A stretch of DNA of 64,000 nt from Candidatus Zixiibacteriota bacterium (GTDB lineage Bacteria; Zixibacteria; MSB-5A5; GN15; JAAZOE01): the NCBI GenBank assembly GCA_043819555.1, contig JBDREQ010000020.1, forward strand, positions 22,690-86,689. Direction: 5' to 3'. The notes under the pieces were generated by a model that did not search any database, was not told the DNA's origin, and saw only the letters and a list, made by a program, of their open reading frames with translations. A program made the translations under genes and the position numbers. Positions 1-64,000 of this stretch are shown piece by piece. Positions within the stretch are counted from its first letter, which is position 1. Each line of letters starts with the position of its first letter.

Positions 1-1115
1 ATATCATTCCTGCACAAACTGGGAGCGAGCCTTTTGGCATATGCCAAAGCAAAAGATGATTCCAGGGCTGGGATAATACCTTCAGTAATCGATAGTTCTT
101 TAAATGCTTCCAGCGCTTTTGAGTCTGGAACAGCCTTATAAGATACCCTTCCGGAATCTTTCAACTGGCTGTGCTCAGGACCGACGCCGGGATAATCCAA
201 TCCCGCGGCGATTGAATGAGTCGGCATAACCTGGCCATCTTTGTCCTGTAACAGATAACTAAAACCACCATGGAGAATTCCCGGTTTGCCTTTATTTAAT
301 GTTGCCGCATGAAGATGAGTTGATAGTCCGTTCCCGGCTGATTCAATACCAAACAAGCTGACTTCTCTGTCGTGCACAAATTCATGAAACATCCCAATAG
401 CATTACTTCCGCCTCCGACGCAGGCGACGATTGCATTGGGCAGGCGGCCCGCGATATTCTTTATTTGCTTTTTTGTCTCTCGTCCGATAACCGATTGAAA
501 ATCACGCACCATCAATGGATATGGATGAGGACCGACCGTTGAGCCAATTATATAATATGTCGATGAGACATTGGTGACCCAGTCGCGGATAGCTTCGTTG
601 GTGGCATCTTTCAATGTTTTGCTCCCGGAATCTACCGGCATAACTTTTGCCCCAAGAAGTATTATTCGGTCGACGTTGGGAGATTGGCGTTCCATGTCCT
701 GGCGGCCCATGTATATGGTGCAGTCCATTCCAAACAGGCAACAAACGGTGGCAACCGCGACACCATGCTGTCCCGCGCCGGTTTCCGCGATGATTCTTTT
801 TTTCCCCATCCTTTTTGCCAGAAGACCCTGACCAAGGCAGTTATTTATTTTATGCGCCCCGGTATGCGTCAGATCTTCTCGCTTGAGGTAAATCTTTGCG
901 CCTTTCCATTTGTGGGTGATCCTTTCGGCGAAATACAACGGTGTTGGCCGGCCAGCGTAATTGTGAAGTAAATCATCAAGCTCGTTCTTAAAATCAGAAT
1001 TGCATCTGGCGAGATGATATTGTTCTTCCAAGTGTAGCAGCGCCGCCATCAGCGTCTCGGGCACATATCGTCCCCCAAAACGGCCGAAATATCCTAATTT
1101 GTTTGGTTGTCCCAT
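1..1115 (-). CDS. trpB: Tryptophan synthase beta chain (3' end beyond window edge)
   Basis: Not in the ORF track. Manual translation from ATG at 1115 (GAGGT RBS) gives [22 protein letters not shown]...[15 protein letters not shown] (PLP lysine)...AETGAGQHG...CVGGGSN...[11 protein letters not shown]...EGIIPALES. Overlaps the trpF stop. Confidence 0.97.
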
Positions 1116-1717
1116 GATTGCACCTCACTTATGAATTTCATAATTTTCTCGTGATTCTTTTTTCCCGGTTTATCTTCAACTCCACCGCAAACATCCACGG
1201 CATATGGTTGGGCAATTTCCAATGCCCGGCTTACGTTTTCCGGATTTAATCCTCCGGATAAAACGACGCGACCGTAACGCGAAGCCATTTTGGCGATACT
1301 CCAGTCAAATTGTTTTCCCGTGCCGCCCATTTTTCCCGAATGGTAAGTATCGAGATGAAAATATGAGAGATTGCTGTCCTGAATTAAATCAAGGTCGCTT
1401 TCATCGCGAATTCTGAATGTCTTGATGAAGGGGGCTGGCAAATTTTTAAGAACATCGATATTCATCTCTCCATGAATTTGCGCAGCATCAAGTCGGCAAT
1501 TAATAATTGTATCTGTAATGATGCCAATCGATTCATCAATAAAAACCCCAATTTTGTTAACGAAAGGAGGAAGCGCTTGAATAATATTTTTGGCCTCTTC
1601 ATGACTTATTATTCGAGGGCTATCGGCAAAGATAAATCCCAAAGCATCCGCGCCCGCCAAAACCGCGAACAATGCATCGTCATAATTTGTGATCCCGCAT
1701 ATTTTTATTCTTGTCAT
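1094..1717 (-). CDS. trpF: Phosphoribosylanthranilate isomerase
   Basis: [29 protein letters not shown] and [10 protein letters not shown] motifs; trp operon context. Confidence 0.96.
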
Positions 1718-2493
1718 TCCGGCTCTCCCAGAAGTTCATGGATTTTTAGGAATGGATCTTTACTGGTAATTATGCTTTCGCCGATCAGGACGGCATCGAC
1801 GCCATATTCCTGAACTCTGCGCATATCTTCCCGGGTTTTAATTCCGCTTTCGCTGATGCAAACGGCATCGCATGGGATTGCAGGATGAATTTTCTCAACG
1901 GTTTTCAAATTAACCTGAAAAGTTTTGAGATTGCGATTGTTAATTCCAATAATCTCAGGCCTTAAACGCCAGGTTCGGGCGAGTTCCTCTCTGGAATGAA
2001 TTTCAATAATGGTTTCCAGTCCGATTTTATGCGCCAGAGCATGCAAATCATAAAGTTGATCATCGCTCAGAATAGCCGCAATGAGAAGAATGGCGTCGGC
2101 GCCTATTGCGCGGCTTTCCCAGATTTGGCATTCCTCGATTATAAAATCTTTTCTCAAAATTGGAAGAGATGTATTTTCTCTGGCTTTTTTTAAATCATCG
2201 ATGGATCCTGAGAAGAACTGTTCTTCGGTTACAACCGATACCGCCGCCGCTCCAGCATCTTGATAAAGCCTGACAAACCGAGCCACATCCATATTATTGT
2301 TCAATATACCGCGCGACGGCGACCTTCTTTTGATCTCTGCTATCAGAGCGAGTTTTTTGTTTCTTGTTAGATTTATTCGAAAGTTTCTGACTGGATGCAT
2401 ATCCCGAACCGATTTGGCCATGTCATCAATAGCTGAATGATTACTCATTTGATCCAGCAAAATTCTCTTATGTTTGATGATTTGATTAAGCAT
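1714..2493 (-). CDS. trpC: Indole-3-glycerol phosphate synthase
   Basis: LIAEIKRRSPSRG, LRKDFII, GINNRNL and ISESGI motifs. Confidence 0.97.
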   Translation of the reverse strand: MLNQIIKHKRILLDQMSNHSAIDDMAKSVRDMHPVRNFRINLTRNKKLALIAEIKRRSPSRGILNNNMDVARFVRLYQDAGAAAVSVVTEEQFFSGSIDDLKKARENTSLPILRKDFIIEECQIWESRAIGADAILLIAAILSDDQLYDLHALAHKIGLETIIEIHSREELARTWRLRPEIIGINNRNLKTFQVNLKTVEKIHPAIPCDAVCISESGIKTREDMRRVQEYGVDAVLIGESIITSKDPFLKIHELLGEPE

Positions 2494-3508
2494 TGGGGAA
2501 ACTCCTGCTGAAATCTATAAATTCATTTAGTTTCAGTAAGGCTCGGCCGGAATCGATGCATTCTTCGGCCATCCTGATTCCCTCTTTTAAATTGGCTGAT
2601 TTTCCGGCGATGGTCAGGGCTGCCGCCGTGTTAAGCAGGATCGTATCCCGTCGAGGACCTTTTTCGCCTTTCAGGATTTTTAATGTAATAACCGCGTTTT
2701 TTCTTGCGTCGCCTCCGGCCAGTTCTTTTATATTACAAGGGGCAAATCCCAGGGATTGAGGATTCAATTGAAAATGCTGACATGTACCATTATGAGTCAT
2801 GCTGACTTCATTGAGTCCGGCCGTTGTCAATTCATCTATATGGCACCGGCTATAAACGACCATGGCGGACTTTATCCCGATGGCGCGAGCGACATGAACA
2901 ATTTTATCGGTATAGACGCCGTCAAAAACTCCGATTAATTGATGTGTCGCAAAAGCCGGATTGGTTAGAGGGCCCAATAAGTTGAAAACTGTCCTGAATC
3001 CGAGTTCCTTTCTTATGGGTACGACTGCCTTCATTGCCGGGTGCAGCGACGGAGCAAATAAAAACCCGATTCCGATCTCATCTATACTCTGGCCGGATTG
3101 TTCGGGGCTTAAGTCAAGATTGGCTCCCAATTCCTGAAGCAGGTCAGCGCTTCCACATTGGCTGGAAATGGAGCGGTTGCCATGTTTGCCTACGGGAATT
3201 CCGCAGGCGGCGATAACAAAAGATGTCGTCGTGGAAATATTAAACGTCCCTGCCCCATCACCGCCGGTACCGCAATTGTCAAATATCATCTCCTGGTTAT
3301 GAGGAATGCGCAGTGCTCTCTCTCGCATCACTTGCGCAGCCCCCAGGATTTCATCAACGGTTTCTCCTTTGCATCTGAGAGCCGTTAGAAAAGCGGCCGT
3401 ATGAGTTGGAGAAACCTCGCCTGACATTATCTGATATATTACCTCACGACTTTCTTCAGCCGATAGATCCTGATTATCAATGATTTTTTTAATCGCTTCC
3501 TTAATCAT
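2486..3508 (-). CDS. trpD: Anthranilate phosphoribosyltransferase
   Basis: CGTGGDG, TFNIST, KHGNRS, GSADLL and RTVFNLLGPLTNP motifs. Confidence 0.97.
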   Translation of the reverse strand: MIKEAIKKIIDNQDLSAEESREVIYQIMSGEVSPTHTAAFLTALRCKGETVDEILGAAQVMRERALRIPHNQEMIFDNCGTGGDGAGTFNISTTTSFVIAACGIPVGKHGNRSISSQCGSADLLQELGANLDLSPEQSGQSIDEIGIGFLFAPSLHPAMKAVVPIRKELGFRTVFNLLGPLTNPAFATHQLIGVFDGVYTDKIVHVARAIGIKSAMVVYSRCHIDELTTAGLNEVSMTHNGTCQHFQLNPQSLGFAPCNIKELAGGDARKNAVITLKILKGEKGPRRDTILLNTAAALTIAGKSANLKEGIRMAEECIDSGRALLKLNEFIDFSRSFPNA

Positions 3509-3510
3509 AA

Positions 3511-4077
3511 TTACCTCGCGCTGAGAAAATTCGATAACAGATTTTTGCCATAAGGAGTCAGAATTGATTCCGGATGAAACTGTACCCCCACGACCGGTTT
3601 ATCTGAAAGGCGAAGAGCCATAATCTCGCCATCGTCGGTGTGCGCGGTGATATGCAGACAATCAGGAAGCGACTCCTCCCGGACTATCAATGAATGATAC
3701 CGGGTTGCCTCAAAGGGGGAAGGGACACCCAGAAATAAGCCATCACCGGTATGATAAACACTGGATATTTTACCATGCATCAGTATTTCGGCGTTATCAA
3801 TATTCCCGCCAAATGCTTCGGCAAGACATTGATGCCCCAGGCAGACTCCAAGAATTGGCATTTTATCTGAGAAATATTTAATCATATCTACAGAGATGCC
3901 GGCGTCCCGGGGTCGGCCCGGCCCCGGGGAAATCACTAAATGCGTCGGATTGAGATTGATTGCCTGTTCAATAGTAATTTCATTATTGCGGGCAACGTGG
4001 CATTCCCCGCCTAATTCCCCGAAATATTGCACCAGGTTGTAGGTGAATGAATCGTAATTATCGATAATCAAAATCAT
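3511..4077 (-). CDS. trpG: Anthranilate synthase component II (class I glutamine amidotransferase)
   Basis: IDNYDSFTYNL, SPGPG, GVCLGHQ and QFHPES motifs. Confidence 0.96.
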   Translation of the reverse strand: MILIIDNYDSFTYNLVQYFGELGGECHVARNNEITIEQAINLNPTHLVISPGPGRPRDAGISVDMIKYFSDKMPILGVCLGHQCLAEAFGGNIDNAEILMHGKISSVYHTGDGLFLGVPSPFEATRYHSLIVREESLPDCLHITAHTDDGEIMALRLSDKPVVGVQFHPESILTPYGKNLLSNFLSAR

Positions 4078-5507
4078 CAGAGTCCACCTTCTGCGTTCTC
4101 AATCGCCTTTTGGAGGGCCGCGATTTTGTTTTTGGTTTCCAGATACTCCATCTCCGGAATTGAATCGGCAACAATTCCGGCTCCAGCCTGTAGGTAGTAT
4201 TTTTTAACCTTCATTAGAATTGTCCTGATATTGATGCACCAATCCATATCGCCCGACAAGCTGAAATATCCAACCGCGCCGGCATATGGACCCCGCCGGG
4301 TTGTTTCAATATTCTCGATTAATTCCATCGATTTGATCTTGGGAGCTCCGGTCACGGTTCCGGCGGGGAAGGCGGCCTTAAAGAGATCGAATTGATCCAT
4401 ATCCTTTCGCAATTTCCCGGTTATATTGGAGGTCATGTGCATAACATGCGAATATCGTTCGATCGTCATGAATTCATTGACATTGACCGAACCGACGCGG
4501 CAGCATCGTCCCAAATCATTTCTCCCCAGATCAACCAGCATGACATGCTCAGCTCGTTCTTTGGCATCATTGAGTAATTCCTCAGCCATTTTATTATCCT
4601 CCTCGGCAGTATGTCCTCGAGGACGGGTACCGGCGATAGGACGCACCGTCGCTATGCCATTTTCCAGCCTGACCAGCGCCTCCGGAGAAGAACCGATTAG
4701 TTTGACATCATCAAAATCCAAAAAGTACATATAGGGCGAGGGATTGAGCATTCGAAGGGCTCGATAAATCATAAACGGATCGGCATCAGTCTCGCCTTCC
4801 AATCTTTGAGAAATGACCTGCTGGTAAACATCCCCGGCTATGATATGTCTCTGTACTTCGCTAACTGCCCGGCAAAAATCATCTTGCGCAAAATTGGAAG
4901 CAGGTTTTTTACCCATAGCAATATTTCCATTTCCGGATGGATTAGCCAGAGGAGAATGCAGTGCATCTATAACGCTGTCCAGTTTTTCCGCGGCGGCGGA
5001 TTCATTATTGCCTGCTGCCAGACTCAGAACTTTTATAGTTCTCTGAATATGATCAAAAACCAGAAGAGTATCTATCAAATACAGCATCGCCGGAGGTATA
5101 TGAAGGGTATCGCGGGATAAATTCGGAATGTTTTCAAAAAAGCGAATGAAATCATAGCTGATAAATCCAACCGCTCCTCCGAGCAGAGGGGGGCGGTTGT
5201 CAATTTCTTCCACGGAAGAACGATTGAGAATAGAACGAAGGCAACTTAGGGGAGCGTCAGGTTCTATATATGATAAGGATTCACTATTTACCCCGTTTTG
5301 AAGAGACAAGTGATTGTCATAAACAGTAATTTTTGATTCCGGTTTCATTCCGATAAAGGAGTAACGGCCCAGTCTTGTTGCGCCCTCAACGCTCTCCAAA
5401 AGAATTTTCGCTCCAATGGTTTGAAGTTTTAGAAACGCCGAGACCGGTGTTTCCAAATCAGCCGGCATTTCTCGCGATAAAATCTTCAATTTCGTATGTT
5501 CCACCAT
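4077..5507 (-). CDS. trpE: Anthranilate synthase component I
   Basis: LLES, NPSPYM, PIAGTRPRG, KERAEHVMLVDLGRND and AGAGIVADS motifs. Start placed at ATG 5507 (AAGGA upstream), because the track's 5528 start lies at the edge of the attenuator terminator's U-tract. Confidence 0.95.
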   Translation of the reverse strand: MVEHTKLKILSREMPADLETPVSAFLKLQTIGAKILLESVEGATRLGRYSFIGMKPESKITVYDNHLSLQNGVNSESLSYIEPDAPLSCLRSILNRSSVEEIDNRPPLLGGAVGFISYDFIRFFENIPNLSRDTLHIPPAMLYLIDTLLVFDHIQRTIKVLSLAAGNNESAAAEKLDSVIDALHSPLANPSGNGNIAMGKKPASNFAQDDFCRAVSEVQRHIIAGDVYQQVISQRLEGETDADPFMIYRALRMLNPSPYMYFLDFDDVKLIGSSPEALVRLENGIATVRPIAGTRPRGHTAEEDNKMAEELLNDAKERAEHVMLVDLGRNDLGRCCRVGSVNVNEFMTIERYSHVMHMTSNITGKLRKDMDQFDLFKAAFPAGTVTGAPKIKSMELIENIETTRRGPYAGAVGYFSLSGDMDWCINIRTILMKVKKYYLQAGAGIVADSIPEMEYLETKNKIAALQKAIENAEGGL

Positions 5508-5526
5508 TTTATATAAGTCCTTGCAC

Positions 5527-5561
5527 AAAAAAAGCCCGCTATCATCGTTTGATAGCGGGCT
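5527..5561 (-). terminator. Attenuator terminator 2 (trpE-proximal)
   Basis: Minus strand AGCCCGCTATCA-AACGA-TGATAGCGGGCT followed by TTTTTT: a 12-bp perfect stem plus U-tract. Confidence 0.92.
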
Positions 5562-5585
5562 GGAATGCGTTTTTAAAATTAGCTA

Positions 5586-5711
5586 TTAGCTTCCGCTATC
5601 AGGCAAAGTGGCATACCACCACCAGTTAAGACTATAGGAATAGTTAAAGCTGAAGTTGTCTAAGTTGCTTAGTTCGAAGATCCCATAATTTGTGTTAATC
5701 AGATTTTTCAT
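5586..5711 (-). CDS. trpL: trp leader peptide 2 (41 aa)
   Basis: MKNLINTNYGIFELSNLDNFSFNYSYSLNWWWYATLPDSGS*. TGG TGG TGG at 5616-5624. Its segment TGATAGCGG (5593-5601) is complementary to the 5' arm of terminator 2. Confidence 0.85.
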   Translation of the reverse strand: MKNLINTNYGIFELSNLDNFSFNYSYSLNWWWYATLPDSGS

Positions 5712-5721
5712 TTTTCTTTCC

Positions 5722-5758
5722 AAAAAAGAAAAACCCACTATCATTATGATAGTGGGCT
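5722..5758 (-). terminator. Attenuator terminator 1 (promoter-proximal)
   Basis: Minus strand AGCCCACTATCA-TAA-TGATAGTGGGTT followed by TTTCTTTTTT. Confidence 0.9.
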
Positions 5759-5803
5759 CGCCTTGCTTCTTTTGGGGGGGAATCTAAAATAACAACGAAT
5801 CCA

Positions 5804-5896
5804 CTATCTTCCGGTGGTATAATACCACCACCAATAGCGACCGATGTAGTAATCAACTAAAGCTGAACATTTTACGGCCTGATTCATTGTCCTCAT
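5804..5896 (-). CDS. trpL: trp leader peptide 1 (30 aa; alternative ATG at 5887)
   Basis: AAGGAG RBS; MRTMNQAVKCSALVDYYIGRYWWWYYTTGR*. TGG x3 at 5825-5833. GATAGTGG (5801-5808) is complementary to the 5' arm of terminator 1. Confidence 0.88.
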   Translation of the reverse strand: MRTMNQAVKCSALVDYYIGRYWWWYYTTGR

Positions 5897-5911
5897 AAAC
5901 TCCTTGTACTC

Positions 5912-5939
5912 AGTATATCAAAGATCAAGAATTTGTCAA
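5912..5939 (-). promoter_or_regulatory. Sigma70-type promoter of the trp operon
   Basis: TTGACA (5939-5934), 16-nt spacer, TATACT (5917-5912) with an extended -10 TG; lies immediately upstream of leader 1. Confidence 0.75.
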
Positions 5940-6045
5940 GGGAAATTTTGTAACTTATTGAAATGCAACAATTAATTTTTACGGATAATTATAGTCTCGT
6001 TTAGGATAGTACAATCTTTAGATACCGCGTAGCAGGCGGGCAATT

Positions 6046-6861
6046 TTATTTTTCCGCTTCCCCTTCTTCACATGGAAGCACTTCTTCGTAAATTCTTGCT
6101 CCGATTGTACGGCAAATTACCGGATGTTGTATTGATGCCAATTCGCCAAACTTTACTGTTATTTCCAGAGCAATTGTTTCTTGCTCAAAAAGGCTATTGA
6201 CTAACCACGTGAGATACATTTCAACATAATCTTCACGGACAGTACTATCATTTAATGCCTCTATGGCAATGTCAACAGAAGCAATCCAAGTTGCCTTTAA
6301 TTCCGGACTTTCATTGTTTTTAAAATCTCCCAGTATTCGCGCGGCTGCAAAACGAATAGCCCAAAATCTGTGGTTCAGGGCTGGTAGTAAAAACCTGACC
6401 AATCTCTCATCGCCTTTTTGAGCCAATACACTGGCCGCCTCCAATGCAGCCTGGGCAGTATCTGCGATGAGAGATTCCCAATTAATATCAATTGCTTCCC
6501 ACTTTCGAAGCCAGTTTATCCCATCCTCATGATTAAATTGCGATAATAGTTTGGCGGTCTCAAGCTGAACCTTGATTGAAGATGATTCCAAAAAAGGCGG
6601 AATCATTTTCAAAAATGAGGAATCATTATTCTCTTGCAGCCATATTAGAGTATAGGCCTGCGCCCATTCATTTCCGCTGTTTAATGCTCTCGTTAGACTT
6701 TCTGTTGTAGGCTCATATCCAAAACTCAGCAATATATCTTCAGTTGTCGGCAATATTCCTTCATCAGCATACGCGGGAACTGAAAAACATATCATACTCC
6801 AGACAAACGCAGATATCCAAATAAGCGATTTGAAATCTTTCGCGGAAGTCAGAATATTCAT
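6046..6861 (-). CDS. Secreted HEAT-repeat-like protein; candidate immunity or partner protein
   Basis: Signal peptide ending VPAYA. HEAT-like units (ESSSIKVQLETAKLLSQF, NHRFWAIRFAAARILGDF). Start placed at ATG 6861 with AGGA overlapping the upstream stop codon. Confidence 0.6.
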   Translation of the reverse strand: MNILTSAKDFKSLIWISAFVWSMICFSVPAYADEGILPTTEDILLSFGYEPTTESLTRALNSGNEWAQAYTLIWLQENNDSSFLKMIPPFLESSSIKVQLETAKLLSQFNHEDGINWLRKWEAIDINWESLIADTAQAALEAASVLAQKGDERLVRFLLPALNHRFWAIRFAAARILGDFKNNESPELKATWIASVDIAIEALNDSTVREDYVEMYLTWLVNSLFEQETIALEITVKFGELASIQHPVICRTIGARIYEEVLPCEEGEAEK

Positions 6862-6872
6862 ATTAACTAATC

Positions 6873-7337
6873 CTAACAACCGGGCCACTTTGTTTTAAGT
6901 TCGGCAATCAAAGCATCATGCACTTCTTTCTGCTTAGTATAACATTTTGAAGTATTTGGTTGAGTTTCATCGTTGCTCGGTTTAGTATGCGAAGGTCGGT
7001 TTTTCTTAGCTTCTGTAATGGCGTCTTTAAGGAAAGCATCGGCAGCAGCCTTCATTTTGGCCACTGCTTCTTCGGGAGTATCAACTGCCGGTATAACGCA
7101 TGCCGTTTGGAGAGCTTCAATTTTTGGTTCAGCCAGTTCCCACTGCGCATCTAAAACAGTTTTCCATTCTTTTTGGTGCTGGCCTTCGTGCGCTTGTGTC
7201 GCGGCAAGCGACGTATATGTTGATTTGGGGGCACGACCCGGAGGGGGAGCGCCTTTGAATTCCAAATCCTTTACGATCTTTTTGCAATCCGCTTCACTCG
7301 TTACATCGTCCTTACTTTTAATGTCCGTTCGGCCTGT
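6873..7337 (-). CDS. Frameshift-separated C-terminal HExxH domain of the upstream dockerin gene
   Basis: The frame stays open from 7337 (TGRTDIKSKDDVTSEADCKKIVKDLEFKG...AHEGQH...WPGC*), upstream of the track's TTG at 7265, and overlaps the end of the upstream ORF in the -1 frame. Confidence 0.65.
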   Translation of the reverse strand, partial: TGRTDIKSKDDVTSEADCKKIVKDLEFKGAPPPGRAPKSTYTSLAATQAHEGQHQKEWKTVLDAQWELAEPKIEALQTACVIPAVDTPEEAVAKMKAAADAFLKDAITEAKKNRPSHTKPSNDETQPNTSKCYTKQKEVHDALIAELKTKWPGC

Positions 7338-9007
7338 TTACAGACAGAAATCGAATACTTCGCCCTACATTCATCCACCCGCATTTCCCAGTTATCTCCA
7401 TCCAGGCAGCAGGCCTTATATTTGGCGCTTGGCATGTATGCTTCCCAGAGTCCGAAATCGCCACCACAATTCGGAGTTTTGCTGGGAGTTTCCTCATATG
7501 TTACCGCAACATCCGGATTTGGATCACATGCCGGGGCATTGCAGCATACGGCTGAATCAATCAAACAGGGCGCGTCGCCACCCTTAAAAACGAAATTGAT
7601 AACGTACACGGCATCACCGACATTGACAGATCCATCATTATTGGCGTCCCCAGCATACATCGGCTCCGGAGGAGGGCCGCCTTTAAACACATGATTGATA
7701 ACATAGACGGCATCACCGACATTTGTTGAGCCATCTCTATTGGCATCTCCGCAAACAATCGCCTCTGTAAGATTTATTGAGATTCCGCAAATTTCACCTT
7801 CTCCAAGAATGTCCCGCACCTCAATCATAATTTCATGCACCCCGGTGTCGGAAGGCGTTGACTGCCATTCATAAACGCCGGTTGCGGGATCCAGGATTCC
7901 TGGTCCATATAATGTATAAGTAAGTTCATCGCACAATTCGGGCCCAAAAGCATTGAATATGTACTGGATGTACGAACCTGCTTCAGCCTCAATATCTTCG
8001 TAACAGGCATTATCAAACACCGGAGCATAGCTATATATAATCACTTCGGTTGTGAACACATCCGAACAACCGGTGGGATCACAGACCTGATATACAACAC
8101 TGTGAATCCCGATATCCTCTGGCCCCGGTTCCCACTCCCATTCACCGGTGGCAGTATTCATTGTACCCGGTCCTTCAATCAGCTCAAATGTGATTTCATC
8201 TCCCTCAGCATCTTCGCCAAAGAAATCGTAATACATATAACTACAGATATAGCGATTAAGTGTTTCTGGATGATTGGTAACATAAGGGAGAGTATTCGGA
8301 TCGGGGCAGCAAACGTTGGCGAATATATGGAAATTAATATCTATACCCCAATCATCTGCAATAAAACCCCAGATGCTATTCCAATATTCCATTGAACGCC
8401 ACTGCCCGCATGATCCATCGTCTGACATTATTGAAATCGTGTCATTTATCTGATCAATGACCGTATATCCAACATAGAAATCGCCGGTTACGGTAATCGG
8501 TTCGGTAGGAAAAACAGTTGTAAGATAAGGGAAAAAATAAATTTCGGATCCGGGAACATGAATAATTTCTATTAGTTCTCCCGGAAATCCGTATTCATCG
8601 CTATCCCAAATTAATACATTAATCCCATTTCCTGAAACATTAACGCTGCCAGCTTCCCAAAATGCGAAACTAACTGACGTCAATGTGCAAGCATCAAGCG
8701 GCGTAAATCGCATATTAAAGAAATCGTCTCCATAAGCATCAGGAATAGGCCAATAATAATACTCGTTGCAAGTATAATCCAGCCACTCACAATAGGATTT
8801 ATCGCCGACCGCTTGTGATTTTTCCGGCAATGAAATATCCGCCCCCGACAATATCTTCTCTTTGTCGATTAATCGAGGGGTTTTTCCCTGAATAGTATTC
8901 TCTGTCGCGACATTTTCTGAACTGACATCCAAGGCCAGTAACAGCATAAATATGCCGCAGCTTAGAACCGTTATTGTGAAAATAAAAGCACTGACTTTCC
9001 TTTGCAT
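7301..9007 (-). CDS. Secreted or membrane-anchored protein with two Ig/cadherin-like repeats and an internal dockerin; probably frameshifted
   Basis: GGAGG RBS before ATG 9007; hydrophobic N-terminus; repeats GPGTMNTATGEWEWEP and GPGILDPATGVYEWQS; dockerin at 7565-7753. Confidence 0.8.
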   Translation of the reverse strand: MQRKVSAFIFTITVLSCGIFMLLLALDVSSENVATENTIQGKTPRLIDKEKILSGADISLPEKSQAVGDKSYCEWLDYTCNEYYYWPIPDAYGDDFFNMRFTPLDACTLTSVSFAFWEAGSVNVSGNGINVLIWDSDEYGFPGELIEIIHVPGSEIYFFPYLTTVFPTEPITVTGDFYVGYTVIDQINDTISIMSDDGSCGQWRSMEYWNSIWGFIADDWGIDINFHIFANVCCPDPNTLPYVTNHPETLNRYICSYMYYDFFGEDAEGDEITFELIEGPGTMNTATGEWEWEPGPEDIGIHSVVYQVCDPTGCSDVFTTEVIIYSYAPVFDNACYEDIEAEAGSYIQYIFNAFGPELCDELTYTLYGPGILDPATGVYEWQSTPSDTGVHEIMIEVRDILGEGEICGISINLTEAIVCGDANRDGSTNVGDAVYVINHVFKGGPPPEPMYAGDANNDGSVNVGDAVYVINFVFKGGDAPCLIDSAVCCNAPACDPNPDVAVTYEETPSKTPNCGGDFGLWEAYMPSAKYKACCLDGDNWEMRVDECRAKYSISVCKQAERTLKVRTM

Positions 9008-9321
9008 ATAACCTCCCCGCAACATATGCCAATCCATCGCGATAAAACACCCCGCATTCGCGAATGAATTAAGATTTATATAACTTGTTCACTGGGTAAT
9101 TCTCCCGCCCCGGGATGAATTACATTTGCCAATGCAAAATCAGATATAGGATTTAATTTTTATGAAATTTGAATCGCAAATTCCACCTTCCATCTTCGAT
9201 AAACATATATATTTTGCGCCCAAAAGTCAATTGCTTTAACCCTCACAAATAGTCAATTGACAATTTGACCAAATAGTTGTTTCTTGGATTTGCTCGCTGA
9301 ATTATAAACTAAGGTGTAATT

Positions 9322-10374
9322 ATGACAGATGCAGTATATGAAAAATTGGCCGAAGCGTTGGACCGTCTTCCCAACGGTTTTCCGCGAACGCCTTCAAACG
9401 TTGAGATACCGCTTCTTAAAAGGATGTTTACGTCCGATGAAGCAATCCTGGCTTCTCATCTTACGATTGAAATGGAACCCGCCCCGGATATTGCAGAGCG
9501 GGTATCTTTACCCTCGGAAGCAGCATCTGAAAAGCTAATTGATATGGCCAAGCGTGGACTAATCTGGTTTGAAAAAACACAGGATGAGCTAAAATTCAGA
9601 CTGGCTCCTTTCATTGTCGGTGTGTACGAATCACAAATTGGCAACATGGATGAAGAATTGGCCGGACTGATCGATGAATATCTTGCTGATGGCGGAGCGG
9701 CGGGAATTATGAAATACGACCCGGCCCTTCATCGAGTAGTTCCGGTTCGGGGAGCCATTCATGGCGAATGGGTTTTACCTTACGAAGACGTGAAGAAAAT
9801 TCTTCAGGAAGCGAAATCATACGCTACCCACGATTGCATTTGCCGTGTACAGCGTGCTCAGCTTGGCCATGCCTGCGATCGTCCTGTTCATAATTGCCTG
9901 GCATTCAATATATCCAAATTGCCGCCCGGATTTGACTCCATTACTCAAGATGAAGCTCTCAGGATTCTGGATGAGGCAGAAGAGGAAGGATTGGTCCATA
10001 CTGTTAGTAATGTCGCTACGGGAATTGGATATATCTGTAATTGCTGCGGTTGCTGCTGCGCCATCCTGCGAGGGATCACAGAATGGGGAATGGAAAAATC
10101 GGTGGCCTATGCCAATTATTATGCGGAGATCGATGCTGATTTATGTTCTGACTGCAAAACGTGCCAGGAACGGTGTCAGGTTGATGCGATTGAAACCCGG
10201 GACGATGTTTCATTTGTCATCCGCGAAAAGTGTATTGGATGTGGTTTATGCGCGACCGGCTGTCCTGAAGAAGCGGCTCAATTGAAACCGAAACCGGAAG
10301 AAGAGATTGTTCATCCTCCCGAGAATTTCCCTGCCTGGGAACGGCTGCGATTGCAATCAAGGGGAATGGCGTAA
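9322..10374 (+). CDS. 4Fe-4S dicluster (ferredoxin-type) protein with N-terminal wHTH-like region
   Basis: CSDCKTCQERC and CIGCGLCATGCP motifs plus CICR and CNCCGCCC Cys clusters. Confidence 0.8.
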   Translation: MTDAVYEKLAEALDRLPNGFPRTPSNVEIPLLKRMFTSDEAILASHLTIEMEPAPDIAERVSLPSEAASEKLIDMAKRGLIWFEKTQDELKFRLAPFIVGVYESQIGNMDEELAGLIDEYLADGGAAGIMKYDPALHRVVPVRGAIHGEWVLPYEDVKKILQEAKSYATHDCICRVQRAQLGHACDRPVHNCLAFNISKLPPGFDSITQDEALRILDEAEEEGLVHTVSNVATGIGYICNCCGCCCAILRGITEWGMEKSVAYANYYAEIDADLCSDCKTCQERCQVDAIETRDDVSFVIREKCIGCGLCATGCPEEAAQLKPKPEEEIVHPPENFPAWERLRLQSRGMA

Positions 10375-10406
10375 TGTTGACGGGATTCGCATATATATTC
10401 TAATTG

Positions 10407-10439
10407 AAAAAATACCGCCGGTTTTGTAAATGCCGGCGG
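10407..10439 (-). terminator. Intrinsic terminator between convergent genes
   Basis: CCGCCGG/CCGGCGG stem with a T-tract on the minus strand. Confidence 0.6.
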
Positions 10440-10464
10440 CTTAAATTAAAAGGACTTCGGATCC

Positions 10465-11826
10465 CTACTCTTTATTGACGATTAAATCCTTTCGTGACAG
10501 ATTTAATTTGTCGAAACTCTCCGATGATATGACATAATACCAATCTGAAAAGCGGGCATTCAACGTTTCACTGAGAATTCGGCCATCAGTAACATTCTTG
10601 TGCCATTTTTCGTGAGCGTCATACCCGGTTTTATTATCACGATCGGCGTCTGTCCATAGGCTGTCATCAGTCGTTAAAAAGTCAGTATTGGCAGGTTTGG
10701 ACGGTTCGGTAAACACAGATTGGTCAAACTCGGTTGATATAAAAAGATATCTGTTTTCAGCGCTTTCTCCACTACCGTCGCCGTCCTCGGTACCGGCGGT
10801 CACCGATAGTCCTGTTCCATAGAGAACTTCACCGAATCGCAGGGTGTAAATGACGCCGTCATCAGTCCTGACTATTAATTCACCTTCGTTTGATTTGAGT
10901 TCGCCGTCCCGGGTAAAATAAAATCCCTTACTCTGGAGGTTCATAACATCAGCACGATTGATTTCCTGTCCATTTTGGTTTTGCTTTTGCAGGTTTTGAG
11001 ACAGGCCGGCCGGCTTGGGACGAACGCCGACAATTTTCAAACCATCAATCGCGGTTTTTAATTCGGATAATATGGTCGAATCGACTTTTTTCCCGTATCC
11101 CATATCCTGAGCTGTCCAGTCGCTGCCGTTTTTATATAAAATTAGTTCATCGTGTTCGTTCAGGCGCCCCGATCTTTCATCAATGGAATAATCAAGAAGG
11201 GACAGGCGATTGATTTTGTTTTTATCGACTTTCAGCAGGTCCGTATCAATCCAATCCTCAAATTTGGTGGAGATGTCTATGGATGTTTTGACCGCATAGA
11301 CTCGTTTCTCATCAGGCAACCTCACAAATCTGAATCCTTGACCCTCTTCAACCGGATTGCCGATTATCAAATCAGCAAGGATATTCTCTTGAATATCCTT
11401 AATAGTAACCCGCGTGCCGTATCCTGATGACGCCAAATTGGATTCATCCAACGGATCGATGACACCGCAGGATTCATGATCGGCAATTTTATCCGAACGA
11501 AAATCATCTTTGACGATGCCAATAATTCCCGAAGCTATGCGAGCCAAACGATCCTTATTATCGGCAGGGTAATCATGATGGGAGGGGATGCTCCACCGAT
11601 TTTTCGTAAACGTTACCTTAAAAGGCAATGCCGTTCCTGTATTATTATCGTATTCTACAATTTCAAGGGTGGCTGCCGCGTTGGGATCGTTAAAATTCGG
11701 GAAAAATGATTCTCCCTGATCCTGAAAAGCCGAAGGGATTATTCGATCAGGAGACGCGATCAGAGCTATTATAAGAAGGGCCGCAGCGGCACCCGCGAAC
11801 CATAAAGTTGTTTTATTATCTTTCAT
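10465..11826 (-). CDS. DUF4340-type membrane-anchored accessory protein of a Gld-like ABC module
   Basis: N-terminal TM; WSIPSHHDYPAD, LIIGN..FVR..DEKRVYAV and YTLRFGE; last gene of the ATPase/permease operon. Confidence 0.7.
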   Translation of the reverse strand: MKDNKTTLWFAGAAAALLIIALIASPDRIIPSAFQDQGESFFPNFNDPNAAATLEIVEYDNNTGTALPFKVTFTKNRWSIPSHHDYPADNKDRLARIASGIIGIVKDDFRSDKIADHESCGVIDPLDESNLASSGYGTRVTIKDIQENILADLIIGNPVEEGQGFRFVRLPDEKRVYAVKTSIDISTKFEDWIDTDLLKVDKNKINRLSLLDYSIDERSGRLNEHDELILYKNGSDWTAQDMGYGKKVDSTILSELKTAIDGLKIVGVRPKPAGLSQNLQKQNQNGQEINRADVMNLQSKGFYFTRDGELKSNEGELIVRTDDGVIYTLRFGEVLYGTGLSVTAGTEDGDGSGESAENRYLFISTEFDQSVFTEPSKPANTDFLTTDDSLWTDADRDNKTGYDAHEKWHKNVTDGRILSETLNARFSDWYYVISSESFDKLNLSRKDLIVNKE

Positions 11827-11830
11827 TGCG

Positions 11831-14515
11831 CTAACTCCTCAATCTTCTCGCGGCAATTGTTCCTTCATGCTCCCGGCGTCGGCGCCGGATAAATTTCATT
11901 ACTCCCAGGACAAAAACAGGGACGGGTGGGAGTAACACGGCCAAAGTTTTTATATTGGCCTGGATAGCCCGGATCGCGATTTCGGTGTTTTCCTGGCTGC
12001 GGGCTATAGTTGCGTCACGATTGGCCTCGATATTCGCCTGCATAGCTTCAAATCTCTTATTTTCCACTTCCTGCATATTCTGAGCCATGATTTGTTTGGT
12101 TTGTTCATCGACATCGGTTCGATTGCGCACTCCAGCGACTTTTTCATTGAGCCGCTGCTGAGCTTCCGATAACGCTTTTCGCGCCTCTTCCTCAGCTTGG
12201 CGTTCTTCCTCAAGACGTTGTGTAATAAATTCCTGGGTTTTGGCTTCAACGGCAGTTAAAGTGCGGTGTTTCACGCGCCGATTGCGCAATTCGACGAAAG
12301 ATTTGTCATCAGCCAGGTAATCGATACTATTTAAGAAAAAACCGATATTATCGAAATTGAGGTTGGCAATGCCTCGGTTGCGGATTTCAAAAAACTGCTG
12401 CGAGATAAAATCGACATCAGCGATAATCAATAGATTTATCATATTACCGGACTTGTTTTCCGGATCGTTTTCAATTTGATTGCCGGAGGTTGTCCCCGAA
12501 ATTCGGGCGGCCACTGTATATATATCAGGGGTCGCCATCCGTCTGGGCCGGGGGTTAAGGTTCAATCCGAAAAAGCCGCGCTGCACAAGATTGTACCAGT
12601 GATGTACGCCCGAAACCAGTCCTGTTTGCAGAAGCGGTTCAAATACCAGATTAGGTTCGGGAGGATATTCGAGATATCCAGGGAACATAAAGACAACTTC
12701 CTGCAAGTCGGCGCTGACCGGATTATCCCGATTGAAAGCATTTTTGTTTTTATTCCCTTCGCCGATGAAAATAATTTCCTGCTGGAGAACTGAAAGATCG
12801 GGGTGGGGATTATACACATCCCAGATTACTTCGGACATTTTCCAGGGAACGCCGATCTCCTTCATGAACTGTTCCATATCTCCCTTGGGTGGTTTCTGCT
12901 GCTGATTCTGCTGAAACATGCTGACCTGGGCGTCGCTGGGCAGGATGGGGGAGAGGGATATATCAATAAGAGGCATGGGGTCAATCAATAAAACGGTGGG
13001 ATTTCCAGCTTTTATATAATTTTTCAAATTATCCAATTCTTCCTGACCCATTGTTGAAGGCATAACAGCCAGTAAGACATCCATTTTCTGCGCAATCGGT
13101 TCTGTCGGGTTGACCATGAGGACTTCGTATTGCTTGTGCAGTTCACCAACTACCGGCCAGGGAGGGACTTGTTGTCCGGTCTGGTAATTAAAGTCTCCAA
13201 ATAATTTTACACCGGTGCTCAGTATCCCGATTTTCTTGCGATCGCTTTGTGCGACTGAACGGATGCTTCGTATGAGTTCATATTCAACGGGGAGCCCAAT
13301 GTCAAAAAATGGAATAACCTCTTCTCGTGCGCCGCAGGTCAACGCAACACCGAGAAAAACTTTAGCCTGACCGGAGCGGCCGCCCTCATTCACAAATGTT
13401 TCCTGAGGCATTATGTTGAATTTTTCGCGGGCTTCACGGGCTTCTTCAGAAAACGGCTCAGTATCCTTTATGAGAATTTGTACCTGGTCGCCGCTGACTG
13501 CCGCAATTTCTTCCAGCTTTCCGATGATGTTAGCTCGCGATTCGACAAAATTGCGCGGTACTTCGGGGCTTATATATGCCTGAATGAGTACCTGTTTATC
13601 TTCAGGCAAATCGTTTAAAAGTTGTCTGGAAGTATCTGACAATGAGTGCAACCCTTCGGCGGTAACATCAATCCGCAAAGCCATTGTAGCAACAATCGCT
13701 ACAAACGAAAAGACGGCGATAATCAAAGCCACAGTTCGAATAAAATAATGAATCCACATTTTATATCCGCCTGCGGTAGCCGGCCAATGCCGCTTCCCAA
13801 GAATAATAACATTCAAATACACCATTATTGAGGAGACGCCAATAAAATAAAATAAACCCGAGAAACTGATAACACCCCTCGCAAAATCCTTCAGATATTT
13901 TTCAACCGCTATGCGCCCAATGATGCTTTGCAGCCATTCACCGGTAAGCCATTCAAGGCTACCGATAAATATAAATATTGAACAAAACACCATACCCAAA
14001 ATAAACCCGATAGTCGCGTTGGAGGTAAGAAGCGAAGCCAGCATCCCAATTCCCAAAAACGCGGCTCCGATTAGCCAATAGCCAAAATAATTGGAGATCA
14101 TTAATCCCAGATCAGGACTGCCCAGCCAAAATAAAACAATAATATGGCTAAATGATAAAACAAGGGAGGCTGAGTAGATTCCCAGAACCGAAAGATATTT
14201 GCCCAGGACAATTTCAATATCTGTGGCCGGAATGGTCAAAAGAAGTTCGTCAGTACCCTGCCTGCGCTCCTCGGCCCAAACGTTCATCGTTACGGCCGGA
14301 ATGAATATGAGAAGCAAGTAGGGGAACATGGAATTCAATTGATCAAGATTGGCCAGGTTATTGGCAAAAAATCGATCTTGCCAGAAAGCCGCGGCGGCGC
14401 TCAGAAAAATAAAAACAGTTATAAACAAATATCCGGTTGGGCTGCTGAAGTACAATTTGAGGTCTCGCTTACTGATAACGGATATTACTCGCCAGTTTAG
14501 ATTCAGTTTCCTCAT
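11831..14515 (-). CDS. Fused GldF-like ABC permease + GldG-like periplasmic domain
   Basis: YFSSPTGY, AEERRQGTDELLLT and IVLGKY (GldF-like); RIDVTAEGLHSLS, EYELIRSI and ADVDF..N..FFLNSIDYL (GldG-like); C-terminal coiled coil and TM. Confidence 0.85.
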   Translation of the reverse strand: MRKLNLNWRVISVISKRDLKLYFSSPTGYLFITVFIFLSAAAAFWQDRFFANNLANLDQLNSMFPYLLLIFIPAVTMNVWAEERRQGTDELLLTIPATDIEIVLGKYLSVLGIYSASLVLSFSHIIVLFWLGSPDLGLMISNYFGYWLIGAAFLGIGMLASLLTSNATIGFILGMVFCSIFIFIGSLEWLTGEWLQSIIGRIAVEKYLKDFARGVISFSGLFYFIGVSSIMVYLNVIILGKRHWPATAGGYKMWIHYFIRTVALIIAVFSFVAIVATMALRIDVTAEGLHSLSDTSRQLLNDLPEDKQVLIQAYISPEVPRNFVESRANIIGKLEEIAAVSGDQVQILIKDTEPFSEEAREAREKFNIMPQETFVNEGGRSGQAKVFLGVALTCGAREEVIPFFDIGLPVEYELIRSIRSVAQSDRKKIGILSTGVKLFGDFNYQTGQQVPPWPVVGELHKQYEVLMVNPTEPIAQKMDVLLAVMPSTMGQEELDNLKNYIKAGNPTVLLIDPMPLIDISLSPILPSDAQVSMFQQNQQQKPPKGDMEQFMKEIGVPWKMSEVIWDVYNPHPDLSVLQQEIIFIGEGNKNKNAFNRDNPVSADLQEVVFMFPGYLEYPPEPNLVFEPLLQTGLVSGVHHWYNLVQRGFFGLNLNPRPRRMATPDIYTVAARISGTTSGNQIENDPENKSGNMINLLIIADVDFISQQFFEIRNRGIANLNFDNIGFFLNSIDYLADDKSFVELRNRRVKHRTLTAVEAKTQEFITQRLEEERQAEEEARKALSEAQQRLNEKVAGVRNRTDVDEQTKQIMAQNMQEVENKRFEAMQANIEANRDATIARSQENTEIAIRAIQANIKTLAVLLPPVPVFVLGVMKFIRRRRREHEGTIAARRLRS

Positions 14516-15279
14516 AATGAACCTCCCCCGCCGTTTAATTCTGAGGGGCGGCCATAGTTTGTCATTTTATAAAACGATTCTTCTATGGAGTTTTGTTTTC
14601 TTAAATCTTCCGGAGAACCGTCGAAGACGAGCCTGCCATTATGGATTAATAGTACGCGGGCGGCAACCGCTTCAACTTCCTGAAGAATGTGGGTCGAAAG
14701 TAAGATAGTTTTAGTGTTGGCCAGTTCAGAAATATTATCTCTGAAATCTCGGATTTGATTTGGGTCCAATCCCGCCGTGGGTTCATCCATAATAAGGACG
14801 TCAGGATCGTGCAAAAGAGCCTGAGCCAGGCCGACCCGCTGCCGATATCCTCGCGATAATTTACCAATCGGTTTTTCGAGTACTGTTTGCAGCGCACATC
14901 GGTTTACTACAATATCAATTCTTTGACTCAGAAATTTTTCTTCAATCTCTCGTGCCTCTCCAAAAAACCGTAATAGCTCCAGGGGTGTCATGTTTTCATA
15001 AAGAGGGCCGTTTTCCGGTAGGTACCCTAAAAAGCGAGATGCTTCCAGCCTCTTTCCTGACACATCATGTCCGCAGATGAAAGCGGAACCTTCACTGGGC
15101 CGCATAAATCCGGTCAAAAGCCTCATCGTAGTGGTTTTTCCCGCACCATTAGGCCCCAAAAAAGCGACAATTTGGCCTTTTGGGATCGAAAAGGAAATTT
15201 CCTTGATGGCCACGAATTCTCCAAAATATTTTGAAAGATTTCGCGCCTCAATCATTGGTTTAGCGTTGCCGTCTGTCAT
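14512..15279 (-). CDS. ABC transporter ATP-binding protein (GldA-like)
   Basis: GPNGAGKTT, LSRGYRQ, LIMDEPT and STH motifs; start at ATG 15279 with GAGGT RBS. Confidence 0.92.
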   Translation of the reverse strand: MTDGNAKPMIEARNLSKYFGEFVAIKEISFSIPKGQIVAFLGPNGAGKTTTMRLLTGFMRPSEGSAFICGHDVSGKRLEASRFLGYLPENGPLYENMTPLELLRFFGEAREIEEKFLSQRIDIVVNRCALQTVLEKPIGKLSRGYRQRVGLAQALLHDPDVLIMDEPTAGLDPNQIRDFRDNISELANTKTILLSTHILQEVEAVAARVLLIHNGRLVFDGSPEDLRKQNSIEESFYKMTNYGRPSELNGGGGSL

Positions 15280-15347
15280 CAATATTACCTCGCATAAGAA
15301 TCCCAACACATAACACGTTAATTATATTTGTACCGGTCAGAGTTTGG

Positions 15348-15376
15348 ATTATAAATAACCAAAGCCAATCTGTCAA
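15348..15376 (-). promoter_or_regulatory. Perfect-consensus sigma70 promoter for the Gld-like ABC operon
   Basis: TTGACA (15376-15371), 17-nt spacer, TATAAT (15353-15348). Confidence 0.8.
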
Positions 15377-15625
15377 GCGCGACAGATAAAGCCATTCTCT
15401 CCTCTTTTAATAAGCCATTATGGCAAATATGAATTATATTTCAGTATATTTCATGGGTTCCAGAATATTTTTGCAAATTTCTCAAACATAAAGCCATGAA
15501 TAGGTGTTTCATAAATCCCGGAATTTGTTATATTTAGACGGAAATTACTTAAAGGCGCTCAATGATTATAAGCTGATTGCGTACTAATGTTAACGCACAA
15601 CATTTTCAAACAGCAGAAGGTCACT

Positions 15626-17956
15626 ATGAAAAATTCTTGCTTCATTGTATTGCTTTTTATAATGGTTGCCTCCATTAATATTCAGGCTCAGGACAGCGAT
15701 TGCGGGACAGTTGTCAATCCCGATCAGGTTGAGCAGGCTTTGAGAATAGAGCGCGAGATGCAATTGGCATCCAAAGTTCTAGGCGCCACAGCTCATATTG
15801 AAATCCCGATTGCTTATCATATTATCCGTCGTACCGATGGAACCGGAGGCTTTTCTTTGACTGATTTGACAGCCTCGACCGATAGCGCCAATATTTTATT
15901 TTCTCCGTTAAATGTCAGTATTTATCAATATTCATTGGATTATATAGATGATGACGGTTTCTTCTTTGATACCGAAACAAATTCGCGTTTCGATGAACTC
16001 CGAAGTATTAATGTCGTTCATGAAGCAATAAATATTTATTTCCTGCCTACTGAATCCGGATTCCCGTATTGCGGATTGTCATCGTTTACGTTTTCCGGAA
16101 CACAGGGGATATTAATGAGCAATAATTGCGCTGGAGAAGCTATTATCAATTCCACATTGGTCCATGAAATTGGCCATTATTTTAATTTATATCATACTCA
16201 TGAAACCGCCTTTGGTGATGAATGCCCCGATGCGAGTAATTGTTCTGCAGCTGGCGATTTGATTTGTGATACGCCCGCCGATCCAAATCTTTCTGGTCTC
16301 GTTGATGCTTCTTGTGTTTATACCGGGACCGGCACTTCTCCCGCATCATGCGGCTCAGAAACATATAATCCGCAAATCGAAAATATCATGTCTTATTCCC
16401 GAAAGTCCTGCCGTGATTTTCACAGCGATATGCAAATTGATAAATTCAGAACGACTCTTTTGACTCTCCGACCCGAATTAGTCTTTGGCATTGACGGATT
16501 TCTTGTGTTACCGGGCGCGATTGAAGCGCTCCCGACCGTTGCCGGCCAAACTTCAGATAGCGTTATAAGGATTATTAACACCGCAGCGACTCCATTTGAT
16601 ATTACATCCGTTTCCACTTCAATCGGAATTATTAGTGTATCCGGTCCTTCGCCAATAACCCTGAATGAAGATGATACCGTTTCTTACCTTGTCAGTTTTG
16701 ACGCAACTGCCTTGACCGGTGAATGCGATCTTGGCCCGAGAGAAGATACTGTTATCTTCAATACAACTCATCCGGAAGTGGCAATCGCTTCAATTCCGGT
16801 ATCACCCACGGTTGTTTATGCCATCCCGAACGACGAACATCTCACGACCGGTTCCACATGCCTGATTTTTACGGTACCCAACACGCCCGGAATATCTGAC
16901 CGGACCAGCGCCGGATTTGTACCGTCCGGGTTTGGCAATATTCTCTTTGATGGCTCTCTATTGATTGGCATTATTGACGGAACCGATACTACAACCTATA
17001 TGGATTTGTATGGGACGGAAGATTTTTCGATTATTGATACTTATGCAGGCGATATTGATGCGGCTGGCCGCAATAGCCAGACAATCAGATATGTAACCAA
17101 TGATAATCGAATTCATGGTTCGGTGAGCTATCATTATGGCTATAATAGCCTTGGGATCGATAGCTGTTCCGCGCTGGAAATAGAATACACTATTTCCAAT
17201 CCATGCGATACAGCCCTTAATATTGTCGCCGGTATTTTCTGTGATTTTGATATTGATAATTCAGGAGATAATGACGCCTTTATAAATGGAGAGATGGTCA
17301 TAGCCACAGACGGGACTGGCGGCGCGGCACAATCAGTGGCCTTAGCGGTCCTTCAAAGTTGTGGCGCCGGGCCAATCCTGAGAATAATCTCAAATCCGAA
17401 CTTGATATACCCCACTAATGGGCTGACTGATTCCGATGCCTATCGTGAATTGACCTCGCCCAGCAGTACCGGCTCGTTGAATTCGACTGACGTTTCGTCG
17501 TTAATATCTTTTGGCGCGGTAACGCTTGACCCGGGCGAAACTCAGTTTTTCCAGGCGGCGATAATATTTTCGGGTACCGGTTCTGACGACCTCAATGCCC
17601 CTCTCCTTAACGCAAGCTCGCTGGCGAAGGTGGTTTTCCCCGATACCGATGGCGACTGCATAACCGATGCTCTGGATAACTGTCCGGGAACTTATAATCC
17701 GGATCAGGCCGATCAAAACGGGAACAGTATTGGAGATGTATGCGAGTATAAATGCGGTGATGCCAACAGCGACGACCAAACCAATGTCGGTGATGCCGTT
17801 TTTATAATTAATCATGCTTTTAAAGGCGGCCCGGCGCCCGATCCTTATGAGGCCTGCGATAGCAACTGCGATGAAGCGTGCAATGTCGGTGATGCTGTTT
17901 ATCTAATCAATCATATCTTCAAAAGCGGGCCGGTTCCGTGTGCGGAGTGTGAGTAG
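15626..17956 (+). CDS. Secreted M43 (pappalysin-like) metzincin protease with TSP3 repeat and C-terminal dockerin
   Basis: Signal peptide, then a DCGT Cys-switch-like motif, HEIGHYFNLYH zinc motif, GDLICDTP, Met-turn NIMSY, DNCPGTYNPDQADQNGNSIGDVC and a dockerin at 17753-17941. Alternative start 15587. Confidence 0.88.
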   Translation: MKNSCFIVLLFIMVASINIQAQDSDCGTVVNPDQVEQALRIEREMQLASKVLGATAHIEIPIAYHIIRRTDGTGGFSLTDLTASTDSANILFSPLNVSIYQYSLDYIDDDGFFFDTETNSRFDELRSINVVHEAINIYFLPTESGFPYCGLSSFTFSGTQGILMSNNCAGEAIINSTLVHEIGHYFNLYHTHETAFGDECPDASNCSAAGDLICDTPADPNLSGLVDASCVYTGTGTSPASCGSETYNPQIENIMSYSRKSCRDFHSDMQIDKFRTTLLTLRPELVFGIDGFLVLPGAIEALPTVAGQTSDSVIRIINTAATPFDITSVSTSIGIISVSGPSPITLNEDDTVSYLVSFDATALTGECDLGPREDTVIFNTTHPEVAIASIPVSPTVVYAIPNDEHLTTGSTCLIFTVPNTPGISDRTSAGFVPSGFGNILFDGSLLIGIIDGTDTTTYMDLYGTEDFSIIDTYAGDIDAAGRNSQTIRYVTNDNRIHGSVSYHYGYNSLGIDSCSALEIEYTISNPCDTALNIVAGIFCDFDIDNSGDNDAFINGEMVIATDGTGGAAQSVALAVLQSCGAGPILRIISNPNLIYPTNGLTDSDAYRELTSPSSTGSLNSTDVSSLISFGAVTLDPGETQFFQAAIIFSGTGSDDLNAPLLNASSLAKVVFPDTDGDCITDALDNCPGTYNPDQADQNGNSIGDVCEYKCGDANSDDQTNVGDAVFIINHAFKGGPAPDPYEACDSNCDEACNVGDAVYLINHIFKSGPVPCAECE

Positions 17957-17959
17957 ACT

Positions 17960-19099
17960 TTACTTATATTCACGCCACCAGGTTTCAACCACAGGAATAG
18001 ATGATTCTGTGATCGTCTGACCCGGTTTGGGAATAACAATATCGATTTGGGCCGCTTCGGCGGCCTTTTTTAATCTATCCGGCGGATCGAACCATTCATG
18101 AAAGGCGAGATTGAATGTTCCCCAATGGATGGGGATCATTATTTTTCCCTTTAAGGCCAGATGAGTCGCAACCGCTTGCTCTGGAGTACGATGAATAGCG
18201 GGCCATTTTTTTCCGTAGGCTCCGATTGAGATTAAAGTTATATCGAAGGGCCCATATTTTTGACCAATATCTGATATACCGGTAAATTCACCGGTATCGC
18301 CGCTAAAGAAAACTCGCTGTTCCTTTCCCATAATAATCCACGAAGCCCATAGGGTGGGGTTTTTATTGGGAATTCGCCGTCCGGAAAAATGCATTCCCGG
18401 TACGGCCAGAAATCTTACGGAACTTTCGGGTAAATCAAACTCATCCCACCAATCCAATTCATGAATTTGAAATAGGGCAACGCCCCATTTTTCCAGATGA
18501 GCCCCCACTCCCAGCGGAACATAAAAATGAACTCCGGTTTTAGACAGGGATTCTATTGTAGGTTTATCGAGATGATCGTAATGGTCATGTGATATAATCA
18601 CCGCATCGAGGGGCGGTAATTTCTCAAGCGGTAACGGCACCGGGTGGAATCGTTTGGGCCCCCATAGAGACGATGGTGAATTTCTTTCACTCCAGATTGG
18701 ATCAGTAAGAATTCGTTTACCATCAATTTCAATAAAGGCCGTGGAATGTCCCATCCAGGTAACCCGTAATTCATTTTCAGGATTATCAGCTAATGCCGCT
18801 GAATCGATCGGAATGACAGGAAGCTTGAAGGAAGGTTCTCTTGCTTCACTATAGAATAAAAATTGATATCCCATTTTAATCGATTCCATAAAAGTAAAAT
18901 CTTCAACATATTTATTGGGATTGACAAACTTTTCGCCATCGTAATTAGGAGAATTATTGATTCGTTCTAATCGGTCACCGGATGGATTGGCGCCGAATTG
19001 TGACAGATTATCGGTTGAAATGATAAATACAATCAAGCCAATAACAAGCAGACCGCCGAAAACCAGGAGAATCATCTTTGTAAACTTCCACCATTGCAT
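17960..19099 (-). CDS. MBL-fold metallo-hydrolase (NAPE-PLD/RomA-like) with N-terminal TM
   Basis: WMGHST, LTDP, SHDHYDHLD, FSGDT and PIHWGTF motifs; real start near 19099 or 19075, not 19762. Confidence 0.88.
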   Translation of the reverse strand: MQWWKFTKMILLVFGGLLVIGLIVFIISTDNLSQFGANPSGDRLERINNSPNYDGEKFVNPNKYVEDFTFMESIKMGYQFLFYSEAREPSFKLPVIPIDSAALADNPENELRVTWMGHSTAFIEIDGKRILTDPIWSERNSPSSLWGPKRFHPVPLPLEKLPPLDAVIISHDHYDHLDKPTIESLSKTGVHFYVPLGVGAHLEKWGVALFQIHELDWWDEFDLPESSVRFLAVPGMHFSGRRIPNKNPTLWASWIIMGKEQRVFFSGDTGEFTGISDIGQKYGPFDITLISIGAYGKKWPAIHRTPEQAVATHLALKGKIMIPIHWGTFNLAFHEWFDPPDRLKKAAEAAQIDIVIPKPGQTITESSIPVVETWWREYK

Positions 19100-19292
19100 A
19101 ATATCATTATTATAATAGATGGTTATTCCATATAGGTCAACTTTTAAAGTGGAATATCGATAATCTGCAAAAATCTTCCTGCCCTCTTGATTTTTATGGC
19201 AGATTGGGCTTATATTGGAATTTCCAAATTCTAATGGGTTAGGAGTGACAAAAATTGATCCCAAAATATAAATATCCAGGAAGGAGTGGCTC

Positions 19293-21074
19293 ATGAACAG
19301 ACGCCATCTTGAGATTATTCTTTTTAGCGTATTAATCGTTTTTGCCACCGCTGTGCCAACGGCCGCACAAAACATCGACGCCAAAGAGTATCGACTCGAT
19401 AATGGAATGCAGGTATTAATGGTCGAAAGACACGAGGCTCCGACTATTATGGCTTCGATCTTTGCACGCGTCGGATCGGCCAATGAGGTTTCAGGTATAA
19501 CAGGAATTTCGCACCTCTTTGAACATATGATGTTTAAAGGTACGGAAATCATCGGAACCAAAGACATCAAGCGCGATCGGGAGATTATGGCACAGCTCGA
19601 TTCCTTGCGAGAATTACTGCAGGTTGAAGAATCAATTATGAGAGAGGATTTGCGTCGGGGAAGAATTACCGATATGCTGGACCCTGACGCTAAAACACCC
19701 AGATACCGCGAGATAGAAAAAGTATTTGACAGCCTGATTGTTGAACAGCGAGAATTAATCATAAAAGATCAACTTAATGAACAATATTCAAAACATGGGG
19801 GGTTTTTTCTGAATGCCTTTACAAATTATGATGCCACCGGTTATTTTGTACGCCTTCCCAAAAACAAAATCGAACTCTATATGTGGATGGAATCAGATCG
19901 TTTCAAAAATCCGGTTTTTCGTGAATTTTATTCAGAGCGGGATGTCGTTCGCGAGGAACGGCGATTGGGAGTGGAATCGACGCCGACCGGACTTATTGAA
20001 GAAGACTTTAGCGCTATGTTCTGGAAATCTTCTTCATACAATTGGGATGTTATAGGCTGGTCGTCAGATTTGGGAAGCATTACTCGGGCACAGGCCATGG
20101 ACTATTATGACACATATTATGCGCCAAATAACTTGACAATGATTCTGGTGGGGGATCTGAATCCGGATGAAATGATTAAAATGGTTAAGAAGTATTTTGA
20201 ACGAATTCCCCGCGGGACAATCGAACCTCCCGATGTCGTAACTCTTGAAGAAAAACAATATGGGGAAAAACGATTAAGCGCCGAAGCCGAAACCAGCCCC
20301 CTGGCTGAAATCTGGTATCACACCGTTGCCTGGAAAAATCCGGATAGCTACGCCTTTGAGGTTCTGGCCGGGATTCTAAATGGAAAAACCGGACGATTAT
20401 ACAATAAGTTAGTCGAAGAAAAAGGTATTGCAAAAAGTTCCGGAAGCGGTGGCGGCATGTTTGGCGGAAGTAATTTGGCCGTCAGCGGTCAGCAGGATTC
20501 CCGGAAGTATGCCGGGGCTTTTGCGTTTTCCGCGGAAGGATTATCCGGTGTTAAAGCCAAACAGCTTGAACAGGCAATGTATGAAGTCATTGAAGATCTC
20601 AGGAATAATCCCGTATCTGAACAGGAATTGCAAAAGGTCAAGAACCAGTTGCGGGTGGATAAGATCAAATTCATGGATATCATGTCGGGAATAGGCGTTT
20701 TATTTAACTTGGGTATGAATGCGGCAATGGGTGACTGGACGGAAGTCAATAATAATCCCGAAATGTGCGATTTGGTATCTGCCGAAGATATCCAGAGGGT
20801 AGCCAATAAGTATTTCACCGATGATCAGAAAAACGTTTTGATTATCAATGCCAAGGCTGCCGAAGGTTCCGAAGGTGCACCTGACCCTCAATTTGTTCAA
20901 ATGGTTCAGAGAATAAAATCAATGACCGATGCTGACCGACTCGAACAAATGATTGGGATGTTCTCCATGGGGATTGATCAGGCAGAAAACCCCGAAGAGA
21001 AGGCTCAAATGGAAGAAATATTGAAAATCGCCAATGATCATTTAAAAGAATTAAGGGCGGCCGAGAAGGAATAA
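19293..21074 (+). CDS. M16B zinc peptidase, catalytic subunit, with signal peptide
   Basis: HLFEH (HxxEH), NAFT and ERDVVREERR motifs; AGGAG RBS. Confidence 0.93.
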   Translation: MNRRHLEIILFSVLIVFATAVPTAAQNIDAKEYRLDNGMQVLMVERHEAPTIMASIFARVGSANEVSGITGISHLFEHMMFKGTEIIGTKDIKRDREIMAQLDSLRELLQVEESIMREDLRRGRITDMLDPDAKTPRYREIEKVFDSLIVEQRELIIKDQLNEQYSKHGGFFLNAFTNYDATGYFVRLPKNKIELYMWMESDRFKNPVFREFYSERDVVREERRLGVESTPTGLIEEDFSAMFWKSSSYNWDVIGWSSDLGSITRAQAMDYYDTYYAPNNLTMILVGDLNPDEMIKMVKKYFERIPRGTIEPPDVVTLEEKQYGEKRLSAEAETSPLAEIWYHTVAWKNPDSYAFEVLAGILNGKTGRLYNKLVEEKGIAKSSGSGGGMFGGSNLAVSGQQDSRKYAGAFAFSAEGLSGVKAKQLEQAMYEVIEDLRNNPVSEQELQKVKNQLRVDKIKFMDIMSGIGVLFNLGMNAAMGDWTEVNNNPEMCDLVSAEDIQRVANKYFTDDQKNVLIINAKAAEGSEGAPDPQFVQMVQRIKSMTDADRLEQMIGMFSMGIDQAENPEEKAQMEEILKIANDHLKELRAAEKE

Positions 21075-21099
21075 GGCACACGCCATAGGAGATACGAAC

Positions 21100-22608
21100 A
21101 TGAGAAGATTATCAAACTTGTTTTTATATCGGCCGGTCGCGCCGGCAATAGTTTTGGCGTTAATGGCCGTCATGATCTTCGGTTCAATCGCATGGGCCGA
21201 GGAAATCGTCAATCATCCCGACAAACTTACTTACGACGATCTAAACTATCAGCCACCTGGACCGGAGAAATATTATCATAAATTGGATTGCGGCGTGTCC
21301 GCGTACGTTGCCGAACATCACGAAGTTCCGACCTTTGATTTAACGATTTTGGTTCGCACAGGCTCGATTTATGACCCAGTAGAAAAAGCTGGTCTGGCTG
21401 ATATGGCAGGATACTTAATGCGCAATGGCGGAGTGGAAGGAATGACAGCCAGGGAAATCGATGAACACCTCGCTTTTTTGGCCGGTGAGGTATCGGTTGA
21501 TATCGGCGACACGCGCGGGTCAGCCAGTCTCTTTTGCCTGTCCAAAGATATCGATGAAGGACTGGAATTACTTAAGAAAATTCTCCGCAACCCTGTTTTT
21601 GGACAGGAAGCGCTGGATCTATATCGCACTGACATTCTCTCTGATTTAGAACAGCGAAATACATCTACTTCCGAGATTGAAACGCGGGAATGGCAATTTT
21701 TACTTTATGGCGACCATCCGCACACCATACCCTATCGCCGTACCGAGCAATCGGTAAATTCTATCACCCGCGAGGATTTAGTCGCCTTTCATCAAAAGTA
21801 CTTTTTCCCTGGTAATTTTATAATCGCCGTGTCCGGAGATTTTAACACCGATGAAATTCTCGCAAAACTGAATAATCTATTTGCGGATTGGTCAGATAAG
21901 GAATTGAATCTTCCGGAAATAAGCGATCAAATCCCCAATGCCAAACCGGGCGTATATTTAATTAAGAAAGATGACGTAAATCAATCTCGAATAAGGATCG
22001 GGCATTTCGGGGTAAAACGAGATATATCGGATCAATATGCGCTGGAGGTAATGAATAATATTCTTGGCGGCGGAGGGTTTACTTCACGTATTGTCAGACG
22101 GGTTCGGTCCGATGAGGGCCTGGCTTATAATGCCGGAAGCGCCTTTGACAAACTGGTTTTGTATCCGGGCACTTTCAGGGCATGGTTCCAGACCAAACAT
22201 TCCACTGCCGCATTTGGGACTGGTCTAATAGTTAAAGAGATAAATCGTATTCGCACGGAAAAATGCGAGGCGGAGATTGTTGATAATGCCAAAGCTAGTT
22301 TTGTTGGTAAACTGGTCAATCCCTTCAGCAGTAAGAATGCAATTGTTAACACTTTTGCCGATGATGAATATACCAGCCGACCAAAGGATTACTGGAAGAA
22401 CTACAAGAAAAATATGGAGGCGGTTACGCCGGATGATGTTTTGGCCGCCGCCCAGAAATATCTGCACCCTGATAAATTAGTATTTCTGGTAGTCGGCGAT
22501 CCCGACGCGGTTCAAAAGGGCTCAGATAAGCATGATGATAGTTTTGCAAATTTTGGCGAAATTACCATAATGCCTCTCCGAAATCCGATGACTTTGGAAT
22601 TTGAGTAG
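21100..22608 (+). CDS. M16B peptidase, non-catalytic partner subunit, with signal peptide
   Basis: M16 fold lacking HxxEH but with the R/Y pair in ILGGGGFTSRIVRRVRSDEGLAY; adjacent to the catalytic subunit. Confidence 0.88.
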   Translation: MRRLSNLFLYRPVAPAIVLALMAVMIFGSIAWAEEIVNHPDKLTYDDLNYQPPGPEKYYHKLDCGVSAYVAEHHEVPTFDLTILVRTGSIYDPVEKAGLADMAGYLMRNGGVEGMTAREIDEHLAFLAGEVSVDIGDTRGSASLFCLSKDIDEGLELLKKILRNPVFGQEALDLYRTDILSDLEQRNTSTSEIETREWQFLLYGDHPHTIPYRRTEQSVNSITREDLVAFHQKYFFPGNFIIAVSGDFNTDEILAKLNNLFADWSDKELNLPEISDQIPNAKPGVYLIKKDDVNQSRIRIGHFGVKRDISDQYALEVMNNILGGGGFTSRIVRRVRSDEGLAYNAGSAFDKLVLYPGTFRAWFQTKHSTAAFGTGLIVKEINRIRTEKCEAEIVDNAKASFVGKLVNPFSSKNAIVNTFADDEYTSRPKDYWKNYKKNMEAVTPDDVLAAAQKYLHPDKLVFLVVGDPDAVQKGSDKHDDSFANFGEITIMPLRNPMTLEFE

Positions 22609-22626
22609 TAAATTATTCTATACAAT

Positions 22627-22656
22627 GAAAGTAGTCCCTGACAGGGGGCTACTTTC
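22627..22656. terminator. Hairpin between convergent genes
   Basis: GAAAGTAGTCCC-TGACAG-GGGGCTACTTTC. Confidence 0.6.
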
Positions 22657-22676
22657 TGAAATTCCAATAATATTAT

Positions 22677-23876
22677 TTATTCGTGATAAAGAGCCCCAAT
22701 TACTTCAACCTGGGCCGCCCTTATGGCCGGATAAAGTCCGGAGACAACGCCTATGCCAATACAAATCAAGACCGAATAGAGAATCCAGTACCAGGGTAAA
22801 ATTAATTCGGCTCCGATAATAAATTTATTTATTGCCATTCCGGCAACGATTCCAATAATGCCGCCAACTACTCCGAGGGCTATTGACTCGGTAACAAACT
22901 GGATCAAAATCATTCGCCGATTAGCTCCCACAGCCCGGCGTATCCCGATTTCGCGAGTTCTCTCCGTCACAGAAACCAGCATGACATTGGCGATTCCTAT
23001 TCCCCCGACGCCAAGAGAAATGAGGGCAATTAGAATAATAAATCGTGCCAATTCTTCATTGGTGTCCTGGATCGTAGATAAAAAGAAATCCTGCCGGCGC
23101 ACTCGAAAATCATTATCCTGATCGGGGCGTAAACGGTGGTTGCGCCTTAAGATATGCTCAATATCAAAAAGAGCCTCATCATTATCATCAGCAGATGTTA
23201 TCTGGGCCAGTATATTGCTAAGATGATCGACTCCGTAGAGCCGCTCCTGAGCGGTGGTCAATGGTATAAATACCTGATCGTCAGGATTTGACCAGCCTTC
23301 GCCCTTAGCCTCAAGTAGTCCGATAACTTCAAATCGTTTCGATTTTATTAATATTGTTTTGCCAAGCGCGGCGTCTTCTCCGAATAATTCGGTTTGTACC
23401 GTGGCGCCCAGAATACAAACCTGAGATCGCTCGCGCATTTCAATTTCGGAAAAAAATCTTCCTTCAATCGGGGAGCTGTTGTTGACTGCCGCGTATTCGG
23501 GTGTAGTTCCGGTTACGCGCGTGTTGTAATTTTTATCCCGGTACTCAGCCATCGCAGAGGCCGAATAGGTCGGAACCGCGGTTGTAATTATTTTTGAGGA
23601 ATTTTGTATTTCCCGGGCATCATTCCAGGTAAGATTAACGACGCTGGCCGAAGTCCTGACTCCGTGCATATGGGAAAATCCAGGCCGAATCATGAGGACA
23701 TTAGAGCCAAGCGATTCTAACCTCTCGTTAATTCTCTTTTTGGTTATTTCTCCTAAAACAACAACATAAAGTACGGCGGCAATTCCAACGGCGATTCCAA
23801 TTAGGGTCAAAATCGAACGCAGAGGATTTGCGCGGAGGCTCTGGAAAGCGACTTTCATATTTTCCAATAATATCAT
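22677..23876 (-). CDS. MacB-family ABC permease without a fused ATPase
   Basis: LRSILTLIGIAVG, GGIGIANVMLVSVTERTREIGIRRAVGA and GLYPA motifs; start reassigned to MILLEN at 23876. Confidence 0.9.
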   Translation of the reverse strand: MILLENMKVAFQSLRANPLRSILTLIGIAVGIAAVLYVVVLGEITKKRINERLESLGSNVLMIRPGFSHMHGVRTSASVVNLTWNDAREIQNSSKIITTAVPTYSASAMAEYRDKNYNTRVTGTTPEYAAVNNSSPIEGRFFSEIEMRERSQVCILGATVQTELFGEDAALGKTILIKSKRFEVIGLLEAKGEGWSNPDDQVFIPLTTAQERLYGVDHLSNILAQITSADDNDEALFDIEHILRRNHRLRPDQDNDFRVRRQDFFLSTIQDTNEELARFIILIALISLGVGGIGIANVMLVSVTERTREIGIRRAVGANRRMILIQFVTESIALGVVGGIIGIVAGMAINKFIIGAELILPWYWILYSVLICIGIGVVSGLYPAIRAAQVEVIGALYHE

Positions 23877-23904
23877 ATCATTTTTCCGACATATATAAAT
23901 TTGA

Positions 23905-25092
23905 TTATCGCCGCCCCGAGGTAGAATTTGAATCAGACGTCCCAAAACCTCGCGTGCTTCTAATTCTCTGTTCCATCCGATCATTTTCGGCCTTAAGCCG
24001 CGAGTCCATCGGTACACCCAATATATCTCCTTGCTTTAGCCCGGAAATGACAATGGCCTGCTTGAAATCATAAAGTCCAATTTCAATTTCACGCGACACG
24101 AATTCCCCATTCTCTTTGACGAGCGCATTGCGCAAAGAGCGGTTTATGCCCGCGGGATCCGAAATCATTAATGCCATCATCGGCGCAATCAATACATCAT
24201 CTTGTTCGACAATCGTGATTTCTACCGAAGCGTTCATTCCTGACTTAAGCATGCCATCAGTGTTCTCCACTTCAATTATAACATCAAAAAGTGTTACATT
24301 CTGCTCGATCCGGGCTTCGGGCGACATTCGAATTATGCTGCCGCGGAATTTTTTAAATGGATAGGCTTCCGCCGTGACATTTGCCTCTTGGTTAATTTGA
24401 ATTTTTCCGACATCGATTTCGTCTATTCCGGCTGTTATGTAAACGTGATTCATATCCGCTACTGCCACGATTGGAGTCCCACCGCTGACGTTATTAATGC
24501 CTGAAGAGATAATTTGCCCCGCTTCAACGAATTTTTTGAGAATAACGCCGTCAATCGGGGCGCGCACGATGGTTTCGCTCAATCGCACTTCGGCTTGATT
24601 ACGCGCGATTCGGGTTCTGACAAGTTTGCCTTTTGCCTGAGCCAGCGACAGTTCGACTCGGTCGAGCTCCTGCCGGGATATGAGATGCTTATCAAATAGT
24701 TCTTTCTGGCGGCTGAAATCATTTTCAGTCTGAGTCAATTCCGCCTCCGCAATATCCAAATCCGCCTGGGTTTGATCGACTTCAGCCTGTACATCGGTTT
24801 TATCGAGGCGGCAGATTAACTCATCTTTTTTGATAAAATCACCTTCCTCAACGGGCAAATATTCTATTCTCCCGCTAGCCTTAGATTTTATTTCAATTCT
24901 ATCAATCGGGTTGACTACACCCGAAGCCGTAACCGAAATCCTGAAATCACTGCGCATAATTTCATATTCCTTATACTTAGTCACTCCGCCATCGGGGTTG
25001 TTTTGTCGATTACTGCCATATTGAGCAATTGCGAAAACAATAATGAGGATAACAGCCAGCCCAGTGGTAAATTTCCATCCCGAAATTTTCAT
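23905..25092 (-). CDS. MacA/HlyD-like periplasmic adaptor (membrane fusion protein)
   Basis: N-terminal TM, lipoyl half-motifs (IKSKASGRI..VEEGD; RAPIDGVI) and a helical hairpin; AGGAG RBS before ATG 25092. Confidence 0.9.
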   Translation of the reverse strand: MKISGWKFTTGLAVILIIVFAIAQYGSNRQNNPDGGVTKYKEYEIMRSDFRISVTASGVVNPIDRIEIKSKASGRIEYLPVEEGDFIKKDELICRLDKTDVQAEVDQTQADLDIAEAELTQTENDFSRQKELFDKHLISRQELDRVELSLAQAKGKLVRTRIARNQAEVRLSETIVRAPIDGVILKKFVEAGQIISSGINNVSGGTPIVAVADMNHVYITAGIDEIDVGKIQINQEANVTAEAYPFKKFRGSIIRMSPEARIEQNVTLFDVIIEVENTDGMLKSGMNASVEITIVEQDDVLIAPMMALMISDPAGINRSLRNALVKENGEFVSREIEIGLYDFKQAIVISGLKQGDILGVPMDSRLKAENDRMEQRIRSTRGFGTSDSNSTSGRR

Positions 25093-25284
25093 AAAACTCC
25101 TTATCAATTCAATGCAAAATACATATACGCAAAATATAGATGGCCTTTTGATGAAAATCAATCCCGTTTGATTGATTTATACAGGAATCAATTATTTTTG
25201 GTCGCACATTAAATAGATCAAACGGTCTTATAGGCCATTTTCGTATTTTGGCATATGGGCTCAAATAAAGTTGAGGAGAAATCA

Positions 25285-25869
25285 ATGAGCAATAATGTAA
25301 ATGCTGCTGCTCAAATTGAAATGGAAAAAGCAATCGAGGAAATATCAAAGTACCGGGCAAAGATACGCGAATTGAGAAAAAGTCTGCCGCCGGAAGAAAT
25401 CGGACAATACCAGTTTACTGACGGTAACGGGAATAAAGTATCTTTATCGAGCCTTTTCGGGAATAAAAAAGACCTCATAATCGTTCATAATATGGGAAAG
25501 GGTTGTCCCTATTGCACTCTTTGGGCTGATGGATTCAACGGCGTATATCAACATTTGGAAAACCGGGCTGGATTCGCGGTTGTTTCTCCCGATAAGCCGG
25601 AAACTATGAAGGAATTTTCTCGGGGCCGAAATTGGAAATTCAGGATATTATCCAACGCCAAAGGGAACTTCACCAAAGATATGGGATATGAGGACGAAAA
25701 AGGCAACCCGCATCCCGGTATTTCGACGTTTCATCGCGATTCCGATGGCAAAATCTATCGCATTTCACACGCTCCTTTTGGGCCGGGTGATGATTTCTGC
25801 GCTGTATGGTATATGTTTGATATGCTTCAAGGCGGAGCAAATGGCTGGCAACCTAAGTACATGTATTAA
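25285..25869 (+). CDS. DUF899 family thioredoxin-like protein
   Basis: SLSSLFG.KKDLI.VHNMG..CPYCTLWADG; GAGGAG RBS. Confidence 0.82.
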   Translation: MSNNVNAAAQIEMEKAIEEISKYRAKIRELRKSLPPEEIGQYQFTDGNGNKVSLSSLFGNKKDLIIVHNMGKGCPYCTLWADGFNGVYQHLENRAGFAVVSPDKPETMKEFSRGRNWKFRILSNAKGNFTKDMGYEDEKGNPHPGISTFHRDSDGKIYRISHAPFGPGDDFCAVWYMFDMLQGGANGWQPKYMY

Positions 25870-26185
25870 AAGTGGTTCAAACGTTCCTTGTTTTTGAAAC
25901 AGGAAAGGAGAACCGTTATCTTACAACGCAGACAAAATACTCTAAAAAACTCATTGCATAAATTCCGAAAATATCTATTTTAAAATAGATAACCACCTCG
26001 TATCCTTCACCTACTGAAATTCTATTGCCATAGTTCGATAGAATTGGGTATGTCATGGCTAAATCAGTATTTACATTATGAAATTAATTATGTGACAAAG
26101 TCGGATTCCGAAATACTAAATGCGAGCTGTTATAAATACAGAGTATTGATCATTCGGCCATAATAAATTTACCTGGGAGGGCATT

Positions 26186-28945
26186 ATGAAATCATGGAGA
26201 CATTTTATTGGTGGCGCCGTTTGTATTCTGACGATCATTGCGGGGATTGACTGCATGGCTCAGGACCCGGGGCTTCCTGATACCGTTAAAATCGAGGGGG
26301 GACCGCTGATTGTCGGAAGATCAATCCCTCTCGCATTTACTGTTGTAAATGATGAATTCGTCCGGGGGAATACATCCGGCCTATTAATTTTCTCAAATGA
26401 TGGCGGTTGCGCCAGCTATGATTCGGTCGTTTATATTAATCGCCAAAATGACCCATCTGTTATGGATTTTAGGTTGGTCAGATCGCGAAAGGAAACCTGT
26501 ATTGGAAATGATAGCCTTCATGTCGTCAATGGCACCTGGTTCGGAAATCCCCTGCCTCCCGGAAGTGATCCAATTCTCCTTCTTTATTTCACGGGTATCA
26601 ACACCGGTCATATAACCATTGATTCTTCCTATTTTCCGCCCGGGGCTCCGTTTGCGTTGCAACGGTGGGATTACATCAATGGCTATACGCCGCAATTTAC
26701 ATCAACCACTATTGAGATTATCGAAGGAACATTGCCTCCGGAAATTGCAGTTCCCGATGGTTATCTCTCTACAACCGCCGGAGAAAGCATTAGTTTTGAA
26801 ATTGGAGGATATTCACCTGAAGATTTCCCAATCACTCTTGAACTGATTGGCATGAAAGGTTTCGACGATGACGCAAGGTTACCGGAAAATTTACCAACTT
26901 TGAGCGAAGAGAATCCGGCGCTCTTCGAATGGTATGTTACTTCCAATGACATTGGCATCTGGACCGCCTTATTTAGAGTCTGTGATACCGAGGGATTATG
27001 CGTTGTCGACAGCGTCGTTATTCAGGTTGTGGGAAGCGCACCCTATTTAATTACCATGAACATACAAGAAATAATGGGTGTTTGTAATGCCAACAGTTTA
27101 GCCCACGGTAATTTCGATGAAGACGACAATCCAGAATTATTTATCAGCGGAACCGGGAGTAATTTAACTCCTACCATGGAGCTGTACGATTTTAATTCTT
27201 CGGAAGGTTGGCAACGAGTATTTGCACATAAAGACCTGGAACCGAAATTTGGCTCACAAGCGGGTTATTTTAATGGCGACAGTAATTTGGATGTTTTCTT
27301 AATGGGATTTGAAAACGGGCCATACCGAGTTCTTACCGCTGAAGGAGATGGCGCTAATTCTTTTGCGCTTTCAGGATTTGAAAATGATGGCCATGTAACG
27401 CGCAATATTATCAGTGGAGAATTTACGGGTGATAATTATATCGATGTCGCCTCAACATGGCACGACGGTGTTCGGATTTATGCCGGCAATAATCAGGGTG
27501 ATTTTTCATATATCTCCATAATTCCCACTTCCGACTCTGCGGTTACTGTAAACTCCGCCGATTTTAATGGTGATGGAATCGATGATTTGGCTATTGGTAC
27601 TAAAAGCGGTATAAAAATATATCTTGGCGACGGGACTGCTGGATTTAATGAAGTGGAATTTCATCCACAAGTGTATGCCACTCTGGATGTCGAGATTACC
27701 AACAACGGCAGTGATTTCAATAACGATAATATTTACGATCTGTGTATCTCCACGCCATCTGTTGGAGGCGAAAGAAGTGAAATTGTTATTTATCTTGGCA
27801 ATGGGGATGGTACGTTCAGCCAGCATGTGATTCGCGATATCACGGGACAAGTTTTTGGCAATTGCGTTGGCGATTTTAATAACGATAGTCGACTCGATAT
27901 TGCGTTCGTCAATGGCTCCCAAAAATATGTCGGTATTTTATTTGGCGAAGGGGATGCCACATTTTCAAATGAGATGAGATATGAAGTTAAAAATCATATC
28001 CCCAGATATATTGATTGTTTTGATGCTGATCTGGATGGCGATCTCGATATAATAGTCGCATCTATTACCGTGGACCAGGGAAATTCGCTTTATTATCTGG
28101 AAAATCAGACAAATCCAGATGGTTACTTGCCCCAGTCACTAACATTGACCGCATTTGATAACGCCACCATTGAACTCAATTCTGCGGACGGGAAAGTATT
28201 CAATCGGATAAAAAACGTGATGCCTTCGGGAGATTATTATCGCCGCAATGTCGATCTTGATGATGATATGGATGATTTTATCTCCATGGGCGTCGTCGAA
28301 AATGAGGCTTATTCGCTCAAAGCGTTCCCTAAATCAGATAAATCAATAGGAGAGACATTCTCACTGGAATTTACTATTAATGGGCGGCTCTACCGCCTGG
28401 CCAAAGATATGCCAATGCGGTCCGAAGGTTATCAGTTTACGTTTTACGCAGGCGATGATTTTCCCGCTATGCCTCGGCCGGGGAAAATTACGCATATAAA
28501 TCCGCCAACCTTTATGTGGCAGGGGGAAGGACCGTTTCATTTTCAATTAGCCCGCGACTATGATTTCAATAACGTACTTTATGATTTGACAATTTACGGA
28601 AACGAATATACGACCGACGGCCTGTTGGACGTGATTGACACAACTACATATTATTGGCGGATTAAACCGGTGGGCGAGCCCGAATACGATTGCCTGTATG
28701 TTATCAGTTTATACCTCAATCCGGGCAATCATTGCGGCGACGCCAATGATGATGGAATTGTAAACATCGGCGATGCGGTATTTCTCATCAACCATATATT
28801 CAAAGGCGGACAGGCGCCATATCCTTTAGAAATAGGCGATGCCAATTGCGATGGTAACACAAATGTAGGAGACGCTGTTTATATCATTAATGTTGTATTC
28901 AAGGGCGGACCGGGTATATGTGACAATTGTGATATAGCATGGTAG
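26186..28945 (+). CDS. Secreted protein: cohesin-like N-terminus, Ig-like domain, FG-GAP/VCBS repeats and C-terminal dockerin
   Basis: GGAGG RBS and signal peptide; about 7 DFNGDG..D-type repeats with YLG.G; dockerin at 28733-28921. Confidence 0.85.
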   Translation: MKSWRHFIGGAVCILTIIAGIDCMAQDPGLPDTVKIEGGPLIVGRSIPLAFTVVNDEFVRGNTSGLLIFSNDGGCASYDSVVYINRQNDPSVMDFRLVRSRKETCIGNDSLHVVNGTWFGNPLPPGSDPILLLYFTGINTGHITIDSSYFPPGAPFALQRWDYINGYTPQFTSTTIEIIEGTLPPEIAVPDGYLSTTAGESISFEIGGYSPEDFPITLELIGMKGFDDDARLPENLPTLSEENPALFEWYVTSNDIGIWTALFRVCDTEGLCVVDSVVIQVVGSAPYLITMNIQEIMGVCNANSLAHGNFDEDDNPELFISGTGSNLTPTMELYDFNSSEGWQRVFAHKDLEPKFGSQAGYFNGDSNLDVFLMGFENGPYRVLTAEGDGANSFALSGFENDGHVTRNIISGEFTGDNYIDVASTWHDGVRIYAGNNQGDFSYISIIPTSDSAVTVNSADFNGDGIDDLAIGTKSGIKIYLGDGTAGFNEVEFHPQVYATLDVEITNNGSDFNNDNIYDLCISTPSVGGERSEIVIYLGNGDGTFSQHVIRDITGQVFGNCVGDFNNDSRLDIAFVNGSQKYVGILFGEGDATFSNEMRYEVKNHIPRYIDCFDADLDGDLDIIVASITVDQGNSLYYLENQTNPDGYLPQSLTLTAFDNATIELNSADGKVFNRIKNVMPSGDYYRRNVDLDDDMDDFISMGVVENEAYSLKAFPKSDKSIGETFSLEFTINGRLYRLAKDMPMRSEGYQFTFYAGDDFPAMPRPGKITHINPPTFMWQGEGPFHFQLARDYDFNNVLYDLTIYGNEYTTDGLLDVIDTTTYYWRIKPVGEPEYDCLYVISLYLNPGNHCGDANDDGIVNIGDAVFLINHIFKGGQAPYPLEIGDANCDGNTNVGDAVYIINVVFKGGPGICDNCDIAW

Positions 28946-28995
28946 ATGGTCGCAATACGAGAATTTTTGGCATTAAGATTATATATAGAGATATT

Positions 28996-29030
28996 AGCTC
29001 CACAATTATGGTGAAATTGTGGAGCTTTTT
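28996..29030 (+). terminator. Intrinsic terminator
   Basis: AGCTCCACAATT-ATGGTGA-AATTGTGGAGCT followed by TTTT. Confidence 0.75.
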
Positions 29031-29165
29031 GTGAAGTATATTTCATTGAAGTAAATTCGAAAAAATGGGTAATAATACCGCTCTGTGGAAAACACATTTA
29101 ATTAAAATGGGTTGTAATACTTAAAAATATGATTTTCATAATGCAATCAAGTGTGGAGACATGAA

Positions 29166-29582
29166 ATGGCAGAAAACAAAACTCAACCAACCAAGCGAAG
29201 CGTAGAAAAGTTCTTATCCGGAATAACCCCCGATAAAAAGCGAGAGGATTCTTTGGTTCTATTGGAATTGATGAAAAAGGCTACCGGGGAAAAACCGCAA
29301 ATGTGGGGCGATAGTATTATTGGTTTTGGGACTTATCATTACAAATATGCGAGCGGACGCGAGGGTGATTTTTTAATGACCGGGTTTTCACCTCGAAAGC
29401 AAAATCTGACGGTCTATATTATGCCGGGATTCGATCGGTTTGCGGATTTAATGGGAAAATTGGGTAAATTTAAAATTTCAAAATCATGCCTGTATATTAA
29501 AAACCTTGAGGATGTCGACATCTCAGTTTTAAAGAAATTGATAAAACAATCAATGGATTACATGATCAAGATTTATAAGTAA
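29166..29582 (+). CDS. DUF1801 (YdhG-like) protein
   Basis: MAENKTQPT..MWGDSIIGFG.YHYKYASGREG..GFSPRK..SCLYIK.L. Confidence 0.88.
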   Translation: MAENKTQPTKRSVEKFLSGITPDKKREDSLVLLELMKKATGEKPQMWGDSIIGFGTYHYKYASGREGDFLMTGFSPRKQNLTVYIMPGFDRFADLMGKLGKFKISKSCLYIKNLEDVDISVLKKLIKQSMDYMIKIYK

Positions 29583-29709
29583 TCACTAATTAACGCCAAT
29601 ATATTCATCAACAACGGCTTCGGGGCAGAACTGCAGTATCAATTTTTCAATTAATTTTCCGATAAATGTATAATAGGAATTGAATTAAAGGCAAGACAGG
29701 AATACTTTA

Positions 29710-30798
29710 ATGCCCAAAATTGATCAGTTACTAAAAATTGTAAAACAGGCAAACGCATCGGATCTTCATTTGAATGTTGGTACCGTACCTATAGTTAGAG
29801 TAAATGGCCAGCTTGAGAAAACTCGAACAAACAAATTAACAGAAGAGAGCATTCGTCAACTAATTTATGAAATCCTCACTGACAGCCAGATTAAACAATT
29901 CCAAAAAACAGGCGATCTTGATTTTTCTTATGGGTTGACGGATCTGGCAAGGTTCCGTTTAAATATCTATAGAACTTTTCATGGTATTGGAGCGGCAATT
30001 CGATTAATAAATGAAGATATTACAGATCTGCGCACTTTGGGATTCAGTGATTCATTAGCCAGATTGACTGAAAATAAATCCGGAATTGTTCTGGTCACTG
30101 GCCCAACCAACAGCGGTAAGACGACGACTCTTGCAGCGATGGTTGATAATATTAATACCCATTTTTCCAGGCATATTATAACGCTGGAAGATCCTATCGA
30201 AATAGTCCACGAAAATAAGAATTCCTTGATATCACAACGCCAGATCGGCCTACATTCCGATTCATTTCCCAAAGCATTACGGGCGGCATTGCGGGAAGAT
30301 CCTGATGTCATTTTGGTTGGTGAGATGCGTGATACCGAAACAATCTCGCTGGCTATTACAGCCGCCGAAGTAGGGCTTCTTGTGCTGGGAACGCTTCACA
30401 CGCGGACTGCCGCCACAACGATAAATCGCATCATTGATGTATTTCCGCCGGAGCAACAGCAGCAAACACGTATTATGCTGGCCGATACGCTGATGGGCGT
30501 GGTATCCCAGCAATTGGTCAGGAAAGCCGATGGATCTGGCAGGACGGTTGCTTTCGAACTCTTAATAAGAACAACTTCACTCGTAAGCCAGATTCGAGAT
30601 GCCAAAACTCATCAGATACCGACCACAATCCAGACCGGACGCAAGCAGGGAATGCAACTTCTTGATAATCATTTGAGAGAACTAACCGAGACTGGAATTA
30701 TAACGACCGAGGAGGCCATGCGAATTGCCACTGAACCATCACAATTTATGGCGTCATCGAACACCGGGAAATTAGTTCAGGAGCTGACACAGGTTTGA
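29710..30798 (+). CDS. pilT: PilT/PilU-family type IV pilus ATPase
   Basis: ASDLHL, GPTNSGKTTT, TLEDPIE, ALREDPDVILVGEMRD and GTLHT motifs; the AIRNLIRE motif is degenerate. Confidence 0.88.
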   Translation: MPKIDQLLKIVKQANASDLHLNVGTVPIVRVNGQLEKTRTNKLTEESIRQLIYEILTDSQIKQFQKTGDLDFSYGLTDLARFRLNIYRTFHGIGAAIRLINEDITDLRTLGFSDSLARLTENKSGIVLVTGPTNSGKTTTLAAMVDNINTHFSRHIITLEDPIEIVHENKNSLISQRQIGLHSDSFPKALRAALREDPDVILVGEMRDTETISLAITAAEVGLLVLGTLHTRTAATTINRIIDVFPPEQQQQTRIMLADTLMGVVSQQLVRKADGSGRTVAFELLIRTTSLVSQIRDAKTHQIPTTIQTGRKQGMQLLDNHLRELTETGIITTEEAMRIATEPSQFMASSNTGKLVQELTQV

Positions 30799-32936
30799 AG
30801 ACAGTCCAGACAAAAAGAAAGAGATTGGATGAAATCCTCCTGGCGGAGGGAAACATCGATCAGGAACAGATTCTTGAAGCGCTTATGCGCCAGAAAGCTC
30901 ATGGCGGCAGATTTGGTACTCAGCTACTTTATTATCGTTATGTTGATGAACGCAACCTGGTAAGAGCTTTAACCATCCAGCTAAACTGTGCCGGTATAGT
31001 TCTGTCGGATACCAAAATCGATGAAAATGTCATAAAAATGCTGCCGGTCAAACACGCAGTTGCAAGAAAGATTATACCATTTAAGTATGATGAAAAATCA
31101 AACACTCTAAGTATCGCATGTGAAGATCCGACTGATCTAACCCTCATCAACGATACAAATTACCTGGTACAAGGTAAAAATATAAAGCTCTACGTTGCTA
31201 CCGAATTGGCGATTGATGCGGCGATCAACAAATACTATCTTGGCCGTGATATCAATCTTGAGGATAGTCTGTCGCTGGAATTGCCAGACCTGACTCTTAT
31301 AAATGATTTGCCAGATGAATCGGACGATGAAAGAATCCGCAGGGATAAACAAGCCCCAGGCAAGTCAGTATTGATAATTACTGATGAGGAATACTCCGGA
31401 TCGCTCTTTCAGAGTGTTCTTGAACGGGATAAATTCGAAGTTGCGATCTATGATACTTGTGATAAGGCCTTGACTTTAATTGAAGAACGAAACTTTCACG
31501 CAATCCTGATAAAAAAATCAGTTCCCGATGATCATAAAAAACTTACTGATCGGTTGAGGAAAATATCTCCTCGGACAAAGATTAGATTATTCGATACTTC
31601 GTCGTCGCTTTTATGGGATGATCAGCCGGATAACCTGACAGATTCCATCCTGAGGCAAAATCTCGATTTATTTTTATCAATGATGGCTTCTCGCGAGAAC
31701 ATTAACGAAAACCACAGCGGTACGGTTGGCCGATATGTATATAAACTCTGTTGTAAGCTTGGATTATGCGGTCAGGATCGAGCTGTAATTACAAATGCGG
31801 CATACATTCACGATCTAACCAGATATTATTATCGCGCCAATGACACTTCCGATTATGCGTCACTGATAAAGAAGACTATTAAATTGTCAGAGTCGGTCAA
31901 TTTTCCTCTGGTAATGACTGATATGCTTAAGGCTATGTATCAAGACCTGCGGCCCGAGTATAAGAAAACTCTTCCCCTGGAAATATTGGGAGGAAACATA
32001 CTGACAATTGTTGACCTATTTTGTGAAAATGTTCAGCTTAATCAAAAGCTAACCCTGGAGAAATTTGAGGCTGTAAAAAAACGGCTGCGAGATTATTCAA
32101 ATAAGCTTTTCCTCCCCGATGTGGTAGAAGCGTTTATCGGTATGGTACAGGAGGAAGTCCTGTTTTTCCAAACCTCCGGAATATCCACGCAAATAATGCT
32201 CTACTCGAACGATCAGGAAGCTTCCCATCCCCTTGAACTCAGATTAAAAAACGAAAACTTCATAGTTATTTCAGAATCTTCTTCCGATTCATTCTTAAAC
32301 CTCTATCATCGAAGCCGGCCTGATATCCTGGCATTGGTCATTAAGGGAAACCCCGCTCAAGTATCAAAGAAGATAAACGAATTTAGTCAAAAAGGTGTGA
32401 ACTATAAGCAAACGCCTACAATTCTGCTGGCCGAAACCAGAGTATTATCAGAGGCTGCAACCTTTTTCGATCAGGGGATTAAGGATGTCATTGCACTTGA
32501 TGGCAACCATGATTTACTTGTAGTTCAACTTAAGAAAATACATACAAGACTTATTGAACAAGCTAAGCAGAAAAATGACCCGGATGGGAAATTTGCTGGT
32601 GCCAGCGGACGATTATCAGATATTAATCTTATCGACCTTATACAGGCATTGGGTCCCGGGCGGAAAACCGTCAAGATAACTATTACCGGGGAAACTCTAT
32701 CACAAGATAAAGTGATTATATACCTGAAAAGGGGCAGTATAATCTTCGCCAAAACTAACAGCCTTAGCGGCGCTGATGCAGTTTATGAAGGAATGGCTTG
32801 GACGGATGGTCGGTGGCAGGTTGAACCGGTTGAGGAAACCGATCTTCCTGAACCCAACATTACGCTTTCTAATGACTCCATCCTAATGCAAGGCGCTTAT
32901 CAACTTGATGAAAAGATGAAAGCCGGTAAGCTCTAA
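30795..32936 (+). CDS. Multidomain protein: MshEN/T2SSE-N, REC-like, HD-like, REC-like, DUF4388-like
   Basis: RLDEILLAEG..LEALMRQ..RFG..L; LSIACEDP; AAYIHDL; GRLSDINLIDLIQAL..IYLKRGSIIFA..GADAVYE; TTG start overlaps the pilT stop. Confidence 0.7.
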   Translation: MKTVQTKRKRLDEILLAEGNIDQEQILEALMRQKAHGGRFGTQLLYYRYVDERNLVRALTIQLNCAGIVLSDTKIDENVIKMLPVKHAVARKIIPFKYDEKSNTLSIACEDPTDLTLINDTNYLVQGKNIKLYVATELAIDAAINKYYLGRDINLEDSLSLELPDLTLINDLPDESDDERIRRDKQAPGKSVLIITDEEYSGSLFQSVLERDKFEVAIYDTCDKALTLIEERNFHAILIKKSVPDDHKKLTDRLRKISPRTKIRLFDTSSSLLWDDQPDNLTDSILRQNLDLFLSMMASRENINENHSGTVGRYVYKLCCKLGLCGQDRAVITNAAYIHDLTRYYYRANDTSDYASLIKKTIKLSESVNFPLVMTDMLKAMYQDLRPEYKKTLPLEILGGNILTIVDLFCENVQLNQKLTLEKFEAVKKRLRDYSNKLFLPDVVEAFIGMVQEEVLFFQTSGISTQIMLYSNDQEASHPLELRLKNENFIVISESSSDSFLNLYHRSRPDILALVIKGNPAQVSKKINEFSQKGVNYKQTPTILLAETRVLSEAATFFDQGIKDVIALDGNHDLLVVQLKKIHTRLIEQAKQKNDPDGKFAGASGRLSDINLIDLIQALGPGRKTVKITITGETLSQDKVIIYLKRGSIIFAKTNSLSGADAVYEGMAWTDGRWQVEPVEETDLPEPNITLSNDSILMQGAYQLDEKMKAGKL

Positions 32937-33017
32937 GTCCTTCAATAATCCGCAAATTTACAATCTCGGACCATTATCTTCTCATACTTTTGGAATTTAA
33001 AGGAACTGAATGATTTT

Positions 33018-33091
33018 TGGCTGGGGGATAGGGATTCGAACCCCAATACTACGGTCCAGAGCCGCATGTCCTGCCGTTGGACGATCCCCCA
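33018..33091 (-). tRNA. tRNA-Gln(CTG)
   Basis: TGGGGGATCGTCCAACGGCAGGACATGCGG-CTCTGGA-CCGTAGTATTGGGGTTCGAATCCCTATCCCCCAGCCA: cloverleaf, CTG anticodon, U1-A72 pair and encoded CCA. Confidence 0.96.
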
Positions 33092-33219
33092 GTAGGATAT
33101 TATTTTTTATCGGTCATTAAAAAAAACTATTTAAGTTTGTACTCAACCGAAGCATAGAATATATTGATAATTTCACGACTGTCAAGATTGATTTCTCAAT
33201 ATAATATGATAATCCGCGC

Positions 33220-33250
33220 AAAAAAACCCGGCCATTTCAACCGGGCTTTT
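33220..33250 (-). terminator. Terminator of the cohesin operon
   Basis: Minus strand GCCCGGTT-GAAAT-GGCCGGGT followed by TTTTTT. Confidence 0.75.
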
Positions 33251-33275
33251 CAAGTTTTTTCTGGCGTATTAATCG

Positions 33276-34034
33276 CTATTTAAGCAATATCATCTGACGG
33301 GATGCGCTTTGATTGTTTCCCGTTAAGCGATAGGTGTAAACGCCGCTGGGGAGATTATCTCCTGAGAATATATACTCATAATTTCCCGCTGGTTTGTGGC
33401 CCAAATCAATTTTCTCAATTACTTGTCCGGAAAGATTAAAAACCTCGAAACTATATTGCCCCGCCTTTTTAACAGTATATAAAAACGTCGTCGATGGATT
33501 AAAGGGATTGGGGTAATTCTGTTCCAGAATAAAATGAGTTGGCAGCACGCCAAATGGATCGTCCACCGATAGGGGGATAAAATCAATATATCCATCCTTA
33601 AGAGTCACGCTTAAAGGAACGCCGATGGAATCAACTAATTCAATAATTCCGGAGAATTTGACATAAGCCGAATCAAGGGCATCCGAAGCTGCTTGAAGAT
33701 TAAACTGAAAAAGCGGTTCCCCGGCCGGAAGAGTCAGAGGTGATGAAAAATCCTCCCAGATGACAAATATTTTTCCGTCGACCACGTTTGTGGTCCACGA
33801 CTGAATATATGATGTTGCCATAGTATGAAACTCAACTTTGGATGCGTCGAATTCAATAAAGATTTGAACTCCAGCCACATCAGTAAAATCTTCTGTCAAT
33901 AGTTTCATCTGGACGATATCCGAAGGCGCCGCCGTCGCACTGGTGATTTCAAGCGTCACCGCAAACGCCGATGATGGGACTACAAGCAGGAGCGCGAAGA
34001 GCAATCCCCAATATTTACGACCCATCTTATTCAT
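33276..34034 (-). CDS. Secreted single-cohesin-like protein with a T9SS-type-A/FlgD-like C-terminal domain
   Basis: Signal peptide; VAGVQIFIEFD...VIWEDF...PLFQFNL...DGYI resembles scaffold cohesins 3 and 4; LEQNYPNPFNP...GVYTYRL...MILLK; GGAGG RBS. Confidence 0.75.
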   Translation of the reverse strand: MNKMGRKYWGLLFALLLVVPSSAFAVTLEITSATAAPSDIVQMKLLTEDFTDVAGVQIFIEFDASKVEFHTMATSYIQSWTTNVVDGKIFVIWEDFSSPLTLPAGEPLFQFNLQAASDALDSAYVKFSGIIELVDSIGVPLSVTLKDGYIDFIPLSVDDPFGVLPTHFILEQNYPNPFNPSTTFLYTVKKAGQYSFEVFNLSGQVIEKIDLGHKPAGNYEYIFSGDNLPSGVYTYRLTGNNQSASRQMILLK

Positions 34035-34110
34035 AAAACCTCCACAGGACAGAGAAATTTATTTTCAAGAGGACCGGTCCCATACCGGCCCTCTTTACTT
34101 TACAAAAGTT

Positions 34111-37100
34111 TTATTTCAAAAGCATCATCTTTTTTGTCTGTTTGAATGTTCCCGACGAGAATTTATATAGATAAATTCCCGAAGTAACGCTCATACCATT
34201 ATCGTCCGTACCATTCCAGACAAATTCAATAATGCCGGCTTCATGATAACCATGAAAAGTTCTAATCTTCTGTCCCATAATATTATAGATATCAAGCGAA
34301 TATTCCCCGGACTCTCTCATGGAAGCCATTATCTTCGTTTCCGGGTTAAACGGATTAGGAATATTCTGTTCGAGACTATACTGGGCCGGGAGCGTGGTTC
34401 CGCTCTTTGTTAATCGGCCATTAATGATATTTAATCGATAGTTGAATCCTGCCTCATCAGCCAATTCGGCACCCGAAATAGTTATTTCACTGGATCCGCC
34501 AAACTCTCCGGTAGTCCTGAACGAGAGTTCCGCAATAGCCTGCGAACCGATAAGATTTAAGGGCGCTTCGAAATCTTCCCATATGAGATGGAAAGCGTTA
34601 TCGGTTCCGTTGAGAGTTGTACCGGACAAGATATCGGAATTGACTCCGGTAAATTGGACTTCATTGCCGTCAAATGAAATGTGAAGTTCAATGCCTGCCA
34701 GGTTTTCGACATCAGAAATATAAATCGGTACTGTGACAATATCATTGGGATGAATAAAAGCCTCTCCAATTTCGATTGTAACCGGTTCCACTGTGGAAAA
34801 TAGTGGCTTGGCCGTCAGCGGAGACCAGGTTGCGTTCACATCACCCAATCTAATTCCATAAAAATGCGGCACAACTATATCTTCGTTAACGATCGAAATA
34901 TTTTTCGATCGCGGCGCCAGCTGCCAGTTAGTCAATGTTATAGCATATGCGCCGTCGATAAAAGTCCAATTTCCGCCGGGAAGAGCTCCCAATTGTGCCA
35001 GATAACGACGGATCGAAATAACATCCGAGACGCTGACCGTATTGGTGAGGTTTACGTCGGCGGCGATTAATTGGTAACCAAGGTTAAATCGCTCAACGTA
35101 GGCTATATGTCGGCGAATTTTAATTACGTCGGCAACTGAAACACCGGGGGCATCCTCATCCAACCATGGTGTTATTGAATATCCGCCGATTTCCAAGTCA
35201 ACAAAGCTATATTCACCGGCTCCATCGGTTATATCCGAGCCGCTCGCTTGTCCGCTTAAATCGACATTAACGCCTTCAATGGGAATGTCATTTCCATAAT
35301 ATACAACCGTTCCCGAAATATCGAACAAGGGATCAATGATTGTAACTTCACCGTTACAGAAACCGAGTGATAAATTCGGGTTGCCAAATTCATCAACAAT
35401 TTCGTTCCCATCAAGCCAGACAATCGGAGATATTTCTCCAACATTGCCAACCGAGGTAAACCAGAGCGTCATCAAAACACCGCCGTCAGGAACGGTAATA
35501 GGATTGCCAATATTATCCCAAATGAAGTGAATATAGCCATTCCCATTGATATCGGACAAGTAACCAATAGTGGCTCCGACCATATAGTTTGAAGTCACCG
35601 AATCAGCCGCCAGAACAGCATTTAAATACGTTAAATGCAATTCCACTCCGGCCACTCCGGCGATTTGATAAGCATACACCGGAACGCCTATTGCCAAACC
35701 TTGAGGCCCGTTAACCTCTGCGATATCAATAGCGCATTCATCACAATTGGCAATATTGAAAGAAAGAGTCAAAACCTGGGGAGAATGAGAAGCGTCAGCA
35801 TTAACGGTTATAGTCGTTTGCTGTGGTCCAAAACTGAGTTCCGCGGTATTAACTTCAAAAGATACAGTCGCGGGGGCGGAACCTGAAGTAGCCGAGAGAG
35901 TAACTCCGGTACCCTCTATCGCGGTCCAATCCATCGCGCCTGTACCGATATTAGAAATATCAAAATCACCGGTCACGATCGTACCCATACATGTATTTCC
36001 GAAATTAATTGAATTTGTCGATAGTGCCAAATCAGGCATTCCATAGACATCAAACAGCACCGGGATTTCAGTCGGGCTGACTAATGAATTGGATGCGAAA
36101 GTAGCCGTTGCAATATGAACCCCTTCAGGTAAACCCGCCGGATTGACACTGAATTCAATGAAATCACCGGACATTCCTGAGGTTGGCGCCAGGGCTACCC
36201 AAAGCGCATCATCGGTTACCGACCAGGCAAGATTGCCATAACATGAATTTGTGATTTCAAAATTCTGAGGCGGGGGAGTCGTTCCAAGTTCGGCGCTGAA
36301 ATAAACTGTATCAACAGGGAAAGTGAAACATGGCAATCCCGTTATATCGATACTACCGGAAAAAAATTCAGTCGCGCGGGAAGATGCATCCGACTGGATA
36401 AATAAAAACTCAAACGCCGGTGGAATAAAAGCGGAATCTATCGGAACCATTTGAGTTGCCGCGGATGGATCAATTGAAAAATACATTTTCGCAAGTAATC
36501 CATTTCCGGTTGCCAAATATGGTTGAGTGATTCGTAATCCCTCAATATTGACAGTGTTGGCATCATTATCTATCGTTGCCAGGTGCTCTTCCCATGATTC
36601 TATGCGGCTTCCTGAAAATGATACCGAATCACAACTGAGGCCGGTTCCATTATACCAAAGTGGAATATTGAAATTACCGATTTCGACAAAATTCTGATAA
36701 TTTAACTCAACCACAACCTGCCCGCCTGCGGTGGCCATGACATTGGATACCCACAGAGTATCAGCGGCCGGTGTGTCATCAATAACTGTCAAATTAATCG
36801 TGACATCCTGGGGAGCATTATCAGTACCGAAATCGGCATTAAATGTTACAACATCGCTGTAATTTCCCGGTGTCAATCCGGTTAAATTGGCAAAAAATGT
36901 AATAGTTCGATTTCCAGTGCCGCTGGTCGGATTGATCGTTAACCAGGCCTCATCCTTGCCGGTGATTGTGAAATTTAAAGTTGGGCCACCGCAATTACTG
37001 ACATTTATTGCGCTATTTAAAATGTCTCCGTCGAATCCGCTGAAATTAATCTCGTTTGCAGAAAGTGCCAAACAAGGCGGGGGTGGGTCTAAAACCAAAG

Positions 37101-37911
37101 TTACAGCTATTTCCTGTGGCGAATTAGTTGCAGCCGGGTCGCTAACAGTAATAGTACCATTGTGAGTGCCTGCCAGTAAGCCAGTCTGATCAATATCGAC
37201 CGTTACCGTGGCCGGACCAGTCCCTGAAGCAGAACTTAGAGTAATCCAGCTGTCAGCTGTGGCGGTCCAGTTTAGCGTAGGGGCGCCGGTATTGGAAATA
37301 TCAAATGTTTGCGATGGGGGCGGAGTTCCATCCTGCACGGCGTTAAAATCAAGCGTGACCGGATCCAGAGCTATCGTTGGGCCAGATACCGGTTCTCCAA
37401 TTGTAATCGTCCCTGTTTTGAACTGTGGTACAAAAGTAGATCCGCCGGTTAAAGCTAATATAAATGGCGAAGATTCATTGTATGAAGTGGAATCCAGAGT
37501 GATTACTTGATCTGCTGCCCCGGGTGCTGGGGTAAACCAAACAGTAAAAATATTTCCCGTTCCAGGCTGCAAATACGCTTCGAATATGATAATTGCCCCG
37601 ACCTGGAATTTTTGGTTAACATTGTCGATTTCTGAAGGCTTATTGCCAACATAATCGATTCGTGAACCGCCAAAAGTAACCGAGTCGCATGTAATGTCGG
37701 GAGAATCCCATATGAATGGCATACCGAAACCGCCCAGTTCTTCATCATTATAAAGTTCGATTGGAACGGAAAAAGGATCGGTGCTTCCGGATGGAATACT
37801 TACCGATTCGACCCAAGCCGTATCGGCGATACCAGGATCTGGAACCGCATATACGGACGCGCCGAGGATAAAAACAGCAACTATGACGAATAAAACAATT
37901 TTATTCCCCAT
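34111..37911 (-). CDS. Scaffoldin-like secreted protein: 4 cohesin-like domains, 4 BACON/Ig-like domains, an atypical dockerin and a T9SS/FlgD-like CTD
   Basis: GGAGG RBS and signal peptide. Internal repeats CDSV.F.GSRI (x2), AG.ELH....IW (x2) and N.G...L.W...W...SG (x4). LEQNIPNPFNP..WNGTDD.G..V.SGIYLY..KKMMLLK at the C-terminus. Confidence 0.78.
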   Translation of the reverse strand: MGNKIVLFVIVAVFILGASVYAVPDPGIADTAWVESVSIPSGSTDPFSVPIELYNDEELGGFGMPFIWDSPDITCDSVTFGGSRIDYVGNKPSEIDNVNQKFQVGAIIIFEAYLQPGTGNIFTVWFTPAPGAADQVITLDSTSYNESSPFILALTGGSTFVPQFKTGTITIGEPVSGPTIALDPVTLDFNAVQDGTPPPSQTFDISNTGAPTLNWTATADSWITLSSASGTGPATVTVDIDQTGLLAGTHNGTITVSDPAATNSPQEIAVTLVLDPPPPCLALSANEINFSGFDGDILNSAINVSNCGGPTLNFTITGKDEAWLTINPTSGTGNRTITFFANLTGLTPGNYSDVVTFNADFGTDNAPQDVTINLTVIDDTPAADTLWVSNVMATAGGQVVVELNYQNFVEIGNFNIPLWYNGTGLSCDSVSFSGSRIESWEEHLATIDNDANTVNIEGLRITQPYLATGNGLLAKMYFSIDPSAATQMVPIDSAFIPPAFEFLFIQSDASSRATEFFSGSIDITGLPCFTFPVDTVYFSAELGTTPPPQNFEITNSCYGNLAWSVTDDALWVALAPTSGMSGDFIEFSVNPAGLPEGVHIATATFASNSLVSPTEIPVLFDVYGMPDLALSTNSINFGNTCMGTIVTGDFDISNIGTGAMDWTAIEGTGVTLSATSGSAPATVSFEVNTAELSFGPQQTTITVNADASHSPQVLTLSFNIANCDECAIDIAEVNGPQGLAIGVPVYAYQIAGVAGVELHLTYLNAVLAADSVTSNYMVGATIGYLSDINGNGYIHFIWDNIGNPITVPDGGVLMTLWFTSVGNVGEISPIVWLDGNEIVDEFGNPNLSLGFCNGEVTIIDPLFDISGTVVYYGNDIPIEGVNVDLSGQASGSDITDGAGEYSFVDLEIGGYSITPWLDEDAPGVSVADVIKIRRHIAYVERFNLGYQLIAADVNLTNTVSVSDVISIRRYLAQLGALPGGNWTFIDGAYAITLTNWQLAPRSKNISIVNEDIVVPHFYGIRLGDVNATWSPLTAKPLFSTVEPVTIEIGEAFIHPNDIVTVPIYISDVENLAGIELHISFDGNEVQFTGVNSDILSGTTLNGTDNAFHLIWEDFEAPLNLIGSQAIAELSFRTTGEFGGSSEITISGAELADEAGFNYRLNIINGRLTKSGTTLPAQYSLEQNIPNPFNPETKIMASMRESGEYSLDIYNIMGQKIRTFHGYHEAGIIEFVWNGTDDNGMSVTSGIYLYKFSSGTFKQTKKMMLLK

Positions 37912-38086
37912 CGCCCACCTCCGGTGAAAGATTAACGGTTTTGTCCCCTAAAAAAGGAAGGGGGATTGGCATCCCTGCATGTATTTTTTCTTAAGACATG
38001 TCTGCCAATAATATAAGGAGGTTTTTTTAAATGTCAACATGCAAAAGTTTGCGGATGTTGTTAAATAAGATAGGCTTTGGGGAAAA

Positions 38087-38479
38087 TCAATAACTCGATT
38101 TCGTTGCGGCCTTTCGCTTTGACAGGATATGGACCGAAAGTAGAACTACTAATATTCCCAAAGCGTCGGCAAAAAAGTCAAAAATATCTGAAAATCTTCC
38201 CGGAATATATGCCTGATGCAGCTCATCCAGACCCGCGAATAGCAAAGAAATTAAAAATGCACTGCGATATAATTTTTTGGGATTCCGGAATACGGATAGT
38301 TTTCCAAGCGACCTCAACGCCAGAAATGCAAAAATAGCATATTCAATAAAATGAGCTATTTTATCTATGAATGTAATTTCAAAATTAGGTGGATTAAAAT
38401 GGGGCACAGAAGAAATGGTGAGAATAAGCAGTGCAAATAAATAAAAAGGAAAATGATACCGCATAAAATCACTAGACAT
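38087..38479 (-). CDS. VanZ family membrane protein
   Basis: DKIAHFIEY and DELHQ..IPGR..DIFDFFADALG motifs. Confidence 0.88.
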   Translation of the reverse strand: MSSDFMRYHFPFYLFALLILTISSVPHFNPPNFEITFIDKIAHFIEYAIFAFLALRSLGKLSVFRNPKKLYRSAFLISLLFAGLDELHQAYIPGRFSDIFDFFADALGILVVLLSVHILSKRKAATKSSY

Positions 38480-38622
38480 AGTCAGACCCTTATAAATAAA
38501 AACGCGGCAATTTAATTCAACTTGATCTAAACTACAATACTTTTCGAAGGATATGGACTTGCCAAATAGCCGCGAAATTTGTAACCTGAGGACTAATTAT
38601 TCCAAATTAAGGATTGAAGCCG

Positions 38623-39813
38623 ATGGACTCAACAATATTAAGCAGCCCGATTGCGATAATCGTCGTTCTGGCCGGTATCCCTTCATTTTTTTTCTGGTTG
38701 GAGAAAAAAACCGGTTGGTCGATTTTCAATTATTTTCCCCCGCTGATCTTCATTTATTTGCTTCCGGTTTTACTTTCCAATACCGGAGTAATTCCCAATA
38801 AATCGCCGGTTTATGATTTTATGGGAGCCAATATCCTGCCAATGTTTCTGACAATTATGCTTCTTGATGTGGATATAATGGCTACTATTCGCGTTATGGG
38901 TCGCGGTGTCTTTGTAATGTTGATTGGTACCCTGGGGGTTGTAATTGGAGCTCCCATTGCTTTTTTCATTGTCAAATCAGGCTTGGGAGCCGAGGCCTGG
39001 AAAGGATTCGGAGCCCTGGCTGGAAGCTGGATTGGGGGAACGGGCAATATGCTGGCAGTAGCCCAGATGATTGATCTTGACGATACATCACTTTACTATG
39101 GTTATGCCGTCATCGCCGATAATGGCGTTTATCTCGTCTGGCTGCCGATAATGCTGGCCTCAAAGAATCTGGCGGGATGGTTCGGCCGATTCACAAAAGT
39201 ATCCAAAGACCGTTTGGAACGCATGGAGCGAATGGCCAAAGAAATTTCAAAAGATAAGGGCAAAATGCAAATGCGGCATTTCTTATATCTTATCTTTATC
39301 GGATGCGCCGTGACCGCCCTATCGGCCTGGGTATCTCAAATGATTCCCGAGCTGAAGACTTCGGAAGGCACTACGATTTTCTCCGCTAGTACTTACAAGA
39401 TTTTGATAGTGACAATATTAGGGATCAGTCTTTCATTTACCCGAGCCAGCGGAATTCCGGGCTCGCACGCCTTTTCGATGGCGCTCATATATATGTTCGT
39501 CGCCCGCATGGGCGCTCGCGCCGATTTATCAGGTCTCGATATGTCAGTCCTATGGTTTTTACTGGGAGCTTTTATCTGGATATTCATTCATGGCGGTCTT
39601 TTGGTTACGGCCGCGAGGATTTTTAAAGTCGATGTTCATACCGCCGCAATTGCTTCCGCGGCAAATATCGGTGGAGCCGCATCCGCTCCGATCGTGGCCG
39701 CCTATCATAATAAGACCCTGGTACCGGTTTCAATCCTAATGGCGATGCTGGGATATGCCGTCGGCAATCCAGCCGCCTTTTTGGCTGCTATGCTTTGTCG
39801 GTTGGTTGCCTGA
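38623..39813 (+). CDS. DUF819 family membrane protein
   Basis: Multi-TM; LAGSWIGGTGNM and ASAANIGGAASAP motifs. Confidence 0.85.
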   Translation: MDSTILSSPIAIIVVLAGIPSFFFWLEKKTGWSIFNYFPPLIFIYLLPVLLSNTGVIPNKSPVYDFMGANILPMFLTIMLLDVDIMATIRVMGRGVFVMLIGTLGVVIGAPIAFFIVKSGLGAEAWKGFGALAGSWIGGTGNMLAVAQMIDLDDTSLYYGYAVIADNGVYLVWLPIMLASKNLAGWFGRFTKVSKDRLERMERMAKEISKDKGKMQMRHFLYLIFIGCAVTALSAWVSQMIPELKTSEGTTIFSASTYKILIVTILGISLSFTRASGIPGSHAFSMALIYMFVARMGARADLSGLDMSVLWFLLGAFIWIFIHGGLLVTAARIFKVDVHTAAIASAANIGGAASAPIVAAYHNKTLVPVSILMAMLGYAVGNPAAFLAAMLCRLVA

Positions 39814-39814
39814 T

Positions 39815-40498
39815 TTAATTTAGTGAGGGGCTAATCGGGCCGGTAATGCACAAACTATCATAGGCCGGAGTCTTGCCAAGAGTAAGATATTGATTAAACA
39901 ATAGCTGATGTTTTTCGTTAAATATCGAATTGCCATAATTTAATGGACAATACCACCGCAAATTGGCTCCCTCTCCGACGAAAATTCCGAGACTAGTTCG
40001 CCGCACAGTATCACTCCATGTTCCTGCTACGCCAAGAGTATCTCCCGGTTCAACCTGTGATGCTTCCAGAACCGCGACATCCTGGACATGATCATAAACA
40101 ATTGTATATTTCGCTCCCGGAAGGGCTGTCACACGGATTTCAAAATCGCCTTCTTCAACCGGATTGGCAATAATTTCCGAAATAATTCCCGGCGTTACCG
40201 CCTTTACCGCCGAACCGGGAACAGTAAAATAATCGATATACTGCAATAGTTTATTATCATCAACATATGAACCAAAAGGTCGGAATACAGGCGAGAGGTC
40301 AGAAAACGAAATATCTCCCATCGTTTTTGTTATGCCATTATATTGGCCGGCAATAATAACCGGAGTTTCTTCAAAAACCGGAGGCGTTGATATAATGGGG
40401 TCTTCTTCGTCGGAACAAGTATTGAGCACCAATCCCGCGGCAAATAAAAAAACAACCAATAGACTTATTTTATTGATTTTTATTCGCATCATTATCAT
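39815..40498 (-). CDS. Putative lipoprotein with a degenerate M23-like fold
   Basis: Signal ending LNTC; GSAVKAVTPG..YTIVYDH..V..GDTLG pattern but no HxxxD or HxH zinc ligands. Confidence 0.5.
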   Translation of the reverse strand: MIMMRIKINKISLLVVFLFAAGLVLNTCSDEEDPIISTPPVFEETPVIIAGQYNGITKTMGDISFSDLSPVFRPFGSYVDDNKLLQYIDYFTVPGSAVKAVTPGIISEIIANPVEEGDFEIRVTALPGAKYTIVYDHVQDVAVLEASQVEPGDTLGVAGTWSDTVRRTSLGIFVGEGANLRWYCPLNYGNSIFNEKHQLLFNQYLTLGKTPAYDSLCITGPISPSLN

Positions 40499-40510
40499 TC
40501 TTTCGTCTAA

Positions 40511-42016
40511 TTATTCTTTACCGGATGATTCGTTATTAACTGCATATTTCCTGTATATCTTAAATGTCTGATCTTCATAAACTTTTTCCCAATGCTTCAT
40601 AATCGTTTTAAATCCATTTTGATTTACGTCACGGCCGCCAATTATGGCAATCTTTATATTATACTTGCGGCAAATGAAATCGACTAATTCCGGTTTGTTT
40701 GACGCCATAAAATCATTATAATCCTTTAGCATTTCACTAGCGAGTTTTGAATTTAATTGAAAGTATTCTCCGGACAGATGGGCTACCAATGTCCTTACTG
40801 GAATATAAGGCATAATGAAATTACTGTACGTTATTGTGCTCGCCAGAATATAATCATCAGCCATAACAAAACCTGGCAAATTATTTTTCAGGCCGCCGCC
40901 TATTTGCCTGTAATTTAAGTAATTGGACTTCTCGTTTTCCAGATAATCAAAAGAGCGATATAAATGTTCGCCAATGCCATACAGTACAAAGGCAACGATA
41001 ATGCCCTGGGCGACCAGCTTCAATTTTATTGATTCGCGCAAATACTTAATCATATAAGCCGTCAATACAAGACCAAAAAGGAAAAATATCCTGGGGCCGT
41101 ATTGATAGACGTTGTAATGGTATGATGTAAATAAATAAGCTATCAGGAAAACGAATATAAAGAAATGGATTGAATTCGATTTTCGAATTCCCATGACCCC
41201 GGTTATGAATATCGCCAGTGTGATGAATACCTGCCAATGAGTTATTTGACCATCAACAGGATACAATAAATATCCAATGAATTGTTTAAGCCAGTCCGGG
41301 TCAGGCCAGCCCCGCCAAAACGAAAAAGCTGTCGTCCCGGCCATCTGATAACTGAAAATGATGTACGCTTGTATTAGAAACGGAATGATTGCAACCAGAA
41401 AAGTGGCGATCAATATCGCAGTTTTAGACCATTGCCGTCTCCAAAAGATTTCATAGAGAAAGATAAATCCAATGACAAATAAATATACTGGAGAGATTAT
41501 GAAAGCGATTCCCCATAGAATTCCTGTCAGAATGCGTGTTAAATTTGTTTGTTTTTCTCTAAGATAGATCCATATTCCGGCGATAAAAATAGGCAGTGAA
41601 AAATAAAATGCTGTCGCCAAAAAGAGATATCCCGGACCCATATACTGATTAATGTAAGGAATCATTGCTGACGTCAACAAAGCCGTCGTTTTATCGAATA
41701 TTCTGCATAGCATTAAATAAGAAAAAATTAAAAGCAGCCACACATTGATGATTGCCATAAACAGGGGCATAATCTCAAGCGAAATTCCGATAGATGCCGC
41801 GCCGGATAAAAATAAATGATAAAAAGGCGGATGAAAGGACGGGAAGCCGGTGACTGGATCGTCATATAAATTACCGCGCATAACCGCCAATGTTTTAGCT
41901 TTCATATATTGAATATCGGGCGTGTGAAAATACGGAGGCGATTGGAAAATAAGAAGAGGGCCGATAATCACAATAATTATCAGCCCCAAAAATATCTCAT
42001 GAGTATATTTATTCAT
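40511..42016 (-). CDS. GT-C-type (ArnT/PMT-like) membrane glycosyltransferase
   Basis: About 11-13 TMs; first-loop PD..Y and HPPFYH motifs; periplasmic C-terminus ending WEKVYED..FKIYR. Confidence 0.6.
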   Translation of the reverse strand: MNKYTHEIFLGLIIIVIIGPLLIFQSPPYFHTPDIQYMKAKTLAVMRGNLYDDPVTGFPSFHPPFYHLFLSGAASIGISLEIMPLFMAIINVWLLLIFSYLMLCRIFDKTTALLTSAMIPYINQYMGPGYLFLATAFYFSLPIFIAGIWIYLREKQTNLTRILTGILWGIAFIISPVYLFVIGFIFLYEIFWRRQWSKTAILIATFLVAIIPFLIQAYIIFSYQMAGTTAFSFWRGWPDPDWLKQFIGYLLYPVDGQITHWQVFITLAIFITGVMGIRKSNSIHFFIFVFLIAYLFTSYHYNVYQYGPRIFFLFGLVLTAYMIKYLRESIKLKLVAQGIIVAFVLYGIGEHLYRSFDYLENEKSNYLNYRQIGGGLKNNLPGFVMADDYILASTITYSNFIMPYIPVRTLVAHLSGEYFQLNSKLASEMLKDYNDFMASNKPELVDFICRKYNIKIAIIGGRDVNQNGFKTIMKHWEKVYEDQTFKIYRKYAVNNESSGKE

Positions 42017-42038
42017 TTGAGCCCGTGTAAAATATTTA

Positions 42039-45002
42039 TCACTGCTTCATTTCGCAGCATTTTTTATATTTCTTGCCCGAACCGCATGGGCAGGGATCAT
42101 TGCGCCCGACTTTTGGCTGATCTCTCTTAATCGGTTTTTGTTTGCCTCTCTTGCTCGCTTCCGCCATAGGGCTTTTGCCCAAATTACTTTCAGCATCGCC
42201 GGCGCTTTGTTCTGCGGATGAATATCCCATCCCTGTTGTATCGGCATGGCTGGCGACCAGATGGGGCATGGGCCGGTCGGTCCGTGGTTTTTGCGCCGCC
42301 GATTGAACTTGCATGCGGAAGACTTTTCCCACCGTATCCCGATCAATATTATCGATCAGAGCAGAAAACAAGGTAAAGGCTTCTTTCTTATATTCCATTA
42401 GTGGATCGCGCTGTCCATACGCCCGCAGTCCGATTCCGGTGCGAAGCTCGTCTATTTCATTAAGATGATCGCGCCAGTATTGATCAATGGTTACCAGGGC
42501 CGCGTATCTTTCCAAACGGCGCATCAGTTCCGGCCCATAAGCGTCTTCCTTGTTCTGATAAATTACCAAAGCCGCCTGCTTTATCTGTTCGAATAATTTT
42601 TCACGGGTCAAATCCTGAATATCATCATCCTTAAATTTCAAATCGAGAAGGAAGGAATGCAAAACCTGTCTGCGTAATTCAAATAGATTCCAATTTTCCG
42701 GGTATTCTTTTTCAGGACAATTAGCCTCAATAATAGCTTCAATATTGATATCGATCATTTCCATAATCGTAGATTTAATATCTTCGTTTTCCAAAACCCG
42801 CAGGCGCCGTCCATAAACCACTTCGCGCTGCTGATTCATAACGTCGTCATACTTCAAAGTATGTTTGCGGATGGAGAAGTTTTGCGCTTCAACTCGTTTC
42901 TGGGCCCGTTCAATTGCCTTTGAAATCATGCTGTGAGTGATAACTTCGCCCTCTTCGACGCCAAGTCTGTCCATTATGCCCGCGATGCGATCCGAACCAA
43001 ACAGACGCATAAGATCGTCTTCCAAGGAAAGGAAAAACTGCGATGAACCGGGATCGCCCTGGCGTCCTGAACGTCCTCGCAGCTGCCGATCGATGCGCCG
43101 CGATTCATGCCGTTCAGTTCCGAGGATATGCAGCCCCCCCGCCTCTACGACGGCCTCACTGAGTTTAATATCCGTGCCTCGTCCGGCCATGTTGGTTGCG
43201 ATTGTTACTGCTCCGGTTTGTCCCGCTTCGGAGACAATTCCTGCTTCCTGCTGATGACGCTTGGCATTTAACACATTATGCTTGATGCCTGTTTTCTGCA
43301 ACATCCGCGACAGGATTTCACTTACTTCAACAGAAATCGTACCGACCAGGACAGGTCGACCGATTTTATTCATCTCCACAATTTTATTTATAATAGCGGC
43401 GTATTTTTCGCGCCGCGTTCGGAAAATTTCATCCTCCATATCATCACGAATGACTGGGCGATCAGTTGGTATGACAACCACATCTAACTTATAAATATCA
43501 AAAAATTCGGACGCTTCTGTTTCCGCGGTACCGGTCATACCGGCCAGTTTTTTGTACATCCGGAAATAATTCTGGAGAGTGATTGATGCCAGAGTCTGTG
43601 TCTGAGCTTCAACTCGAACGCCTTCTTTGGCTTCAATGGCTTCGTGCAGGCCATCACTAAAACGCCTGCCCGGCATGAGCCGTCCGGTGAATTCATCGAC
43701 TATGAGGACCTTTCCTTCCTGAAGCACATATTCATTATTCTTTTCATAAAGAGAATAAGCTTTCAGGAGCTGGCTGATATTGTGGACTTTTTCGGATCGC
43801 TCCCCATGAATTTTATAAATCGCGTCAGTTTTTTGAGTTTTTTCCTCAACCCCCATCGATTCGTCCCCTTCAATCATCGACAGCTCGGTGGAAAGATCGG
43901 GGATGACAAATAATTCCTGTACATCTGCGGGAAACTGAGAACGGCCATTGTCGGTCAAATCAATTGAATGCTCCCTTTCGTCAATGACATAATAAAGCTC
44001 TTCATCGAGTTCAAACATTTTTTTATCGCGCAACAATGCCCCTTCGGTCTGCTGAATCAGCTTTTTAATGCCTGACTCTTTTTCCATACGCAGGAGCTTT
44101 TTGTGCTTGGGTGCGCCGCGCCGCGCCGACAATAGGCGCAAGCCGGCTTCGTATTCGTTTCCCTCCTTAAGGAATTTTTCCGCTTCGGTGATATACTGGT
44201 TTACCAGGTTGTTTTGTTTTCTGACCAATTGATCCACATACGGCTTCATTTCTTTGTAACGTCCCGTATCGCTCGATTCAACTGTTCCCGATATGATCAG
44301 CGGCGTTCGAGCCTCGTCAATCAGGAGGGAATCGACTTCGTCGACAATGGCGTAATTATACCCGCGATGCACCCGGTCTTCAGCCGTTTGAACCATATTA
44401 TCGCGGAGGTAATCAAAACCGAATTCATTATTTGTGCCATGCGTGATATCACAATTGTATTCAACTTTGCGCTCCGCCGGAGACATGTCGTGCTGAATAC
44501 ATCCCACCGTCAAACCCAGAAATTCATAGATTTTGCCCATCCATTGTCTGTCGCGCAAAGCGAGGTAATCGTTGACGGTGACGACATGGACCCCAAAGCC
44601 GGTCAGCGCATTAAGATAAACCGGTAATGTCGCCACCAGCGTTTTACCTTCACCGGTTGCCATTTCGGCTATTTTGCCCTGATGAAGGACGATCCCACCA
44701 ATTAGCTGAACATTGTAAGGAATCATATTCCATTCGGTCTCTATTCCAGCAACTTCCCAGGATTGACCGTAAAGGCGTTTACAGGCTTGCTTGACCAACG
44801 CGAACGCTTCGGTGAGAATATCTTCGAGTGTCTCGCCGTTGGCCAGTCGTTTTTTGAATTCTCCGGTTTTTGCTTTTAGCTCGTCATCGGTAAGAGAATC
44901 AAAAAGGTCGTAATGGCTGTTTATTTCGTCTACAATTGGTTTAAGTTTTTTTATATCGCGATCGTGCTTGGTGCCGAACATTTTTGTAATCAGACTTTTC
45001 AT
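42039..45002 (-). CDS. secA: Preprotein translocase SecA
   Basis: [24 protein letters not shown] and [13 protein letters not shown] motifs; C-terminal [17 protein letters not shown]. Confidence 0.99.
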
Positions 45003-45268
45003 TCAAATATTCTCCCCAAATGTAATCTCATATAATAATAACCACCGTTCAGTCAAACAAGTCTTTTCATACGTCATAGATTATACAAATACTAGCGGTT
45101 ACTATTCACTAATTGTGAGAAAAACAGGATTCTTTGTCCAAAGTCTCATTTATGTAATTCTGGCTCATTATGAAAACGGCTAATGCGGTTTATGCCTTGC
45201 GTTATAAATAAATTATGAATCTTTTTGATTACACCGCTTTCAACAGAATCATCGCATAATCATCAGAC

Positions 45269-46270
45269 ATGCAGTTCAAACGGTTGACCTTGCAAGATAA
45301 AAACAATATATTTAACTTAATCTCAGGGAGAATAAATACGGACAGGAATACGGAAAAAAAGGAAGGGATTGTTACCCGGGGGCATGGAAACCGTTTCATT
45401 GTCTTCTCTGACAACGAATATATTCCCTGCCAGCTTAGGGGCATAGTTAAACATAAAACTTCTCATTCCACACCGGTTGCCGTTGGAGATAATGTTTTGA
45501 TATCACTTATTGATGACGGCGAAGGAGTAATCGAAGAAATACTTCCAAGAAAATCGGTTCTTTCTCGGCCGGTAACCGGCCGAGAATCGCATGAGCATGT
45601 TATAGCCGCCAATGTTGATTCGCTTATAATTGTTACTTCAATAAAACAACCGCTTCTCAAATCCGGTTTAATTGACAGATTCCTGATTGCCGCCCAGGTT
45701 GGCCAGTTGCATCCGGTTATTGTCATTAATAAAATCGATCTTGGACCTGAACCGCATATTAATGAAATTATAGAAACCTATCGTGATTTAGGTTTTGATC
45801 TGTTTTTAACATCGGCCAATGAAGAAAAGACCAAACCTGAGAATGAACTCAATTTATTCGGCAAGTATTTAAATAATCACAAGTCGATATTGGCGGGCCA
45901 TTCTGGCGTTGGAAAATCTTCGCTGTTGAATCTTCTAATACCGGGCTTAAATTTGCCGACATCGAGCATATCGAAATCAACCAATCGCGGCCGCCACGCG
46001 ACCAGTTGGATGGAGTTAATTCAATTACCGGGAGGCGGTTTTGTCATTGACAGCCCCGGCGTAAAAGTACTTGGTTTATGGCAAGTTGAAAAAGAAAATA
46101 TACTCAAGTATTATCCCGAAATGATGGACTTTCAGGGCGAATGCCGTTTTATGCCTTGTACTCATACTCATGAGCCCGATTGCGCCATAAAGAAGGCCGT
46201 GGAATCCGGAAAGATTATGAAATTTCGCTACCGCAATTATCTCCAGATTTATGAATCGCTTGAGAGCTAA
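45269..46270 (+). CDS. rsgA: Ribosome small subunit-dependent GTPase RsgA
   Basis: Circularly permuted NKID / GHSGVGKSS / DSPG motifs; C-terminal CRF..CTH..EPDC zinc motif; true start may be slightly downstream. Confidence 0.95.
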   Translation: MQFKRLTLQDKNNIFNLISGRINTDRNTEKKEGIVTRGHGNRFIVFSDNEYIPCQLRGIVKHKTSHSTPVAVGDNVLISLIDDGEGVIEEILPRKSVLSRPVTGRESHEHVIAANVDSLIIVTSIKQPLLKSGLIDRFLIAAQVGQLHPVIVINKIDLGPEPHINEIIETYRDLGFDLFLTSANEEKTKPENELNLFGKYLNNHKSILAGHSGVGKSSLLNLLIPGLNLPTSSISKSTNRGRHATSWMELIQLPGGGFVIDSPGVKVLGLWQVEKENILKYYPEMMDFQGECRFMPCTHTHEPDCAIKKAVESGKIMKFRYRNYLQIYESLES

Positions 46271-46328
46271 TTTTATATAAGGGGCAAAGGAATCATATTT
46301 TGGGCCGAAAATATACATAAGGATATGT

Positions 46329-47231
46329 ATGATCTCGAAAAATGTAGAATTTAAGGTTGGGTTGCTGGTTTTAGTCGGGGCGGCGATTGTGGTTTTCTCC
46401 ATCTGGCTGGCCAAAGGTTACCGCTATGGACAGGATTACTATTCCGTATCAGTTGTGTTTCCCGAAGTCGGCGCGCTGGCGACCGGCGATCCGGTTGCGG
46501 TATCGGGTGTAACTAAAGGAAAAGTTAAAAACATAAGCCTTTATGAAGGCCAAGTCTTAACGGTTTTGGATATGGCTACAGATGTGCAGCTAAAAGAAGA
46601 CGCGACTTTTATTGTAAAAAATATCGGCCTCATGGGCGAGCGATTTATTTCGGCTAAAACCGGCGTATCAGATATTCCTCTGGCTCCAGATCGTCCCGCA
46701 CTTGGCACTTTCGACCCTGGAATCCCTGAAGTAATGGGCATGATGGGTATGGTAATATCAAATATGAATCGACTTGTCACTTCGCTTGAACAGACTGTCA
46801 TATCGCCGCAAACGCTGGATAAATTTTCCATGACAATTTCAAACTTACAGGCCTTGACCAACAGATTAGAATCGGCGGCCGAATCGGACCTGCCCAAAAT
46901 CGATACCGCCCTGGATAATTTTGTCAGCCTGTCGGAATCATTGAAGGCCGGCGTTGATCGCAATCGACCTCATATCGATTCCGCCGTCCAAAATATGAAT
47001 GAAGCAGGCAAGAGGTTTCTAACGCTTCTTGATGATATGGATGAGGCTTCGCAAAAACTTAAATCATTCGCAACCGATTTAGATAATTCCGACGGTACCA
47101 TGCGGATGCTGATGGAAGACCGGCGGCTATATGATGATCTCCGAGCCACGTCAAAAAAACTCGACAGCCTGGTAACAGATATCCGCGCCAACCCCAAAAA
47201 ATATATCAATTTTTCGCTGGAGATATTCTAA
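46329..47231 (+). CDS. mlaD: MlaD/MCE family protein
   Basis: EFKVGL TM, GDPV.VSGV..GKV, GLMGERFI and a helical tail ending DIRANPKKY. Confidence 0.88.
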   Translation: MISKNVEFKVGLLVLVGAAIVVFSIWLAKGYRYGQDYYSVSVVFPEVGALATGDPVAVSGVTKGKVKNISLYEGQVLTVLDMATDVQLKEDATFIVKNIGLMGERFISAKTGVSDIPLAPDRPALGTFDPGIPEVMGMMGMVISNMNRLVTSLEQTVISPQTLDKFSMTISNLQALTNRLESAAESDLPKIDTALDNFVSLSESLKAGVDRNRPHIDSAVQNMNEAGKRFLTLLDDMDEASQKLKSFATDLDNSDGTMRMLMEDRRLYDDLRATSKKLDSLVTDIRANPKKYINFSLEIF

Positions 47232-47233
47232 TA

Positions 47234-49423
47234 ATGAAATTCAAGCTGGCTTTCGCTCTGCATAATCATCAGCCGGTCGGTAATTTTTCGGCGGTTTTCG
47301 AAGAAGCGCATAACAAATGTTATGCGGCCTTCATGGAATTGTTAAAAAAATATCCCGAATTAAAAATTTCCTTGCATCAGTCGGGGATATTATGGGATTG
47401 GCAGAAGCAGCATCATCCCGAATATTTTTCGGCAATTGGGGAATTAGTTGATCGAGGTCAAATAGAATTAATATCAGGGGCCTTTTATGAACCCATCCTG
47501 ACGGCCATTCCGGATAGGGATAAAATCGGCCAGATAAATTCATTAAACTCATTTTTGAAAAATCATTTTGAAGTGCACGCGCGGGGGATGTGGTTAGCCG
47601 AACGAGTATGGGAGCCGCATTTGCCCAAAGTTATCAATCAATGCGGCCTTCGGTTTCTTCCTCTTGATGATACGCATTTTTATTTTGCCGGTTTGCGTGA
47701 GGATGAAATGTATGGTTCATATATTACCGAGGAAGAAGGACGGAATATCACGCTTTTGCCGATTTTAAAGGACCTGCGCTATTTAATCCCTTTTGGTACT
47801 CCCGAAAAAATTATTGAGTTTTTGCGCAATGCCGCGGCTCGTCATCCGGGAGGAATGGCGGTTTATGCCGATGACGGTGAAAAATTCGGAGTCTGGCCGG
47901 GAACCTTCAAGCACTGTTACACCGATGGCTGGCTGAAGCGATTTTTAAATATTTTAAATGAAAACTCTGACTGGCTGGAGGTCGTCAGTTTGGGGCAGGC
48001 TGTGGAAGAAAATCCACCTCTGGGAAGAGTTTACCTGCCATCGGCTTCCTATTCGGAAATGCTGCACTGGGCTTTGCCCGCCGACGGAGTGGCGGCCTTT
48101 GAAGAATTTGAAAATCGGCTGAAAGAGTGCGATTTGTTTTATGAGAACGAGCGATTTGTGAGGGGAGGACATTGGCGCGGATTTTTGACCAAATATCCCG
48201 AATCGAATTTGATGCATAAAAAGATGCTGGCCGTTTCAAAGATGCTTGAAGAAGTTTCCAAATTAGACAACATAGATTTTGAACGATTGGCCAAAGCCAG
48301 AAATTTTCTATACGCCGGACAATGCAACTGCGCTTATTGGCATGGTGTCTTTGGAGGACTCTATCTTCCTCATTTACGGTGGGCTATTTATAATAAGCTG
48401 ATTCGGGCCGAAACAATTTTGCGCCAGCTGTGCGGCCGCGAAGTTTTTTATAACTTCGAAGACATTGACCATGACGGCTTTCGAGAAGTAAGATTGGGTA
48501 ATAAAGAATTGTCTATAACCATTTCACCGCAAAAAGGCGGACAGATAATTGACTGGTCATGTCACAGTAGCAACATCAATCTCGTTGACTGTCTGGCTCG
48601 ACGCCGTGAAGGTTACCATAAAAAGCTGATGGAATTTCGGTCCTCAGATCAAAACACTGTGACAAAATCGATCCATGATTTGGTGGCGGTCAAGGAAAAT
48701 GGTTTGGAAAGATTACTGGCTCAGGATAAGTACCTAAGACGCCCATTAACCGATCATTTTTTCCAGGAAGGAATGGAACTTGATTCATTCTTCAGCGGAA
48801 GTTATAAGGAGCTTGGGGATTTTGTCAATGGCGCATTTGACCCGAGTTTTGTCGAGTCAGATGACAGTTACCAGTTAATTTTATCCAGGCGGGGCAATGT
48901 TTGGTACGGAGATTATCATTGCCCTTTAAAATTAGACAAAGAAATCATCTTTCCCAGACATGGCAATTCGATTCAAGTAAAATATCGTTTACTGCAAAAT
49001 AGTCTGGAAATCATGCCCGTTAATTTTGCTGTTGAATTTGATTTTAACCTGTTGGCTCCCGAGGCCGAAAATCGTTATGTCTTAATAGATGGCATACGGC
49101 CCCACGAAAGATCCAATCTGGGCGCCATTGACGCAACCGGTCCCGCCTCGAGTATTTCTCTTAATGACGAAAACCAGCAAGTGGGCATTCAAATCATTTC
49201 CGACAAATTGGGCAAAATTTGGCGTGTTCCCATATTTTCCGTTTCTATTTCTGAAGAAGGATTCGAAAAAATTTATCAGGGAACGTCAGTGTTATTCCTG
49301 TTTGATAATTCCCTTGTCTCGGGCCGGGAACAAATTATTAAGTTTGATATTTATACAGGCCCCCTGGATTTAATGCCTGCCCTAAATTCTCCCGAATGCA
49401 AGGCTATTCCAGAGACAAAATAG
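47234..49423 (+). CDS. GH57 4-alpha-glucanotransferase/alpha-amylase
   Basis: HNHQP, GMWLAERVW (nucleophile Glu), DDGEKFG (acid/base Asp) and QCNCAYWHGVFGGLYLPHLR motifs. Confidence 0.92.
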   Translation: MKFKLAFALHNHQPVGNFSAVFEEAHNKCYAAFMELLKKYPELKISLHQSGILWDWQKQHHPEYFSAIGELVDRGQIELISGAFYEPILTAIPDRDKIGQINSLNSFLKNHFEVHARGMWLAERVWEPHLPKVINQCGLRFLPLDDTHFYFAGLREDEMYGSYITEEEGRNITLLPILKDLRYLIPFGTPEKIIEFLRNAAARHPGGMAVYADDGEKFGVWPGTFKHCYTDGWLKRFLNILNENSDWLEVVSLGQAVEENPPLGRVYLPSASYSEMLHWALPADGVAAFEEFENRLKECDLFYENERFVRGGHWRGFLTKYPESNLMHKKMLAVSKMLEEVSKLDNIDFERLAKARNFLYAGQCNCAYWHGVFGGLYLPHLRWAIYNKLIRAETILRQLCGREVFYNFEDIDHDGFREVRLGNKELSITISPQKGGQIIDWSCHSSNINLVDCLARRREGYHKKLMEFRSSDQNTVTKSIHDLVAVKENGLERLLAQDKYLRRPLTDHFFQEGMELDSFFSGSYKELGDFVNGAFDPSFVESDDSYQLILSRRGNVWYGDYHCPLKLDKEIIFPRHGNSIQVKYRLLQNSLEIMPVNFAVEFDFNLLAPEAENRYVLIDGIRPHERSNLGAIDATGPASSISLNDENQQVGIQIISDKLGKIWRVPIFSVSISEEGFEKIYQGTSVLFLFDNSLVSGREQIIKFDIYTGPLDLMPALNSPECKAIPETK

Positions 49424-49592
49424 TCGATTAGATATATTTTTTTTGTAAGTTCAGGCGGCGCCTTTTCTCTTTTCCCCCCCAATGCTGCATATTAATTGCG
49501 TATATCTATATTAAATCGGGTTGCGGTTTCAATCAGAAATAGCAATATTTAATGAATTCATCAGTTTGTGTAAATATAAAAGGAGATGATGG

Positions 49593-50801
49593 ATGCAGAA
49601 TTTTACATTTTATCTTCCAACGAAAATTACTTTCGGCGCCGGGACAATAGATCAGGTCGGAATCGAATCAGTCGCGTTGGGAAAAAGGGCCTTGATTGTC
49701 ACCGGCAAACGATCGGCTTCGGCTTTCGGGATAATTAAACGAGTTACCGATTATCTGGAAAGGGAGGGAATTGAAGCAGTCGTTTTTGATAAGATTGAAC
49801 CGAATCCACGGACGACGACGATTGATGAAGCCGGAGAGCTTGCCCGAACAAATAATTGCGATTTCGTAATCGGTTTGGGCGGTGGTTCGCCGATGGATGC
49901 CGCCAAAGCTATTGCCGTGGCCGCGGTGGAAGCAAAACCTATATGGGAATTCATTCCGCATGGCGCCGGACCAGCCCGACCCATAAAAAGAGCCCTGCCG
50001 ATTCTGGAAATACCCACTTTGGCCGCAACCGGCTCGGAAGCCGATGCCGGCGGCGTTTTTACAAATTGGGAAACTCATGAAAAGGCCGTATTATTCAGTC
50101 CCTTACTATACCCAAAGGTATCAATCATAGACCCGGAACTTACGGTCACGGTACCCAAAGATTATACAGTCGATGGCGGGATAGATATTATTTGTCATGT
50201 CATCGAAGGATTCTTTACTGGAGCCGATAATACTCCGATTCAGGATCGTTTCGCTTTGTCGGTAATCAAAACCGTAATGGAAAACCTGCCTAAAGTAGTC
50301 GAAAACCCGAAAGATATAGAAGCCCGCGCCAATCTATCCTGGGCATCGGCTGTTGCTTTATCCGGCATGGTTAATTCCGGCCGCGGGGGTTCGTTTCCCA
50401 TCCATGCCCTGGAACACTCATTATCGGGACATTATGATATATCTCATGGCCTTGGTTTGGCATTGCTCCTGCCGGCCATAATGGAATATGGTTACAAATC
50501 TAGGCCATCCAAATACGCCATGCTGGCCGAAGAGCTATTTGATATTCATCGTGACGGGCAGACCGATGAACAATTGGCGGAAAAGGCCATCGAGCAAATG
50601 AAGAGATTCTTGAAATCAGTAGGCCGGCTGCTTTCTCTCAAAGACGTTGGTATTAAAAACGACGCAAAATTAGTAAAAATGGCCGACGACGCTCTCAATA
50701 TCTATGGAGTTGATGGTCAATACCTCGACAATCCAAAAAAGCTCTATAAAAATGACATCCTGGCGATTTTTGCCAAGCTGGCAAGCCAGGGTAATAGTTA
50801 A
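49593..50801 (+). CDS. Iron-containing alcohol dehydrogenase (butanol dehydrogenase-like)
   Basis: EPNP, GGGSPMDAAK, TLAATGSE and H.LEH.LS..YDISHG motifs. Confidence 0.92.
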   Translation: MQNFTFYLPTKITFGAGTIDQVGIESVALGKRALIVTGKRSASAFGIIKRVTDYLEREGIEAVVFDKIEPNPRTTTIDEAGELARTNNCDFVIGLGGGSPMDAAKAIAVAAVEAKPIWEFIPHGAGPARPIKRALPILEIPTLAATGSEADAGGVFTNWETHEKAVLFSPLLYPKVSIIDPELTVTVPKDYTVDGGIDIICHVIEGFFTGADNTPIQDRFALSVIKTVMENLPKVVENPKDIEARANLSWASAVALSGMVNSGRGGSFPIHALEHSLSGHYDISHGLGLALLLPAIMEYGYKSRPSKYAMLAEELFDIHRDGQTDEQLAEKAIEQMKRFLKSVGRLLSLKDVGIKNDAKLVKMADDALNIYGVDGQYLDNPKKLYKNDILAIFAKLASQGNS

Positions 50802-50964
50802 TCGGTAATGCAACAGCCTAATATGTATGAGTATAGAAAGCGGGATTGCCGCTCAGAAAGTTCAGGAAAACGGTTGCTATCTCAAACAATTTAGCATATT
50901 TTTTGTTTAATGATATTTGGAATGTGATGCGAAGGTCGCATATGCCGATAAAAAGGAGTAGGAA

Positions 50965-51282
50965 TTGAATATACCGATATTATTGTCCAATCCGCCCGCA
51001 GGAAGCGAGGGCGGGGCGGGATCAATGCTGGTGTCGCTTGGTCCGATTGTATTGATTTTTGTGATTTTTTATTTGCTTCTTATAAGACCCCAGCAAAAAA
51101 GACAGAAAGAACATCAAAAACTTGTTGCGGCTCTTAAAAAGGGTGACAAAGTCGTTACTAACAGCGGGTTATACGGAGTAATATCATCCATTAACGATGA
51201 GAAAAATATTGTTGTCCTAAAAATAGCTGAGGACGTAAAAGTTGAGTTTACAAGATCTTCCGTTGCCGGTAAGATCGAATAA
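50965..51282 (+). CDS. yajC: Preprotein translocase subunit YajC
   Basis: FYLLLIRPQQKRQK..LKKGDKVVT.SGLYG; AAGGAG RBS with TTG start. Confidence 0.95.
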   Translation: MNIPILLSNPPAGSEGGAGSMLVSLGPIVLIFVIFYLLLIRPQQKRQKEHQKLVAALKKGDKVVTNSGLYGVISSINDEKNIVVLKIAEDVKVEFTRSSVAGKIE

Positions 51283-51301
51283 TTGAATTTATGGAGCAGT
51301 A

Positions 51302-51808
51302 ATGGCGATAAGACCGATTTTGAAATATGGTGAGCAGGTCTTACGAGAAGTCGCAAAACCGGTGGAACAAATTACCGCCGATATTAAAGAAATTGTGGCT
51401 AGATTAAAGGCCACTTTAAAAGATGCCAAAGGGCTGGGATTGGCGGCGCCTCAAATAGGCGAATCGCTGCGAATATTTGTAGTTGATTTATCGGTGGTGG
51501 ATTTAACTGCCGAAACAACCGTATTTATTAACCCGGAAATATTGGAAACATCCGGCTCGATTGAGTTTGAAGAAGGATGCCTGTCTTTCCCGGGAATTTA
51601 TCAGCGATTGACCCGTCCGGAACGGGTAAAAGTCAAAGCTCTTGACGAAAATGGCAAAGAATTTTTTCTGGAAGCCGACGGATTAGCCGCTCGAGCCATC
51701 CAGCATGAATATGATCACCTGGATGGGGTTTTATTCATAGACCATTTTTCCGCCATAAGCCGGGCATTAATTGACCGCAGACTCAAAAGATTGGCAAAAT
51801 CCGCATAG
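51302..51808 (+). CDS. def: Peptide deformylase
   Basis: GLAAPQ, EGCLS and QHEYDHL motifs. Confidence 0.97.
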   Translation: MAIRPILKYGEQVLREVAKPVEQITADIKEIVARLKATLKDAKGLGLAAPQIGESLRIFVVDLSVVDLTAETTVFINPEILETSGSIEFEEGCLSFPGIYQRLTRPERVKVKALDENGKEFFLEADGLAARAIQHEYDHLDGVLFIDHFSAISRALIDRRLKRLAKSA

Positions 51809-51839
51809 ATTCCAGTCTTATCGCTTTGCTGACAATTGA

Positions 51840-52793
51840 ATGAAAATTGTGTTCATGGGAACACCGGAGTTCGCCTGTGAAGGACTCGTGACTCTGGCTA
51901 ATTCCTCTCATGAGGTGGCGGCAATTGTCACCGTGCCGGATAAAAAATCCGGTCGCGGGCAAAAACTATCGCCTTGCGAAGTAAAAATCAAGGCTCTCGA
52001 TATGGGCTTTAAGGTTTTCCAGCCGGAAAACCTTAAAGAGGATTCTTTCATTGATGAAATGAAAACGATCGGGGCTGATTTATTTGTCGTCATTGCTTTT
52101 CGAATTCTTCCCAAAAAGCTCTATTCCCTTCCGTCGTTGGGAGCAATAAACATCCACGCCTCAATTTTGCCCAAATATAGGGGCGCGGCGCCGATAAATC
52201 ACGCCATTCTTAATGGCGAAACAGAAACAGGACTGACTTCATTTTTCCTGGCGGGAAAAATCGACGCCGGCAAGATTATTGATCAGGAAAAAGTGAAAAT
52301 TGGACCTGATGAAAACTTCACATCTGTCTATAATCGCCTGTCGCAATTGTCAGGTCCCTTTCTTCTGCGGACTCTGGATAAGATAGAGAATCAGGAATTT
52401 TCACCAATCGAACAGGACAATTCGAAAGTTTCTCCGGCGCCGAAAATTTCACCCGAAGATTGCTTGATTGATTGGAATAAAAAGGCGACAGAAATTCATA
52501 ATCAAATTCGGGCGTTTTCGGAAAAACCTGGAGCATACTCATATTTTGATAACAAAAAACTCAAAGTATTGGCATCCCGTATTGAAATCGAAGAGGAGGT
52601 CAAAAAATTATCGTCAGGTCAAATTTGTGCGCATGAAAAGAATTTATACGCGGGTACCGGAGATGGTCTCCTGCGCATTTTAAGACTTCAACCGGAGGGG
52701 AAAAAGATTGTCGATGCGCCGGCATTCATTAACGGTTATATGACAGCAGAACCAAAACAAATGACAAACGAGTGGAAGGAGGTGATTAAATGA
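51840..52793 (+). CDS. fmt: Methionyl-tRNA formyltransferase
   Basis: FMGTPEFA and NIHASILPKYRGAAPI motifs; follows def. Confidence 0.97.
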   Translation: MKIVFMGTPEFACEGLVTLANSSHEVAAIVTVPDKKSGRGQKLSPCEVKIKALDMGFKVFQPENLKEDSFIDEMKTIGADLFVVIAFRILPKKLYSLPSLGAINIHASILPKYRGAAPINHAILNGETETGLTSFFLAGKIDAGKIIDQEKVKIGPDENFTSVYNRLSQLSGPFLLRTLDKIENQEFSPIEQDNSKVSPAPKISPEDCLIDWNKKATEIHNQIRAFSEKPGAYSYFDNKKLKVLASRIEIEEEVKKLSSGQICAHEKNLYAGTGDGLLRILRLQPEGKKIVDAPAFINGYMTAEPKQMTNEWKEVIK

Positions 52794-54322
52794 AAAAAGA
52801 AATTATTGTCAATTCCACCCAGTATGAAACCCGGGTCGCGCTTCTCGAAGATGATAAGTTAGTTGAGCTCCTTGTGAAAGGAGCCGACGAACATCGCTAT
52901 GTCGGGAATATTTTCAAGGGCCGGATCAAAACCGTCCTGCCGGGTATGCAGGCGGCCTTTGTTGATATCGGTATGGATAAGGCGGCTTTTTTGCATGCTT
53001 CGGATATCGGTAAAATTGGCGGAGGCTACTATGAATACGACGAAGACGAAGAAGCGCCCGCGGATATTGTCCGCAAAACAAGATTCGCCGGCATCGAGAC
53101 GGTTGTCAAAGAAGATCAGGAAATACTTGTCCAGGTCATAAAAGAGCCGATTTCAACTAAGGGACCGCGCGTCTCATCCGAGATTTCCATTGCCGGGCGA
53201 TACGTTGTTCTCGTCCCCGATGATCAAGGTGTCCGAGTTTCAAAGAAAATTTCCGATTGGGGAGAAAAGAAAAGGCTCCGTTCTATCGTCAGAGAATTGA
53301 GGCCGGAAGGATTCGGATTTATTATCCGTACCGAAGCTGAAGGACGAACCGAATCGGATTTTAAATCCGATATCAAGCGGCTTTTGAAGTACTGGCAGCA
53401 GCTCAAAAAACGGGCCGACCGGCTCGAACCTCCGGCGCTATTGCACCAGGAAATGAGCATGATAACCGGAATCATTCGTGATTTATACTCCGATGACGTT
53501 GAAGCGCTGGTGGTCGATAATCGCACCGTTTACCGTGAAGTTCTGTCTTTTGTCCGGGAAATAGCACCGGCCCTTAAAGGACGGGTAAAATTATATCGTG
53601 ATAAAACTCCGGTTTTTGACCATTATAATATCGAGCCGGAAATCGAAAAAATGATTGACCGTAAGGTCTGGATTAAGAAAGGCGCGTATCTGATAATTGA
53701 CCAGACCGAGGCAATGGTCACAATTGATGTAAATACCGGACGCTTTGTCGGCCGTAAAGATCAGGAATCAACGATACTGAGAACCAATCTCGACGCCGCC
53801 CGCGAAGTCGCGCGCCAAATCAGGCTGCGTGATATCGGCGGTTTGATTGTTATCGACTTTATCGATATGTATAGCCGTGAAAATCGGCGCAAACTTTATG
53901 ATCATTATTGTCATCACCTAAGAAATGATCGGGCCAAACGAGCGGTTACTCCCGTTTCGGATTTTGGTTTGATTGAGATGACGCGCGAAAGAATAAGGCC
54001 GTCTTTGATGACGGCTCTGTCTGACCCATGTCCGCACTGCAACGGATTGGGCCGCGTCTTATCAAGACAGACAATGTCGACCAAAATAGAAAGATGGTTC
54101 CTGAGAGCCAAGGTCGATAATACGCAGAAACGATTCAACCTGATCGTAAATCCCGAACTGGCCGATTTTATAACTGATGGCGAGACCAATCGCGTCGCCA
54201 AAATGGCCAATCGCCATCGTTTCCATATCAATCTTGTCCGCGATACCACTATTTCGCTGCAGACTTTTATGGTTACTGATGCTACAACCGGTGAAGATTT
54301 GACCGCATCCAACGCGGCTTAG
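52790..54322 (+). CDS. rng: Rne/Rng family ribonuclease (RNase G-sized)
   Basis: PGMQAAFVDIG, KEPI..KG.R, IDVNTG, QIRLRDIGGLIVIDFIDM and CPHC.G.G motifs. Confidence 0.92.
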   Translation: MKKEIIVNSTQYETRVALLEDDKLVELLVKGADEHRYVGNIFKGRIKTVLPGMQAAFVDIGMDKAAFLHASDIGKIGGGYYEYDEDEEAPADIVRKTRFAGIETVVKEDQEILVQVIKEPISTKGPRVSSEISIAGRYVVLVPDDQGVRVSKKISDWGEKKRLRSIVRELRPEGFGFIIRTEAEGRTESDFKSDIKRLLKYWQQLKKRADRLEPPALLHQEMSMITGIIRDLYSDDVEALVVDNRTVYREVLSFVREIAPALKGRVKLYRDKTPVFDHYNIEPEIEKMIDRKVWIKKGAYLIIDQTEAMVTIDVNTGRFVGRKDQESTILRTNLDAAREVARQIRLRDIGGLIVIDFIDMYSRENRRKLYDHYCHHLRNDRAKRAVTPVSDFGLIEMTRERIRPSLMTALSDPCPHCNGLGRVLSRQTMSTKIERWFLRAKVDNTQKRFNLIVNPELADFITDGETNRVAKMANRHRFHINLVRDTTISLQTFMVTDATTGEDLTASNAA

Positions 54323-54343
54323 ATTTAGTCATCATATAAACAT

Positions 54344-54374
54344 AAGGGAAGCCTTTTTCAGGCTTCCCTTTTTT
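54344..54374 (+). terminator. Intrinsic terminator of yajC-def-fmt-rng
   Basis: AAGGGAAGCCT-TTTTC-AGGCTTCCCTT followed by TTTT. Confidence 0.85.
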
Positions 54375-54465
54375 AACTAAATATTTCATTTCACACGTAT
54401 AAAGTACAAATCTGCGCATTTCCAAAACTTCTTGACTATAAATCACTTTCGATTAAATTCCCGTA

Positions 54466-55335
54466 ATGAGTACGCTGATTTATATCTTCCTCTGTATTGT
54501 CTGGGGCACTACATGGCTGGCAATCAAGTTGGGGCTTCAGGAAATGCCACCTTTTTTCGGCGCATTTATTCGGATGTTATTGGCCGCCCTATTGCTCCTC
54601 GTTTACAATCAAATCACACATCAGGCGATTTCTGGCAATTGGCGTGAAAAATTAAAAATCGCCTGGCCCGGTTTGTTTATTGTTGGCATATCCTATGCCC
54701 TGGCCTATTTTGGAATGCAGTATGTTAATTCCGGTATGGCGGCGGTTTTGTTTGCCACGATTCCGCTCTTTGTTGTTATCATTTCACCGTTAATGAATAA
54801 ATCCGACAGGATAACTACCCAATCGATAATTGGCGTTTTTATTGGCTTCGGCGGCATTATAGTAATATTCAATGGCTCAATAGCGTTAAATGAACATTCA
54901 ATCCTGGGGTCAATGTTATTTTTATCATCTTCCGCGATCGCCGGATTCTTCACTGTCTATCAAAAAGTTTATCTGACAAAGATTCCCATTGCGCCTATGC
55001 TTGCCTGGCAATTTTCTTTTGGAGGATTGATTCTTTTGATTCTGTCAATGCTGACCGAACCGTGGTCCGGAATTAATATCGGTATGACCGGCGCGGGAAG
55101 TATATTATATTTAACTCTCTTTGGTTCAATCTTATGTTTCGCCGGTTATTACTGGCTTTTAAGGCGCTTCAGCGCATTGTCAATGTCAATGATCGCCTTT
55201 ATTACGCCAATTACGGCGCTGATTGCCGGATATTTAGTTTTGGATGAAAAGCTTGATTTGAATGATGGCCTGGGATCAATACTGGTGCTGGCCAGTATAT
55301 TAATTGTCAATCTCAAAAAGAAACTAAGGTTTTAA
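54466..55335 (+). CDS. EamA/DMT family transporter
   Basis: 10 TMs; VWGTTWLAIK motif; two-repeat structure. Confidence 0.9.
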   Translation: MSTLIYIFLCIVWGTTWLAIKLGLQEMPPFFGAFIRMLLAALLLLVYNQITHQAISGNWREKLKIAWPGLFIVGISYALAYFGMQYVNSGMAAVLFATIPLFVVIISPLMNKSDRITTQSIIGVFIGFGGIIVIFNGSIALNEHSILGSMLFLSSSAIAGFFTVYQKVYLTKIPIAPMLAWQFSFGGLILLILSMLTEPWSGINIGMTGAGSILYLTLFGSILCFAGYYWLLRRFSALSMSMIAFITPITALIAGYLVLDEKLDLNDGLGSILVLASILIVNLKKKLRF

Positions 55336-56268
55336 ACGGGGGAATCGTTCCTTTGACATTATTAACCCATCATTTCCGCCAATAAAAATTTTGTTTTCCG
55401 TGATGCAAACCGTTTTCAAATCCGTATCGATTCCGCAATGACTTATCGTAAAACGGTCACCGCTGTCATTAAAAAATAGTACCAGTCCGTCTTCACCAAC
55501 GCCGACTCCGGAAAATTTATCAAATATCTCAACGGCGAAAAGACTCTTGGTTATTCCCAAATCGATCTCTTCCCAATTGCGTCCATGATCGAAAGTTCGG
55601 GCAAAAAATCCCTTGCTCCCGACTATAAATCCCCAGTCATCGATAAAATCAAAACCCCAGGCTAAACGACTGCCGCTATATTTTCCGGGAAAAAAATGAA
55701 TTCCCTTACTTATTGAGTGAAAAGCCGTTTTGGACGCCAGAAGATAGATTTTTTGGGGCGGCTGAACAACGAGATCAGTATAGCCGTTGCCAAGATGTTT
55801 CTTCTTTAGCCAGGTTTTTCCCGAGTCATAAGTCTGATAGGCAACCCCCACGGTTTTAGACATACTGTTTTGGTCAGTGCCACAGACAATTGTGCTGGTA
55901 TCGTTGACCATCCCTATCGCAACGAAATTAAATTTAATGTTTTGTGACATATCGACCCAGGTTGCGCCCCGATTGCCGGTCTTCATTATAAGTCCGCGGT
56001 CGCCGGTTAAGTACCCGACCTGCCCTCTCATATCAATATCGTTTATTGTGCGTTTGGAAATTTCCTTTACCTGCCAACTGTTTCCACCGTCCCAGGTGGA
56101 TAGCAATTCACCTGCGGAAGTCACCGCCCAGCCGTAATGGGGGCCATCAAAATATATTTTATTTATAGTCGCGGTTGTGGGGATATCAACTTTTTCAAAG
56201 TCGGCTCCGCCGGATATCCCATAAGCTAAGATTAAAAACAGCATTATCGGAAGTCGAATGATATTCAT
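55324..56268 (-). CDS. Secreted YCF48/BNR-repeat beta-propeller protein
   Basis: Signal peptide; repeats T.DGG.SW, T.N.GATW, T.DSG.TW and T.DHG.NW. Confidence 0.8.
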   Translation of the reverse strand: MNIIRLPIMLFLILAYGISGGADFEKVDIPTTATINKIYFDGPHYGWAVTSAGELLSTWDGGNSWQVKEISKRTINDIDMRGQVGYLTGDRGLIMKTGNRGATWVDMSQNIKFNFVAIGMVNDTSTIVCGTDQNSMSKTVGVAYQTYDSGKTWLKKKHLGNGYTDLVVQPPQKIYLLASKTAFHSISKGIHFFPGKYSGSRLAWGFDFIDDWGFIVGSKGFFARTFDHGRNWEEIDLGITKSLFAVEIFDKFSGVGVGEDGLVLFFNDSGDRFTISHCGIDTDLKTVCITENKIFIGGNDGLIMSKERFPRLKP

Positions 56269-56321
56269 ACTTTCTCCATTTTAATCTTGTAAACATTTCG
56301 CCGGCTTATTAACATTTCCTT

Positions 56322-56350
56322 AATGTAGTACATGTAAACGACTCTGTCAA
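56322..56350 (-). promoter_or_regulatory. Putative sigma70 promoter for the YCF48-like gene
   Basis: TTGACA, 17-nt spacer, TACATT. Confidence 0.55.
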
Positions 56351-56513
56351 ATTATCCGACAGTTGCGGCGCCTTTTTATGGGCACATGTACTGGTTATAC
56401 AAAAATTATCGGCCGTAAATCCCGTTTTTTTCGGCTCTCCTGTAATATCTTTGTAGAAATATCGGATATTGAACAGGGGATAGGCCGGGAATACAGAAAT
56501 AAGGAATATCTAT

Positions 56514-57167
56514 TTGCTAAGCATAAAGGATGTATGCTTTTCATTTGGTCACCAGGAAATTTTTAATGGATTGACCTTTGAATTAAAGCGAGGGAATTAT
56601 CTTGTAATTTCCGGTTCCGACCGGGCCGGAAAAACGACTTTGGTAAAGATGCTTACGGCCATGATTTTACCGGATTCAGGGGAGATTTTAATTGATGGCG
56701 AGTTTCTCGATGAAATAGCCCGTTCCAAAACCAGGATCCGCAAACTGCGCCAGAAGATTGGAGGCGTTGGGGGAGTTTTTTCACTTCTCAATGATCGCAC
56801 CATTCTTGAAAATGTCTCGTTATCGGCTGAGATTTGCGGCATTCCTGCCCGTAAAGCCCGCAAATACGCCGTCGAAGCATGTTGCAAATTTCGCCTCAGC
56901 CATGTCATGTCCTATTATCCCGATGCTGTCTCAAAAGTGGAACAAAGGATGGCGCTTTTGGCCCGCGCTGCCGCCGCCCGAAAGGAATTGATAATTGCCG
57001 ATGCCCCCACCGACGGTCTGGACGAAAGTGCGGCTGGTTTTATCAACGAACGATTGCAGGCGCTTAGACTTTCCGGGATATCGATTTTATATTTAACAAC
57101 CGGCCCCGGCCCCCAAAGCGGCCCTGATGAATACTTGCATCTCAAGGCGGGGAGGGTCGATAAATGA
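56514..57167 (+). CDS. ftsE: FtsE-like ABC ATPase-fold protein with degenerate catalytic motifs
   Basis: GSDRAGKTT and LRQKIG..LLNDRTILENV motifs; directly upstream of ftsX and envC. Confidence 0.7.
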   Translation: MLSIKDVCFSFGHQEIFNGLTFELKRGNYLVISGSDRAGKTTLVKMLTAMILPDSGEILIDGEFLDEIARSKTRIRKLRQKIGGVGGVFSLLNDRTILENVSLSAEICGIPARKARKYAVEACCKFRLSHVMSYYPDAVSKVEQRMALLARAAAARKELIIADAPTDGLDESAAGFINERLQALRLSGISILYLTTGPGPQSGPDEYLHLKAGRVDK

Positions 57168-58018
57168 ATGCCGCAAAGCAACTCGTATGGCAGATTTATA
57201 AACACGCTGGACGAGAAAAAAGACTGTCACTGGGTTCATTTTTGGTCATCCTGATAGTCTTAATGATGGTCGATTTTTTTTGGATCGCTACGATCAATAT
57301 AAACAGCCATTATGATTCCCTGATAAGAACAGTTAAAATGGAAGTTTTTGTCGCCGATGACTATCCCGACAGTCTGCTTTCGATGCTTGAGATTACATTT
57401 TATGAATTGGCAGATATTGCCGCCACAGAATATATTTCCAGGGAAGATGCCGCCCGCATCCTTGAAACCGATTTGGGACCGGAATTTATGGGGGGACTAG
57501 ACGAAAATCCTCTTCCGCGATCAATAATCATTAATTTTAAGGAAGGAAAAACGCTAAATGAGTTGGATGAAATAGCGGCCGCAATAAATCGTTTGGAAAG
57601 CGTGCAGGCGGTCGATTTTGGGCGCACCTGGATTGAGAAGGTCGAAAACTTTGGACGCAATCTCAGTCGAATCGGTTATTTCATCGGAGGACTAATCTTA
57701 ATCGTAGTATTGCTGACGATGGCAAACACAAACCGTCTGACTGCCCGAACCAAATCGAGTGAGTTTTTACAACTAAGGTTATTGGGGGCCGGACCATCAT
57801 ATCTCCTGTATCCATTTTTAGCCGAGGGATTCTTTTCGGCCTTAATCGCCGCGATAATGGGATGGTTGGTTATAATCTACTTATCACAGCAGATTACTTT
57901 TGAGGAATTTGATTTAATCTTTCCTAATTTTGAACAACTCGCGATCTATTGTCTTGCGGCTGCAGTGACCGGGATGATAGGAGCTTATCTGGGTATTCGC
58001 AGGTTTTTACTGTTATGA
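57164..58018 (+). CDS. ftsX: Cell division permease FtsX
   Basis: 4 TMs; YISREDA, NPLPRS and LLGA....L.YPFL.EG motifs. Confidence 0.88.
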   Translation: MNAAKQLVWQIYKHAGREKRLSLGSFLVILIVLMMVDFFWIATININSHYDSLIRTVKMEVFVADDYPDSLLSMLEITFYELADIAATEYISREDAARILETDLGPEFMGGLDENPLPRSIIINFKEGKTLNELDEIAAAINRLESVQAVDFGRTWIEKVENFGRNLSRIGYFIGGLILIVVLLTMANTNRLTARTKSSEFLQLRLLGAGPSYLLYPFLAEGFFSALIAAIMGWLVIIYLSQQITFEEFDLIFPNFEQLAIYCLAAAVTGMIGAYLGIRRFLLL

Positions 58019-59190
58019 TGAAAACTGCTCTTTATAAGGTAGTTATCTTTACTCTCTTGGGCATCACCTCAGCATTCGCCGATGATGATAATTCTAAAAT
58101 TCATGATAACAGAAAGGAACTCGACGAATTAAAACAGCAAATATCCAGAACCAGGAACAAAATTGACAGCCTGCAAAATATTGAATCGAGCATTTCCAAA
58201 TCCATCTCATCCTATGGAGATAATGTCAGCCGCAACAAAACTCTGGTTGATAAATTGGGTCAGAATCTTAGAAAAGTACGCGGAGAATTATCAAAAAACA
58301 AGCAGGACATGATCTTAACCGAGGATCGATTAAATCGCATTAAAGAGGGATATATTGAACTCCTGAAAGACTATTATATCCATCGACGAAGCGGGACCGA
58401 AGATGTCGGTTGGGATTTTGATATCCTACTGTCAAAAAACCGCCTTTCGAAGTATCTGGCCTCAATTTCAAACGCATCGACTTATAAAATCACAATGGCC
58501 GATGATTCCGTTAGGCGCCTGACCACTCAGGTCGATAGTTTATCCCGCCAAGATTCACAAATAAATCGAATGCGGGAAGAAAAAAAATCAAAGATAAATT
58601 TGGATCTGGCCCTGAAGGAAAAGGAAGAAAAAAGCCTCAATATTGTACGCCGACAAACCAATATGATGCGCGACCGTTTCGAGTCCCTCTCCGAGATGGC
58701 TCAACAAATGGAGGAGATTATCGCTCAGCTCGAAAGGGAACATGAGAGAAAACGGCAGGAGGGCAAAACGATTCCCAGATTTGCATCCGGTTCATTTGCG
58801 ACCTTGAAAGGACTTATCAGCCCGCCCGTTAAGGGCCGTATTGTCTCAACCTTTGGATGGAAAGTCAACAAGACTACTAATCTGAAATCATTTTCGCCCG
58901 GAATTGACATCGCTCCCAAGCAGGGGCATAAAGAAATTCATGTTGGGGCGCCGGGGCGAGTCGCCTATGTTGGAAACCTCCGAGGCTATAGCAATTTTGT
59001 GATTGTTGAGCATGACGACGGCTATTATACTACTTATGCCGGCATGGTTTCAGTCAATGTCGAAACCGATGATATTATTTTGAACGGCGATAAGCTGGGC
59101 GTATGCGGAAGTAATAACATTCATTTTGAACTACGTCGGGAACGAGAACATCTCGACCCCGTAATCTGGTTGAATCTCGATGAATTTTAG
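58015..59190 (+). CDS. envC: EnvC-like murein hydrolase activator (coiled coil + degenerate M23)
   Basis: Signal peptide, long coiled coil, PVKGRIVSTFG..GIDI..G.V.Y.G.LRGY..HFELR..DP; ATGA overlap with ftsX. Confidence 0.85.
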   Translation: MMKTALYKVVIFTLLGITSAFADDDNSKIHDNRKELDELKQQISRTRNKIDSLQNIESSISKSISSYGDNVSRNKTLVDKLGQNLRKVRGELSKNKQDMILTEDRLNRIKEGYIELLKDYYIHRRSGTEDVGWDFDILLSKNRLSKYLASISNASTYKITMADDSVRRLTTQVDSLSRQDSQINRMREEKKSKINLDLALKEKEEKSLNIVRRQTNMMRDRFESLSEMAQQMEEIIAQLEREHERKRQEGKTIPRFASGSFATLKGLISPPVKGRIVSTFGWKVNKTTNLKSFSPGIDIAPKQGHKEIHVGAPGRVAYVGNLRGYSNFVIVEHDDGYYTTYAGMVSVNVETDDIILNGDKLGVCGSNNIHFELRREREHLDPVIWLNLDEF

Positions 59191-60280
59191 CATGTTACAG
59201 GGACAGGAAAAAGTCCGCGACATACTTATAAAAACCGCCAACAACGGTCAATTGCCCAATAGTTATCTATTCTCGGGTCCCGAAGGAGTTGGCAAATGGG
59301 CTGCCGCACTGAGCCTGACAGCTTACCTCAATTGCAATAATCCAGCCTCGGATGATAGCTGCGGTACGTGCCCCTCCTGCAAACAAATTTCAAAATTACA
59401 ACATCCCAATTTATTTATTGCTATTCCGACACCGCCCTCAAAAACAGAAAAAGAAGAACTGGACAATTACTGGGAAATCCTGGGGAATAAAATCGCGGAA
59501 CCATATTCATTAATCACGGGCCAGAGGCAGATGTCAATCCCAGTGACAACGGTTCGCCAAATTAAAAAGAAACTGAATCAAAAAGCCGATTTGAGCGGCA
59601 AACGGGTGATTATAATTGATCAAATGGATCGTATGCTAACCTCTTCCGCCGATGCTCTCTTAAAACTTGTGGAAGAACCTCCGCGCGATACCTTGATTAT
59701 TATTACCAGTTCAAATCCTGAGAAACTCCTCGATACTATTGTATCGCGATGCAGAGTGATTTCGTTTCCCCGATTATCTGAAGATGTTATTTCCTCTTAT
59801 CTTATTGAAAAGGAAATTGCCGTCGATAAAAAGGCATATCTTCTCGCAAGGTTATCGCAGGGTTCTATCGGTCGCGCCCTGTATCTTTCAGAAGACGATA
59901 TTACTCAGGACAGGGAAATCGCCAAGCTAATTTTCAAAGGGATATTTCTTGGCCCGGCGATTAACGTGATCACCGAAGCGGGAGATTTACTCCCGTACCG
60001 GGATCGATTTCGCATTACACGAATTCTCGGTTTTTGGCAATCGTTATACAGGGATTTAATCCTGATTAAAAACGGATATGATAAAGAAAAACTAATCAAT
60101 ATCGATTATGCCGCCGAACTCGAACGCCTCGCGGCCAGGAATATAGCCGGTGAACCTTTACTAAAAATCCCATCTTATCTGGGCGAAGTTATACATGATA
60201 TCGAACTCAATGTTGATACCCAAACCGCGATCGCGGCTCTATTGATTGAAATTCAAAACCGATTGAATTTGCAGATTTAA
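59180..60280 (+). CDS. holB: DNA polymerase III delta' subunit
   Basis: YLFSGPEGVGK, C..SCG.C.SC....HP, ALLKLVEEPP and TIVSRC motifs. Confidence 0.92.
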   Translation: MNFSMLQGQEKVRDILIKTANNGQLPNSYLFSGPEGVGKWAAALSLTAYLNCNNPASDDSCGTCPSCKQISKLQHPNLFIAIPTPPSKTEKEELDNYWEILGNKIAEPYSLITGQRQMSIPVTTVRQIKKKLNQKADLSGKRVIIIDQMDRMLTSSADALLKLVEEPPRDTLIIITSSNPEKLLDTIVSRCRVISFPRLSEDVISSYLIEKEIAVDKKAYLLARLSQGSIGRALYLSEDDITQDREIAKLIFKGIFLGPAINVITEAGDLLPYRDRFRITRILGFWQSLYRDLILIKNGYDKEKLINIDYAAELERLAARNIAGEPLLKIPSYLGEVIHDIELNVDTQTAIAALLIEIQNRLNLQI

Positions 60281-60290
60281 TAAAATCATC

Positions 60291-60320
60291 AAAAAAACCC
60301 GCCGCTGAGAGCGGGTCTTT
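60291..60320. terminator. Bidirectional terminator between convergent genes
   Basis: AAAAAAACCCGC-CGCTGAGA-GCGGGTCTTT. Confidence 0.65.
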
Positions 60321-60326
60321 CGAAGA

Positions 60327-63260
60327 TTATTCACTACCAGTGTCAGGAGGTACGATTTGAACCGGAGGCGCAGTTGGAGTGGTCTGAGGCGGAGGGGCAA
60401 GTCGCTGCTGCTGCATCATGGACTGAACTCTTCGTAAGATATCATTTGCGACGGCATCATCATCATGATATTGTTTGTATTCCCTGGCTAATCTGACTAA
60501 ATCACCGGTACGCTCTTGTTCGAAATAAAGAGTAAGTAAAGCGCGGAAAGTCTGTTCTTTGTCACGGTTCATTTCCCAGGCGGTATTCAGATATTCCTCT
60601 GGTTTATCATTCTCTCCTAAAGTTAGATACATCATCCCCAAGTATTGATAGAAGAAAACATTGTCCGGATTCATATTAAGAAATCCATGCAAATACTGTT
60701 TCATTTCTATTTCAATTTCCATAGCCCGTAGAGTATCGCCTTTTTCTCGAGCACGTTGAGCTTGAGTCATGCGCGAACGCCAATAAGAAGGAATCGCTTC
60801 ACATATTTTTTCCAGTACTGAGTCGGCTTTTTCAATCTTGCCTTTTTCCATAAGATATGAATGATAATCGAGCATTTTTTCCGGGAAAGCCAATGAAATA
60901 CCGGATGTGTTTTCGCTCTGAGCAATTAATGTATCGCTGAGATTGTCATACTTATAGACTTCAAAAAACAGGCTGTCGGTAATATCTTCCCGATAAGCCA
61001 GATTGGTTTCATCGGCTGATAATGTCAAAATGATGCCGTCGCGGTATAATCTATCCATCAACTTCAGCGGTGTATTTCTGACTTCACCCGCCGCGGAAGT
61101 AAAGTGAATCGGATATTTCCAGCGATTAGTCAGAATAATATCTTCAAGCATTATTTGCGCGACCTTAAGAGTACTTTCTTCATAATATGTCGGCACTAAT
61201 AGCGCGCTCCGTTTCCGCACCCGGTCATAAAACGGCTTTTTAGGCCGTGTTATTTCCTGGCCATTGGGAGCGATATCTACTTCCCAAAGAATCTGGTCGT
61301 CTTTTAATGAAATCGGAACATCGGGAAGGATTCCGATATCAACCGGTTCAACTTCCTGGCCTTCAAGCATAATCTTTCCGTCTTTCCAGGGGATGGCGGC
61401 CGGGTCATAGCCGGCATTTATGGCCGAATGAGTATCAAGATGTTTCATCTGCCAGATATACCAGTCAGTATTAAGAAGCGAGAAATTTATAACCCTGACG
61501 TCTTTGCGAATACCGTAAATTTCCTGAATGCACCAGACAGGAAAAGTATCATTATCGCCGGAAGTAAACAAAATGGCGTTTTTCTCACATGAGTTCAAAA
61601 TATTCCAGGCATAATTATAAGCCATCCGATTTTTGGATCTGTCATTGTAAAAAAAGCTCGCCTGGGCCGGTATAATTGGCGTTAAAACCAAAACTAATGA
61701 GGCATAAACAGCCATCTTGCTCGTTCTCTCGCTCATTTCGGCAGTTGCTTTTCTAATCAACTCCATAATTCCGGCCATACCCAGCCCAATCGCAATGCCA
61801 AACAGAACAAACGCCGGAGTAAAGAAATAATATCTGTCGCGAACCTCCTGATATGCGTCACCGGTGTATTTATTATAATGCGTCCCGTCGGCAAAATTCA
61901 TGTACAAGACTAACCCCACCGAACCAACCAGTATAAGGGTGATAAAAATATACCCCCACTTAGGATATTTATAGGCCATCATTCCCAGGCCAAATATCCC
62001 AATCGCGAGAAACACCGGAAATAATTTTTCATTGGAATATTGCTCTTTGAAAAAACGCAGAAAACCCATCCGGGCGTGATCCCCAAACTGATTAGCCATT
62101 TCTCCCCGACGTACAAACATTCTTTCAGTCATAGAAGTGGAGCCGTACTGCTTGCGGTCGAGGAAATTAACGAACGTCCGAAAATCTCGGGAAGGGGTGT
62201 TTTCATCAATAATCGGGTGCGTATTCGAACGGATTGGTATATAAACATGAACCGAATAACCGATAATCGCGCATAATATTATTAAGAACGACAAACGCCA
62301 CAATTTGTCTCTTTTAACGAACCAGATGACAAAACTGATAATGAACCAGCCCAGAACCGAGAACATAAACGGATAAAAACCCATCATAATTGGCGAAATA
62401 GCCCCAAAAGCCAGGAAAATCGGCCAATTAACTTTATGCCTCATATATATCGCCAAACCGACAAATTGAAGCCCCGCTAAAACCAAAAATATTTTATATC
62501 TTGATGCCCCAATGCTTTCATTGAGAGTAGGGATTGATTTGTCGGCCAATAAAATAATCAGAATCAACTGAATGATAAAAAATCCGGAAATTAGAGCCCA
62601 GTCGATTTTTGTCGCCGTTCTTTTGAGGCCAAACATAATCGTCACAATCGGAACAATCAAAAATACCGTCAGGTGAATCCCCAAAGAAATGGTCGCCAGA
62701 AAAGCTGTCAAAAGAATAATCCTCTGCCCGGTATTATTAAAACGATGGTTATACCATTTAAGACTCAGCCATAACATAGCCAGCATTATAAGTATTGCCA
62801 TGCTGCGCGGTTCGGTTTCCACCGAATTGGTCCAGTTTGCTCGGCTAAACGCTACAAACAGTGAACCGATAAAACCCGAAGCATATGCAATAATTCGCCC
62901 GATTTTATAATTGTCGGAATTGATATACCAGCTCGAAACCAGGCGAACTATAATCAGGTAAGCGAATAGAGCCGAAAAAGTCGAGGACATGACCGACATC
63001 ATATTAATTCGGAAGGCTACGTCCGAAGCAATGGGCAACAGGTCAAAAAATCGCCCCACCAGCATAAACAGGGGCGTGCCCGGCGGATGCGGATTGCCCA
63101 TAATATGCGAACTGGCGATAAATTCACCGCAATCCCAATAACTCAAAGTTTGTGCCACTGTCAAACGATAGATTATAAATGCAATGATTGTGGCAATCAC
63201 CCCAATTACGGCGTTGATTTTATCGAATTTTTTCTCCTGACCAAACAACGATGGCTCCAC
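60327..63260 (-). CDS. DUF2723 family (TMEM260-like) membrane glycosyltransferase with C-terminal TPR-like region
   Basis: YWDCGEF, PHPPG.PL, R.QYG, EVRDRYYFF, GDNDTFP.W..QE and N.SLL.TDWYI motifs; GGAGG RBS with GTG start. Confidence 0.85.
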   Translation of the reverse strand: MEPSLFGQEKKFDKINAVIGVIATIIAFIIYRLTVAQTLSYWDCGEFIASSHIMGNPHPPGTPLFMLVGRFFDLLPIASDVAFRINMMSVMSSTFSALFAYLIIVRLVSSWYINSDNYKIGRIIAYASGFIGSLFVAFSRANWTNSVETEPRSMAILIMLAMLWLSLKWYNHRFNNTGQRIILLTAFLATISLGIHLTVFLIVPIVTIMFGLKRTATKIDWALISGFFIIQLILIILLADKSIPTLNESIGASRYKIFLVLAGLQFVGLAIYMRHKVNWPIFLAFGAISPIMMGFYPFMFSVLGWFIISFVIWFVKRDKLWRLSFLIILCAIIGYSVHVYIPIRSNTHPIIDENTPSRDFRTFVNFLDRKQYGSTSMTERMFVRRGEMANQFGDHARMGFLRFFKEQYSNEKLFPVFLAIGIFGLGMMAYKYPKWGYIFITLILVGSVGLVLYMNFADGTHYNKYTGDAYQEVRDRYYFFTPAFVLFGIAIGLGMAGIMELIRKATAEMSERTSKMAVYASLVLVLTPIIPAQASFFYNDRSKNRMAYNYAWNILNSCEKNAILFTSGDNDTFPVWCIQEIYGIRKDVRVINFSLLNTDWYIWQMKHLDTHSAINAGYDPAAIPWKDGKIMLEGQEVEPVDIGILPDVPISLKDDQILWEVDIAPNGQEITRPKKPFYDRVRKRSALLVPTYYEESTLKVAQIMLEDIILTNRWKYPIHFTSAAGEVRNTPLKLMDRLYRDGIILTLSADETNLAYREDITDSLFFEVYKYDNLSDTLIAQSENTSGISLAFPEKMLDYHSYLMEKGKIEKADSVLEKICEAIPSYWRSRMTQAQRAREKGDTLRAMEIEIEMKQYLHGFLNMNPDNVFFYQYLGMMYLTLGENDKPEEYLNTAWEMNRDKEQTFRALLTLYFEQERTGDLVRLAREYKQYHDDDAVANDILRRVQSMMQQQRLAPPPQTTPTAPPVQIVPPDTGSE

Positions 63261-63417
63261 TCTGGCCTCCTAAAGATAATTTTCAAACCCGTCGATAATA
63301 ATTATACAGATAAAGCCGGCGATTTCTTCACCAGCAAGACCACAATATACGATTTCGCCGGTTAGACACAAGGAAATTTAGGTTAGATGTAATTTAAATA
63401 ATTTTGCGATTTGGAGG

Positions 63418-63672
63418 ATGCTCATGCTATTATGGAGCGCAATATTGTTTCTTCTGGGAGTCACCGCCTTTTTGGATGCCCTTTTTAATTATGGCGAAAT
63501 ATTCCGTCAAATAAATTCGGTGTTGTTTCTCCTGGTTTCTTTGGCAATTTTGATCCGGACCACGACTAAAAAGAAACTGGCCAAAATGGAACATTATGCC
63601 CAAAAAGTGGAAGATCTTGAACAAAGAATCACAAATTTGACCCGCCCTAAAGATACTTCTGTCTTCAAATAA
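63418..63672 (+). CDS. Small two-TM hypothetical protein with a coiled-coil tail
   Basis: GGAGG RBS; two hydrophobic segments; converges on a hairpin. Confidence 0.6.
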   Translation: MLMLLWSAILFLLGVTAFLDALFNYGEIFRQINSVLFLLVSLAILIRTTTKKKLAKMEHYAQKVEDLEQRITNLTRPKDTSVFK

Positions 63673-63685
63673 GAATTTTATGACA

Positions 63686-63710
63686 GCAACTTTTTTCAAT
63701 AAAAAGTTGC
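63686..63710. terminator. Hairpin between convergent genes
   Basis: GCAACTTTTT-TCAAT-AAAAAGTTGC. Confidence 0.5.
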
Positions 63711-64000
63711 CTAAATTTCGTTGTCTCCTTCGGATTCACTCCGGAGGAGATCTCTGATTGGGGCGCTAAAAGGATAATTTGAATGATCCCGCAATAAGCC
63801 TCTATAAATCTCCAGAGCTTTATCTCGGCGCTCCGGATTTTCAAAATATATATCTGCCTTAAGTTTTAAACCATAAGGCAGGAAATACGATTCCGGGTAC
63901 TGGATCTGCAGACTATCAATGGTATTAATCGCGGCTTCTGCTTGATTTTGCCCAAAATATAAATTTGCAAGATTTAGGTACGATACCGGCGAAAGAGCGG
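63711..64000 (-). CDS. C-terminal fragment of a TPR protein (start beyond window)
   Basis: Manual translation ...SYLNLANLYFGQNQAEAAINTIDSLQIQYPESYFLPYGLKLKADIYFE...KALEIYRGLLRDHSNYPF...EI*. Confidence 0.7.
   Translation of the reverse strand, partial: ALSPVSYLNLANLYFGQNQAEAAINTIDSLQIQYPESYFLPYGLKLKADIYFENPERRDKALEIYRGLLRDHSNYPFSAPIRDLLRSESEGDNEI

Follow-up and report, generated by a model that had tools for sequence, protein, structure and literature searches.

Two tryptophan leader-peptide attenuators in series ahead of trpE: a candidate two-stage gate

Introduction

What do two complete Trp-codon attenuators, set one behind the other in a single leader ahead of trpE, do for a trp operon, and are both of them at work? 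To our knowledge, textbook accounts of leader-peptide attenuation always show a single gate, and in the classical trp system a wide dynamic range comes from a repressor plus an attenuator. Tandem T-boxes are known, e.g. before Firmicutes trp operons. We addressed the question in a window of 64,000 nucleotides, by which we mean the whole stretch of DNA that was analysed, from an uncultured bacterium of the Ignavibacteria type; the genome it belongs to is labelled G000, and a relative from the same genus G001. Our main reading, to which we assign a probability of roughly 0.7, is that the trp leader consists of two independent classical ribosome-mediated attenuators in series, both of which would read charged tRNA-Trp.

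Results

One promoter, two attenuator units and the trp operon

The whole double-attenuator leader and the trp operon are read on the minus strand, in the order of one strong promoter, unit 1, unit 2 and trpEGDCFB, and all the parts of two full attenuators listed in a preliminary description of this DNA were found. The first operon gene is trpE (4077..5507, ATG at 5507), which matches TIGR00564 at 547 bits (cut-off 517.7). It is followed on the same strand by trpG (3511-4077), trpD (2486-3508), trpC (1714-2493), trpF (1094-1717) and trpB (3-1115, continuing past the window start), each of them matched by an NCBIfam model. The predicted promoter (5912..5939, minus strand) is of the sigma-70 type and agrees with the consensus at 11 of 12 positions, with TTGACA at 5939-5934, a 16-nt spacing, and TATACT at 5917-5912 with a TG ahead of this -10 box (TG-n-TATACT). 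It is the sole minus-strand promoter-like site between 5300 and 6200, in line with the earlier proposal of one promoter for both units, and it is identical to that of G001 at 25 of 28 positions. Leader 1 is preceded by an equally placed promoter in all five loci found to carry both units (the tandem loci), and scanning the same five for an internal promoter revealed no promoter-like site between terminator 1 and the second Trp run. The gap between the last T of terminator 1 and the ATG of leader 2 had been given as 11 nt; we count 10 nt.

Unit 1 has the full anatomy of a classical attenuator

Leader peptide ORF 1 extends on the minus strand from an ATG at 5896 to a stop codon at 5806-5804 and encodes 30 aa, ending in GRYWWWYYTTGR. 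Although this ORF is present as first described, the leader probably starts at the second ATG, at 5887, and is then 27 aa long, since this ATG is conserved in G001 and the distance from AAGGAG to the ATG is 10-12 nt in relatives. The Shine-Dalgarno sequence AAGGAG (5905-5900) forms a duplex of -7.8 kcal/mol, versus a background median of -2.1. Three consecutive Trp codons, unchanged in G001, lie at 5825..5833. Directly before them, the Arg-Tyr codons CGCTAT (5834..5839) constitute region 1, which partially copies arm 3 and, as long as the RNA is untranslated, pairs with arm 2; the same hexamer, or one close to it, stands ahead of the Trp run in many of the aligned units. In the minimum-energy fold of unit 1, GCUAUU...GGUGGUA is paired with UACCACC...GAUAGU, and this region 1:2 hairpin over the regulatory codons is strong.

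Arm 2 of unit 1, GATAGTGG (5801..5808, minus strand), begins 16 nt past the Trp run, and the TAG stop codon of leader 1 lies inside it. It forms 8 contiguous pairs with arm 3, which 4 of 200 shuffled sequences equalled. Terminator 1 (5722..5759, minus strand) has a 13-pair stem at 5759-5731, built from arm 3 CCCACTATCA (5756-5747), a loop and arm 4 TGATAGTGGG (5743-5734), and a T-tract at 5733-5722; its predicted stability is -20.8 kcal/mol and 32 of its 36 positions are identical in G001. As a whole, unit 1 folds far better than shuffled sequences (z = -7.4).

Unit 2 repeats this anatomy with a weaker start and a weaker fold

Leader peptide ORF 2 (5586..5711, minus strand; ATG at 5711, stop at 5588-5586) encodes 41 aa and ends in NWWWYATLPDSGS. 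Only a weak GGAAAG precedes its ATG, with a Shine-Dalgarno duplex of -3.3 kcal/mol against the background median of -2.1. However, leader 1 of two tandem relatives, G030 and G141, has no Shine-Dalgarno sequence at all (+0.4 to +0.6 kcal/mol), and little can thus be read from Shine-Dalgarno strength in this clade. In all five tandem loci the leader 2 frame is open, the sole gap being one of 3 nt, and its alignment with G001 has no gaps. From the ATG to the Trp run the frame stayed open in 191 of 5000 shuffles of the inter-unit segment, and the same procedure in three lineages gave 191, 283 and 359 of 5000.

The three Trp codons of leader 2 (5616..5624) are likewise unchanged in G001. Arm 2, TGATAGCGG (5593..5601, minus strand), is read as Asp-Ser-Gly and begins 14 nt past the Trp run, so that the spacing of both units is as previously reported; its 9 contiguous pairs were equalled by none of 200 shuffles. 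Terminator 2 (5527..5561, minus strand) has a 12-pair stem with 7 G-C pairs at 5561-5533 and a T-tract at 5533-5527; arm 3 is CCCGCTATCA (5559-5550) and, across the loop, arm 4 is TGATAGCGGG (5544-5535), with a predicted stability of -21.6 kcal/mol. Unit 2 folds only modestly better than shuffled sequences (z = -2.2, with 5 of 200 as good), and its region 1:2 hairpin is weak (5-8 pairs). The local hairpin noticed at each WWW run is seen in the minimum-energy folds of both units.

Such an arrangement of parts goes beyond what chance would give. The sequence TGGTGGTGG occurs 27 times in 3.35 Mb, both strands counted, and two of these copies lie here, 209 nt apart, each in frame within a short ORF and each followed after 14-16 nt by an 8-9 nt copy of the 3' arm of its own terminator.

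Each unit forms mutually exclusive folds

Folding was constrained by masking a ribosome footprint placed at the Trp codons or at the stop codon. With the ribosome at any Trp codon of unit 1, the antiterminator reached -19.0 kcal/mol, while with the ribosome at the stop it fell to 0.0 and the terminator had -24.4 kcal/mol. In unit 2 the antiterminator correspondingly had -16.3 kcal/mol when a Trp codon was masked, against -0.6 when the mask lay on the stop, and the terminator had -21.6. Constrained in this way, each unit forms an antiterminator when the ribosome is stalled and only a terminator when it has reached the stop codon, as one would expect from the initial reading of the sequence, and the models thus support the view that both units fold as classical attenuation requires. 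In both units the equilibrium favours the terminator over the antiterminator, and the switch model therefore depends on kinetic, co-transcriptional folding, on which classical attenuation likewise relies.

In full-leader folds the arms of each unit are paired inside their own unit. Arm 2 also matches the variant of its own terminator, having T where unit 1 has A/T and C where unit 2 has G/C. The idea that the two units differ in their untranslated default state was dropped, as the predictions flip between G000 (0.08/0.94 for units 1 and 2) and G001 (0.87/0.16).

Both units are conserved and show covariation across relatives

Between G000 and G001, the cores of units 1 and 2 are 92% and 87% identical and their terminators 89% and 94%, whereas the N-terminal parts of the two leaders are only 67% and 60% identical. 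A second within-genus pair, G030 and G141, gives a similar picture, with cores 95% and 97%, terminators 91% and 85%, and the N-terminal part of leader 2 67% identical. Gaps inside the leader ORFs amount to 0 or 3 columns in these pairs, and outside the Trp run the leader peptides are poorly conserved. At the level of sequence, these comparisons show purifying selection on both units.

For the structures themselves, 31 units from 26 genomes were aligned; an in-frame run of Trp codons in the leader is a conserved feature of these units. Terminator pairing holds in 94.9% of 372 cells (29-52% in slid registers) and antiterminator pairing in 86.1% of 310 cells (30-57% in slid registers), although these counts favour the called structures over the slid controls, as the structures were derived from the same 31 sequences. 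Compensatory changes are seen in 8 of 12 terminator pairs and in 3 of 10 antiterminator pairs. An arm 2 with at least 7 contiguous pairs is present in 23 of the 31 units, versus 3 of 31 upstream control windows, and it starts 13-20 nt past the Trp run in 22 of these 23.

Relatives carry two units or one unit of either type, or show none near trpE

We surveyed the close-ortholog trpE loci of the order, taking trpE as the anchor. Among the 26 assessable loci, 5 are tandem (from 3 genera and 2 families) and 21 are single, the lineage states being tandem, unit-1-type only and unit-2-like only, all three of them seen inside a single family. An earlier count by a strict terminator motif (17 of 160 genomes of the order) was discarded as too narrow, since second units with imperfect stems were missed. 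The unit model finds two full-length matches in G000, on one strand, at 89.2 and 85.1 bits. Of the 19 loci with a distant TrpE, 6 have a single Trp unit, placed upstream of the gene preceding trpE, and the other 13 show no Trp unit within 1156-1311 nt.

The preliminary description held that relatives with a decaying second unit would speak against it, and this is borne out in part. On one hand, 21 of 26 loci are single, and in the relative G007 a unit-1-type attenuator is succeeded by some 240 nt in which no second unit can be recognised; the second unit is thus dispensable in this lineage. On the other hand, such loci do not demonstrate decay in G000, where both units are conserved relative to G001. 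The spacer of G007 was considered as a decayed unit 2, and alignment gave no convincing remnant. In one of the tandem relatives, G011, unit 2 may be weakened, as its Trp run is broken (WSWW) and its arm 2 has only 6 contiguous nt, with 36 of 200 shuffles as good.

Units 1 and 2 are about 60% identical to each other and, judging from this comparison, are old paralogs. The unit tree has no resolution at depth, the unit 1 of g1 and G007 forming a clade with support 86/93. AU tests rejected none of nine groupings (p 0.10-0.42), which had been chosen after the tree was seen and included the monophyly of all unit 1s, that of all unit 2s, and a sister relation between the units of one genome.

Beyond Trp, the attenuator scaffold is found with runs of Tyr codons before genes for chorismate mutase, DAHP synthase and prephenate dehydrogenase in five relatives, from which it follows that codon retuning happens in the lineage. 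A search of metagenomes for a two-arm pattern returned at least 120 stretches, and none of the 80 loci listed matched the unit model at E up to 1e-4; the pattern was swamped by chance matches and is uninformative either way.

TrpR is missing from tandem and single-unit genomes alike

It had been suggested that the tandem might take the part of a repressor. G000 has no TrpR (PF01371), nor do any of the 4 other tandem genomes or of the 5 single-unit relatives searched, and this absence, common to both groups, does not distinguish tandem from single loci; the suggestion therefore explains nothing about why there are two units. TRAP, searched alongside TrpR, is absent as well. When the whole of G000 was scanned for further leader-peptide attenuators, nothing but the two trp units stood out. 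One Pro/Thr-rich candidate in the window, at 60,093-60,540, was rejected, as it is the C-terminus of a longer protein.

Comparison with known leaders

A close relative in kind is the classical trpL (RF00513, Trp_leader), with which this locus shares a short ORF with consecutive Trp codons directly before trpE, as well as a 2:3 antiterminator that excludes a 3:4 intrinsic terminator, the fold being set by ribosome position. It differs in having two complete serial units, longer leaders (27-41 aa), a unit 2 ORF that runs through arm 2, and no TrpR partner in G000. RF00513 matches unit 2 (5526-5630) over the whole model at 24.4 bits (E = 0.019), without reaching the gathering score of 41, and does not match unit 1. 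Bacteroid-trp (RF01692), which appears in Table 1 of Weinberg et al. 2010 (PMC2864571), is likewise a Trp leader, a predicted one, ahead of trp genes and comes from a neighbouring bacterial group. It matched nothing in the window region at E up to 10 and none of 151 genomes of the phylum, G000 included, while the control was matched in Bacteroides thetaiotaomicron.

Two complete sensor-plus-terminator units per leader, both of which must be passed, are also the layout of tandem T-boxes and riboswitches; here, two units with their own terminators share one promoter and one predicted transcript. The Bacillus clausii metE leader, for instance, combines SAM and AdoCbl riboswitches as two such units, according to PMC3641672. 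Unlike T-boxes and riboswitches, which bind tRNA or a metabolite directly, the sensor here would be the translating ribosome. In the same paper, Lee and Groisman (2012, PMC3641672) describe the 'tandem attenuators' of the Salmonella mgtCBR leader, whose two ORFs respond to ATP and proline, set it against a leader having two intrinsic terminators, and state that biosynthetic genes are normally under a single attenuator. As in mgtCBR, one leader contains two short ORFs and translation would govern read-through, whereas here Trp would be the signal for both units, and there is an intrinsic terminator in each. Synthetic tandem pT181 attenuators, also two serial terminator-forming attenuators ahead of one gene, are reported to be more sensitive to their input than a single one (10.1101/003335), but they are engineered and sense antisense RNA, not translation.

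Our literature search, which most subscription journals lay outside, found no tandem same-signal leader-peptide attenuator and, within that reach, agrees with the original remark that no case had been described. Our verdict is that this leader is a real, new variation on a known mechanism.

Discussion

How would two such gates work? When Trp is scarce, a ribosome would stall at the three Trp codons and arm 2, lying 14-16 nt downstream, would be left free to pair with arm 3 before arm 4 is transcribed; no terminator would form and RNA polymerase would continue. When Trp is plentiful, the ribosome would continue to the stop codon, over or past arm 2; arm 3 and arm 4 would then pair, and transcription would end at the T-tract. 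RNA polymerase would meet two gates in this way before trpE and, because both must be passed, read-through would be approximately the product of two single-gate probabilities, which would lower basal expression, widen the dynamic range and make the response to Trp steeper. Both the multiplication of read-through and the added steepness are what one would expect from the architecture and by analogy with synthetic tandem attenuators. We infer further that leader 2 would be translated, that termination at each site would depend on Trp, and that the gates would be independent and their output multiplicative.

The most serious alternative, which we nonetheless regard as unlikely, is that one unit is a working Trp sensor and the other a duplication relic, at most a leaky constitutive terminator or inert. 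As 21 of 26 relatives manage with one unit, a second one is non-essential, and G007 without it, the degenerate unit 2 of G011 (WSWW, 6-nt arm 2), the weak Shine-Dalgarno sequence of leader 2 and the fold z of only -2.2 in unit 2 all fit a relic. Against this, the Trp run, arm 2 and terminator of both units are 85-97% identical in two independent within-genus pairs while the adjacent leader is only 60-67% identical, and the leader 2 frame has been kept open in every tandem locus with a gap of just 3 nt. Moreover, if unit 2 were untranslated and its terminator intact, the operon would be blocked, unless the antiterminator of unit 2 worked. It is less probable still that the units are not redundant, with unit 1 also reading Tyr or its terminated RNA of about 185 nt, or its peptide, acting in trans. 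The leader 1 residues around the Trp run are Tyr-rich (DYY..RYWWWYY), the scaffold occurs with Tyr-codon runs in five relatives, and trans-acting attenuator products are on record, namely the RNA rnTrpL and the peptide peTrpL of Sinorhizobium (PMC6614838 and PMC7298713). However, Tyr flanks (YWWWY) are common, in unit 2 as well as in single units, the Arg-Tyr codons are accounted for by the region-1 RNA arm CGCTAT, and the poor conservation of the leader peptides beyond the Trp run does not favour an active peptide.

Coupling of the gates, whereby a free unit 1 arm would pair with arm 3 of unit 2 and gate 1 would preset gate 2, seems very improbable to us. All the arms do come from one sequence family, and arm 4 of unit 1 is complementary to 10 positions in arm 3 of unit 2, one of them as a G-U. 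Yet when the whole leader was folded to minimum energy in four ribosome scenarios, unit 2 had its arm 3 paired with its own arm 2; with the second ribosome at the stop, this arm 3 had no pairing other than a weak, bulged contact immediately 5' of the terminator 1 stem. The arms of unit 1 remained engaged within unit 1. Finally, chance resemblance or an assembly artefact is effectively refuted. The genome is a draft of 79 contigs, but the units are only about 60% identical, so that they are no collapsed or duplicated assembly repeat, and the tandem layout occurs in 5 separate assemblies; the chance figures given above (the TGGTGGTGG count with its in-frame copies and arm copies, and z of -7.4 and -2.2) argue against coincidence too.

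We thus return to two independent attenuators in series as our preferred reading. In a broader sense, we lean slightly towards the view that natural same-signal tandem attenuators act as a two-stage gate, by which a repressor-free lineage would gain a wide dynamic range, and that the attenuator is a plastic module whose units are gained or lost and which may be retuned from Trp to Tyr codons to serve the tyrosine branch.

What would this mean? The units are compact, protein-free and stackable parts of the sort that designers of RNA circuits assemble by hand. Trp attenuation is firmly extended to Ignavibacteria-type bacteria, with matches of the unit model in many families. If both gates work, ribosome-based sensors too can be stacked, as a means of adjusting basal level, dynamic range and steepness. 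If our reading is true, this clade would offer a natural setting in which to learn how gain and threshold depend on the number of attenuators, with matched natural controls at hand in close relatives that carry one unit of either type.

Two complete Trp-codon attenuators lie behind one promoter

The trp leader of G000, the genome of the window, extends on the minus strand from the promoter to the trpE ATG (window 5939-5505), and all parts of the two serial attenuators proposed in the preliminary description were located there. The first element is a promoter close to consensus (TTGACA, a 16-nt spacer, TG-n-TATACT; 11/12 match), the only promoter-like site on the minus strand in 5300-6200. Leader 1, a short ORF ending in ...GRYWWWYYTTGR, is found after AAGGAG and is followed by terminator 1, a hairpin of 13 pairs with a T-tract. 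Leader 2 (41 aa, ending in ...NWWWYATLPDSGS) comes in close succession, as had been described, though 10 nt rather than 11 nt after terminator 1, and terminator 2 (12 pairs and a T-tract) is placed between this leader and the trpE ATG. In each leader, the 3' arm of the unit's terminator recurs as a copy of 8-9 nt, located 16 nt past the Trp run in unit 1 (promoter-proximal) and 14 nt in unit 2 (trpE-proximal), the same spacings as reported earlier; the copy shows the variant specific to its unit, which is GATAGTGG with CCCACTATC for unit 1 and GATAGCGG with CCCGCTATC for unit 2. The operon continues with trpE, trpG, trpD, trpC, trpF and trpB (NCBIfam assignments). When the leader was searched with Rfam, Trp_leader matched unit 2 over its full length at a sub-threshold 24.4 bits (gathering score 41), while unit 1 had no match and Bacteroid-trp matched nowhere.

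Two genes upstream of the promoter (6046-6888 and 7301-9037, minus strand) are of no clear family: the 280-aa product has a weak partial match to the HEAT-repeat-type model NblB (25.5 bits, cut-off 300), and the 578-aa product has no NCBIfam match.

The tandem arrangement recurs in relatives

We surveyed trpE leaders in the order of G000, whose named members are uncultured bins labelled Ignavibacteriaceae. TrpE was detected in 102 of its 160 genomes, and 30 genomes carry close orthologs (at least 47% identity across most of its length); G119 and G091, each with a partial match at the start of a contig, were left out. Three of the 30 (G146, G067, G155) lacked usable upstream DNA and were excluded from the unit count, and one (G122) had no unit within 1191 nt upstream of trpE. 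Among the 26 assessable loci, 21 have a single unit and five have two complete units in series. Of these five, G000 and G001 belong to one genus, G011 belongs to another genus in that family, and G030 and G141 share a genus in a different family. Two loci, G031 and G135, whose terminators have no clean T-tract, were entered by hand. R1, a covariance model describing one unit, gave two full-length same-strand matches (70-91 bits) in exactly these five loci and one per locus elsewhere, a pattern that is partly by construction because the model had been trained on those units. Across an evenly drawn sample of the class, R1 matched 59 of 151 genomes at E up to 0.001, with full-length matches at E up to 3e-10 in 32 genomes of many families; side-by-side matches occurred in G000 only. 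The six class matches that we inspected were single units with a promoter directly 5' and trpE-trpG-trpD 3'. A weak partial match of the unit model in the window (28926-29034, plus strand; 16.8 bits, E = 0.009, model positions 17-129) is most likely due to chance.

Predicted folds respond to ribosome position in both units

The ribosome was simulated by masking the RNA from its 5' end through 10 nt beyond the A-site codon, and antiterminators (arms 2:3) were folded using only RNA made before the 3' arm of the terminator (arms 3:4) exists. With the ribosome on any of the three Trp codons of unit 1, the antiterminator is predicted at -19.0 kcal/mol; on the stop codon nothing forms (0.0) and the terminator then reaches -24.4 kcal/mol. 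The corresponding values for unit 2 are -16.3 kcal/mol on a Trp codon, and -0.6 (antiterminator) and -21.6 kcal/mol (terminator) on the stop codon. Thus, both units are predicted to form the antiterminator upon stalling at Trp codons and the terminator at the stop. In the fold of free unit 1 RNA, ACCACC and arm 2 pair with CGCTAT and the Trp codons that follow it, which is the classical region 1:2 hairpin; that of unit 2 is only weak. No cross-talk between the units is predicted, as in whole-leader folds under four ribosome scenarios the arms of each pair inside their own unit. At 5712-5733 (minus strand), minimum-energy folds show a weak pairing (A-U, G-U) between the terminator 1 T-tract and A-rich sequence that contains the ribosome-binding region of leader 2; this could slightly mask the leader 2 start site after read-through.

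Arm pairing and both units are conserved

Arms 2 and 3 share at least 7 contiguous pairs in 23 of 31 units, against 3 of 31 control windows of equal length placed 5' of the Trp codons. Arm 2 starts 13-20 nt past the Trp run in 22 of these 23 well-paired units, roughly the position reached by the leading edge of a stalled ribosome. In the 31-unit alignment, 94.9% of terminator cells are paired (slid registers 29-52%), with both sides changed in 8 of 12 pairs, and 86.1% of antiterminator cells (slid registers 30-57%), with both sides changed in 3 of 10; both structures are favoured over the slid controls because they were derived from the same sequences.

Between G000 and G001, identity is 92% in the unit 1 core (Trp run to arm 2) and 87% in that of unit 2, 89% and 94% in terminators 1 and 2, and 67% and 60% in the N-terminal parts of leaders 1 and 2; between G030 and G141 these values are 95% and 97%, 91% and 85%, and 86% and 67%. 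The leader ORFs contain a single alignment gap, of 3 nt, and every gap whose length is not divisible by 3 falls elsewhere. Shuffling produced an open frame linking an ATG with the second Trp run in 191, 283 and 359 of 5000 cases in the three lineages. The Shine-Dalgarno sequence of leader 2 is weak (-3.3 kcal/mol), which may count for little since none precedes leader 1 in G030 and G141. In all five tandem loci, the stretch from terminator 1 to the second Trp run is free of promoter-like sites. The sole such site in these loci is a weak match in G011 (TTGACA, 17 nt, AAAAAT, 10/12; L004:1240-1300, about -345 from trpE), inside unit 1 just 5' of terminator 1.

Neither lack of a repressor nor an assembly artefact explains the second unit

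It had been suggested that the tandem stands in place of a repressor. TrpR was not found in G000 (97% complete), nor was TRAP; however, TrpR is missing from tandem and single-unit genomes alike (0/4 other tandem and 0/5 single-unit genomes). As the entire clade seems to rely on attenuation, TrpR absence does not explain the second unit. An assembly artefact is not the source of the layout either, since units 1 and 2 of one genome are only 50-60% identical; they are no closer than units from different families, so the duplication is old. The single unit of G007 clusters with unit 1 of G000 and G001 (support 86/93), and the lone units of G003 and G004 are 61-64% identical to unit 2 versus 52% to unit 1. 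By sequence affinity, a tandem ancestor in the G000 family with reciprocal losses would fit, and as AU tests rejected none of nine alternative groupings (p 0.10-0.42), one origin and several are both compatible with the data. The G007 locus (L013:1000-1460) holds an attenuator of the unit 1 type (leader ...SRYWWWYYTT..., enlarged terminator loop), and the roughly 240 nt between it and trpE, with no recognisable second unit, may mark the place of a unit 2 that has been lost or may be an insert of unrelated sequence.

Related attenuators in other genomes

Some relatives carry Tyr/Phe-codon runs (such as YYYFYYY, YQYYYY and YWGYYYY) in place of the Trp run on the same scaffold, with the same arm 2/terminator sequence family (L057:1045-1162 in G009, L058 in G018, L059 in G024, L060 in G046, L061 in G027). 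The genes that follow encode chorismate mutase type I, DAHP synthase and prephenate dehydrogenase, and the unit seems to be a counterpart of the Trp attenuator that reads Tyr; none was found in G000. At distant-type trpE, one Trp-run leader with a terminator lies about 930-1020 nt upstream, preceding a DAP-epimerase-fold gene (PF01678) itself 5' of trpE. Of the 19 loci sampled, 6 have such a leader, and the unit model adds G006 (L052:217-350, L055, L048, L049, L053, L056, L014).

Probably a known mechanism in tandem form

Full-text literature searching, in which most subscription journals were outside coverage, found no tandem leader-peptide attenuator reading the same signal twice, in line with the earlier statement that no described case was known; the word 'tandem' is absent from Seliverstov 2005 and Korolev 2016. 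The nearest described case is Salmonella mgtCBR, whose two ORFs, however, read ATP and proline; its authors state that biosynthetic genes are normally controlled by a single attenuator (PMC3641672). Some rimP leaders are described with a second terminator in tandem (Naville and Gautheret), and in Weinberg 2010 (PMC2864571) Bacteroid-trp appears in a table only, with its details given in the supplements. The tandem trp leader is real and well conserved, and, judging from sequence, folds and comparison, it most probably functions as two classical Trp attenuators in series.

Follow-up and report, generated by a model that had tools for sequence, protein, structure and literature searches.

A putative cohesin-dockerin system for the display of proteases and adhesion-type proteins on T9SS-anchored scaffoldins in Zixibacteria

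[quoted passage not shown] As read from the sequence, dozens of proteins, among them proteases and proteins of adhesion type but no cellulases, are probably hung on scaffolds at the outer membrane. The original prediction had seen in the window a surface complex of modular build, proteolytic or adhesive, on scaffolds exported by means of a C-terminal domain (CTD) in an uncultured lineage, and this reading is supported by the partition of dockerins and CTDs between proteins, the content of the cargo, and the presence of the T9SS components PorU and SprA. The features of the window are collected in Table 1.

Table 1. Scaffoldin and cargo features in the window (nucleotide positions counted from its first letter; aa, positions in the protein)
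Feature	Position	Strand	Description
Cargo 1	7301..9037	(-)	578 aa; signal-peptide-like N-terminus, unassigned beta-rich region, Big_9 Ig/cadherin-like region, dockerin, Cys-rich tail
Cargo 1 tail	7304-7588	(-)	95 aa, Cys-rich, after the dockerin
Cargo 1 dockerin	7589-7750	(-)	aa 430-483; Pfam Dockerin_1 35.9 bits
Cargo 2	15587..17956	(+)	789 aa; signal peptide, peptidase M43, thrombospondin-type-3-like Ca-binding stretch, C-terminal dockerin
Cargo 2 dockerin	17756-17917	(+)	aa 724-777; Pfam Dockerin_1 23.7 bits
Cargo 3	26186..28945	(+)	919 aa; signal peptide, FG-GAP beta-propeller, C-terminal dockerin
Cargo 3 dockerin	28736-28891	(+)	aa 851-902; Pfam Dockerin_1 28.8 bits
Small scaffoldin	33276..34034	(-)	252 aa; signal peptide, one cohesin, T9SS type A sorting domain
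Small scaffoldin T9SS type A sorting domain	33288-33515	(-)	TIGR04183 44.1 bits
Small scaffoldin cohesin	33588-33947	(-)	class A; aa 30-149
Large scaffoldin	34111..37911	(-)	1266 aa; signal peptide, four cohesins, T9SS type A sorting domain
Large scaffoldin T9SS type A sorting domain	34123-34359	(-)	TIGR04183 34.1 bits
Large scaffoldin cohesin 4	34414-34770	(-)	class A; aa 1048-1166
Large scaffoldin degenerate dockerin-like module	34942-35169	(-)	Pfam 19.7 bits, below the 22.9 cut-off
Large scaffoldin CarboxypepD_reg-like domain	35170-35319	(-)	
Large scaffoldin cohesin 3	35347-35724	(-)	class A; aa 730-855
Large scaffoldin Ig region	between cohesins 2 and 3	(-)	
Large scaffoldin cohesin 2	36352-36750	(-)	class B; aa 388-520
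Large scaffoldin BACON_2/Ig region	between cohesins 1 and 2	(-)	
Large scaffoldin cohesin 1	37408-37812	(-)	class B; aa 34-168

The two scaffoldin genes lie on the same strand, the small one downstream of its larger neighbour at a distance of 76 bp, and had been predicted to form an operon encoding five cohesin-like domains. An iterated profile of the genome's own cohesins found five modules here, four in the large scaffoldin and one in the small scaffoldin, with domain E-values of 1e-24 to 1e-40. When the modules were scored singly with the Pfam Cohesin model (PF00963, gathering cut-off 24.1 bits), modules 3 and 4 of the large scaffoldin reached 28.1 and 27.5 bits, the module of the small scaffoldin reached 24.0 bits, just below the cut-off, and modules 1 and 2 gave no match even at E <= 1; the entire large scaffoldin scored 58.2 bits. 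Modules 1 and 2 are taken as putative cohesins on the basis of the iterated profile and, for module 1, of a structural model whose input alignment included Pfam-type cohesins. The genome's cohesins fall into two sequence classes (A and B), and one module of each class was modelled with AlphaFold, both models having the nine-stranded jelly-roll of cohesins. That of the small scaffoldin module (pLDDT 96.5) found its best match among solved structures in 5nrm_A (TM 0.90 query-normalised, E 3.6e-10), and that of module 1 (pLDDT 95.4) gave query-normalised TM values of 0.74-0.80 against solved cohesins. All the structure matches listed for the two models were cohesins or cohesin-like modules, with a sequence identity of 9-20% between the modelled modules and the solved cohesins, and a profile made from 23 cohesin modules of the genome matches 22 solved cohesins at E < 1e-3. 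A complex prediction for the small scaffoldin cohesin, the cargo 1 dockerin and two calcium ions, run with a separate alignment for each protein, gave a score of 0.02 with a mark of 0.32, which speaks neither for nor against binding.

Both operon proteins had been described as ending in a sorting-type CTD with the motif QN.PNPFNP...LLK. That motif is visible in the sequences, and both domains lie above the TIGR04183 cut-off of 23 bits and finish three residues before the C-terminus. An internal stretch of the large scaffoldin was considered as a full dockerin and rejected, since with the genome's own dockerin profile it gave E 0.023 and in Pfam it remains under the cut-off; it is listed only as degenerate dockerin-like. 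Full-length, stop-free orthologs of the large scaffoldin exist within the genus (86% identity) and in other genera (52% and 45%). The 86% ortholog is adjoined by the ortholog of the small scaffoldin, and an 85% ortholog of the latter is found in a public Zixibacteria record.

Duplicated calcium-loop dockerins had been reported in three secreted proteins of the window, and in all of them Dockerin_1 (PF00404, gathering cut-off 22.9 bits) matched above the cut-off and inside the intervals originally assigned. The assignment of the cargoes as an M43 protease, an FG-GAP propeller and a protein with an HExxH domain was borne out for the first two and failed for the third. Cargo 2 has a Peptidase_M43 domain (33 bits, cut-off 23, Pfam) with the zinc-binding motif HEIGH at aa 193, the sole HExxH found among the cargo proteins by pattern search, and cargo 3 matches FG-GAP_3 in four stretches (69.2 bits, Pfam). 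The same pattern search found no HExxH in cargo 1, which rules it out as an HExxH protein; it is Ig/cadherin-like instead, with a Big_9 Ig domain (23.8 bits, Pfam) and Big_9/cadherin-like proteins as its nearest Atlas clusters (score 0.92), and a Pfam scan of its tail and of aa 80-250 gave no match. A cohesin-like domain suspected by eye at the N-terminus of cargo 3 found no support in the genome's own cohesin profile (domain E-value 0.18). As anticipated, TIGR04183 matched none of the three window cargo proteins, and no glycoside hydrolase domain was found in them at E <= 0.01.

The same organisation extends over the whole genome, as a count of dockerin cargo and T9SS core genes, proposed as a check of the original prediction, made clear. 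The genome is a metagenome bin, assigned to Zixibacteria from a SecA tree, from the identity of its SecA to that of members of the phylum and from the source of the 85% ortholog. It contains 60 ORFs with dockerins, 21 with cohesins and 45 with sorting domains; cohesin matches amount to 13 by Pfam and, by the genome's own profile, to 23 modules in 16 proteins. Dockerin_1 gave 61 matches, 60 of them above the cut-off, mostly C-terminal in their proteins. These dockerins are highly regular and near-symmetric. Each has a pair of EF-hand-like calcium loops in tandem (D-x-N-x-D ... D), with a helix after either loop, and in the alignment of all 61 the loop positions of both repeats are either invariant (D8, D19) or at least 90% conserved (D12, D41, N43, D45, D52), as is G7 (at least 90%); the cysteines flanking the dockerins are conserved as well. 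Sorting domains occur on none of the 55 dockerin-only ORFs vs 14 of the 21 cohesin ORFs, and dockerin, cohesin and sorting domain are found together in three ORFs. A hydrophobic N-terminal segment was detected by a crude heuristic in 45/55 cargo ORFs and 20/21 cohesin ORFs. On the cohesin proteins scanned with Pfam the accessory domains are BACON_2, Big_9, CarboxypepD_reg and Big_13, and no CBM family was found on the 12 proteins so scanned. That there are two cohesin classes, and that several scaffoldins have a dockerin or dockerin-like module of their own, suggests a hierarchical scaffold-on-scaffold assembly by analogy with complex cellulosomes.

The cargo set is taken here as the 57 ORFs that carry a dockerin but no Pfam cohesin match. 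Of these, 15 are peptidases (S8, M28, M1, M6, M14, M43, C10 and trypsin-like), 13 are beta-propellers (FG-GAP, LVIVD, PQQ-like and WD40) and about 13 are proteins of Ig, cadherin, PKD, TSP3, lectin or fn3 type, the largest cargo being a Big_9/cadherin giant of 2966 aa. Glycoside hydrolase families were found on 0/57 at E <= 1e-5 (Pfam), and in 15 of the 57 the dockerin is the sole recognisable domain; some of these could be unrecognised carbohydrate-active enzymes. Since 8 of the 29 other sorting-domain proteins are also peptidases (C25, four S8, two M6 and C1), the organism appears to invest heavily in surface proteolysis.

With respect to export, the sortase PorU is present at 623.2 bits (cut-off 420) and the translocon, SprA, at a summed 602.5 bits (cut-off 200), with one TAA within its last piece. 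A PorV-like gene adjoins PorU, its pieces (90.7 + 58.8 + 27.2 bits) remaining under the cut-off of 250; GldK reached 87 bits (cut-off 350), and the GldM model found no match in the genome and was equally silent in the control. Scaffoldins would leave the cytoplasm by Sec export and pass the SprA translocon, after which the sortase PorU would fix them on the outside of the cell. The dockerin-tagged proteins would likewise start with Sec; for their passage of the outer membrane the ordinary candidate is a T2SS-like cluster, made up of an ATPase, a platform protein, a secretin and two pseudopilins. Once outside they would dock on the cohesins with the help of calcium, and the cell would end up in a coat, part proteolytic and part adhesive, with which to feed on particulate protein. 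There are two secretin loci, one in a type IV pilus cluster (PilM/N/O and secretin) and the other T2SS- or MSHA-like, and these do not decide the outer-membrane route of the cargo. We infer from the sequences the binding of dockerins to cohesins, the surface location and the passage of the cargo over the outer membrane.

It could be that the cargo takes another way out. Cohesin and dockerin would pair in the periplasm and cross the T9SS translocon as a folded complex, carried on the sorting domain of the scaffoldin. The plug-and-socket pair would then act as an adaptor in secretion in addition to its part in display. Sec-type N-termini on a cargo that lacks sorting domains throughout would fit such a route, as would dockerin-flanking cysteines suited to folding in an oxidising periplasm, a T9SS that moves folded proteins, and a set of 14 sorting-domain scaffoldins, seemingly larger than pure anchoring needs. 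The ordinary route offered by the T2SS-like cluster weighs against it, as do the stoichiometric co-export that it would need, with about 60 cargo proteins vs some 23-28 cohesin modules, and the size of the cargo, which at up to 2966 aa seems too bulky; moreover, we know of no precedent. We regard this route as improbable, and hold equally slim the chance of the adaptor role that it would imply, in which one sorting signal serves dozens of cargoes and the two cohesin classes sort them into different surface assemblies.

Nor need the two module types be partners at all. A role as a tail or in binding other ligands is suspected for many non-cellulosomal dockerins, and those of Zixibacteria could be calcium-stabilised tails or binders of glycan, S-layer or an outer-membrane protein, with the cohesins as Ig-like spacers of T9SS surface proteins. 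The ratio of dockerins to cohesins, about 2-3 to 1, points in that direction, as do two genomes (G070 and G137) with 39 and 21 dockerin matches, respectively, and no Pfam cohesin match. However, dockerins were found in 149 and cohesins in 147 of the 151 Zixibacteria genomes sampled, and the two dockerin-free genomes (G065 and G089) lack cohesins too; both module types are clustered in one seven-gene locus (contig C72), and the cohesin models come near dockerin-binding cohesins, with TM up to 0.90. Besides, true cellulosomes as a rule also have more dockerins than cohesins, one report giving about 70 dockerin enzymes vs 9 CipA cohesins for C. thermocellum (10.64898/2026.01.19.700288). Modules that work independently appear to us an unlikely explanation. 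It can also be the case that the complex serves chiefly to attach cells to one another or to particles, as a structural or adhesive coat to which proteolysis is incidental; the propellers, the Ig- and cadherin-type proteins with their giant and the 15 cargo ORFs without a known domain speak for this. Nevertheless, peptidases are the largest recognisable catalytic class of the cargo, they combine endopeptidases (S8, M43, M6, C10 and trypsin-like) with exopeptidases (M28, M1 and M14) in what looks like a degradative set, and eight further peptidases carry the sorting domain directly, which leaves a mainly structural or adhesive coat with little probability.

The cohesin-dockerin display system that we favour resembles the clostridial and ruminococcal cellulosomes (such as those with the cohesins of Acetivibrio cellulolyticus ScaB, 5nrm, and of C. 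thermocellum OlpA, 3ul4, and CipA, 1aoh) in its cohesin fold (TM 0.74-0.90 query-normalised), in the C-terminal duplicated calcium-loop dockerin on secreted proteins, and in its multi-cohesin scaffoldins, dockerin-bearing scaffoldins and scaffoldin gene cluster. It differs from them in the diderm host, in the T9SS sorting domain that replaces SLH modules or sortase, and in having neither a cellulose-binding module nor glycoside hydrolase cargo. It is not a cellulosome in the strict sense, since glycoside hydrolase cargo, a cellulose-binding module and SLH/sortase anchoring to a monoderm wall are lacking; several cohesins per scaffoldin are present. The non-cellulosomal cohesin of Archaeoglobus fulgidus (PDB 2xdh), matched by the genome's cohesin profile at E 4.9e-7 and by both cohesin models, is likewise a cohesin fold outside cellulolytic organisms, although it is an isolated archaeal module without T9SS context or a large cargo set. 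Non-cellulosomal cohesin and dockerin modules were reportedly surveyed by Peer et al. in 2009. As in Porphyromonas gingivalis, where the CTD of T9SS cargo is described as cleaved by the PorU sortase (PMC4804311), a type A sorting domain stands at the C-terminus of surface proteins and homologs of PorU and SprA/Sov are present. P. gingivalis, however, has a sorting domain on each enzyme, whereas in Zixibacteria most enzymes carry a dockerin and the sorting domain is on the sockets; eight peptidases of our genome still use the direct route.

Published proposals of a protein-degrading cohesin-dockerin surface system already exist, one for Cloacimonadota (PMC8542988) and one for Planctomycetes (PMC6461901). 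In Ca. Stygibacter (Cloacimonadota), also uncultured and of the FCB superphylum (Fibrobacteres-Chlorobi-Bacteroidetes), Williams et al. (2021) proposed from sequence a cellulosome-like structure, in which signal-peptide enzymes with C-terminal dockerins, including S8 and C25 gingipain-like peptidases, go with a protein resembling a scaffoldin, which has cohesins in tandem and, at its C-terminus, a conserved (T9SS) domain for cell attachment (PMC8542988). There, a single scaffoldin of 3,755 aa has CBM2/CBM3, and dockerins are found on GH18 and GH57 enzymes, whereas our genome has about 21 cohesin proteins in two classes with no CBM2/3 match, dockerins on 60 ORFs and a cargo without glycoside hydrolases, and the trait is spread over the whole phylum sample. 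The "Planctosome" of freshwater Planctomycetes (Nemodlikiaceae), a purely computational proposal of Andrei et al. (2019), is similarly a non-cellulolytic cohesin/dockerin assembly, which would degrade polypeptides by means of zinc peptidases (M12B and M14) at the outer membrane (PMC6461901), but it belongs to a different superphylum, is tethered by a lamin-tail domain rather than by a T9SS sorting domain, and is simple, with one anchoring protein, one adaptor and few peptidases. These precedents limit the novelty of our proposal: on the basis of sequence, the same architecture has been put forward for Cloacimonadota and, anchored differently, for Planctomycetes. Our literature searches found no paper linking Zixibacteria with dockerins and, for Zixibacteria and cellulosomes, nothing apparently relevant.

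The cohesin-dockerin system is phylum-wide across the sampled Zixibacteria, which are widespread in sediments and aquifers and, to our knowledge, known from metagenomes only. If sockets and plugs do bind each other, a modular "proteolysome" on the cell would serve Zixibacteria to break down particulate protein, which would give the phylum a concrete ecological role. Parts of the cellulosome would then be mounted on a Gram-negative outer membrane by way of the type IX secretion pathway, raising the question of how about 55 proteins without a known outer-membrane export signal reach the scaffolds outside, and the regular dockerins together with the 252-aa single-cohesin scaffoldin would be convenient parts for Gram-negative surface display. 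More broadly, the cohesin-dockerin toolkit would be a general surface-assembly device and not a speciality of cellulose degradation.

The cohesin-dockerin/T9SS system exists as proposed and has good support from sequences and structural models, the binding between its modules being putative. A cross-tabulation of the source genome (a 3.35-Mb metagenome-assembled genome in 79 contigs, 97% complete, with 0.37% contamination) gave the key result: the T9SS type A C-terminal domain, here called the sorting domain, was found in 14 of the 21 cohesin ORFs versus none of the 55 dockerin-only ORFs. Pfam Dockerin_1 matched the genome 61 times, in 60 ORFs, all but one of the matches exceeding the cut-off; Pfam Cohesin rendered 13 matches, the genome's own cohesin profile located 23 modules spread over 16 proteins, and both sets combined make up the 21 cohesin ORFs; and 45 ORFs carry a sorting domain. 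Among the seven cohesin ORFs without it, one runs off a contig end, a dockerin takes its place in two, and the other four are short or differ at the C-terminus. A cohesin, a dockerin and a sorting domain occur together in three ORFs, which resemble adaptor scaffoldins. The dockerin ends within 20 residues of the protein C-terminus in 50 of 61 cases, and a signal-peptide-like N-terminus was detected by a crude hydrophobicity test in 45 of the 55 cargo (dockerin) ORFs and 20 of the 21 cohesin ORFs, several of those failing the test being truncated at contig ends. A genome-specific dockerin profile retrieved 13 further proteins, several of which are scaffoldins or other sorting-domain proteins, so that dockerins within scaffold-type proteins are probably commoner than Pfam indicates.

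Features of the window and of other contigs of the source genome (G000)
Feature	Location	Strand	Description
Cargo 1	window 7301-9037	-	Dockerin_1 35.9 bits, aa 430-483
Tail of cargo 1	window 7304-7588	-	95 aa after the dockerin, nine cysteines
ABC system	window 10465-15309	-	three genes: ABC ATPase; ABC-2 membrane protein fused to ABC_transp_aux; DUF4340 protein
Cargo 2	window 15587-17956	+	Dockerin_1 23.7 bits, aa 724-777
Overlapping ORF	window 17960-19762	-	
Overlapping ORF	window 19293-21074	+	
M16 pair	window 19293-22608	+	two insulinase-type peptidases
Cargo 3	window 26186-28945	+	Dockerin_1 28.8 bits, aa 851-902
PilT-like pair	window 29710-32936	+	T2SSE ATPase (362 aa) and 713-aa MshEN/DUF4388 protein
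Small scaffoldin	window 33276-34034	-	252 aa; sorting domain 44.1 bits
Large scaffoldin	window 34111-37911	-	1266 aa; sorting domain 34.1 bits
TMEM260-like protein	window 60327-63260	-	977 aa; protein O-mannosyltransferase domain, 161 bits
Second M16 pair	contig C73, locus L153, 4902-7591	-	adjoins the T2SS-like cluster
Scaffoldin cluster	G000:C72:5947-29266 (loci L136, L046)		seven consecutive genes on one strand
Split scaffoldin candidate	G000:C48:16988-18909 (locus L029)		406-aa cohesin-dockerin-sorting-domain ORF
SprA match	G000:C33:6742-12576		602.5 bits summed

In the window, the two scaffoldin genes are separated by 76 bp, and both products end, as had been proposed, in a sorting-type domain scoring over its cut-off of 23 bits. 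A cohesin profile built from the Pfam-confirmed cohesins of the genome and iterated over its ORFs located five modules, four of them in the large scaffoldin and the fifth in the small one (domain E-values 1e-24 to 1e-40), which agrees with the five cohesin-like domains originally counted. When modules were scored singly with Pfam Cohesin (cut-off 24.1 bits), module 3 reached 28.1, module 4 27.5 and the small protein 24.0 bits, and modules 1 and 2 gave no match; because of these uneven scores, one module of each kind was modelled. The module of the small scaffoldin (pLDDT 96.5) matched only cohesins or cohesin-like modules among the Foldseek hits listed, the best being 5nrm_A (query-normalised TM 0.90, E 3.6e-10), and all the matches listed for module 1 (pLDDT 95.4) are cohesins, with query-normalised TM of 0.74-0.80. 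The alternative that these domains are generic Ig or CBM folds does not hold for the two modules modelled, which give cohesin folds instead. In addition, the 23-module profile matched 22 cohesins of known structure at E < 1e-3, one of them being 2xdh, from Archaeoglobus, which is non-cellulosomal. A quick tree set six members apart as a class (SH-aLRT 96), namely modules 3 and 4, the small protein and three from contig C29, with modules 1 and 2 falling outside it with the remainder; by sequence the cohesins thus form two classes, and nothing more is taken from this tree, whose branches are long. The part of the large scaffoldin between modules 3 and 4 holds a CarboxypepD_reg-like domain and, after it, a degenerate segment resembling a dockerin (19.7 bits, under the Dockerin_1 cut-off).

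Two loci elsewhere in the genome also bear scaffoldin-type genes. The cluster on C72 encodes a protein with a cohesin and a sorting domain, a small protein with a sorting domain, a 2966-aa Big_9/cadherin giant that bears a dockerin, a protein combining cohesin, dockerin and sorting domain, two more proteins with a cohesin and a sorting domain, and a dockerin protein detected only by the genome's own profile. In the ORF on C48 the cohesin match starts upstream of the first start codon, and a preceding open frame of 1269 aa, which aligns with residues 179-398 of the large scaffoldin, stops at that point; both may belong to one large scaffoldin gene that a frameshift or an assembly error has divided.

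The window is a 64-kb piece of contig C20, and most of it is taken up by housekeeping genes (a trp operon, SecA, RNase G, def/fmt, DNA polymerase III delta'), among which the three dockerin genes, encoding exported proteins, are dispersed. Their dockerins score over the Pfam cut-off of 22.9 bits and lie within the intervals originally predicted. The interpretation of the whole as a putative proteolytic or adhesive surface complex stands, with one cargo label to be corrected. Cargo 2, with an M43 score of 33 bits and HEIGH at aa 193, is indeed a metallopeptidase of that family and cargo 3 an FG-GAP propeller (69 bits), but the HExxH domain ascribed to cargo 1 was an error, since a pattern search found the motif nowhere in this ORF, which has a Big_9 Ig domain and falls closest to Big_9/cadherin-like clusters of the Atlas. 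In cargo 1 the dockerin does not lie at the C-terminus; the interval originally assigned ends at the dockerin, before the Cys-rich tail, for which there was no Pfam match even at E <= 1.

The ABC system, which resembles the GldA/F/G gliding-associated transporter of Bacteroidota, lies just upstream of the gene for cargo 2, the M43 protein, and the PilT-like pair is flanked by cargo 3 and the scaffoldin operon. The two opposite-strand ORFs in the table overlap by ca. 470 bp, and at least one start codon has been over-called in the mechanical ORF list. The TMEM260-like protein could have a role in surface-protein glycosylation.

A domain scan of 57 dockerin ORFs without a Pfam cohesin (E <= 1e-5 for the 54 outside the window, E <= 0.01 for the three within it) found no glycoside hydrolase family, which extends to the genome what had been observed for the three cargoes of the window. 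Peptidase catalytic families appeared in 15 of these ORFs (four S8, five M28, and M1, M6, M14, trypsin-like, C10 and M43), an InhA-like MAM domain alone in one, and beta-propellers in 13 (four FG-GAP, three LVIVD, three PQQ-like, WD40, SBBP and Rax2-like). A further 13 bear Ig/cadherin, PKD, TSP3, fn3, BACON_2, C-type lectin, DUF7901 or DUF7451 domains, and in 15 the dockerin is the sole recognised domain. No CBM or enzyme domain was found on the 12 cohesin proteins scanned. Among the cohesin-free sorting-domain proteins (29 of 31 scanned, omitting PorU and a contig-end fragment), there were eight peptidases (C25, four S8, two M6 and C1) and no glycoside hydrolases. The presence of peptidases on both kinds of protein suggests that surface proteases would be deployed by two routes, of which the dockerin route would be the larger.

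In an alignment of the 61 dockerins, the helix after the first calcium loop is almost the same as that after the second, which would allow a dual binding mode, by analogy with clostridial dockerins. Cysteine is conserved immediately ahead of the first loop, at position four of the second and at the extreme end of the module, and a subset of copies shows three cysteines around the second loop; this pattern suggests disulfide clamps. About 11 of the 61 are divergent, with 24-38% identity to the reference copy versus 43-74% for the rest, and several of these are on scaffoldins or DUF7901 proteins. Together with the two cohesin classes, the divergent dockerins suggest the hypothesis of two binding specificities and a hierarchical assembly.

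Profile searches of the genome detected PorU (623 bits, cut-off 420), SprA (cut-off 200) and, directly after PorU, a PorV-like gene scoring below its cut-off. GldK scored 87 bits against a cut-off of 350, and GldM gave no match, a result of little weight because the control genomes were equally silent. The SprA match contains one TAA within its last piece, which could be a sequencing error, a true split or the end of a shorter SprA. Two secretin loci were found, one in a PilM/N/O-secretin type IV pilus cluster and the other with a T2SS-type ATPase, a platform protein and two pseudopilins. The mechanism proposed starts from what was observed: which modules there are, how many, and how they divide between protein classes, together with export signals and part of the T9SS. 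Scaffoldins would be exported, and PorU would remove their sorting domain and fix them on the surface, as in Bacteroidota (PMC4804311). Dockerin-tagged proteins would get outside by a route other than that of the scaffoldins and plug into the cohesins with calcium. The T2SS-like cluster is the ordinary candidate for passage of the cargo across the outer membrane, and nothing links the cluster to the cargo.

Although the Zixibacteria system can be likened to a cellulosome in its predicted working, it is not one in the strict sense, since its sequences rendered neither glycoside hydrolase cargo, nor a scaffoldin CBM, nor an SLH/sortase anchor. It is closest to two computational proposals, so that the architecture is already published. 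In Ca. Stygibacter (Cloacimonadota), Williams et al. (2021; PMC8542988) described dockerins on GH18, GH57, S8 and C25 enzymes and a scaffoldin of 3,755 aa in which cohesins are joined to CBM2/3 and a T9SS C-terminal domain, and in the "planctosome" of Andrei et al. (2019; PMC6461901) M12B and M14 peptidases are attached via cohesin-dockerin pairs with a lamin-tail anchor. In the library of papers searched, none mentioned both Zixibacteria and dockerin.

Three findings assign the source genome to Zixibacteria. The SecA of the window groups with that of a Candidatus Zixiibacteriota record (61% identity, SH-like support 98). The SecA of this record in turn shows 75-80% identity to those of five genomes in the phylum sample that belong to one family, and 58-73% to the other matches listed. 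Finally, the small scaffoldin has an 85% ortholog in a genome named "candidate division Zixibacteria bacterium" at NCBI. Full-length, stop-free orthologs of the large scaffoldin were found in the same genus (86%), another genus (52%) and a further genus (45%), with partial matches of 41-46% elsewhere in the family; the same-genus copy adjoins the ortholog of the small scaffoldin, and in that genome and one of a second genus the large scaffoldin ortholog shares a contig with SecA, ca. 5-7 kb away from it, as in the window. In the sample (151 genomes of 88 genera in a single class, the source genome included), Dockerin_1 is present in 149 genomes (up to 39 candidates were scored per genome, a ceiling that many genomes reached), and Cohesin in 147, over the cut-off in 140. 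The two genomes lacking dockerins also lack cohesins, and another two have dockerins without any Pfam cohesin match. Cohesins are present too in named Marinimicrobia and Zixibacteria records. Since the sampled genomes are related, these counts indicate a trait of the phylum as a whole, as opposed to 150 independent events.

This genome contributes the scale of the system, 60 dockerin ORFs in 3.35 Mb, cargo devoid of recognisable glycoside hydrolases, the clean partition between dockerin and sorting domain, the two cohesin classes and the near-universality of the system across the phylum sample. The most interesting question that it raises for these bacteria is by what path cargo lacking a sorting domain exits the periplasm.
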